A stretch of 34,682 bases of DNA from a virus (Duplodnaviria; Caudoviricetes), in IMG/VR virus record IMGVR_UViG_3300036766_000188, positions 1-34,682 of that record. One strand, written 5' to 3'. A model generated the notes under the pieces. The model did no database searches and was not told where the DNA came from. It saw only the letters and a list, made by a program, of their open reading frames with translations. The translations under genes were made by a program, and so were the position numbers. Below are positions 1 through 34,682 of the stretch, piece by piece (position 1 is the first letter of the stretch; every line of letters starts with the position of its first letter).

Positions 1-777
1 AGCGAAGCCGGTGGTGTGGTGTTCGGCGAATTTACTATATCCGATCATGGAACTACTTGCCCAAACCCCGCTACACTCTGGAGAACTGGATGGACTCCAC
101 GTGAAGGTCTTGACCCTCATGATGCAAGACCCTCCGTATTTTCGATTGTGGCATTGAAGGAGAAGGGAGGTTTAACGTACGCACTTGCTCTTAGAACTTT
201 CAATTTAGATTCCAAGTCGGTGGATGGTACTTTGGAACAGATTCGGTCCATTAGACAGTTGATGCAATATGACCAGCCAGATAAAATTGTTTTAGATGCC
301 AAGTACGGTGTTAAGAAAAACAAGTCCGGGCAAACCTGGGAACAAATGCTTAGTGAAAACGACGAGCCGGTGGAATTAAGTTTCTCAAACCCCGGAGCTA
401 TTGAGTTTGGGCACAAGATTATTCGTGATTTTTTGAGGAAGGACGACGGCTCGCCTCGGTTGTTAGTTGACTTGGAAGGCGCAGAAATGTTAATCACTTC
501 CTTTCAACGCTATTCATATGATGAATTTGGAAGGGTGCGAGAGAACTACAAAGACCCAATGGATACTTTAAGATACATTATTACCTCGGGTCCACCCACA
601 CCTGTTTTTAATTTAGAACAGGCGGAGAAGATTCCAAGTTGGACACAGATGATAAATGCAAGTGCGCCCTTGCCAAGTGTGAGGGGAATGAAGATGAACC
701 CAACAATGGAGGATAAGGCTCTTGAGGAGGGGATTTTTTATGGTCCTTCCGCTTCTCAGGAAATGCCTTCCTTATAA
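1..777 (+). CDS. terL: Terminase large subunit, C-terminal nuclease domain (5' truncated)
   Basis: Frame is open from base 1 (SEAGGVVFGEF). RNase H-like motifs GLDPH, IVLD and a terminal DPMDTLRY. Lies upstream of the portal. Confidence 0.85.
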   Translation, partial: SEAGGVVFGEFTISDHGTTCPNPATLWRTGWTPREGLDPHDARPSVFSIVALKEKGGLTYALALRTFNLDSKSVDGTLEQIRSIRQLMQYDQPDKIVLDAKYGVKKNKSGQTWEQMLSENDEPVELSFSNPGAIEFGHKIIRDFLRKDDGSPRLLVDLEGAEMLITSFQRYSYDEFGRVRENYKDPMDTLRYIITSGPPTPVFNLEQAEKIPSWTQMINASAPLPSVRGMKMNPTMEDKALEEGIFYGPSASQEMPSL

Positions 778-805
778 ACAAAACTAAGAAAGAGGAGAAA
801 CAAAA

Positions 806-1099
806 ATGGGCGATAGAGATTTAGTAGGTGGTCGGATGGCACGGCACATGCAGTTGCTCCAGAAGGTCTCTGCTGCGGCAAGTTCAGTACACACTCTGGA
901 CCCTCCTGCCGTTGCCGTGTTGAATGTGTTTGTAACCTCTGGTGGGGCCTTGATGACTCCCTTGATGCCTGGGACTACCCCCACCACTGGCAAGTATACT
1001 TGGAACCCTAAAATAAACAGCATTGCTTTCTACTCAACTGAGGGTGATAGCGGCGCAGCTACCATCGTTTACTTGGCGGAGGCCGGTGGTGTGGTTTAA
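806..1099 (+). CDS. Hypothetical protein, possibly virion-associated
   Basis: 97 aa ORF with strong SD AAGAAAGAGGAG, in the morphogenesis operon. Confidence 0.75.
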   Translation: MGDRDLVGGRMARHMQLLQKVSAAASSVHTLDPPAVAVLNVFVTSGGALMTPLMPGTTPTTGKYTWNPKINSIAFYSTEGDSGAATIVYLAEAGGVV

Positions 1100-1463
1100 G
1101 TCAAAGGACAAAGAAAAGGCCAAAACTACCGAACGCCTACTCACTTTAGAGGCGGCCATTTCCAATCTTCGTAGGCGTTTACGAGAAACCAAGCGAGAAT
1201 TGGATTTAGTAAAAAGTGACCAGCACAAGTTCGAGCGAGAGTTACTTTTGAAACTTGGCCGCCTTGAAGGTGTGTTGGGAATTGGTTTAAGTGGTGGTGT
1301 GGAGGGTGGAGAAAATCTTCCAAATCCCAATGTTGGACTTGAGTTTGAAAAGCGCAGGCAGGAAGAAGAAGCCGAGCGGATTGCACTTGAGCAACTTGGC
1401 ACAGGTGGTTCCGCTCAGTCAATGGCACCGGCGATTGTTAAACGAAGCGAAGAAGAGGAATAG
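1089..1463 (+). CDS. Hypothetical coiled-coil protein
   Basis: ORF track gives 1023..1463. GTG at 1089 follows GGAGG (1078-1082) and is the likelier start. Heptad-like LEAAISNLRRRLRETKRELDLV. Confidence 0.7.
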   Translation: MWFKSKDKEKAKTTERLLTLEAAISNLRRRLRETKRELDLVKSDQHKFERELLLKLGRLEGVLGIGLSGGVEGGENLPNPNVGLEFEKRRQEEEAERIALEQLGTGGSAQSMAPAIVKRSEEEE

Positions 1464-1474
1464 GTTAATAACAA

Positions 1475-3520
1475 ATGGCGGACTTTGGTCAAAAACCAAC
1501 AGACTACGACCCCGAAATTGGCAATGATGAAGAGGAAGTAAATCGAAATATTGCTAATTGGGTTGAAGAGAAGTATAAAGAGGACTTTGATACGAAGGTC
1601 CAACTTCAACACGTCTGGGCGGAGAATATCCACTTCTTCGCTGGCAATCAGACAATTTGGTTTAACCAAGCCTCGTCTCAGTTGCAGTCTATTACTTTGC
1701 CCACTGGTCAAGGTCCAAGGCAAATGACCAATCGCTTCTCTCCTTCAATAATGCAAGTAGTAGCAGATTTAACGAGAACAGAACCTGCTGCTACTGTCTT
1801 GCCCGATGCCAACACACCGGATGCGACTCTTAGGGCAAAGTTAGCGGAGAAGTTACGATATAAAATGTGGGACGACCTGGACGAGAACATGATGCAGATT
1901 TTTCTTGCTCTTTGGTTGTCCCTCACAGGAACAGGAGTTAAGGAAAATGCTTGGTCTTCTCATTTAGGGGATGTAACCTCCACTGTTTACGGGCCTTTTA
2001 ACCTTGGTATGCCTTCCTCCGCCAACGAACTTTTCTTCGAGCATAACACACCTTGGATTGGAAAGTGGACTATTCAGCCTTTGGTGTGGGTGCAGGAAAT
2101 GTATTCGCAGGAAAGTGAAGGGTTTTTCCCGCAGAACGCTAAGGACTTATCTGGGGAAGTGCCACAAGGCCCACTTTACACACTTTGGACTTTGAGGCAG
2201 GCTATTCCTCGATTGGGCGCACTTATAGGTGGGATGACCATTCCCAAGGGCGATTACTCAATTCTTAAAGAGGTTTACTTACAACCCAATGATACCTTTC
2301 CACAAGGCCGTTACTATGTAGTGGCCAATGGGAAACTCCTCTACAAAAGTGACTCACCTTACTTTATTTCTATAGGTCAAAGAAATGTATGGAACCCTTT
2401 CACTGTCTTTAAATACATTCCTTCCTTGGGTCGTTTTTTCGGCTGTTGCCCTGCTGATGATTTGGTTCCTCTCCAACGAAGACTAAATCAAATCCACGCT
2501 CAACTTGCTATCATTCGGAGGAAGATGGGCGGACCTCAATGGACTGTACCCTCACAAGCCAAAGTGCCTCAGTCCTACATTTCGGGGGATGCAGGTCTTG
2601 TAATTCGTTACACAGGCAACGCCTTTGGTAAACCCGAGAAGGTCGAGGCGTCAAATGTGCCTGTGTCGCTTTGGCAGGAAATTGAACAAATTGAAAAAGA
2701 CATGGGTTTGATTGCAGGTGATGTTGACGTGCTGCGGGCGCACCAACCTCGTGGTGCTCGTGGTGTTCAGGCCCTTCAATTAATGACTGAGATTGTGAGT
2801 AGTCGGCGGTCTCCCACTATTACCTTATGGGAAAAACAAATTGCAAAGTCCGAGCGGCTTAAATTGTTGATTTACAAGAAATATGCCCAGCAAGAAAACA
2901 CCGCTCGCTTGATAGTTTATGAAAATGAGTTTGGTCGACCGTTTATTGAGAACTTCTTCGGGGATCAAGTACCTGTCTCTTTAAGAATTGAGGCTGGTTC
3001 GACTATTCCTAAATTACAAGCGGCGCAGCAGCAACAGTTGTTAGCCGGGTTCAAGATGGGATTGTTCGGGCCTCCTGACGATCCGATGGTTACTAAAGCC
3101 ATTGCAGGTAAACTTGGAATGGGCGAGATTCAAACTTCGATGGAGACGGATATTAGAAAAGCAGAGTTGGAGAATAGTGCTATCTCCTTGATGCTGTTTC
3201 AGACTGTTGACTTTTTGCCTTTTGACAACCACCAAATTCATATTCAAATTCACACAATGGAAGTTAAACAACCGGGGTTTAAAGAGGCGCACCCAAATAG
3301 TATAACCTTTATGATTCAGCATATTCAACAGCACATGATGGCTGCGGCTGCAATGGAAAAACAGGCCATGCAGCAAAGAGTGCAGGAAGCATTGTTGAAG
3401 GCTGTAGGAGAACAGGCATTGAAACCACCTCCGGCGGAGGCAAATAAGGCAGGGTTGGACGGGGCAACAAAGACAGATAAACCTGCACCTTCCCATACTA
3501 ATGATGGTGGACAAAGTTAG
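1475..3520 (+). CDS. Portal protein (P22/podovirus-like)
   Basis: 681 aa after terL. Portal-like features: FFAGNQ, NRFSPSI, GRFFGCCPADDLVPLQRRLN, and a Q-rich helical C-terminus with DNHQIHIQIH. Confidence 0.9.
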   Translation: MADFGQKPTDYDPEIGNDEEEVNRNIANWVEEKYKEDFDTKVQLQHVWAENIHFFAGNQTIWFNQASSQLQSITLPTGQGPRQMTNRFSPSIMQVVADLTRTEPAATVLPDANTPDATLRAKLAEKLRYKMWDDLDENMMQIFLALWLSLTGTGVKENAWSSHLGDVTSTVYGPFNLGMPSSANELFFEHNTPWIGKWTIQPLVWVQEMYSQESEGFFPQNAKDLSGEVPQGPLYTLWTLRQAIPRLGALIGGMTIPKGDYSILKEVYLQPNDTFPQGRYYVVANGKLLYKSDSPYFISIGQRNVWNPFTVFKYIPSLGRFFGCCPADDLVPLQRRLNQIHAQLAIIRRKMGGPQWTVPSQAKVPQSYISGDAGLVIRYTGNAFGKPEKVEASNVPVSLWQEIEQIEKDMGLIAGDVDVLRAHQPRGARGVQALQLMTEIVSSRRSPTITLWEKQIAKSERLKLLIYKKYAQQENTARLIVYENEFGRPFIENFFGDQVPVSLRIEAGSTIPKLQAAQQQQLLAGFKMGLFGPPDDPMVTKAIAGKLGMGEIQTSMETDIRKAELENSAISLMLFQTVDFLPFDNHQIHIQIHTMEVKQPGFKEAHPNSITFMIQHIQQHMMAAAAMEKQAMQQRVQEALLKAVGEQALKPPPAEANKAGLDGATKTDKPAPSHTNDGGQS

Positions 3521-3524
3521 GTAG

Positions 3525-4481
3525 ATGAATCAACTAACTGATCAAATCTTACAGGCACTTCCCTTCTCCCTGCCACAGCGAGATGATAAGTGGAGTGACT
3601 TCCTTCCTCCAGTGGAAGGAAAAATGGGTGATGGCTTTACTGCTCGTCGGGCACATGGACAACACAATGGGGGAGATATACACGCTGCGCCTGGGACACC
3701 TGTTGTTGCTCCTCGGGATATGGTTTACTTGTATGGGGGTAAAGGCGGTACAAATCTTAGGAATAACGACTATTGGGCGCACTTTAAAGACCCAGAAACG
3801 GGCAAGGAATATCGGTTCGTCCATATGTCAGGTGTGCCTAAGTTAAACCCTGGAGATGTGGTTAAACAGGGCGAGCAATGGTCAACTGTGGGCAATGTAG
3901 TTGACAACCCACACATCCACATGAGTGTCTATAATCCGAAGGAAGGACAGTCGGAGGATTGGCCGAGTGCTTTGGGCTTGACACAAGGGCGGGTTACGAT
4001 TGCAAGTAATCCTCAATTAGAACGGCGTATTGCATCGGTGGCGTCTACTATTCCACAACAGAGTGAACCTCGAGGCGAATCAATCGCCTTTGAGAAAGGA
4101 GGACGGAGTTATATGGACCCTTCAATGTTAGCAGCTGGTGGTTTTGGTGCGTCTATTCCAGGTCTTGACATTGGGAACTTGTCTGAGGGGATTAGTCAAG
4201 GTAGAGACACTCAACAAAGTTTCCTTGGACAAGTCCTTGAGGCTCTTGGGTCTTACGGTAAGAAAGACGGCGGACTTGGTGGTACGATTGGTGGTATGGC
4301 CGGTGGGGCCGCTGTGGGTGCTGGAGTTGGTGAACTTGCCGGAGATGTTGTCAAGTTATTGATGCTAAACAAAGCCGACAAAATGGCCCGACAGCATGCT
4401 GGTTGGCTTCAAAACATAGCAGCGAATCCTCCTCGACCGGATTGGGCGAGGGGAATGAGTGGTCCCGGGTTGAATACATAA
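3525..4481 (+). CDS. M23-family Zn metallopeptidase fused to a Gly-rich C-terminal region
   Basis: HNGGD (HxxxD), GTPVVAP, FVHMS, VKQGE and PHIH (HxH) motifs. C-terminal glycine-zipper-like GGLGGTIGGMAGGAAVGAGVG. Confidence 0.85.
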   Translation: MNQLTDQILQALPFSLPQRDDKWSDFLPPVEGKMGDGFTARRAHGQHNGGDIHAAPGTPVVAPRDMVYLYGGKGGTNLRNNDYWAHFKDPETGKEYRFVHMSGVPKLNPGDVVKQGEQWSTVGNVVDNPHIHMSVYNPKEGQSEDWPSALGLTQGRVTIASNPQLERRIASVASTIPQQSEPRGESIAFEKGGRSYMDPSMLAAGGFGASIPGLDIGNLSEGISQGRDTQQSFLGQVLEALGSYGKKDGGLGGTIGGMAGGAAVGAGVGELAGDVVKLLMLNKADKMARQHAGWLQNIAANPPRPDWARGMSGPGLNT

Positions 4482-4509
4482 AAAAGTAAAAACAAAGGAG
4501 ACAAGACAA

Positions 4510-5394
4510 ATGTGTTGGTTTACTTTAATGAATCAAGAACCTTGGCAAAAGTGGTTTAAGACAAATTCAAGTATTCTCTCCGATAGTGAGGAAGGCGGAG
4601 GGGGTGGCGGTGCCCCGTCAGGTGACGCACCCGCTGGCGGGGTGCCTTCTTCTCCTACTGAGGGAGGAACGCCTGCCAGTGCGCCCACCGAAGGTGCGCC
4701 TACCGCTCCAACTCCTCCCGCTGCTCCAACTCCTTCCACTGCTCCAGATTCTGCTGCAATGTGGCGGGAACAAGCTGATTATATGCGGGGTGAATTGCAG
4801 CGGACAACGGCAGCTTTACAGCAGGTTTTAAGACAACAGCAAGATGCATCTCCCGCTGGTGTGTTTACTCCCGGGGGGAAACCGGGTGATTTGTTCAATA
4901 TCGACGAGAAGGAGTTGGCGAATCTTCATCCTGCTGTGCAAGCAATGTTCCGTGCCATGAAGGAATTGCACGAGAATGTAGGGGGGATTAAGACTCAGTT
5001 TGATCAAACAACCCGAGCCACTGCTGTGGAGAAAGAAGCGCAACAATTAAGAGAAACTGAAACTGCACTTAATGCTTATATTGATACTTCCTTGGAAAAT
5101 GCCCAGCTTCCTAAAGGGGGCACCTTGACAAACATGGTGAGTCGGGTTGCTCTTCAATCTCTTCGCAACTTACACTCACAAGGCTATGCAATTACTCGAA
5201 GTGTTATTGACAGTGTCGTGGGGGATTTAGTATCCTCAATCAAGCAAGACATGGCACCTAAACAACCAACCACCCTCCCGCCTCAACCGAAACCAGGTGG
5301 TGGGGGAAATCCACAACTTCCAGCAGTGCCTACTGCCGCTGATCGTAAGGCGGCTTTAACGGCAGCAATATCATCATTTTCTACGGAGGATTAG
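4510..5394 (+). CDS. Capsid scaffolding protein
   Basis: Pro/Ala/Gly low-complexity N-terminus followed by coiled coil, immediately upstream of the capsid gene, SD AAAGGAG. Confidence 0.75.
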   Translation: MCWFTLMNQEPWQKWFKTNSSILSDSEEGGGGGGAPSGDAPAGGVPSSPTEGGTPASAPTEGAPTAPTPPAAPTPSTAPDSAAMWREQADYMRGELQRTTAALQQVLRQQQDASPAGVFTPGGKPGDLFNIDEKELANLHPAVQAMFRAMKELHENVGGIKTQFDQTTRATAVEKEAQQLRETETALNAYIDTSLENAQLPKGGTLTNMVSRVALQSLRNLHSQGYAITRSVIDSVVGDLVSSIKQDMAPKQPTTLPPQPKPGGGGNPQLPAVPTAADRKAALTAAISSFSTED

Positions 5395-5400
5395 AAAGAA

Positions 5401-6600
5401 ATGGCCATCGATTATGCATCTCTTGGTGGAATCATCAAGAAAGTCTACGACAAGAACTTTATCACCAACCACATTGTGGAAGAAAGCTTCCTCTATGACA
5501 AGATCAGTGTGGCAGGTGATAAACCGGCAGGCGAAGGTTATTACTTCGCTGGGCGTTTTGCCCGGAATCAGGGTGGTGGGTCTCAGAATGAGAAAGAGGC
5601 TCTTCGTCAGAGTGGCGCACCTTTGATTAAACAGGCTTATATTCTGCCCAAGGTGTTTACTTGGACTGGTCAGTTAACCGGCTTGGCCGCAGCGATGGCT
5701 AAGGGTGAACCAGGGTCGTTTGCTAACATTATGGACGATGCTTTCACTGATGCTTTGGCGGCGGCAAGGCAGGATTTGGACCGGCAGTTCTATGGGATTG
5801 GTGATGGGAAGGTTGGCACTGTTTCTGGAACTGTTACCTCCGCCACTCAGACGGTGGACAACCCGCTGAACTTCATGCCGGGGGCCTACTATGACCAGTA
5901 TGCTGCTGCTGGTACCTTGACGGCGAGTGGTTTGTTGGTTAGCGACATTGATCCCTTCGCTATGACCGTAACTTTCTCGACTTCTGTTACGGGCACCACT
6001 CTTGACTATTATGTCAAGCAAGGCATGAAGATCAATGCCCCTGCCGACGGCAAGGAAATGATGGGTATCCGAGGGATCATCGACGATGGTTCCAAGGTGG
6101 ACCTATTCGAGGGTCTCTACCGGGCTTCTTCCACTTATTACAAACTGTGGAGGGGATTGGTTATCGCCGCTGGTTCTGTGGACTTGACCGCTGATATTCT
6201 CCGCAGGGCCAGTGACCGCTTGCAAGTAATGGGTTGCAAGAATCCGCTACTTCTGAGCAACTTCGGCCAGCGGCGCAAGTATTTGTCCTTGGTCCAGCCG
6301 CAGCGGCGTTTTATGGACGCCAAGTTTGATGCTGGTTATTCCATCCTGGAGTGGGATGGCAAACCTTGGTTTGTCTCCGCACGGTGTCCCAAGGGTGCTG
6401 TGTATCAGCCTAACTTCTCCAACATTCAGAAGTTTGAGGTTCTTCCTCTTCAACTGGATACTACGGGTGGCACTCTCAAACCCTTAACCGGCTACGATGT
6501 GGCGTATTTCTACTATAAACAGTACGCCAATCTTGGTAGCAAACAACCCAACCAGGCGGGTATCGTAATTGAAGGTTTGAACGAGCCCACTTATTACTAA
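5401..6600 (+). CDS. Major capsid protein (HK97 fold)
   Basis: 399 aa after the scaffold. DLDRQFYGIGDG and EMMGIRGII are typical of uncultured podovirus capsid proteins. Double stop codon. Confidence 0.9.
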   Translation: MAIDYASLGGIIKKVYDKNFITNHIVEESFLYDKISVAGDKPAGEGYYFAGRFARNQGGGSQNEKEALRQSGAPLIKQAYILPKVFTWTGQLTGLAAAMAKGEPGSFANIMDDAFTDALAAARQDLDRQFYGIGDGKVGTVSGTVTSATQTVDNPLNFMPGAYYDQYAAAGTLTASGLLVSDIDPFAMTVTFSTSVTGTTLDYYVKQGMKINAPADGKEMMGIRGIIDDGSKVDLFEGLYRASSTYYKLWRGLVIAAGSVDLTADILRRASDRLQVMGCKNPLLLSNFGQRRKYLSLVQPQRRFMDAKFDAGYSILEWDGKPWFVSARCPKGAVYQPNFSNIQKFEVLPLQLDTTGGTLKPLTGYDVAYFYYKQYANLGSKQPNQAGIVIEGLNEPTYY

Positions 6601-6632
6601 TAACTTTAAGTTGGTAGAAAGAGGAGTCCCGG

Positions 6633-7103
6633 GTGAGCATACCAGCTTATTTGGCCCAAGAGATGCACTCCCTGGACCCAAGGCTCTTTGTTGATTTCAA
6701 TGGTGCTTTGGGTCTATGGGAAGTTCGCCTCTTCTTAAAGGAGAGTGAATGCAACTTGGAGGGGATACCTCGGCTTGAAGCTAAGGAGGTTTTCCCTGTG
6801 ATTGGTCTTGGCAATGTGGTGGAGTTACGCCCGACCTCAATTTGTGTAAAGCGAGTGCAAACTCAAACCGGTCTTTACAGACCCTTTGATATGGACGTTA
6901 TTAACTACTTGAAAAAGATTGACGTCCATCGCTGGGGGCGTTTGAAAGACTGGCTTGATTTTGTGGATAACATTGGCAAAGGTGAAATTGAAAGTAAACG
7001 AGCCCTGAGTAGTGAAAGTCGAGTAAAACAAATAAAGGCAGACTGGCACTCTGCTCATGTTGAAAGGAGATTCATTGACTATGGCCACCATGTATGTGTT
7101 TAA
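6633..7103 (+). CDS. Hypothetical protein
   Basis: 156 aa, GTG start after SD AAAGAGGAG. Confidence 0.75.
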   Translation: MSIPAYLAQEMHSLDPRLFVDFNGALGLWEVRLFLKESECNLEGIPRLEAKEVFPVIGLGNVVELRPTSICVKRVQTQTGLYRPFDMDVINYLKKIDVHRWGRLKDWLDFVDNIGKGEIESKRALSSESRVKQIKADWHSAHVERRFIDYGHHVCV

Positions 7104-7608
7104 TCCAACAAAGGAACACGTGACTCGAGAGTTAGGTGGGAAGGAATACTACATTCCTGCTGGTAAGGTAATTGAAGTCGATCAGGGGATGGGCGAGTTC
7201 CTTATTGAAGCCAGAGGAGAAATGGCCGGTATTCCTCCGGGGGGAACAACTTGGTTTGGTTTAGTTCCTCTAACGCCTGATGACAAAGTGGAGGAAGTGG
7301 CAAAGAGGGGATTGGAGAATTGGAGTCGCTTGTTGAATCATCGACTTCTTTCTATCGACAATCTTATTCAAGAAGGTACTTCTCCAGATGGGAAACAAAG
7401 TTTCTCAGTGATGCAGTTGCTAAAAGACCCACGAATTTTAAAGTGGAAGGCAGACTTGCAGTGGGTTGAGGACGTGCTGGCGGGGAAGGTCGAGTATGAT
7501 GCCTCAGGTAATGTGGGTGAGTCCTTGAGCAAAGAGGTGAAACCAAAACGTGCGCCAAAAGGAGTTGATATTGTCCAGCAAATGGACAATTTAGACTCTA
7601 CAATTTAA
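7081..7608 (+). CDS. Hypothetical protein
   Basis: ORF track gives 7057..7608. ATG at 7081 follows SD GAAAGGAG. Confidence 0.75.
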   Translation: MATMYVFNPTKEHVTRELGGKEYYIPAGKVIEVDQGMGEFLIEARGEMAGIPPGGTTWFGLVPLTPDDKVEEVAKRGLENWSRLLNHRLLSIDNLIQEGTSPDGKQSFSVMQLLKDPRILKWKADLQWVEDVLAGKVEYDASGNVGESLSKEVKPKRAPKGVDIVQQMDNLDSTI

Positions 7609-7634
7609 AGTTGAGTGGAAAGGAAACTCTTACA

Positions 7635-7829
7635 ATGCCTAAACAAATGGAATTGGACTTAAAAGCTGAGGCACGTAAAAAAGGTTTAACTGGTAAACAC
7701 GCCGATGCTTATGTCTATGGAACAATGCGTAAAACTGGATGGACCCCGGGACAAGGAACTGAAGGAAATAGTCCCACTTCTAATTTCCATAGTCAAGTGC
7801 AAGGTGCCTTAAAGCAAGGAAAGAAGTAA
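7635..7829 (+). CDS. Small basic hypothetical protein
   Basis: ORF track gives 7611..7829. ATG at 7635 follows GAAAGGA. Contains AYVYGTMRKTGW. Stop overlaps the next start (TAATG). Confidence 0.7.
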   Translation: MPKQMELDLKAEARKKGLTGKHADAYVYGTMRKTGWTPGQGTEGNSPTSNFHSQVQGALKQGKK

Positions 7830-8530
7830 TGAGCACTCTCGCTTCTTTAATAAAAGACATGAGACTGCAACTTCGTCGGTATGGGGCCTCTACACAAATA
7901 AACCCGGATGAGGCTCGTTGGTATATCAACCTTGCGTATACTTACTACCTCATGCGCTTGGGTGCTCATAAAGAAACCGACCTTGTCTCTCGTTTGGCTG
8001 CAATAGACTTGGAAGAGGCTGTTGCTACCTACGCCATACCAGATAGTCTGGTTAATGTAACAGCAGTTATTATCAACTATGAAGGGGCTGAGTATTATCT
8101 TTACCGTTATGAACCTAAATTCGGAGTTGTCCCAGTAGGCATTGGCGGCTGGATGACAAGTTGGTTTGAAGGTGGTTGGTTTTCCACTGACACACCAGCT
8201 ATCGTCGGGGATTGGATGCCCATTGCACAGTTTCAGGGACGCACCTTGCGTTTATTACCTGCCCCGGTTGTAGATATTCCAGGGGGATTGATTTTTGAAG
8301 GGACGGTATTTCCCACTTTGTTAGTGGACGCAACAGATATTGTTTCTACTGTCTTGCCTTTGGTTTATCATCCTTTAATCGTGTTAAAATCGGCAGTGTT
8401 TGCCTTGGCGGATAGTAAACAACCCGTCGATGCAGCCGAGTCAGCTCTCTCCGACATGGAAGCCATGTTTGATGTTATGTCCGCTAATCGTACTCAAATG
8501 CGAGAGATTGTTGACGATGCGTCTTACTAA
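7829..8530 (+). CDS. Head-tail adaptor / ring protein, copy 1
   Basis: TLASLIKDMRLQL...YINLAY N-terminus, LRLLPAP and YHPLIV, the typical podovirus adaptor pattern. Confidence 0.75.
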   Translation: MSTLASLIKDMRLQLRRYGASTQINPDEARWYINLAYTYYLMRLGAHKETDLVSRLAAIDLEEAVATYAIPDSLVNVTAVIINYEGAEYYLYRYEPKFGVVPVGIGGWMTSWFEGGWFSTDTPAIVGDWMPIAQFQGRTLRLLPAPVVDIPGGLIFEGTVFPTLLVDATDIVSTVLPLVYHPLIVLKSAVFALADSKQPVDAAESALSDMEAMFDVMSANRTQMREIVDDASY

Positions 8531-8551
8531 AGAGGCGGAGGGGCTTTAAGA

Positions 8552-8794
8552 ATGGGCGATCTTACAGCGAATGGGTATTTGTATAAACCTATCTTAACCG
8601 CACGTGGAGCAACCGAATTAGCTTCCTTCCACACTGGGTTGGATAGGGTTGATGCAAAGTTGGCGGAGTTGGATACTCGTGCGCCCGCTCTCACTTTGTC
8701 TACCTACGCAAATAATGCAGCCGCCTTGGCTGGAGGTTTAACCGCTGGTGAATTTTATAAGACCTCCACTGGCGTTGTGATGGTTGTTTATTAA
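8552..8794 (+). CDS. Small virion protein, short fibre-like
   Basis: 80 aa, SD GGAGG. C-terminal YANNAAALAGGLTAGEFYKT resembles phage fibre tips. Confidence 0.65.
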   Translation: MGDLTANGYLYKPILTARGATELASFHTGLDRVDAKLAELDTRAPALTLSTYANNAAALAGGLTAGEFYKTSTGVVMVVY

Positions 8795-8813
8795 AAAAGA
8801 AGGATCAAACTAA

Positions 8814-9551
8814 ATGCCCTCACATATGGCAGCAATGACTCTGACTGACTTGATTGCACTTACTCGTGTGTACCTGCACGAGTACGATACTTCGCAAGGG
8901 GATTTTTGGTCTATCACTAATCTGACCAAGCACATTAACTCCGCCTATCGTTATTATATGTTGTTGGTTGAGCGTCACGACTGGGGGGCATTTGCTGAGG
9001 CTTTTACACCTATTAATGTGGTAGCCAATACAACAACCTACATTGACTTACCACCAGAGTTCTTAACTCCCTGGGCTCTTTGGTGGAAGGAAACTGGCGC
9101 AGTGATACCCACATTGATATGGAAATCCCCAAGGTTTAAAGGCGCAGAAAGTTTTAGTGGGTCGGACTTGTTCTTTGAGGATGATAGCCTTACAATAAAA
9201 CCTACTGTTAGAGTTCTTGGCGGGCGGGTTTATTTAATTCCTACCCCTACTGTTAGTGGAACAATTATTCCTGAGGGCATTGTGTTTCCAATAGAGTTAA
9301 CTGGAACCGCAGAGGTGGATGTAAGAATTCATCCTGTGATTCATCCTCTTATTGCACAGAGGGCTGCTTTCTTTGCCCTTGCTGAGGATGGGGAGAACAT
9401 TCAAAATTACACTGGCTTAGTAACTTCCTTAGCTGCGGCAGAACAGAACTTCAAGGAAATCCTTGACATTGCTTGTTTCAATCCGTTAAATACTGAAACT
9501 AAAATGGATGCTATGCCCGCTACTGGGCCTACTGCTCCCACTCAAAGATAA
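8814..9551 (+). CDS. Head-tail adaptor / ring protein, copy 2 (paralogue of 7829..8530)
   Basis: MTLTDLIALTRVYL...HINSAYRYY, VYLIPTP, EGIVFP and IHPLIAQRAAFFALAE align by eye with copy 1. Confidence 0.75.
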   Translation: MPSHMAAMTLTDLIALTRVYLHEYDTSQGDFWSITNLTKHINSAYRYYMLLVERHDWGAFAEAFTPINVVANTTTYIDLPPEFLTPWALWWKETGAVIPTLIWKSPRFKGAESFSGSDLFFEDDSLTIKPTVRVLGGRVYLIPTPTVSGTIIPEGIVFPIELTGTAEVDVRIHPVIHPLIAQRAAFFALAEDGENIQNYTGLVTSLAAAEQNFKEILDIACFNPLNTETKMDAMPATGPTAPTQR

Positions 9552-9571
9552 GAAAAGTTAAGGCTAATTAA

Positions 9572-12500
9572 GTGTATAGACTAAACCTCGAAACAAGAAG
9601 CAATTTTAAAGAACTCCTTCGCAAGCAGGGGTCTGCACGTATGACTCCTCCTCAAGGGTTTAGTGATGGTTTCAATTTTATATATCAAGAAGGCGGCAAC
9701 CTACGCCTTCGAGCAGGTTTTAAAAAACTAAACGCATCCAGTTTAAATGCGCCTATTACGGGGTTGAAACAAGTCCCTTGGAATGTTTCTGCTCTTCTAA
9801 CAGTATGTGCAGCGGGAACAGGGATTTATATTTGGAATGAGGCACTTGATACATTTATAACTATTTGGAATACCCAGACAAGTGAGGCTAAGACGGTCTT
9901 TGATGCTTACGGGGGCAATTTGTTATTTGCCAATGGTCTTGATTCAATGCGGTATTATAATGGTTCAGTATGTCAAGAGGTCATACCTCCACTGGAAGGT
10001 TGGTATAGTGGCCTAAATCCTGAGATGGTTATTATTTGGAAGGATAGTGCTTGGGTTGCTGTAGGGCCAATGGTTTATAAATCAAATTTACAGGTTCCTT
10101 ATGACTTTCTAAATGGTTCCTCTACGCAGTTCCCTACAGGAGATGACAATCCCGTCCGCTGTTTAATAGAGGCTTTTGATAAACTCTGGGTTGTTAAAGA
10201 CCGCTCCGTAGGTTATATTACACAGACAAAAGTTGCAAATTTAGATGGGTCCATTTACTATGGGTGGACTTACACAAAAGCTTATTCCTCTGTCTTTGGT
10301 ACTCCATCGAACTTTGGTGCTTGTGGCTACGGGGAGAGTGCTTACTATGGCGCACCTGATGGTTTATTCGAGATTACGAATACGGGACGAGAAGGAATTG
10401 GTAATTTCAATACACAACGTCTGGAGGTTTTAGGGATTGGAAATTACTTCGACCCTGCACATACTGACCATCTATTCTTTAACTCTTTTGAAAAGCTAAT
10501 CGTTGTTCCTCATTTAGGAAGAAATGAAGTTTGGTTTTTTGTTGGCCGTTTAAGTAATAACATTGACACTATTTTAGTTTATTGTCGAGCCTTAAAACGC
10601 TGGACTCAATTCACTGTGCCTGTCTGTCAAGCAGCTTGCCCTTATGTAACTGAATCCTATCAGCGAGTTGTGGCAATAGGAACAGACGATGGGTTTGTAG
10701 CTATCTCTGACCAAGCCTTTGATGGTAAGGACTTGGGTATGGATTATGTAGGAAACTCCTATCTTGACTTTATGTGGTCTGGCGATTCTCCTATTTCTAC
10801 TCAATACAGTCAAGGTATTGCTGCGGAGTTTTTTAAGAGTTGGCGTTTGTTCTCACCAACAATCCAAGGGGCGCAGTTTAAATACTCAACTTACTTTGAT
10901 GAAGCACGTCCGGGTGTGTCCAATGTTCCCGTTGCTGTGGGTACCGGAGTGGATCAAATAGCCCACGAGGTTCCTCTTGAATTGAATGGTAAAGGTACTT
11001 GGTTAAAGACTCGCATTTCGGGCTCGGCGGGAAATTGGCCTTTAGAGATTGCGGGTATAGTCGTAGGTTCGAAGATTGTGCGCCAACGTCGACTTTCTAC
11101 TATTACACCTTTGGGCACTTGGACCTTGCCCACAACAACCGACTTTACAAAACCCTTCTACTGTGTAGCAGACTGGACACAAAGTTTTGGCCTTCTTCGT
11201 TTTTACGCGGGCAACAATTCCTTGATAGTGCAGATGGGTAATTTCTTAATAGAAGATATGATTGTTAATAATAGTATCACTTTGGGAGCTGAACGGGGCG
11301 GGGGCTTTGTTAAACACATAATTGGGATATACCTGGCAACGGAAACTTTTCAGGCCAACGATCCCTGGGCTTTGCCCACTAATCCTACTACTATCAATTA
11401 CTACACAGGAGGCGCTTTTGTTAACAATCCTGCTGTGTATACTACTACTATAACTCTGGGCACTGCATTAGCAACTGGCACAAATGTTATTGTTCGATAT
11501 TTATACGAAATGCCAGATGTTAAGACACCAAGTTATGCTTCAATGATGAATTATCCTTGGATTCAAAAGGTTGATGCAAACTCCTTAGTGCCCTCTATGT
11601 CATTTAAGGGTTTACCGGATTTTACTCTTTGCAATCAATGGGAGAATAAAAAACTTTTCCCCTTAAACGCCGCTGCTGCCAATGCAGCTATTAAATTTCT
11701 TTGGAAATTGTTGTTAAATACAATGGCTGCTAATGTTTTAAACTATGGCCCTTTAGTTTCCTTCTCTACCACTATTTCTGGGTTGCTTGGGCCTATTGGT
11801 TCTTCCCCTACAGCAGCAAATGTCTTATTGTTAACCAGTTTTCAAGCAGGACTGGCTACCGTCCCTGCGGCGGTGGTGGCTAACCCAAATGCGATGGCGC
11901 AACTTCCTATTGCTGACAATGTTGCTATGACTACACAATTTCAATCTTTGACTGATACTCTTAACTACGGTCTCAGTATTTCCATCAATATAGTGACTAC
12001 AAACTATGGGGCCTATGTAGGTATTAAATTAAATTGGCCTACCTTAGTAACTCAGCAGATAGATGCTATTTCTTTTGAGTACCAGGGTAATCAATCGGGT
12101 CAAGCGATTTTGTGTTCTTTAGTAGCAGAAAACGGTAATGTTTATTTTGCTGGCTTTCCTGATATTAGTTCAAATAAATTAACTTTAGGAATTCACCTTA
12201 CACAATTTTATCGCCTTTCAACACTCTTTTGGGATGGAATACGAGTTGTTAACTTTGTCACACTTTCTTACTATTCAGCCAGTGGAAGTAAGGCCCCCAT
12301 CGTAAGGGAGGTGTTAGACAGTGCCTTCTTTAGTCCAGAAGGTGATTTGCTGCACAGTTTTATAGAGTTACAAGACACAACGCAAGTGGCTTCCTGGATT
12401 CAAGCCTTGATAGATACTTCGGCGGTTAGTTATCCTGTTACAACAGCACAGGGACTTTGCTTTCTTTATAAATGTGCCTCTGGACCAAGTGCGCCTACAA

Positions 12501-14302
12501 TTCTTGTAACAGTGGTCTCAACAGGTGGGGGTACGAAGACCTTCAGTTTCACAGGTGTGCCAAATAATAAATGGATTAGGCAGTCGATACTTTGGGGAGA
12601 GTTTACGCCTAACGCACCTTCTGGGAACATAACTTCTATTACAGTGCGATCTACACCTTGCACTGGTTTACAGTTGGCGGACTTTTGTTTTTGTGATGCG
12701 GTCCGGCTACCCTATAAGCTAAGATACTCAGACCTCTTTGAAAACATTGATTCTTTGGTTTGGAGTGTTCAAGACAATGCTGGGTACAAAACCTATTACT
12801 TATATGACACGATTGTTACTTATACTTATTACACACCTGGATGGGGAACAATAGGTCGGGGGGAAACACTCAAACCTATTGCTCATCAAGGGACTTATGT
12901 TCAAGTTCTGTCAGCGCCCACATCCACTGTGGATTCAGGCGCTTTGGGACAGGTAAGTATGGAAATTACCAAACTGGCTATTGCGCTTAAGACCTCTAAT
13001 GCGTTCCCTTACACCTGGCCAAGTTTAATAGCCTATCTACCAGGGCAGTCAGAGGGTTTATTTAGTGGCGGCGTGTTAGCTTGTTATGCACCTTTACTCG
13101 CTGCTTGGATTGCTCAGGAATTAAATGACCCAACCTTAGAGAAGATGAATAAGAGTTTAGCAAGTCGGCGTAATTTAATTATTCAAGGTGCGGCTGCTTA
13201 TAAAGCAAGGTATAATATAGATGGTCCAATCGTGCCCGCCAATTCTTGTGTGGCTACAGAAGCCTTAGGTTTATTTCGAGGCTTTAATACTTTTGATTGG
13301 TATAGAAAGTGGCCCAATGCTGAGTTGGCTCTCTACCATTTTAACGGGAATTTAAATGATGCCTCTTTGGAAGGTCAGGATTTAGCTTGGAGTTCGGATA
13401 GTCAAGGATACACAACTGGACTGAGTTTTCCCTCTAACATAAACACCGCTATTGCTTTTACATCGGCAAGGTGGGCAACTGGCGCAAGTAGTTTAGTCCT
13501 TGGGCAAAACTTCTCTATTATGTTGTTAATCAAAGGTGGAACCCCGGCCGGTAATAACCTCATAGTGGCGCAGAAGTATGCAGGGAGTGGGTATGGTTGG
13601 AAGATAACCACCGGCTTGATTGGTGAAACGAAATTAATTTTAACAACTATTAGTTCTCTCGGTACAGTCAATCTGGAAATAGACCATGTGCTGGATGGAG
13701 CTTGGCATTTAGTTGTGTGGACAATTACTGCCGGACAATGTTTGGGGTATTTAGACAATGCTGGTGTGTTAAGCACAGGAGATATTGTCGGGAACATTAA
13801 TAATACAACGGATTTAAATGTAGGCAGGTCCGCCGAAGTTACTATAGATATATTTGGTATCGAGGCGAAGGTCATTCCTGCGGATCAAATAAGAATGATG
13901 TGGGTTGCCTTCCAAGGTGACCCAAACCAAATGGCCTTAATACCAGCCGCTTCAACAGGGATCGGTCAGTATTTGGCCTTTTTAAACACAGCTAAATATA
14001 GGTGGATTTCAAGTGATGTGTCTGTGGATTCTTATCTTGACAACTTTGTAACTTGGCTGGATGCAAATATAAAAGACTTGGGTGGCGGATTATACCAGCC
14101 CCCGCAGTATTTTAATCAATATGGTTATTCATATGGGACGGAAGTCAACCCTGAGTATCATGGGTTAATCTTACAGGGATTGATTTACTATTATTGGTAT
14201 TCAGGCTCAGCAACGGCTGCAATGTGGATTACTCGATTAATGGATGACTTGCGAGTAAACTTAACAGACCCTACTACACAACTCTACTTAAGTCGAGGGT
14301 AA
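9572..14302 (+). CDS. Tail nozzle / stabilisation-like protein fused to carbohydrate-binding-like, LamG-like and helical domains
   Basis: First ~510 aa resemble a beta-propeller nozzle (LLFANG, LWVVKDRS, EVWFFV, ILVY..ALKRWT). LamG-like domain at about 13320-13905 (LYHFNGNLND, FSIMLLIK, DGAWHLVVWT). Confidence 0.75.
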   Translation: MYRLNLETRSNFKELLRKQGSARMTPPQGFSDGFNFIYQEGGNLRLRAGFKKLNASSLNAPITGLKQVPWNVSALLTVCAAGTGIYIWNEALDTFITIWNTQTSEAKTVFDAYGGNLLFANGLDSMRYYNGSVCQEVIPPLEGWYSGLNPEMVIIWKDSAWVAVGPMVYKSNLQVPYDFLNGSSTQFPTGDDNPVRCLIEAFDKLWVVKDRSVGYITQTKVANLDGSIYYGWTYTKAYSSVFGTPSNFGACGYGESAYYGAPDGLFEITNTGREGIGNFNTQRLEVLGIGNYFDPAHTDHLFFNSFEKLIVVPHLGRNEVWFFVGRLSNNIDTILVYCRALKRWTQFTVPVCQAACPYVTESYQRVVAIGTDDGFVAISDQAFDGKDLGMDYVGNSYLDFMWSGDSPISTQYSQGIAAEFFKSWRLFSPTIQGAQFKYSTYFDEARPGVSNVPVAVGTGVDQIAHEVPLELNGKGTWLKTRISGSAGNWPLEIAGIVVGSKIVRQRRLSTITPLGTWTLPTTTDFTKPFYCVADWTQSFGLLRFYAGNNSLIVQMGNFLIEDMIVNNSITLGAERGGGFVKHIIGIYLATETFQANDPWALPTNPTTINYYTGGAFVNNPAVYTTTITLGTALATGTNVIVRYLYEMPDVKTPSYASMMNYPWIQKVDANSLVPSMSFKGLPDFTLCNQWENKKLFPLNAAAANAAIKFLWKLLLNTMAANVLNYGPLVSFSTTISGLLGPIGSSPTAANVLLLTSFQAGLATVPAAVVANPNAMAQLPIADNVAMTTQFQSLTDTLNYGLSISINIVTTNYGAYVGIKLNWPTLVTQQIDAISFEYQGNQSGQAILCSLVAENGNVYFAGFPDISSNKLTLGIHLTQFYRLSTLFWDGIRVVNFVTLSYYSASGSKAPIVREVLDSAFFSPEGDLLHSFIELQDTTQVASWIQALIDTSAVSYPVTTAQGLCFLYKCASGPSAPTILVTVVSTGGGTKTFSFTGVPNNKWIRQSILWGEFTPNAPSGNITSITVRSTPCTGLQLADFCFCDAVRLPYKLRYSDLFENIDSLVWSVQDNAGYKTYYLYDTIVTYTYYTPGWGTIGRGETLKPIAHQGTYVQVLSAPTSTVDSGALGQVSMEITKLAIALKTSNAFPYTWPSLIAYLPGQSEGLFSGGVLACYAPLLAAWIAQELNDPTLEKMNKSLASRRNLIIQGAAAYKARYNIDGPIVPANSCVATEALGLFRGFNTFDWYRKWPNAELALYHFNGNLNDASLEGQDLAWSSDSQGYTTGLSFPSNINTAIAFTSARWATGASSLVLGQNFSIMLLIKGGTPAGNNLIVAQKYAGSGYGWKITTGLIGETKLILTTISSLGTVNLEIDHVLDGAWHLVVWTITAGQCLGYLDNAGVLSTGDIVGNINNTTDLNVGRSAEVTIDIFGIEAKVIPADQIRMMWVAFQGDPNQMALIPAASTGIGQYLAFLNTAKYRWISSDVSVDSYLDNFVTWLDANIKDLGGGLYQPPQYFNQYGYSYGTEVNPEYHGLILQGLIYYYWYSGSATAAMWITRLMDDLRVNLTDPTTQLYLSRG

Positions 14303-14306
14303 CAAA

Positions 14307-14870
14307 ATGGCCTTTCCAAATGCTTTTACTAATGCTGTGGATGGAGTTACTACAGTGGCGGCGGCTCTAATTAATCAACTCGAAACCAAGGTTGGGGTTA
14401 ATAATTCAACTGACCCTAATTCTTTAGAATATAAGGTCAATCATTTACTGAGTTCCTTGACAGGGATTATTCTGCCCTTTGGTGCTACTACTCCTCCTAC
14501 TGGTTTCTTACTGTGCGATGGCTCAGCAGTGAGTAGGACTACCTACGCTATATTGTTTGAAGTCATAGGCACAACTTATGGTGTGGGGAATGGCTCTACT
14601 ACCTTTAATGTGCCTGATTTACGAAATAGAGTGCCAGTAGGAAAAGCAGCAAGTGGGGAAAGATCAACATTGGGTGCTGTAGGCGGCGCACTTAGTCATC
14701 ACCATACTGGTGGTCTGCATAGTCATGCTATTACAGTTATAGGAAGTGCTGTAGGAGGGGACACCTATTCGGGGTCGCCAGGATGCACTGAAACTGGCGG
14801 TGAATATAATACAACTGAAAGCAGCGGACTCGACCCTTATCAAGTAGTTAATTATATTATTAAGTATTAA
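14307..14870 (+). CDS. Short tail fibre with phage tail collar domain
   Basis: GIILPFGATTPPTGFLLCDGSAVSRTTYAILFEVIGTTYG...FNVPDLRNRVPVG collar motif, HxH motifs and terminal PYQVVNYIIKY. Confidence 0.92.
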   Translation: MAFPNAFTNAVDGVTTVAAALINQLETKVGVNNSTDPNSLEYKVNHLLSSLTGIILPFGATTPPTGFLLCDGSAVSRTTYAILFEVIGTTYGVGNGSTTFNVPDLRNRVPVGKAASGERSTLGAVGGALSHHHTGGLHSHAITVIGSAVGGDTYSGSPGCTETGGEYNTTESSGLDPYQVVNYIIKY

Positions 14871-14885
14871 GTATTAAGTATTAAG
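14858..14885. repeat. 4 x 7-bp tandem repeat TATTAAG
   Basis: Read directly. Overlaps the stop codon of the tail-collar gene. Confidence 0.9.
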
Positions 14886-14901
14886 GTTAAAATAAAAACA
14901 A

Positions 14902-15366
14902 ATGCCCCTCTTTGGCTCTGGTACATTTGGCTCTTTCCTCTTTGGTGCTGCTCCTCCTGTGGGACCAGAGATACCTTCTATTGCTAAGTTTGCTTTCTCC
15001 CAAACCTTCGGAGAGGCAATGGCCGGTTTTGGCTTGGCTATATATGAAAGAAACTATGCCCCTATTGCAAATCACTTATCGGTGTCGGCAGATAATATCG
15101 CCTTTTGGCAGGCGCAGGTGAGCCGCTTTTTAAGTAGCAAGAGTGCGACTAAACCCGCCTCCTTGACTCTTGATTTGATTCCTTACCTTTACTATGAGAG
15201 TGATGATTCTTTAAACACCTTCCCGATTACTATTTACAACTGTAATTTGGTTGACGCCTATGCTATTATCTCTGTTCTTAAATTGGCACAAAATTATTTC
15301 TTACAAACCGGAGACGGATCATGGCTTATGACCCTGTTGAACTTCTTAGTGAAAGTCATGCTTTAA
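14902..15366 (+). CDS. Hypothetical tail-associated helical protein
   Basis: 154 aa ORF in the tail region, aromatic-rich helices (LAQNYFLQTGDGSWL). Confidence 0.7.
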   Translation: MPLFGSGTFGSFLFGAAPPVGPEIPSIAKFAFSQTFGEAMAGFGLAIYERNYAPIANHLSVSADNIAFWQAQVSRFLSSKSATKPASLTLDLIPYLYYESDDSLNTFPITIYNCNLVDAYAIISVLKLAQNYFLQTGDGSWLMTLLNFLVKVML

Positions 15367-15536
15367 TTAAAGGGCAGTTTGACAATAACGACTTTATGAA
15401 ATCTGTCAATGATTATTTGGCTGGTGGAGTTAATTGGGTTGGCAATCAACCCTTGAACGCTATCTTGGGTGGACTTGAACCACAAACAATCCCTAAAGAG
15501 TTACTGGTCTTTGGTGGGGAAGGTAACGTAAAGTAG
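15321..15536 (+). CDS. Hypothetical protein
   Basis: 71 aa, GGAG upstream of ATG, fills the gap before the ejection genes. Confidence 0.6.
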   Translation: MAYDPVELLSESHALIKGQFDNNDFMKSVNDYLAGGVNWVGNQPLNAILGGLEPQTIPKELLVFGGEGNVK

Positions 15537-15569
15537 AAAGAAAGAAGAAAAGAAAGAGGAGATAAATAA

Positions 15570-16172
15570 ATGGGCTTCCTTGGTGATTATGCCAGTTTGT
15601 TTGGAATACAAGATGCGGCGAGAGCCAAACCCAGTACGATTACACAAGAAGGATACGAGCAAGGAACACAAAATATAATTCCCACTTTTGATTTGGGAGT
15701 GTATAGTCAAATTCTTGGTGCGCTACCTAAAACAAATGTTGAAGGTATAATGGGTTACGGCATGTCCTATGACCCAGCCACCGGGCAAATGAAAGTAACG
15801 AGGGGTGGAAGTCCTGAGGCGGGTGGGGCCTACTCGGACAAGATGAAGGCTTACATAGAATCTATGGGCTCAGATGTTTATAACAAGCAAGTTTTGCCTG
15901 GACTACAGGCTCGAGGGATTTTAAGTAGACCAGGAAGAGGACAAACTTCCAGAGAAGAATCGTTGGGCACTCAGGATTGGGGTCGGATGATGACTCAGCA
16001 GGGCTTGCAAGCTGGTGCTCAGGGGATTCAACTTGAACAAGCCGGGCAAAGGGATTTGCTTAGTCAATTGCAGACAGCGTTGGGCGTGAGTGCTGGGGCT
16101 ATTGCTCCGGCTACTGGTAAGAATGTTCAAACAACCGGAAAGAGGTGGGGTACTGAGACGGCTTATATGTAG
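15570..16172 (+). CDS. Probable internal virion (ejection) protein
   Basis: MGFLGD start, Gly/Gln-rich, strong SD, positioned after the tail genes. Confidence 0.65.
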   Translation: MGFLGDYASLFGIQDAARAKPSTITQEGYEQGTQNIIPTFDLGVYSQILGALPKTNVEGIMGYGMSYDPATGQMKVTRGGSPEAGGAYSDKMKAYIESMGSDVYNKQVLPGLQARGILSRPGRGQTSREESLGTQDWGRMMTQQGLQAGAQGIQLEQAGQRDLLSQLQTALGVSAGAIAPATGKNVQTTGKRWGTETAYM

Positions 16173-16213
16173 GCTGTATGACGGTATAAGGGTAAAAGAA
16201 AGAGGAGAAACCA

Positions 16214-17401
16214 ATGGCTGATTTATTTGACTTTAGAGGCGTACCCCGAGAGTCTGATGCGTATCAATCTGCTATCAATAATTTTGTGCAAAGTCAATAT
16301 AGACAGGATGCACTGCGTACAGACACCGCCAACAAGCAAATGGAAATTGATGCTCTGTTGGCGAGGGCGAGGATCAATGAAGAAGCAGCAGATCGACGTA
16401 ATGCGGCGACTAACGAGGCCAACGCTGCTATTCACAAAGCCAACAATGACACACAGCAACTTGTTCATCTTGTGCCTAAAGAAACAGTGGCGGCTTATAA
16501 TAAAACTGCTGGGACTAACTATCCGGAAAGGGATTTACCGGCTCAGGCTTTTGGAGCGTTGATTCAAGCAGATAAGCAGGCGGCGTCTGATGCGGTAAAA
16601 GAACGGCTATGGGCTAATAGAGATGCGACTAACCTGGAAAGAACAATCACCTCTAATGAACGCATTGCTAAGGCACAAATAGATGCAGAAAACCGTCGTA
16701 TAATCGCAGCTAATAATCTTGACATTCATCGTCAGGAATTGGAGAAAGCTGCGGAAGATAGACAACGGATAGCCACTGCACAAGGAAATCTCAATTCTCG
16801 GATAAAAGGCGCACTTAATATAGAGCCAAATAAACAAGGACTCAATACGGCATTTGATCCGGGGCAAGCAATAGTAAATAATCCTCAATCTGTGGAAGAT
16901 CTTATTCCGCAGGTTATCGCCGCTGGGGGTTTACCGAAGGGGGTTCCTGTCACTCCGATTAAACCATATGCAGCCTATGAATCCCCTCCTTATTTTTCCA
17001 GTATTCGTCCGGAAGCAATGAAGGAGTATCAACAGAGAGAACAAAAGTTTAACACTTTAGGACAACAGTGGAGAGCAGCCATAGCCCCACCAACCACAGG
17101 CTCGGGTGGGGCTTCAATGAATAAAGGGGTGCCCAAGGAATTAGTTCCTACTTCACCAACCCCGGCAGCAACTCAACTAATACCCACTCCAACGCCAACG
17201 CCATCAAACACGGGGGGATTTTCAAGCATGGTCGGGGCTCAACCCTCACTCCCAGCCCCCGGACCCTCTGTGGGAGGTCCCCCCTCTTCTTCTTCTGTTC
17301 AACCAGTCCAACCTCGGCCTACTGTTATTCGAGTAGCCCCCGATGGGCGTAGGATTGAATATGATGCTATAACTAAACAACCTTTAAGAGTGGTTCAATA
17401 A
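16214..17401 (+). CDS. Probable internal virion (ejection) protein
   Basis: Ala/Asn/Arg-rich helical N-terminus, Pro-rich C-terminus, strong SD. Confidence 0.65.
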   Translation: MADLFDFRGVPRESDAYQSAINNFVQSQYRQDALRTDTANKQMEIDALLARARINEEAADRRNAATNEANAAIHKANNDTQQLVHLVPKETVAAYNKTAGTNYPERDLPAQAFGALIQADKQAASDAVKERLWANRDATNLERTITSNERIAKAQIDAENRRIIAANNLDIHRQELEKAAEDRQRIATAQGNLNSRIKGALNIEPNKQGLNTAFDPGQAIVNNPQSVEDLIPQVIAAGGLPKGVPVTPIKPYAAYESPPYFSSIRPEAMKEYQQREQKFNTLGQQWRAAIAPPTTGSGGASMNKGVPKELVPTSPTPAATQLIPTPTPTPSNTGGFSSMVGAQPSLPAPGPSVGGPPSSSSVQPVQPRPTVIRVAPDGRRIEYDAITKQPLRVVQ

Positions 17402-20400
17402 ATGGCAGATGTTAATGAAAGTGCGCCTTTACCACAGTGGCATGAGACTCAGGATTTAGAATTACCCGGGTGGGATAAGACTACACCTATACCCGATGTC
17501 AAAGGGACTAATCCTGATGTGGGTTTGATTGCAACAGTGCGTCCTTACATAACCCCTATAACAGAAATGGCAGGACTGGGTCTTGGTGGTGCAGTTGGCG
17601 CTGGATCCGGTTTATTAACCGCTGGTACAACCAGTATTCCCGGAGCTGTAGCCGGTGCTGGATTAGGATATGCGGCGGGGAAAAAAGTTGGGGAATATAT
17701 AGAAAATCTCTTAGGCGCACCGGCGGTTATTCCTCCCTCGGTTGGTGAGAGTTTAATTGACTCAGCAAAAGATGTAGGAGTAGGGGCGATTTATGAAGTC
17801 GCTGGGCAAGGTGTTGGCGCCTTAATAGGGAAGGCGATTGATGTAGGTACACCAGTTGTTAAACGACTATTTGGAAAAGTTATTCCCGAGGAATTGAGTG
17901 GTGTGGTAGGTGATGCGACGAATGCAGTAGAAACAAATGCAGCAAAGGCAGGCACTCCTGAAACTAATGAGGTTCTCCGGGCGGCCTCTATGCCGCAAGA
18001 GGGATTTCCTCCTTTGCTCTCTACGGCAGTGGTTGAGGGAGAGCCTGCCTTTCCTTCTAAGTTAGTTGCAACTCCTATAGAAAACCGTACTATATTGGAA
18101 GCTTTAGGTGTGCCTGATAGATATCCGCCATCTAATGAATTATTACAGGCAGCTTTAGGTAGTGGAGAATTGCGGATGCCTATAAGACCTAACTTTCCTA
18201 AGGATACGGATGTAGGTTCCATACGCCCAATAACTTTTGGTACTGGTGAAAATGTAATAGAGACCGGGTATAAAGCTCGTGTATTGGACGTAGATACAGG
18301 ACTTTATACTGAAAAGTATTTAACGAAAGATGGTAAAGTTGCTCAAGGTATTACACTTTCAACCGATGAATTTGGGTCGCATGTTGATTATCTTAATTCA
18401 GAAGGAAAAGTAATTGCCCGTACTACCGCCGACTCACCAGAGGCTGTACTACGGTTAGGGAAGGCGTCTCGACTATCCTCTTATGAAGAGGCTGCTGATC
18501 CTTCAGTTTCATTTAAAGGTGGCAGGGTTTCTACTTTCACAGCACAGGACATTGAGAGTGGGCAGCCCACAATGGTTGTGGTTCAAGAAGGCAAAGGGGC
18601 TATTAGTACGAGTGGGCCTGCTTATAAATTAACTGAAACTTCACCAATTATCACGTCGCCAGAGGTTGATCCTACGTTGCAAGTTGTAGCCGGAATTGAC
18701 AATCATCCCTTTGCTGACATTGTTAATAATTTGTCTAAAGGCGCAGGACGGGCCAACGAACCTGTAGTTCCTATCGGCTCCCCCAACCTAAGTACAACTG
18801 TGCCTTTACCGCCTTCTCCCGATTACAATGTCTTTGGTCAATACTTACTCCGGGCTAAAAGTGCCGCCGACTATGCACGGCATTACTTTGGCGCAGATAA
18901 TTTTGTAGTAGATGCACAGTCAGTAACAATGTGGATAAAGGACCGAGCAGCGGTTTATGGAAAGTGGTTTAACGAGCTAACTCAAGGTATTTCAAGTAAT
19001 AGAGACGTACTGACTGAAAGACTTACGCCGATCCACAGACAGTTTTTAGCAGACACAGTCGAACAAAGATTTAACTTTAATCGTGCTGTTGAAATGGCAA
19101 AGACAGCTCAAACCCCTGAGGAATTTGCTGCATGGAATCAAGCAAGAAATCAAGCAAATGAGGCTTTTCTTGTGGCAGCGAAGGATACTTATGCACAGCG
19201 GTTGGCGCTCTTAAAAGAATTGGCGGCAGACCCTAATAACTCTGGACTTCGTATTCACTTAACCCTTGGTGGAGAGGGGGAGAGTTTAGGAATTAAATTA
19301 ACAGACCATGAGCAAGTTGTCGCTGATAGGATGCAGGAATTCTATGAGTTGTGGAAGGGCGCAGCTGATGACGTGGATCTTAAGACATTAAGCGGTCCTT
19401 ATGCCCGACGTTTATATGACCATGATGGTCAGTACACAGGAGCACGTGGAACACTCAACGATTTCTCGTCTAAGACTATTGGAGAAAAAGAATTCCAAGC
19501 CAGGATGGATGGGTCTGTTGATTGGTTTCCTGACTTACAAGACACGGGGCAGAATTATATTCTCATCGTGGCAAAAAGAGTAGGTTGGAGACAATGGGAA
19601 AACCGTTGGGCAGATACTTTAAATGCTTCTCCTAATCATATTAGAGACTATGCTACAACACTTTACAACGACTGGCAGGGTCAAAGTTCTCAGAGTATTA
19701 TGGCCAAGGCCGCAGAAATTTATAGGCAAGGCGAGTCGCTTAGACTAATTGCTTACAACCTTGGTACTATTGTAAAGCATGCTTTTAAAATTCCACAAAC
19801 AATAGCTCATGTGGGTTTTGCAGATACACTTGAATCCCTTGGGCCATTATTTAAAGCATACACAGGCAATGATCCTATTACTAAAAGACTTATAGATAGT
19901 TTTGCACAATTTAAGGCCCTAAGCCAAATAGCCTTTGAGGACGTAGCACCTACGTTTAATAATCCCTCGTCAGAAAAGCTATTTGGTTTTTATAACAAGA
20001 TGCGCCAGTGGGGAACCTCCGGCATAGCCACAATGGAGTATTTTGAAAATGGTTTGTCTATTGTAGGGTCTGCGTTAAAAGCCGCTCGTGGAGAAAACTT
20101 CGACTTTCAATTATGGCGTCAAGGTATGTGGGATACAATCAATCGGTGCAATTATAGGTCGGATATTGATACTCCCCACTGGATGCGGACTGGTGTAGGA
20201 CGTGTGGCCTCTTTATTTACCTTTACTCCTTTAAAAATCACTACTGGTTTTGCTCAAACAGCAGCAGAAATGGGGAAGGATTTACTTAATGTTTTAAAGG
20301 GTGCAAGTAGGCACCAAACTGAATTAGGGGAGAATTGGTTTACCGTAGCAGTTAGAATGGCTACTATGTATGGATTGGCAGAAGCGGGGGCGAGAGCAAC

Positions 20401-20719
20401 AGGGCATACGCTGCTTCCTCAGTTTTTGCACGTGCCTTATTTAAGGGAGTTAAAAGAGATTTGGCAAGGTGGGCCAAAGATTGATCCTTCTTTAAATATG
20501 CCCTCGGCGATTCAATGGGCTTCGAGTATGAAAGATGTTGGAGTTATACATGGTACGTTGAATCACTGGTCAAGAGATTGGGCTTTATGGAAAAATGCCA
20601 AGCCCTTGTTTGCGCCCAATGATTTTAACAAACAGAAGTATGACAATACAGGTATGGCTATCTTGGGGATTCAAAAGGAGCACGGTGCGCCGGGACAGTC
20701 AACTAATCCTTGGAAGTAA
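17402..20719 (+). CDS. Large internal virion / DNA ejection protein
   Basis: 1105 aa, last gene of the arm. N-terminal Gly/Ala hydrophobic segment (GLGLGGAVGAG...GAVAGAGLGYAAG) and helical C-terminus. Confidence 0.7.
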   Translation: MADVNESAPLPQWHETQDLELPGWDKTTPIPDVKGTNPDVGLIATVRPYITPITEMAGLGLGGAVGAGSGLLTAGTTSIPGAVAGAGLGYAAGKKVGEYIENLLGAPAVIPPSVGESLIDSAKDVGVGAIYEVAGQGVGALIGKAIDVGTPVVKRLFGKVIPEELSGVVGDATNAVETNAAKAGTPETNEVLRAASMPQEGFPPLLSTAVVEGEPAFPSKLVATPIENRTILEALGVPDRYPPSNELLQAALGSGELRMPIRPNFPKDTDVGSIRPITFGTGENVIETGYKARVLDVDTGLYTEKYLTKDGKVAQGITLSTDEFGSHVDYLNSEGKVIARTTADSPEAVLRLGKASRLSSYEEAADPSVSFKGGRVSTFTAQDIESGQPTMVVVQEGKGAISTSGPAYKLTETSPIITSPEVDPTLQVVAGIDNHPFADIVNNLSKGAGRANEPVVPIGSPNLSTTVPLPPSPDYNVFGQYLLRAKSAADYARHYFGADNFVVDAQSVTMWIKDRAAVYGKWFNELTQGISSNRDVLTERLTPIHRQFLADTVEQRFNFNRAVEMAKTAQTPEEFAAWNQARNQANEAFLVAAKDTYAQRLALLKELAADPNNSGLRIHLTLGGEGESLGIKLTDHEQVVADRMQEFYELWKGAADDVDLKTLSGPYARRLYDHDGQYTGARGTLNDFSSKTIGEKEFQARMDGSVDWFPDLQDTGQNYILIVAKRVGWRQWENRWADTLNASPNHIRDYATTLYNDWQGQSSQSIMAKAAEIYRQGESLRLIAYNLGTIVKHAFKIPQTIAHVGFADTLESLGPLFKAYTGNDPITKRLIDSFAQFKALSQIAFEDVAPTFNNPSSEKLFGFYNKMRQWGTSGIATMEYFENGLSIVGSALKAARGENFDFQLWRQGMWDTINRCNYRSDIDTPHWMRTGVGRVASLFTFTPLKITTGFAQTAAEMGKDLLNVLKGASRHQTELGENWFTVAVRMATMYGLAEAGARATGHTLLPQFLHVPYLRELKEIWQGGPKIDPSLNMPSAIQWASSMKDVGVIHGTLNHWSRDWALWKNAKPLFAPNDFNKQKYDNTGMAILGIQKEHGAPGQSTNPWK

Positions 20720-20750
20720 GTAGCAAGTCCTTAAAAGTAAGTAGCAAGTC
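20714..20750. repeat. 16-bp direct repeat AAGTAAGTAGCAAGTC x2 (20714-20729, 20735-20750)
   Basis: Read directly. Sits at the junction of the two convergent arms. Confidence 0.9.
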
Positions 20751-20767
20751 TGAACTCTTCCATTCAC

Positions 20768-21115
20768 TTATTTATATAGGCTCTTTGAACTGCCTAAAAA
20801 ATCTACTCCCGCTACTAACCCTATTTCTTCAAGGACAATCATAGCCTCGCCACGTATCGCACTACGTTGAATACCTTGAAGAGAAGCAATTAACTCTTTG
20901 TTAGTCTCTTTATTCAGGACCATCTCAAAGTTGATTAGAATTCCTTCGGAATCTTCACTCATAAAGTCAACAAATAGTTCCCGAGCAGTCTTAGGTAATC
21001 GTAATGTTAATCGTAAAGCACTACCTATATCCTCAGTTAGTATGTCTAATTCTGCATCTTGTTGATAAATTTGAATTTTTGCAGGGATATAAACGACTTC
21101 TCCGTCTTGTAACAT
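20768..21115 (-). CDS. Hypothetical protein
   Basis: ORF track gives 20768..21160. ATG at 21115 has a perfect SD AAAGGAGGT. Confidence 0.75.
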   Translation of the reverse strand: MLQDGEVVYIPAKIQIYQQDAELDILTEDIGSALRLTLRLPKTARELFVDFMSEDSEGILINFEMVLNKETNKELIASLQGIQRSAIRGEAMIVLEEIGLVAGVDFLGSSKSLYK

Positions 21116-21224
21116 TGTTTTTACCTCCTTTACGGGATCAGGTATACAATACTCCTCCATGTTAGAGCCTAACTTTTCATCTTGAAGAGCATTAACAATT
21201 AACTTTGCTTTTTTTCAATGTCAT

Positions 21225-22586
21225 TCATTTTCCTTCCTCCTTTTCTTCCTTCTTTTCCTTTTCTTTTTCTTTCTTAACTTCCATCAACCTCACCGTTTTA
21301 CTCGCGCCATTCCACCCTATGAATCCAGCTGTTATTAACTGATCCATTACTTTCATAAGCACCTCTTTGTTCATTTCCCTACTGACCTTCTGCATTAACT
21401 TAAACAAAGGCATAGGAGCGTTGTTGTTCTTCTGTTGATAGTTGGCAATCTTCCTTAGCACAACTTCGCCTTGACTATGAGCCTTGTCAGGCGCACCTAA
21501 TTTCTTAGTGGCCAACTCACAGTTATCTATTAAAGCCATTGCCGCTTTTAAGTCTCCCTTGGTTACTATCATGTTGCCGTGCTTGTTACTGAGTGATAAC
21601 AACATTGCTACTCGTAGAATAAACTGCGGCATCCTTCCATGAAAACCTTCCACTTCACAATCTTCATTGGATAAATCGAGGGGTCGTTCATTATACCAAG
21701 GCTTCCAAAATTCCCAGCCTTCCTGCGAAAAACGCATCTCCCCATATGCGTCTGCTATAAGTTCAAGATCATTTATTAAATCCTTACGCAACTTCGAATC
21801 GTCACTTGATAGTTCAACCATTTCCGGATCGTGATGTCTTTTCACCGTTTCAAGAACAACACATTGTCTACCCAAAAATCCGCTTCTTAAAGATATAGAT
21901 GGTAATTCTTCTGCTAACCATCCAGAAAAACAGCACAGTATAGCGGTAACATTTGGATTAACAACACTAATAATATCCCGACTCATCGTTGTATCTTCAT
22001 GATTGCCCTCCTTAGTAAACAGTTCTGTTATTAACATTGCTAATTCTCGTACTCCTGTTCGAGGCGTAAGAAGATTAGCAAGTTCTGATGCGTATATTAG
22101 AATTGGTGTTTTTCGGACAAGGATATCACCTCGTCTTTCTTCTACCATATTCTCACTCATCTTTTTTAAAAGTGCTGGCGTTGTTATAGACCCAGTAAAG
22201 ATGGGCGGACACTTCTTTACTTCCCTTAAAAGACCAACTCCTATTTCTGCGGCGGATGACTTACCAATACTTGATGGTCCCGTAAAAAGGATATATAAAT
22301 TTGGATAGCATCTCTTATACTTACGAGGCATCCAGACATTGCGGTTAATAACTGTCGCCAGGACACCAAGACCTGTCCAAAGGTGGAACATTTCCGGACT
22401 TTCCTCGTGGCGGGTAAAGTGCAGGTAGGACGAAAGCCAGTTGTCGAGGGTACGCTCTTTTGTTTTTTGATTACTTTGTTCTGTTGTTTGTACCTCATCC
22501 TCCTGACTCCTCGCCCTCTCTAATTCCTTCTGAGGTTTGGGTATTTCCTCTGGGTCTTTCTTCTTCTTGGTGGTGGATAGGGTCAT
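21225..22586 (-). CDS. Putative replicative helicase (DUF3987/YfjI-like AAA+ ATPase), no primase domain
   Basis: ESPEMFHLW, YPNLYILFTGPSSIGKS (Walker A), IYASEL (Walker B-like), SGFLGR (Arg finger), winged-helix-like C-terminus. Confidence 0.8.
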   Translation of the reverse strand: MTLSTTKKKKDPEEIPKPQKELERARSQEDEVQTTEQSNQKTKERTLDNWLSSYLHFTRHEESPEMFHLWTGLGVLATVINRNVWMPRKYKRCYPNLYILFTGPSSIGKSSAAEIGVGLLREVKKCPPIFTGSITTPALLKKMSENMVEERRGDILVRKTPILIYASELANLLTPRTGVRELAMLITELFTKEGNHEDTTMSRDIISVVNPNVTAILCCFSGWLAEELPSISLRSGFLGRQCVVLETVKRHHDPEMVELSSDDSKLRKDLINDLELIADAYGEMRFSQEGWEFWKPWYNERPLDLSNEDCEVEGFHGRMPQFILRVAMLLSLSNKHGNMIVTKGDLKAAMALIDNCELATKKLGAPDKAHSQGEVVLRKIANYQQKNNNAPMPLFKLMQKVSREMNKEVLMKVMDQLITAGFIGWNGASKTVRLMEVKKEKEKEKKEEKEEGK

Positions 22587-22917
22587 TTATGGCAAGCTCC
22601 TCAAGAGCCCGGGCAATGGCTTCGGGACAGGATGGTAGATAGGGTGAAGAGTTAGGGCATTGTATACCTTTGAGCTGGCGGACAACCTCAGAAGTGGGCA
22701 TACCATAAAGCCGGGCCTTGGTAATAAGGCGGGTTAAACTTGTTAGTTGAGCAGCGGCACACCCACCACCCTTGCCCAAAATACCAAAGACCTCAGCAGG
22801 GTAGGCTGGATCAGTGGAGACTGTAATATAGGCATTGCCACAGCCCGTTTTTATAAGGAGGGTTTCTCCTTTAACTCGCTGGGGTCTTGTTGGTAAATCT
22901 TTTTTCTCTTGACTCAT
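22495..22917 (-). CDS. TSCPD-domain protein (NrdJb-like, class II ribonucleotide reductase C-terminal module)
   Basis: RPQRVKGET..IKTGCGNAYITV, EVFGILGKGGGCAAA, QLKGIQC and SCPEAIARAL. Confidence 0.85.
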   Translation of the reverse strand: MSQEKKDLPTRPQRVKGETLLIKTGCGNAYITVSTDPAYPAEVFGILGKGGGCAAAQLTSLTRLITKARLYGMPTSEVVRQLKGIQCPNSSPYLPSCPEAIARALEELAINDPIHHQEEERPRGNTQTSEGIREGEESGG

Positions 22918-23308
22918 AATCATGTTCTTCTTCCCCTTCCCCTTCTCTTTCTATAGTTATTATGGCACTCTCCAAAATACGCACTGTCCTACCAGCAATA
23001 TGAATGCCCTTGAGTTTGCCCTCCCAAAACCAACGGTAGATAGTTGATTTAGAAACAGTAAGGCGATCAGCCGCTTCCTTGGGGCATATTAGTTTATCTT
23101 TTATTGTAGTCATCTTGCCCTCCTTTAATTTTAATAAAGTAGTGAGTGCTTGGTAGGATACTCTCCAAGGGCCCTTACCAAACTTACTACCGGAAAGCCG
23201 ACCATCACGAATCATACGATAGATTGTGCCCCGGAATAAATGTAAAATTTGTGCAACTTCATCTGGTCGGTAAAAAGCTCTTTGACGTAGTGATGATTGT
23301 TTTTCCAT
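22871..23308 (-). CDS. Tandem excisionase-like (MerR/HTH_17) DNA-binding protein
   Basis: Two HTH units: YRPDEVAQILHLFRGTIYRMIRDGRL and ICPKEAADRLTVSKSTIYRWFWEGKL. Start 23308 follows AGAGGAG (ORF track start 23359). Confidence 0.85.
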   Translation of the reverse strand: MEKQSSLRQRAFYRPDEVAQILHLFRGTIYRMIRDGRLSGSKFGKGPWRVSYQALTTLLKLKEGKMTTIKDKLICPKEAADRLTVSKSTIYRWFWEGKLKGIHIAGRTVRILESAIITIEREGEGEEEHDYESREKRFTNKTPAS

Positions 23309-23328
23309 TTTGTTTTGATTCTCCTCTT

Positions 23329-25857
23329 TTATAATGTAATTTTCTCCAAAGCCCCCCAATTAGTACCTAACTTTAAATCTACTGGCACAGTTAAAACATC
23401 AGCAAGTCCATGGAAGGGGGTTATTAAAGTAGGTGTTTCCAGTGCGTCTTTGACAAGATGCAAACAAGGAATAGCAAACTCCTCTGGGACTTCAATTAGC
23501 AAAGAGTCATGCACTTGTAGTAGAATGGCGGCTTTAAAGTAAATGAACTCTTCATTTTTCAATAAAGAAACAATGCCGTCGTTTACAACCTCACCCACAG
23601 TGGCTTGGGGCAAATAAGCATACCCTCTCTTGTAAGTATTAGGGTCGAGTTTCGAGAAGAAGTAACGACGTCGACCCCGGGCTGTTGTAAGTGTTCTTGT
23701 CTTGTTTAACTTTTGTTGAACACCCTGCTGGTAGTAAAGTATACCTGGAAAGCGTGCATGGATGCGTCGACGTAGGTGTTTAACTTCCAACTCTCGCATT
23801 TGAACGCCGTGGATTATTAAGGTCTTACGAAGGGTTCTCACGCCAATGTCATATCCAACAGCATGGACACATACTTTTCCACATTGCCTCATTCGCTTTG
23901 CTTCTGGTTCTTCATTCTGGACTCGGATAAGTAAATCCTCATAATTAACTTCGTGAATCATAGCTGAACGATGGGTATGCACATCTAAACCTTTAATAAA
24001 GGCCTCTTTCAATCCCGGGTCGCCAGCATACCAAGCAACCATCCGTGCCTCTGCTGCACTGAGGTCGGCTTCTATCAACATGTAGCCCGGGCGAGCACGG
24101 AAGATAGGGCGAAGGTTTTTATTAACATTTTGCAGGTTATCTCCTCCACCAAAGTGCGATGAACGAGAAGCCAATCTGCCTGTCTCAGTAACGTGCATTG
24201 AAAGAGCGGTGCGATATTGTCCGTCTTTATGGACGGGTTTTGCTAATCGGCTGGCGGCATGGTAGCCTTGCTTCAACTCTAAGAGGGTTTCTACGGTCTT
24301 AGAACCGGTTAAGTTTATTAATTCTTTAAGAGCTTCTTTGTCTGTGCTCTCTACTGTAAAACCCATATCTTTAAGCAAGGCTAAAACTTGCTGCCAACTT
24401 CTTGGATTAATTGCACCATATCCCACTTCCTCAAGTGCGCCATCTAAGGCTTGTTGCATGGGTAATAAAGTCTCGTTCATAAAGACTTCAAGTAAACATT
24501 CCTTAGCCTCCTCGTCCACCCACAAGCCACGTTTGTGTTGGTAGAAAGTCCATTTAAGAATTGGCAGGGTTTTGTTTATATAGTAATCCCACATGCCGGT
24601 GCGCTTTGCCTCTTTGATTAACAACTCTGCAATCTCATGGGTTGAATAGACGTCCTGGCAGTTGTACGAAAACCATTCTTCAAAGGAACGTACTTTCTCA
24701 TCTTGTCGGCCAAGGTATTTATAGTAAGGTAAATCAGTGAGGGTTGAAACAAGGAAGGCAAGGGTGTGATGAAGTTCAGGAAAGAGAAGTGAGTGCAAGA
24801 CGGCAGTGTCTATATACACATCATCAAAAAGGTTAAGGTGTTCAGGAAATTCTCGGTCAAGCCAGGCTACGTCAAAACCAATGAACTGTCCCACTAAATG
24901 TTTGCCTTTTAAAGCAAGTTGAATAGCTTGTAAAACTTGAGTCTCTTCGTCCATAGAGAAATAAGCGGAAGACCAAGAATCCCTAATAAAAGGAATACAA
25001 AAGGCAGAAGAACTATTATGAGTAAGACCAAGGCAACCAATTCGAGTGTCATTGTTTTCCTCCCCACTTGAAGTGAATTTACCTTGAGTTTCAATGTCCA
25101 GGGTTATGAGTGTCCCGGGGGGCAGTTGTTTAAGTTCTTCTAAGTAAGTCATTGTTTCTTGGAAGGTAGGAAAGATGTGCTCAGTGCGTGGGCGAGGATT
25201 CCAACCTTGTTGTAGAATGTGCCGGGCTTTCTTTAAGTCGATCACAGTGATGTTGAACCAAGGTTGGCGCACCTCTTTTACTTTGGATGAGGTATTGTGG
25301 TAGCATTTCTGTGCAAAGGAAGGATGGACAATGGGAATAAGATAACAGTGAAAGTCCGCATTTAAGGGGGACTGGTATTCAATAACAGAACCCCGCCATT
25401 GGGTATCAGAGGACCAGAGAGTCAGAGCTTGTAAAGCTTCCCCGCCGGCGGCAATGATGATCTTGGGCTTGGTTTTAAGAACACGATGATGAAGGTCTTC
25501 TCTCCAAGCAAGGAGTTCATCAGTGGGGATTAATTTAGAATTCTTTGCTTTACTAAGAGGATTTTGTTTCGTGTAGAAGGCAAGTTTAAATTCATTGCTA
25601 TCTGGAAAGGGCCGTCGTTGGACTACGTTGTCCTTGCGAATTAAAGACCAAGTAAGACCTGCTTGGGCGCACATTTGCTGCATAAATAAACCAGATTTGC
25701 CGATTAGAGGTTGTGGTGAGACGTTGGGTGGTATGCCAAATTCCTCAGTTGCACCTGGGGCCTCGGCTATTAGGAGAATGTCAGCATGAAGAGGGCCGCT
25801 GGCTCGGACGGTTCGGAGGAGGATGCCATCAAAAGTATTGAGTAAAGAATTGTCCAT
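23329..25857 (-). CDS. polA: Family A DNA polymerase with N-terminal uracil-DNA glycosylase-like domain and 3'-5' exonuclease
   Basis: UDG: LIAEAPG, IGKSG, DNVV, PKIIIAAG, HPS. Exo: LDIET, GFD, YNCQD. Pol: TETGRLAS, NLQN, ADLSAAEAR (A), RQCGKVCVHAVGY (B), LQVHDS (C). Confidence 0.95.
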   Translation of the reverse strand: MDNSLLNTFDGILLRTVRASGPLHADILLIAEAPGATEEFGIPPNVSPQPLIGKSGLFMQQMCAQAGLTWSLIRKDNVVQRRPFPDSNEFKLAFYTKQNPLSKAKNSKLIPTDELLAWREDLHHRVLKTKPKIIIAAGGEALQALTLWSSDTQWRGSVIEYQSPLNADFHCYLIPIVHPSFAQKCYHNTSSKVKEVRQPWFNITVIDLKKARHILQQGWNPRPRTEHIFPTFQETMTYLEELKQLPPGTLITLDIETQGKFTSSGEENNDTRIGCLGLTHNSSSAFCIPFIRDSWSSAYFSMDEETQVLQAIQLALKGKHLVGQFIGFDVAWLDREFPEHLNLFDDVYIDTAVLHSLLFPELHHTLAFLVSTLTDLPYYKYLGRQDEKVRSFEEWFSYNCQDVYSTHEIAELLIKEAKRTGMWDYYINKTLPILKWTFYQHKRGLWVDEEAKECLLEVFMNETLLPMQQALDGALEEVGYGAINPRSWQQVLALLKDMGFTVESTDKEALKELINLTGSKTVETLLELKQGYHAASRLAKPVHKDGQYRTALSMHVTETGRLASRSSHFGGGDNLQNVNKNLRPIFRARPGYMLIEADLSAAEARMVAWYAGDPGLKEAFIKGLDVHTHRSAMIHEVNYEDLLIRVQNEEPEAKRMRQCGKVCVHAVGYDIGVRTLRKTLIIHGVQMRELEVKHLRRRIHARFPGILYYQQGVQQKLNKTRTLTTARGRRRYFFSKLDPNTYKRGYAYLPQATVGEVVNDGIVSLLKNEEFIYFKAAILLQVHDSLLIEVPEEFAIPCLHLVKDALETPTLITPFHGLADVLTVPVDLKLGTNWGALEKITL

Positions 25858-25913
25858 TTGCTGGCCTATTTAGTGGTTAAATTAAATTGTTAGTGTGTGT
25901 TTTAAACTTCAAA

Positions 25914-26138
25914 TTAATTTCTTTTCCCTTTAGTTGGACAAATTCCCATGTGTTTATAAAACCATTCTACTTCCGGGAACATACATGCTGGTTCCATACA
26001 AGTCAACACACCAAGTTCAGCCACGTCACCTCTGGATTCAGTGCGCCAGTGGTCACACCACTTGTGGGAGAGAGTGGAGTGATGGGGCAAGAAGTTCTTG
26101 GGGGTGAAGTGTGGGCAGGTTGGCGGAGTGTCAGTCAT
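25914..26138 (-). CDS. Small Cys/His-rich hypothetical protein
   Basis: 74 aa, ATGA overlap with the upstream gene, GGGGGGA SD-like sequence. Confidence 0.6.
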   Translation of the reverse strand: MTDTPPTCPHFTPKNFLPHHSTLSHKWCDHWRTESRGDVAELGVLTCMEPACMFPEVEWFYKHMGICPTKGKRN

Positions 26139-26344
26139 TCATCCCCCCCAAATGCTCCGTTCACGGTTTCATGTTCTTTTATTAAAGAATAACAACGACA
26201 AGGTATTACACTCACTTGTGGACAATCTGCAAAGTGCAGTATGGAAGTAATTATTACAGGTTGGTGGCATTTAGCACAAATAACTTGAAAGTCAACCTGA
26301 GCCTCGACTTTGGTTAGTAGCTTTCCCCTTGAATTAAAAGACAT
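26135..26344 (-). CDS. Small Zn-ribbon-like protein
   Basis: CAKC...PCRC. Start overlaps the methyltransferase stop (TAATG). Confidence 0.65.
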   Translation of the reverse strand: MSFNSRGKLLTKVEAQVDFQVICAKCHQPVIITSILHFADCPQVSVIPCRCYSLIKEHETVNGAFGGDE

Positions 26345-27723
26345 TAGATTTTAATCCCCTCAAATTGAAGTTTAGCCATTTTGTAAAAACTCTCATTACT
26401 ATCAATTGCCCAACACTTCCTCTTTAATTGTTGACACGCACGAGCCGTCGAGTAAGACCCGGCAAATGGGTCAAGCACACTTTCGCCTTCCTTAGTTGAG
26501 GTTAACAACAACTGCTCGATCAAACCCTCGGGTTTTTGTGTAGAATGAAACCGGCCAGTGAAAGGCACCTGGAATTCATAGACGTTTCTCGCCGATTCGT
26601 GTAGCAGGGGCCTATCCCCCTTCCAGCCGTAGAGAATTGACTCATAGGAAAGAGAGTGACGAGTTATGTTTGAAGTGGATAAGATGTTCTTCTTGTACCA
26701 AATTAAAGGAATTTCCTCAATTAAAAACCCGGCCAGTTTGAGTAATTCAAACCCCTCCTGTATTTTGTCCGGGAAGGAAGAGTAAAACATATAAATACCC
26801 CGGTTAGGACGTAGGCAAAGGAAGGAGCGTTGTAGAATAGATAGTAAAGTCATTGGATCAATACCGTCTACTGATCCCTCCTCTGTGTCTTGACCCCTGC
26901 CTTGATTATATATCTGGGCTCGGTCATGAGACAGACGGTCTATTAAACCAATATCCCAAGGTGGATCTGTTATAATAAGGTCGAAGGATTCGAAGGGGAA
27001 CTCTTTTTCATTGAGTAGTAGCTCTTCTGACTTCCCACAAAAAAGGTGCATGTCTTTAGGAGCGTCTTGCTTACCTATTTCAAGAAAGTCTGCCACTTGT
27101 TCATAAGCCTGACGCTTCATTTTTATCTTAGCCGATGAACGGCGCTTGATATCCCCGAGGAGAGGATCGCCCTTGAGTTGCCGAGCCATTTGTATTTCTT
27201 CTCCAAGGGTGGCCTTGGACTTACCTACAAGGTTGGCAGTGTCTTGAAGAGACCAGCCAGTTTTACCTCGACCTACAGTGCCTTTGCCATGTTGCTGAAT
27301 GCAAAGTTCATGTATCTCATTGAATAATAAACAACGCTCTTGCCAAACAAAGTCTTTACGGTCAACGTTTTCCACAAGTTCATAGAGTTTGCGTTCAGTT
27401 TCGGTGAGGTTATACTCGATTTTACAAGGGATTTGAGACCACTCGGCAAGGAGTTTGGGGGTTGGTTTGTTGTCTCCTACCCACACAAGAGGATTAGCAC
27501 AAAGAATTTCTCGAAGGGCTCGGTAGCGACGCTCACCAGCGACGAGGTCAAATTTCTCTGGAGTGCTTGAGCGACTTGGTTCCACTACGACATTTTGCTT
27601 TAACCCCCCTGCTGCGAGGATCGAGCGAGCAAAGCCTTCAATATCGCCAAAGTCCTTGCGGGTTCGCTCCGGTGGGATTAGGATGTTGTGGTGGTTGATT
27701 AACTTGAATTCGAATTTAGGCAC
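26344..27723 (-). CDS. ParB N-terminal domain + HTH fused to an amino (N6-A/N4-C) DNA methyltransferase, class beta
   Basis: ParB: RTRKDF, LVAGERRYRA, ELVENVDRKD. HTH: WSLQDTANLVGKSKATL. MTase: IITDPPW, HSTQKP, VLDPFAGS. GTG start at 27723 follows AAGGAG (ORF track start 27762). Confidence 0.92.
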   Translation of the reverse strand: MPKFEFKLINHHNILIPPERTRKDFGDIEGFARSILAAGGLKQNVVVEPSRSSTPEKFDLVAGERRYRALREILCANPLVWVGDNKPTPKLLAEWSQIPCKIEYNLTETERKLYELVENVDRKDFVWQERCLLFNEIHELCIQQHGKGTVGRGKTGWSLQDTANLVGKSKATLGEEIQMARQLKGDPLLGDIKRRSSAKIKMKRQAYEQVADFLEIGKQDAPKDMHLFCGKSEELLLNEKEFPFESFDLIITDPPWDIGLIDRLSHDRAQIYNQGRGQDTEEGSVDGIDPMTLLSILQRSFLCLRPNRGIYMFYSSFPDKIQEGFELLKLAGFLIEEIPLIWYKKNILSTSNITRHSLSYESILYGWKGDRPLLHESARNVYEFQVPFTGRFHSTQKPEGLIEQLLLTSTKEGESVLDPFAGSYSTARACQQLKRKCWAIDSNESFYKMAKLQFEGIKI

Positions 27724-28690
27724 TTTGTTCTTCTCCTTCTCCTTCTTCATTCTTTCCTTCAATGAATCCTTGGTAAGGCTTCCACGAGTCCACGTAATAA
27801 TCCTGCTCTACTAAACCCCGAGGCCAATCCCTCGTGCAAAGGTCAAGGTAAGGACAGGCAGAGTTCCAACTAAAACAATTCCCCGTGTTTCTTTCCCATT
27901 GCAAGTGAAGGCGCTCTTCCAGAACTTGCTTTAAAGTTTCCTCGGGATTGGAAAGAGAAGGAGACAAGCGCCCCCAACTCTTTAACTTCTGGCGGATTTC
28001 CATTGCAATCGACAAAGTAGAAGTGTGCCAATCTTTCAATTCCCAAGATTGAATCTCAATGTTTTTAACTTCCATACCGTCGCCGGTGGTGGGATAGGTG
28101 GTCTTAGGTGTTTTTTCCACGCCGAAGGCTAACAAGCGAACACTCGGCGCACTCCAAGGAGCGGCATAGCCAATGGTTTGATTGTGTGCTTCCCAAGAGC
28201 GGAGGTATTTATCAGGTGTGCCTTTTTCATAAAGACGCAGGGTTGTTTTGAACTCCCAGGGGATTACGCCGTTCTCGTCGGAGCGCACACGGTCAATTCG
28301 TCCAGCGTGTACTACCTTACTTGTTAAAGGAACCATGAAAGGCACTTCGATCTCGTGGGGTTTAAAGTAAATTCCGTTGAGTTGCGTGTATTCAGCATAA
28401 AGAGCCAGTAACTCCTGCGCCCTCTCAGGAGTTCTTTTCTTTTCATAAGGCCCACACTCGTAATTGTCCACGAACAAACCAAAGGCTTTTTGAAAGTCTT
28501 GAGTATGGTCAAACATCTCAGTGCAAAGGTGAAAAGCCTTTCCGAAGTCGAGACCGGCTTTTGAAATAGGGGACCAAAGTCGAAGGCCGCAAATATAACG
28601 AGCAAGGAATTTGCGGTGGCAATTTTGGTACGATTGCCTCATGGAGTGGTCGAGGATTAGGGGCACTGCTTGTTCCGGGCGGTTGGGCAT
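27716..28690 (-). CDS. PD-(D/E)XK exonuclease, Cas4/AddB-like with probable Fe-S cluster
   Basis: DHS..QSYQNCHRK, FGKAFH, GRIDRV, WEFKTT, QTIGY and C-terminal C-x6-CPY-x3-C. Start 28690 follows AAAGGAG. Confidence 0.88.
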   Translation of the reverse strand: MPNRPEQAVPLILDHSMRQSYQNCHRKFLARYICGLRLWSPISKAGLDFGKAFHLCTEMFDHTQDFQKAFGLFVDNYECGPYEKKRTPERAQELLALYAEYTQLNGIYFKPHEIEVPFMVPLTSKVVHAGRIDRVRSDENGVIPWEFKTTLRLYEKGTPDKYLRSWEAHNQTIGYAAPWSAPSVRLLAFGVEKTPKTTYPTTGDGMEVKNIEIQSWELKDWHTSTLSIAMEIRQKLKSWGRLSPSLSNPEETLKQVLEERLHLQWERNTGNCFSWNSACPYLDLCTRDWPRGLVEQDYYVDSWKPYQGFIEGKNEEGEGEEQSA

Positions 28691-28692
28691 TT

Positions 28693-29319
28693 TTATTTCT
28701 CCTTTTGACAATTAAAACAAACTCTCCAAGAATTCTTATTTTTTACTCCACAATTACCACAAAGCCAAAAACCTTGGTCCCAGCCAGGTTCTTTTTCTTT
28801 GGGGGAGGGTCCAATAGGTTCATAGGCGCACTTCACACAGCAGCCATAGTAAAGAATGTCTTTTTCTGTTGAAGGTCCGCCACATTGGGGACACTGTTTC
28901 GATTGTGCGCCTTTGAGAAATTCGAATAGATAACCCTGGGCGTTGAAGAGAATGGCACACAAGGATTCTTCCCGGGAAACATCAGTTATATTACCTCTAT
29001 GACACAACCAAAGTTCCATCATGTGCCTCAACAAACTTTTCATATAAACTTCTTTAGGTATGCCCTTCTGCCAGTTGTCGCTTTTTCTTATACAGCCGTC
29101 GGTTTGGACTTGATGCTTCCTCATGTATTGAGCAAAGCGTTGGAGGACAAGCGGTGAGAGGAAGCCTTCATAATCAAGTTTGTCTTTGTCCGTGTCTCGA
29201 GTTGCACCCGTTTCAAAGGTGCGAATCGGCGGGGTTGGTACAGGGTTGACTCCACTTATTCCATACAAACAACTACACTCTATTTTTCCACACATACGGC
29301 AGGGTTCAGAATGGGGCAT
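28693..29319 (-). CDS. dATP/dGTP diphosphohydrolase-like (DUF5664, MazG-like fold) protein with Zn-finger extensions
   Basis: RTFETGATRD, DNWQKGIP, SLLRH and LCAILFNA. Flanking CxxC pairs. Start 29319 follows AAAAGGAG (ORF track start 29376). Confidence 0.85.
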   Translation of the reverse strand: MPHSEPCRMCGKIECSCLYGISGVNPVPTPPIRTFETGATRDTDKDKLDYEGFLSPLVLQRFAQYMRKHQVQTDGCIRKSDNWQKGIPKEVYMKSLLRHMMELWLCHRGNITDVSREESLCAILFNAQGYLFEFLKGAQSKQCPQCGGPSTEKDILYYGCCVKCAYEPIGPSPKEKEPGWDQGFWLCGNCGVKNKNSWRVCFNCQKEK

Positions 29320-29340
29320 TTTGTTGGGCTCCTTTTCTTT

Positions 29341-29376
29341 AACAAAGAAGGTGCGCCACTTCTCACCCTGGCGCAC
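29341..29376 (-). terminator. Possible intrinsic terminator or attenuator after the SSB-like gene
   Basis: 8-bp GC-rich stem GTGCGCCA/TGGCGCAC with a 10-nt loop, followed on - by CTTCTTTGTT (weak U tract). Confidence 0.45.
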
Positions 29377-29441
29377 GAGTTGGCTTAATTAAAAGTCAAC
29401 ACTGTAAATGTTCTGTGCCACCATAATTAAGCCCCTACAAT

Positions 29442-29999
29442 TTATTCCCTAACCGCCCACGCCTTCAACACGTTCATGAACTCCCCGCTCTTATCTGGGC
29501 CGTACTTGACCTTGCACCGCAACCCGACAAACCGCTCAGGGACCAGTTGACCAGTCTGTTCGTCCAGGAACTCTGGGAAGATGGTAATGTAGCGTTTTGT
29601 GCCTTTCTTTTCCATCTTTGCCGCTCCGAGAGCAACAAGGAAGGAATCAGTAAATCCCCGAGGCGAGAAAGGCCGGCCAGTCTTGGCCTCGATAGCTTCC
29701 TTGGCTTGCTTGGAGGCCCAATACATCGTGTTGTGGAAGATAACCCGACCCTCTTGTTCGGGGTGGCCTACGATTTCCAACTGGAAACCAAGGGATTTGA
29801 ACTTGGCCTGCTGAGTATCAGGATCAACTGAGGTCATCCACCACTTAGTGGGGTCGGTGCGCTCAGCTACTTCAACGAGGTAATCTCCGGCGGGTACATC
29901 GTCCAGTTCGCTGGGTTTGTCCCAACTGGTATCGTCGCCAGGCTCGTTGCCTTCCATGGTGTTGCCGTAGTTTTCTTCTTCCTGTGCCGCTTTAGCCAT
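29442..29999 (-). CDS. Probable single-stranded DNA-binding protein (DUF669-like OB fold)
   Basis: VPAGDYLVEV, FQLEIVGHPEQEGRVIFHN and FVGLRCKVKY, next to Sak4-like and exonuclease genes. Confidence 0.7.
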   Translation of the reverse strand: MAKAAQEEENYGNTMEGNEPGDDTSWDKPSELDDVPAGDYLVEVAERTDPTKWWMTSVDPDTQQAKFKSLGFQLEIVGHPEQEGRVIFHNTMYWASKQAKEAIEAKTGRPFSPRGFTDSFLVALGAAKMEKKGTKRYITIFPEFLDEQTGQLVPERFVGLRCKVKYGPDKSGEFMNVLKAWAVRE

Positions 30000-30000
30000 T

Positions 30001-30160
30001 TGGTTTTTCCTTTTTCCTTTTTTAGTTTTTTTTTTTTTTAGTTTTTTTTTGTTTTTTTGTTTTTTTTTTTGTTTTTTAGTTTTTTTTTGTTTTTTTGTTT
30101 TTTTTTTTTGTTTGTTTGTTTGTTTGTTTGTTTGTTTGTTTGTTTGGTTTAGTTGATTGA
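30001..30160. repeat. Low-complexity T/G tract: poly-T blocks plus a (TTTG)n microsatellite
   Basis: Read directly. On - it is an A/C-rich leader of the SSB-like gene. Confidence 0.9.
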
Positions 30161-30165
30161 GTTAA

Positions 30166-30372
30166 TTAAGAAACATCCAATTCCGCAAGTTGTTGCAGAA
30201 TAAGAACCTCCTCCTCAATAGTAAGTTCTTTACTTTTCTTTTTTCTCTGGCTTTTTAACCCTCCTTCTTTTTTCGTTTTTGATTTTGATTTAGAAACAAG
30301 AGCCGTGCGCTTCTTGCCTACAAGGACTTGCAATTCGTCAATGAGGGTTTGTTTAAGTTGAGGGAAGTTCAT
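30166..30372 (-). CDS. Small Lys-rich hypothetical protein
   Basis: 68 aa, abuts the upstream stop, GAGAGG SD-like sequence. Confidence 0.7.
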   Translation of the reverse strand: MNFPQLKQTLIDELQVLVGKKRTALVSKSKSKTKKEGGLKSQRKKKSKELTIEEEVLILQQLAELDVS

Positions 30373-31269
30373 TTATTTATCAATGCCTCTTTCCCAAATG
30401 TCTTCAATTAAAGCCCAATCTTCCTTATAGTCCTCGGGCAATGTAATCGGTTCTTTAAACCTACGCGACCTATCCTTGGCTTCCCAATGTTTACCTTTGT
30501 TGAAGTTTAAAACTCGAACCTCCTTTAATTCCTGTGGTCCAGCAGCGGCTCTTAAATCCACCACCTTAACATCGGTCATTTTAGTAGGGGGCGCAGTGAT
30601 TCCCTCCAAGTGAATAAAACCTATAAGAGGGAAAAGGTCAACAATTCGAGCGTAAGTAGACCGGGCTGAACCACCAATGAAGGATGGGACCCATAGGTTG
30701 TAGGTAGTACCTTTGAAGCTGACCTGGGAATTAACTGAACGGCAAGATGCTACAAATCCTTTTCCGGCACGACGACATTCGGCCATTAGATGTGAGATGG
30801 GGGTCATGTAGTCCTTGGTGAAATTCCCCCAGGTTTTGCCCATGTCGCCTCGTCCTTGTGCGCCAGCCTCGGAAGGGTGAGTAACTCCCCATTTATCGCA
30901 ACTCACATCCCAGGACCACTCATAAGCAGCGTGTAAGTGGTCAATACAAATGTAGGCAAAATTGGGGCTTATAACTGCGAGTTTGCAATAGTCAAGAAAT
31001 TCCTTCCAGTTTTTCGGACTTACACGGTAATTAGAGTGCGCCATCATGGATTGAGAAGGGTCGCAGTCAATGTAAAGAACCTTCTCTTTCTCTTTAGTGT
31101 CTTGCTTGTCAAGGTAGTGCTGGATAGAGGCAAGTAAAGAAGAACAGCCAATCCCCGGGCCTACACCATAGACAAGCATAGCGTAGTCCTTAAGGGAGGT
31201 TTGTGCAGGTTGGCGAGTTGTGGGAAGAGTAACCGAAGAGGGCACACCCGGGCGATTTAGAAAAGCCAT
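30373..31269 (-). CDS. AAA_24 / Sak4-like recombination ATPase with degenerate Walker A
   Basis: MLVYGVGPGIGCSSL, VLYIDCD, ICIDHL, GKTWG and WEAKDRS. SD AAAGGAG. Confidence 0.8.
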   Translation of the reverse strand: MAFLNRPGVPSSVTLPTTRQPAQTSLKDYAMLVYGVGPGIGCSSLLASIQHYLDKQDTKEKEKVLYIDCDPSQSMMAHSNYRVSPKNWKEFLDYCKLAVISPNFAYICIDHLHAAYEWSWDVSCDKWGVTHPSEAGAQGRGDMGKTWGNFTKDYMTPISHLMAECRRAGKGFVASCRSVNSQVSFKGTTYNLWVPSFIGGSARSTYARIVDLFPLIGFIHLEGITAPPTKMTDVKVVDLRAAAGPQELKEVRVLNFNKGKHWEAKDRSRRFKEPITLPEDYKEDWALIEDIWERGIDK

Positions 31270-31294
31270 TTTATTGCTTTCTCCTTTTTTTTAA

Positions 31295-31528
31295 TTAAAA
31301 GTCAATAATAGACCTTATGGCCCTTTCAATATCAGAACGCAGTTGTTGCAACAACAAAAGGTCATCTGGTCGATTTGCGTTAAACCTAATTTTAAGACTA
31401 TTGAAAATTCCGTCAGTTATGTTGGGGCCCTCTTGTATTACTATGGTACAAAAGTCGCCGCAAGAGTTAAATTGTGAGGTTCTTTCTCCTGTTTTTACGT
31501 CTCCATAAACATCACTGATAATTTCCAT
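31295..31528 (-). CDS. Hypothetical protein
   Basis: 77 aa, SD AAAAGGAG. Confidence 0.75.
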   Translation of the reverse strand: MEIISDVYGDVKTGERTSQFNSCGDFCTIVIQEGPNITDGIFNSLKIRFNANRPDDLLLLQQLRSDIERAIRSIIDF

Positions 31529-31553
31529 TTTATTCTCCTTTTCCCTCTTAAAT

Positions 31554-31937
31554 TTAACTAACTAACCCCGGGCCACTAAAAACCATCATTTCCCGTGCCT
31601 GGACAATCACCCAACTCTCTTGTGTATTTATAGTAAAAGAAAACCACTGGTCTTTGTTCTCGTCAATTAAAATCCTGTCTAACACTGAATGGGCAAGACG
31701 AAAGGCGCACTCTTTACTTCCCAGCGGCATCATTTTAGTAAAGAAACTCTCTGGTTCCCCATTGTTGTTTAAGAACTCTATCTTGTTTTGTGGTTTGTCC
31801 TCTGGGGAGGATTTGAAGGTTGAGCAATAAGCGTCAATGAATTGGAGATTGGAGGTGCGCCTTTTAAGCTCTTGAAGCTCGGAGGCGTAAAGGCGTAGGA
31901 GAGTAATAGCACCAATTTCTGTTATTTTCTGTTTCAT
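31554..31937 (-). CDS. Hypothetical protein
   Basis: 127 aa, SD GGAG. Confidence 0.75.
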   Translation of the reverse strand: MKQKITEIGAITLLRLYASELQELKRRTSNLQFIDAYCSTFKSSPEDKPQNKIEFLNNNGEPESFFTKMMPLGSKECAFRLAHSVLDRILIDENKDQWFSFTINTQESWVIVQAREMMVFSGPGLVS

Positions 31938-31940
31938 TGT

Positions 31941-32159
31941 TTACTCCACACCAATGAGTTTTAAAATCCAATGATAAATTGGTGGTTGAATTAACCCTAC
32001 TACTACCCCGCAACCGAAAGAGAAAACAGACCCAGCAATAATTGCACAGCCAAGCAAAAACCCTGTGTGCCGGTCAAGCCAATCCGAGGGACGAGGTGCA
32101 AGAGGCCAACCTTGCCATTGTTGTGGGTCTTTGTATCGGTTTTTGTATTGGTTCTTCAT
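31941..32159 (-). CDS. Small membrane protein
   Basis: 72 aa, SD AAAAGGAG, hydrophobic segment GFLLGCAIIAGSVFSFGCGVVVGLI. Confidence 0.75.
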   Translation of the reverse strand: MKNQYKNRYKDPQQWQGWPLAPRPSDWLDRHTGFLLGCAIIAGSVFSFGCGVVVGLIQPPIYHWILKLIGVE

Positions 32160-32304
32160 TTGCTTGTTTCTCCTTTTCCTTTATTTTCTTTTTAAAAGAA
32201 GGCCCGGGGTGTTTTAACGTTGGATTTAAGGGCCGGAGCCTCCGGGCAACCCAACGGCTCTTCAAGGAAGGGAATACTTGAGGAGCAATTTGTGTTTTAT
32301 TCAT
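32074..32304 (-). CDS. Possible small basic protein
   Basis: ATGA coupling to the upstream gene, but it overlaps the downstream gene by 86 bp. Confidence 0.45.
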   Translation of the reverse strand: MNKTQIAPQVFPSLKSRWVARRLRPLNPTLKHPGPSFKKKIKEKEKQANEEPIQKPIQRPTTMARLASCTSSLGLA

Positions 32305-32519
32305 TTAACTTTAACCACCACGCCGTCTTTCAACACCGCTTGTGCATACCACTTGTGGGGTTCTGGATAATGTGGGCCTTCTAAGTAAACCGTGCCGGTG
32401 AAGTTAGAAAGGTTAGGACCTAATCCTAATCCGGGTTGGTAACACTGCACTACTTCTCCACTTGCTACAGCGTCTTTTAACGCCTTTTTGGTTTTGTAAT
32501 TTGTGCAAGTGTAGGCCAT
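32301..32519 (-). CDS. Small phage hypothetical protein
   Basis: NYKTKKALKDAV...LEGPHYPEPHKWYA, SD AAGGAGG. Confidence 0.85.
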   Translation of the reverse strand: MAYTCTNYKTKKALKDAVASGEVVQCYQPGLGLGPNLSNFTGTVYLEGPHYPEPHKWYAQAVLKDGVVVKVK

Positions 32520-32524
32520 GTTGT

Positions 32525-32728
32525 CTATCTACCCTCCTTTTTAGACCAATTAAAACTTCTACTCATGTTCCTTTTCTTTTCCGTGTCCGTCATCTGCACT
32601 TTACAAAGTGCGCCCATCGTCCTCGTTTTTAATAATTCCTTGACTTCATTTATCAACGCCTCGGTTACTGTCTCCGGGGCTTTGATATTCAACACCACAT
32701 AGCGAGGTTTGTAGATTGAGGGGTTCAT
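32525..32728 (-). CDS. Hypothetical protein
   Basis: 67 aa, SD AAAAGGAG. Confidence 0.75.
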   Translation of the reverse strand: MNPSIYKPRYVVLNIKAPETVTEALINEVKELLKTRTMGALCKVQMTDTEKKRNMSRSFNWSKKEGR

Positions 32729-32754
32729 TTTTTTTTCTCCTTTTCTTTTAAACT

Positions 32755-33030
32755 TTAAATTTGAAGGGTTAACTTACTTAATATTTTACCGGTATTGTCC
32801 CACATGTCTGCTAAAGTATTTTCGTTTGGCTGTGGCCAATACTCCCTAAGATAATTGGCTTTTAAATAACATACTTGCTCTATTGCTTCTATTACTGTAT
32901 ATACACAATTCTCATCAATTAGTTTTTCTATTTCTTCAACTAATATATCAAACCGAGCTTCTTCCTCTTTAGAGGACACTTGCGCTTCAATCATACTATC
33001 AGTTACGCCAGGAGGTAGATTACTTAACAT
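32755..33030 (-). CDS. Hypothetical protein
   Basis: 91 aa, SNLPPGVT N-terminus of a type common in early phage genes, SD AAAAGGAG. Confidence 0.8.
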   Translation of the reverse strand: MLSNLPPGVTDSMIEAQVSSKEEEARFDILVEEIEKLIDENCVYTVIEAIEQVCYLKANYLREYWPQPNENTLADMWDNTGKILSKLTLQI

Positions 33031-33112
33031 TTTATTCTCCTTTTCTTTTCTTTTATTTTCTTTTCTTTTTAATCCTTTTCTTTTCTTTTCTTTTCTTTTC
33101 TTTTTACTCCTT
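33031..33112. repeat. (TTTTC)n pyrimidine tract, (GAAAA)n on -
   Basis: Read directly. Intergenic, contains two AAGGAG and one AAGGA on -. Confidence 0.85.
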
Positions 33113-33119
33113 TTAATAC

Positions 33120-33596
33120 TTAATCCATGTTTAAAGAAGCAAGAAAGGCTGAAATCGTTGATTCATCCAGGGGCTTGCTTTGCACTCTTAGAGTGCGCCT
33201 TTTGCCTCGGCCAAAACTTGAATCTCGGGGTGCGCCCCTCACAACTCCATCCTTGTCTTTACTAAACCTCCCAATTGCTTCGGCCTCAAGCCGTTGACGT
33301 TCAATCCTTGCTTGCAAGTCGTCGCCTTTTTCTCTTAATGAACGGCGCCACGCTCTTACCCTAACCTCAGTTTCAACTTCATCGAACCGTTGTTTTGCTT
33401 CGAGGTATTCTTGAAGTTTCTGTTGACGCACTTTTATAAGTGCATCTTGAGGTAAATCCGAGTAAAGACCAGAGGGGCAATCGTCGGTGGTTTTTGTTGG
33501 TTCTTTTTCCATTTCAACCACCTTTCTTTGCACTTCCTTTTCAACCATTTCCTTTTCAACCACTTGCACTTCTTCTAAGTGCGCCTCTTGGTTCAT
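33120..33596 (-). CDS. Charged coiled-coil hypothetical protein
   Basis: 158 aa, SD GAGGAGG, short VVEKE-type repeats. Confidence 0.8.
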   Translation of the reverse strand: MNQEAHLEEVQVVEKEMVEKEVQRKVVEMEKEPTKTTDDCPSGLYSDLPQDALIKVRQQKLQEYLEAKQRFDEVETEVRVRAWRRSLREKGDDLQARIERQRLEAEAIGRFSKDKDGVVRGAPRDSSFGRGKRRTLRVQSKPLDESTISAFLASLNMD

Positions 33597-33598
33597 AA

Positions 33599-34066
33599 CT
33601 AACCCTCCTCACGTTCCTGAGTGTTGTTAATTAAAGAAGTCAAACTTGATATTCTGCGCTCTTCAAACTGCCGAATAAATTCCTCCATTGCCTTGTCTTC
33701 TTCCTTTTGTTTAGCCAACCGTCGTTCTTCCTTGCACTTCCTTGCGTAAGCCATTTTTTCTTTAATACCTTTTTGCACTAACCGCCTTTCCTTTCTTATT
33801 TCTTTTAAGGACTTTCCTTTTTCTTTCATGGCCTTTCTATCCACTAACCCCGCTGGACGTGTATCTCCAAAGAATTCAACATAGCGCCCACCTTCCTTAA
33901 AAATAACCTTTTTTAAATTGCGCCGGTTCCGTGCGTATTTAGCGGCACAAGTTTTATGTTGTGCAGTACCATCATCATAAACAATGACTAAATTACCGTA
34001 ACAATCTTTTTCTGAAAGACAGAAACGGCAAATTGGGGGTTTTACTGGTGTGTTGGTGTTATTCAT
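33599..34066 (-). CDS. Basic hypothetical protein with N-terminal Zn finger
   Basis: CRFC...HKTC. ATG at 34066 or 34081. Confidence 0.75.
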   Translation of the reverse strand: MNNTNTPVKPPICRFCLSEKDCYGNLVIVYDDGTAQHKTCAAKYARNRRNLKKVIFKEGGRYVEFFGDTRPAGLVDRKAMKEKGKSLKEIRKERRLVQKGIKEKMAYARKCKEERRLAKQKEEDKAMEEFIRQFEERRISSLTSLINNTQEREEG

Positions 34067-34073
34067 TGGTTTT

Positions 34074-34247
34074 TTATCCATGCTGTTTTTGCTGCGCTCG
34101 TAGAGCTAAAACAGCAATGCGCCTTTCTTTTGTGTGCCAGGCATTACGACATTTATCGCAACAAAATTTACTCCAAGGTTTAGGGGGAGTAAATAACTCA
34201 AGACACCATTTGCAAATTCGGGTTTCTATTTCTTTTTCTTTAAACAT
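34074..34247 (-). CDS. 57-aa treble-clef-like Zn-finger protein (not in the ORF track)
   Basis: Hand translation MFKEKEIETRICKWCLELFTPPKPWSKFCCDKCRNAWHTKERRIAVLALRAQQKQHG*. AAAGGA upstream. Confidence 0.8.
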   Translation of the reverse strand: MFKEKEIETRICKWCLELFTPPKPWSKFCCDKCRNAWHTKERRIAVLALRAQQKQHG

Positions 34248-34252
34248 TTTGG

Positions 34253-34333
34253 TTTTTTATCCTTTATTTTTATAGATTTTTTATCCTTTATTTTTATATA
34301 TTTTTTATCCTTTATTTTTATAGATTTTTTATC
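34253..34333. repeat. About 3.4 x 24-bp tandem repeat TTTTTTATCCTTTATTTTTATA(G/T)A
   Basis: Units at 34253, 34277, 34301 and a partial unit at 34325. Confidence 0.92.
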
Positions 34334-34391
34334 TGCATTTTTCTGGCCTATTTATTTGATTTTCCCGGTGAATTGTTCTCATTCATAATTA

Positions 34392-34420
34392 AAGATAACA
34401 TGGCAGGCCATGAATGTCAA
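34392..34420 (-). promoter_or_regulatory. Sigma70-type early promoter
   Basis: TTGACA-17 bp-TATCTT with extended -10 TGn, pointing into the early arm. Confidence 0.8.
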
Positions 34421-34682
34421 GGACTTTTTGGGATGTAAAAAAATTTTTTTTCATATACAGTATATGGCATTCACATTTATAGGCTCGCATAGGCGATTTT
34501 GTCTATTTTTTAGTAATTCGCATCTATTTTGGCCTGCGTTTCGTATATATGTTTTTCATTTTTTAATGAAATATAGGCAGAGCGCGCCTTTCCAGATTTC
34601 AATATAGTTTACATATATAGAACACATTTTTTGATTGATTTTTTCCTGGCTGGCTCGGGCGCGATGAAATGAAAAAAAAAAA

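Follow-up and report, generated by a model that had tools for sequence, protein, structure and literature searches.

The heptanucleotide GGCGCAC is seven times commoner in the phage genome studied here than its genes account for; it is likely bound by a phage protein, and possibly marks where the phage's own helicase would load. The window (the whole stretch of DNA that was analyzed, 34,682 nt) has a GC content of 44.2%, and its sequence is confirmed by contigs from runs X1 and X2.

Counts and positions of the word

GGCGCA/TGCGCC, with 58 copies (31 on the plus strand and 27 on the minus strand), and GGCGCAC, with 36 copies (16 and 20, respectively, about one per kb), are the top 6-mer and the top 7-mer of the window, against an order-2 Markov expectation of 13.2 and 2.7. 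The other 7-mer endings are GGCGCAG (14 copies), GGCGCAA (5) and GGCGCAT (3). The palindromic neighbours are scarce (GGCGCC 2, TGCGCA 0), and AAGTGCGCC is present 11 times.

662..33585, both strands: dispersed copies of GGCGCAC, n=36 (word count)
2216, 2737, 3286, 3776, 5614, 10349, 14685, 16808, plus strand: GGCGCAC, first eight
17714, 21490, 25266, 25666, 28146, 28825, 29370, 31704, plus strand: GGCGCAC, last eight
662, 4679, 4694, 7550, 8679, 11078, 12489, 17421, 20685, 24435, minus strand: GGCGCAC (GTGCGCC on the plus strand), first ten
26041, 28905, 29351, 30858, 31036, 31855, 32608, 33193, 33230, 33579, minus strand: GGCGCAC (GTGCGCC on the plus strand), last ten
between 478 and 30596: GGCGCAG, n=14 (word count)

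An earlier sequence-only reading had counted the copies by hand. All 23 positions that it cited are recovered in the computed list, and its counts stand for GGCGCAG and GGCGCAA; they were slightly low for the hexamer (56), GGCGCAC (35) and GGCGCAT (2), as were its single GGCGCC and its "about ten" copies of AAGTGCGCC.

In coding DNA (33 kb), 34 copies of GGCGCAC are found, compared to 3.5±1.8 (maximum 9) in 500 synonymous shuffles and 5.0±2.0 (maximum 12) in 500 shuffles in which the next base was also kept. As the shuffles preserve every protein, every dipeptide is preserved too, and the enrichment thus survives the protein-preserving test that the sequence-only reading had set for its own refutation. 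That reading was also right that the excess acts at the DNA level, with copies in both orientations and in different frames. All six frame/strand classes are raised 3- to 15-fold. Of 79 places where the proteins permit the word by synonymous choice, 35 are used, whereas four control words of similar composition use 0/93, 2/118, 3/69 and 1/42 of their opportunities. The excess is 4.7- to 7.6-fold in all four regions of the genome, and the last base of the word is graded (C 6-7-fold, G 3.6-fold).

The word has no preferred neighbour at position -1 or 8. Each of the four bases is raised 4- to 8-fold at position 8; the TT preference suggested earlier is thus not confirmed, and the resemblance to AAGTGCGGT follows from the AT richness of the genome. 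The AAGT flank resembling an uptake signal disappears under the codon null, as does the clustering of GGCGCAC in the early region (13/36, P=0.013), and no clustering toward the genome ends is left. A slight orientation trend is seen along the phage (P=0.07; P=0.025 with GGCGCAG added). The 433-base non-coding right end of the window contains no copies, and a gapped-motif search yielded nothing new. The hairpin proposed earlier at 29351-29376 does fold (-11.9 kcal/mol for 29335-29395; z=-3.14, 0 of 200 shuffles):

29350..29377, plus strand: the sole inverted pair of the word, with an 8-bp stem and a 10-base loop (fold of 29335-29395)

Replication module

The relevant genes of the window are as follows.

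21225..22586, minus strand: AAA+ helicase (DUF3987), MCM-like, with a winged-helix-type domain at its C-terminus and lacking a primase domain; proposed reader of the word
22871..23359, minus strand: double HTH_17 gene, with DNA-level matches that suggest the likely host class
23329..25857, minus strand: DNA polymerase of family A that includes UDG-like and 3'-5' exonuclease domains (profile matches)
26344..27723, minus strand: fusion of ParB-HTH with an N6/N4 DNA methyltransferase of the beta class (DPPW and FAGS motifs); the candidate named in the sequence-only reading
27716..28711, minus strand: PD-(D/E)XK exonuclease (profile matches)
29442..29999, minus strand: likely single-strand binding protein (weak DUF669 match, E=0.058)
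30373..31269, minus strand: Sak4-like recombinase (E=2.5e-17)

The helicase matches Pfam DUF3987 (E=2.8e-12) and, weakly, the active helicase 5dgk (E=0.22), and the best structural matches of its model (pLDDT 88.9) are MCM folds (E=8e-9). The model has a helix-helix-strand-strand order at 394-434, and from this predicted secondary structure the C-terminal segment is labelled a winged helix. The best folds for the methyltransferase are CcrM, N4CMT and M.BceJIV, and atlas searches led to the known UDG family. The predicted single-strand binding protein has homologues in four relatives (G379, G380, G381 and L041). Primase families are absent among the 43 window proteins, save for a PHROG label on the helicase, and among 110 ORFs of G380, G389 and L041. 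The 130-aa gene after the helicase gave no convincing family, atlas searches included.

Words of related phages

Twelve relatives sharing the Sak4-exonuclease-ParB/methyltransferase-PolA-helicase module were compared, with words called against the codon null and 42 loci serving as controls. Three of them carry other words, CCCATG in G379 and G380 and CG[CG]CGCG in G384, at one per 1.0-1.4 kb per strand; relatives can thus carry different words, as the sequence-only reading had considered. Per-strand spacing in the four word-bearing genomes is 1387, 1111, 986 and 1081 bp. CCCATG occurs 90 times in G380 (33.6 expected; 90 of 150 synonymous opportunities used) and 46 times in G379 (17.7 expected; 46 of 87), with each of the six positions being specific and all frames raised, and where the DNA aligns, G380 conserves 24 of 36 sites of G379, compared to 31.5% for hexamers overall. 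In G384, CGCCGCG (36 vs 10.4) and CGGCGCG (29 vs 10.6) are dispersed. Spacing is no more even than random in all ten strand tests (lowest P=0.11), with G379 clumped; in G384, evenness beyond random appears in one of two strand tests (P=0.04 and 0.33).

The other nine relatives have no word outside the range of the control loci (log10 P from -3.0 to -5.9), which are shorter (11-20 kb coding), so that this comparison does not show that the words go with the module. TCGGCC (G382), CAGGCC (L041), GTCTCCG (G383) and CGGCGG (G392), with log10 P from -5.0 to -5.3, fall inside that range, and the TTCTGGG/GGGAACG signal of G387 comes from a tandem repeat in coding DNA.

In close relatives, new copies of GGCGCAC arise at new places: relatives 72-89% identical to the window hold eight copies in 6.4 kb, four of them at places without a copy in the window or not alignable. 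A sister with 65% capsid identity (L171/L172) has a single GGCGCAC in 15 kb, a stretch that does not include its replication genes; its candidate word GCAGGAG (19 vs 2.6 under the Markov model) is at background under the codon null (11 vs 3.2). None of 36 capsid-related loci (30-41% identity) is rich in GGCGCAC. Single-protein scans of viral contigs found nothing, and paired-word scans, which have low power, showed no dispersed excess in 121 genome loci of about 1500, in 27 viral loci, and then in 120 of 121 viral loci. A capsid scan for the G380 clade, covering 3 of 64 parts, gave distant phages only, and the set available for co-variation is therefore small.

Short words also cluster at the junction of the early and late arms of some relatives, in both orientations: GGCATG six times in G381 and (A)CGAAG(C) seven times in G383 (each 0 of 500 resamples), and CTACTA eight times in G389, as opposite blocks flanking an AT-rich stretch (0 of 500 resamples; partly a TAG run). 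All of the junction clusters were chosen post hoc, each being the best among the 2-13 gaps of its genome. CCCATG, present five times at the G379 junction (P=0.024), is also the genome word, and the G383 cluster word is the top hexamer of its genome (65 vs 36.5). The G380 cluster is not significant (P=0.27), and no junction cluster above three is found in G382, G385, G390, G391 and G392. The junction of the window itself is lost at the contig ends. No GGCGCAC cluster lies directly downstream of the helicase gene, where only single copies are seen (at 21490 and 20685).

The word as a proposed helicase-loading site

Among the functions listed in the sequence-only reading, a priming or loading site fits best. 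We give a probability of roughly 0.35 to the word being the site of a phage-encoded replication protein, for which the C-terminal winged helix of the MCM-like helicase is the most probable candidate, with the copies acting as genome-wide origin iterons. The helicases of SaPI and SCCmec elements bind 5-7-base iterons via a C-terminal winged helix, and Cch2 requires AAGTG in its substrate and has an A-family polymerase primase as its partner, according to the available parts of these reports (PMC7581432, PMC9371898, bioRxiv 10.64898/2026.10.17.759575). As described there, SaPI Rep and SCCmec Cch/Cch2 resemble the window in having an MCM-like helicase with a C-terminal winged helix by an A-family polymerase, and their words are element-specific, non-palindromic and 5-7 bases long, similar to the words found here; opposite iteron blocks round an AT-rich stretch are shared with G389. 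In contrast, the elements described have 6-12 copies confined to a single origin that directly follows the helicase gene, while here 36-50 copies are scattered in coding DNA. No origin of this type is seen on the contig, whose junction region is missing, and the sequence link to these helicases is the weak match given above. As to a cognate primase (AEP or CCPol-MP), no primase family was found in the window, G380, G389 or L041; an A-family polymerase is present.

Under the helicase-loading proposal, short word clusters in this phage family would lie at the early/late junction, where the origin would be expected, and some lineages would have fixed copies throughout the genome, roughly one for every 1.0-1.4 kb of each strand. 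In a phage lacking a recognizable primase, a self-loading helicase could then load or reload almost anywhere, e.g. where Sak4 and the exonuclease create forks, and the word would change as the helicase wing changes. The C-terminal end of the helicase is 19-34% identical between lineages, compared to 48-60% for the ATPase; such a fast-evolving end is commonplace and does not show co-variation with the word, and the G379 contig lacks its helicase gene. Uneven spacing, the missing cluster downstream of the helicase gene, and the relatives without a strong word, all of which must nevertheless replicate, count against the iteron reading, while the small excess of the same word in the likely hosts (see below) is not predicted by any phage-encoded reader. 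We consider doubtful the broader proposal that this primase-less family made the iteron a genome-wide code, in which the helicase would read a lineage-specific 6-7-base word present once per kb on either strand, the whole genome would be a distributed origin at which the A-family polymerase starts or restarts, and word and wing would co-evolve.

Likely hosts and other candidate readers

DNA matches to the double-HTH gene occur in 6 of 301 genomes of a phylum sample, five of them among the ten members of one class; when 83 genomes of this class were examined, 26 had such a match. The left 14.7 kb of the window matches none of these 83, the G380 early region none of the 301, and TSCPD homologues indicate no host. 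Short DNA matches in the class are not CRISPR spacers, as repeated 20-mers are lacking. In DNA from seven of the matching genomes, five of which were picked for high GGCGCACTT counts, GGCGCAC occurs 277 times vs 164 expected (1.69-fold), ranking third of about 5,200 strand pairs; the two unpicked genomes show 113 vs 78.5 (1.44-fold), and 30 control loci 112 vs 110. The frame GGC-GCA-C is not raised (7 vs 6.2), and the maximal-Markov rank of the word is 2801. Replichore polarity is absent in G310, where the first 100 of 204 plus-strand copies cover half the chromosome, and in G312. In this partly picked sample of the likely host class, the enrichment that the sequence-only reading had proposed to look for in a predicted host amounts to 1.4- to 1.7-fold only and is unpolarized. 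None of the 301 genomes exceeds about 0.02 GGCGCACTT per kb, compared to 0.32 in the phage, and the true host may not be among them.

This excess raises the possibility, unlikely in our view, that a host protein reads the word, e.g. as a Chi-like signal of the host AddAB, and that the phage gathered more copies than its host. Chi-rich lambdoid phages indeed carry more Chi copies than the host. Two adjacent PD-(D/E)XK genes of AddAB size, without RecC, are present in all five host-class genomes tested and are presumably AddAB; different hosts would explain the patchy spread of words, and the slight orientation trend also fits. On the other hand, the host excess comes partly from picked genomes and has a low maximal-Markov rank, polarity is lacking, and the phage uses both orientations equally without end-clustering. 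In the Chi-rich phages LLS and P1, Chi is the top oligomer, at one per 1-2 kb and denser than in the host, as here; in the available part of that report, LLS has 20 of 23 sites in one orientation, clustered at the end, and these phages lack recombination genes of their own (PMC12315714). The window differs in its 16/20 orientations, its evenly raised word, its Sak4, exonuclease and single-strand binding protein, and its unpolarized host copies. DNA uptake sequences of Pasteurellaceae and Neisseriaceae are likewise non-palindromic, lie on both strands, fill many synonymous opportunities and form inverted pairs, of which the window has one. However, they are 9-12 bases long with an extended consensus and have hundreds to thousands of host copies, many-fold over chance, while GGCGCAC has 7 bases without such a consensus, and the phage is richer than its likely hosts; the parallel drawn in the sequence-only reading thus fails on flank preference and on a word-rich host. 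It is similarly improbable that the ParB-HTH-methyltransferase loads on or methylates the word, methyl-directed repair or mark selection having lifted the copies to about one per kb. The enzyme is common to all three word-bearing lineages, its motifs are intact and its predicted fold is beta-class; each word contains a 4-base palindrome (GCGC, CATG, CGCG), typical of methyltransferase cores, GGCGCA is the site of Cgl13032I, and the A-then-C/G ending fits MmeI-family sites. Random spacing and turnover of copies fit a drive. Still, co-variation gives no support to the link, as 8 of 11 methyltransferase-bearing relatives lack a strong word, and CCCATG is at background in G381 (6 vs 9.0) and G382 (19 vs 16.2), although their enzymes share 53-59% identity with the G380 enzyme (68-78% in the catalytic-domain loops of G382). 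The graded last base is unlike an all-or-none site, and no nicking partner is known. Self/non-self discrimination, another earlier suggestion, is weak, since the likely hosts carry GGCGCAC at 0.11-0.48 per kb vs 1.04 in the phage. Elhai proposed methyl-directed repair or methyl-mark selection as what drives HIP sequences up (PMC4390886); in the part of that paper available to us, HIP1 and alternative cyanobacterial HIPs are GC-rich, present at 1-2 per kb inside genes in all frames, and swapped between lineages with a methyltransferase present, as in this phage group, and the density here (1.4-2 per kb) matches that of HIPs as well as the ceiling of one copy per 1000 nt predicted for them. Yet HIPs are palindromes of cellular genomes with a matching methyltransferase, the palindrome being the end point of that model, whereas GGCGCAC is non-palindromic and phage-borne, with an enzyme that is a candidate match.

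Since the junction also adjoins the terminase genes, the small terminase could be the reader; we regard as quite unlikely that the word is a site of this or another packaging factor, spread so that packaging picks phage DNA from many starts. In G379, G381, G383 and G389, the junction cluster immediately precedes the late arm, which runs leftward, and G380 and G381, whose likely small terminases share 27% identity, have different words (CCCATG and GGCATG), but the head genes of the window, unlike its replication genes, have no detectable homologues in G379, G380 and G384, the closest structural sister (L171/L172) lacks the word, and the window's small terminase gene is not on the contig. It is very unlikely that the word is a template signal that sets Okazaki-sized spacing for an unrecognized primase, either the polymerase acting together with a small protein or an enzyme of the host. 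The NrS-1 primase-polymerase, a phage replication enzyme, reads a long sequence-specific site of 8 bases (PMC8718748), similar to what is proposed here, and CCPol-MP shows that an A-family polymerase can prime (PMC7581432), as far as these sources were available. The density of one copy for every 1.0-1.4 kb of each strand, seen in the four word-bearing genomes, would agree with such a signal. However, the NrS-1 enzyme is an AEP primase-polymerase, and searches of the window, G380, G389 and L041 found no primase; the spacing is not even, and the 130-aa gene has no convincing family.

Implications for the phage family

A phage would be expected to shed short recognition words, and such gains as are known (Chi, uptake sequences) originate in the host. 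In the present case, one phage family has three different words at the same density, which offers matched word-protein pairs from the window, G380 and G384. To our knowledge, no target of the phage ParB-methyltransferase fusion has been known before, and a literature search on this fusion found no paper; if this enzyme is the reader, the word would provide a target for a common phage fusion. If the helicase is the reader, origin iterons would be shown to work while scattered through genes, which would bear on the replication of phages that have PolA and DUF3987 and no recognizable primase.

Organization of the phage genome

The window (34,682 bases, 44.2% GC) is a whole viral contig, and its sequence is present in a sediment metagenome run. 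The genes form two arms:

1-20,719, rightward arm: large terminase end, portal, capsid and tail genes, SU10-type adaptors
20,768-34,081, leftward arm: MCM-like helicase (21225..22586), double-HTH gene (22871-23359), PolA with a UDG-like domain, ParB-HTH-methyltransferase (26344..27723), PD-(D/E)XK exonuclease, likely SSB, Sak4

Since the contig starts within the terminase gene, the small terminase and the inter-arm junction are absent from it. Between the SSB gene and the next one lies a T-rich tract of 160 bases (30000-30160) that closes with GTTT repeats, and short AT-rich direct repeats of the TTTTTATCCTTTATTTTTATA type lie in the non-coding right end (34250-34345). Positions 28693-29376 show a weak N-terminal match to dATP/dGTP diphosphohydrolase (E 0.005) and a C-terminal zinc finger; a clear member of this family adjoins the exonuclease of the relative L041. 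PolA is unsplit in the window, L041, G383, G385 and G389, and is encoded by two genes in G379, G382, G384 and G380 (C1:3771-6518, where a small ORF separates the halves).

Excess of GGCGCAC

The genome-wide enrichment proposed in the sequence-only reading is real: the window contains 58 copies of GGCGCA, including 36 GGCGCAC, evenly split between the strands, and 14 GGCGCAG. It survives codon-preserving shuffling, as coding DNA has 34 copies of GGCGCAC against 3.5 and 5.0 expected under two types of synonymous shuffle (34 reached in 0/500 each), with an excess in all six frame classes. GGCGCAC uses 35 of 79 synonymous chances, and control words 0-4%. Positions 1-6 of the word are sharp, while position 7 is graded (C, 35 observed vs 5.7 expected; G, 14 vs 3.9; A, 5 vs 3.2; T, 3 vs 3.3). 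Under the codon null, no base is preferred on either side of the window copies. The excess is similar in the head, tail, replication and early regions (4.7-7.6-fold), so the raw crowding toward the right end reflects opportunity; per-strand spacing is random.

Other words are avoided in coding DNA, namely CTAG (0 vs 24.6 expected), CGCG (3 vs 29), CTGCAG (0 vs 11) and CTGAAG (2 vs 19), and AGCT is likewise avoided in the window; thus the phage does lose ordinary restriction-type words. Avoidance of CTAG and CGCG is common to the relatives G379 and G380.

Words in related phages

Four short contigs of close relatives (72-89% DNA identity) carry 8 copies in 6.4 kb; 2 sites are shared with the window, 1 is lost, and 4 are at window-empty places or outside the alignment. 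Copies are gained and lost while the overall level stays. In a sister phage whose capsid is 65% identical, 15 kb contain a single copy, and none of 36 more distant capsid relatives is GGCGCAC-rich.

The replication module was found, whole or in part, in 12 related contigs (G379-G385, G389-G392, L041), three of which have a word of their own: CCCATG in the close pair G379 (46 vs 17.7 expected) and G380 (90 vs 33.6), and CG[CG]CGCG in G384 (65 vs 21). Both words are dispersed over both strands and all frames. In the 16.1 kb over which the pair aligns at 79.8%, 24 sites are common and 12 and 11 are specific to G379 and G380, whereas hexamers at large are 31.5% identical (ATG frames may contribute to the difference). 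In the four word-bearing genomes, each strand carries on average one site every 986-1387 bases. In the other nine contigs, no word exceeds the range of 42 control loci, which are shorter and hence not a matched control.

Possible readers encoded by the phage

By analogy with known iterons, the word may be read by the MCM-like helicase, a tentative assignment with a probability of about 0.35. Although PHROGs labels the gene "primase", its product lacks a primase domain and is an AAA+ helicase of MCM-like type that ends in a helix-helix-hairpin; its stand-alone relatives, of ~400 residues, number in the thousands. According to the available text of PMC7581432, PMC9371898 and bioRxiv 10.64898/2026.10.17.759575, SaPI Rep and SCCmec Cch2 belong to this type of helicase: with the C-terminal winged helix they bind iterons of 5-7 bases, specific to each element, that face opposite ways round an AT-rich stretch, the wing reading bases; Cch2 requires the iteron for unwinding and has as partner an A-family polymerase that primes. 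Among the helicases of the window, G380 and G382, identity is 19-34% in the winged helix and 48-60% in the ATPase.

Clusters of one short word each, in both orientations and selected after the fact, occupy the non-coding early/late junction of four relatives (0/500 resamples in G381, G383 and G389; P 0.024 in G379), while G380 is not significant. The cluster word is the genome-wide word in G379 and the top genome hexamer in G383, where ~13 copies of (GA)CGAAG(C) lie upstream of the late arm (C1:14530-15075) and ACGAAG is 1.8-fold up genome-wide; the G381 cluster word, GGCATG, is a variant not spread through the genome. In the complete relative G389, TAGTAG and CTACTA blocks are opposed across an AT-rich stretch at the junction (C1:26256-26332), which looks like a SaPI-type origin. 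The genome-wide words would then be such iteron-type sites spread through genes. Against this, a spread word is missing from 9 of the 12 module-bearing relatives, the copies are not evenly spaced, and no origin follows the helicase gene. As the clusters also border terminase genes, the small terminase could be the reader, though this is quite improbable. An unrecognised primase is a still poorer candidate; no primase family was recognised in the 43 proteins of the window or in 110 ORFs from three relatives, including a complete genome.

The ParB-HTH-methyltransferase, put forward in the sequence-only reading, seems an unlikely reader. The METHYLTRANSFERASE belongs to the beta class and also carries ParB and HTH parts. 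Each word contains a 4-base palindrome, and word density fits the HIP range and model of Elhai, as far as the accessible part of PMC4390886 gives them. Yet the enzyme is present in 11 of the 12 relatives and a genome word in only three of them. The expectation of different enriched words in relatives held, but co-variation with the enzyme was not seen: CCCATG is at background in G381 and G382, although their enzymes share 53% and 59% identity with the G380 enzyme (for G382, 68-78% in the three loops that are likely DNA-contacting).

Likely host and a possible host reader

G001 is a Desulfobacterium record. Within its phylum, five genomes chosen because they are rich in GGCGCACTT but poor in control words all belong to one class. 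Of 301 sampled genomes, 6 match the double-HTH gene at the DNA level; the class contributes 10 genomes to the sample and accounts for 5 of the 6. In a wider set of 83 genomes of the class, 26 carry a chromosomal homologue of the gene at 70-94% DNA identity. This concentration makes the class, presumably Desulfobaccia, the likely host, and the gene a useful host marker; no spacer against the phage was found in genomes of the class.

A host protein reading the word, for instance in a Chi-like manner, is doubtful. GGCGCAC density in likely host genomes is 0.11-0.48 per kb. Across seven class genomes, the codon null gives a small excess of the word, 1.69-fold, third of ~5,200 strand pairs (1.02 in 30 control loci). 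However, it is 1.44-fold up in the two of these genomes not chosen for the word, one frame shows no excess, and under the maximal Markov model it ranks 2801st. Likely hosts have an AddAB-sized gene pair, with no RecC found in those tested, but the word is not polarised in the genomes examined. Chi-rich phages, as described in the accessible part of PMC12315714, lack recombination genes and have oriented sites, whereas the window phage carries recombination genes and its sites are not oriented. In the available text of Buton and Bobay (PMC8022716), none of five Chi motifs resembles GGCGCAC, and GCGC-cored octamers of unknown role are also noted.

Three genomes of the class, G014, G056 and G312 (L214, L218, L228, L241, L245), contain REP-like hairpins GGGCGCAC-N6-GTGCGCCC, often followed by CTAC. 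A Ruminococcus MAG, G005 (L062, L099, L159, L160), contains 374 GGCGCACTT over 2.2 Mb, against 6 for the control; most GGCGCACTT copies form the arms of a REP-like hairpin whose loop contains GTAG.

Comparison with known iterated words

No report of GGCGCAC/GTGCGCC or of methylation-linked GGCGCA/TGCGCC was found in the literature, covered mostly as non-subscription main texts, nor of this family in the accessible portions of work on Chi, HIP, phage motif enrichment and ParB-methyltransferase fusions (including PMC7736820). GGCGCAC behaves like iterons or HIPs, but it does not match HIPs, clustered origins of the SaPI/SCCmec type, Chi or DNA uptake sequences in all their defining features. The dispersed GGCGCAC is a variant on known iterated words.
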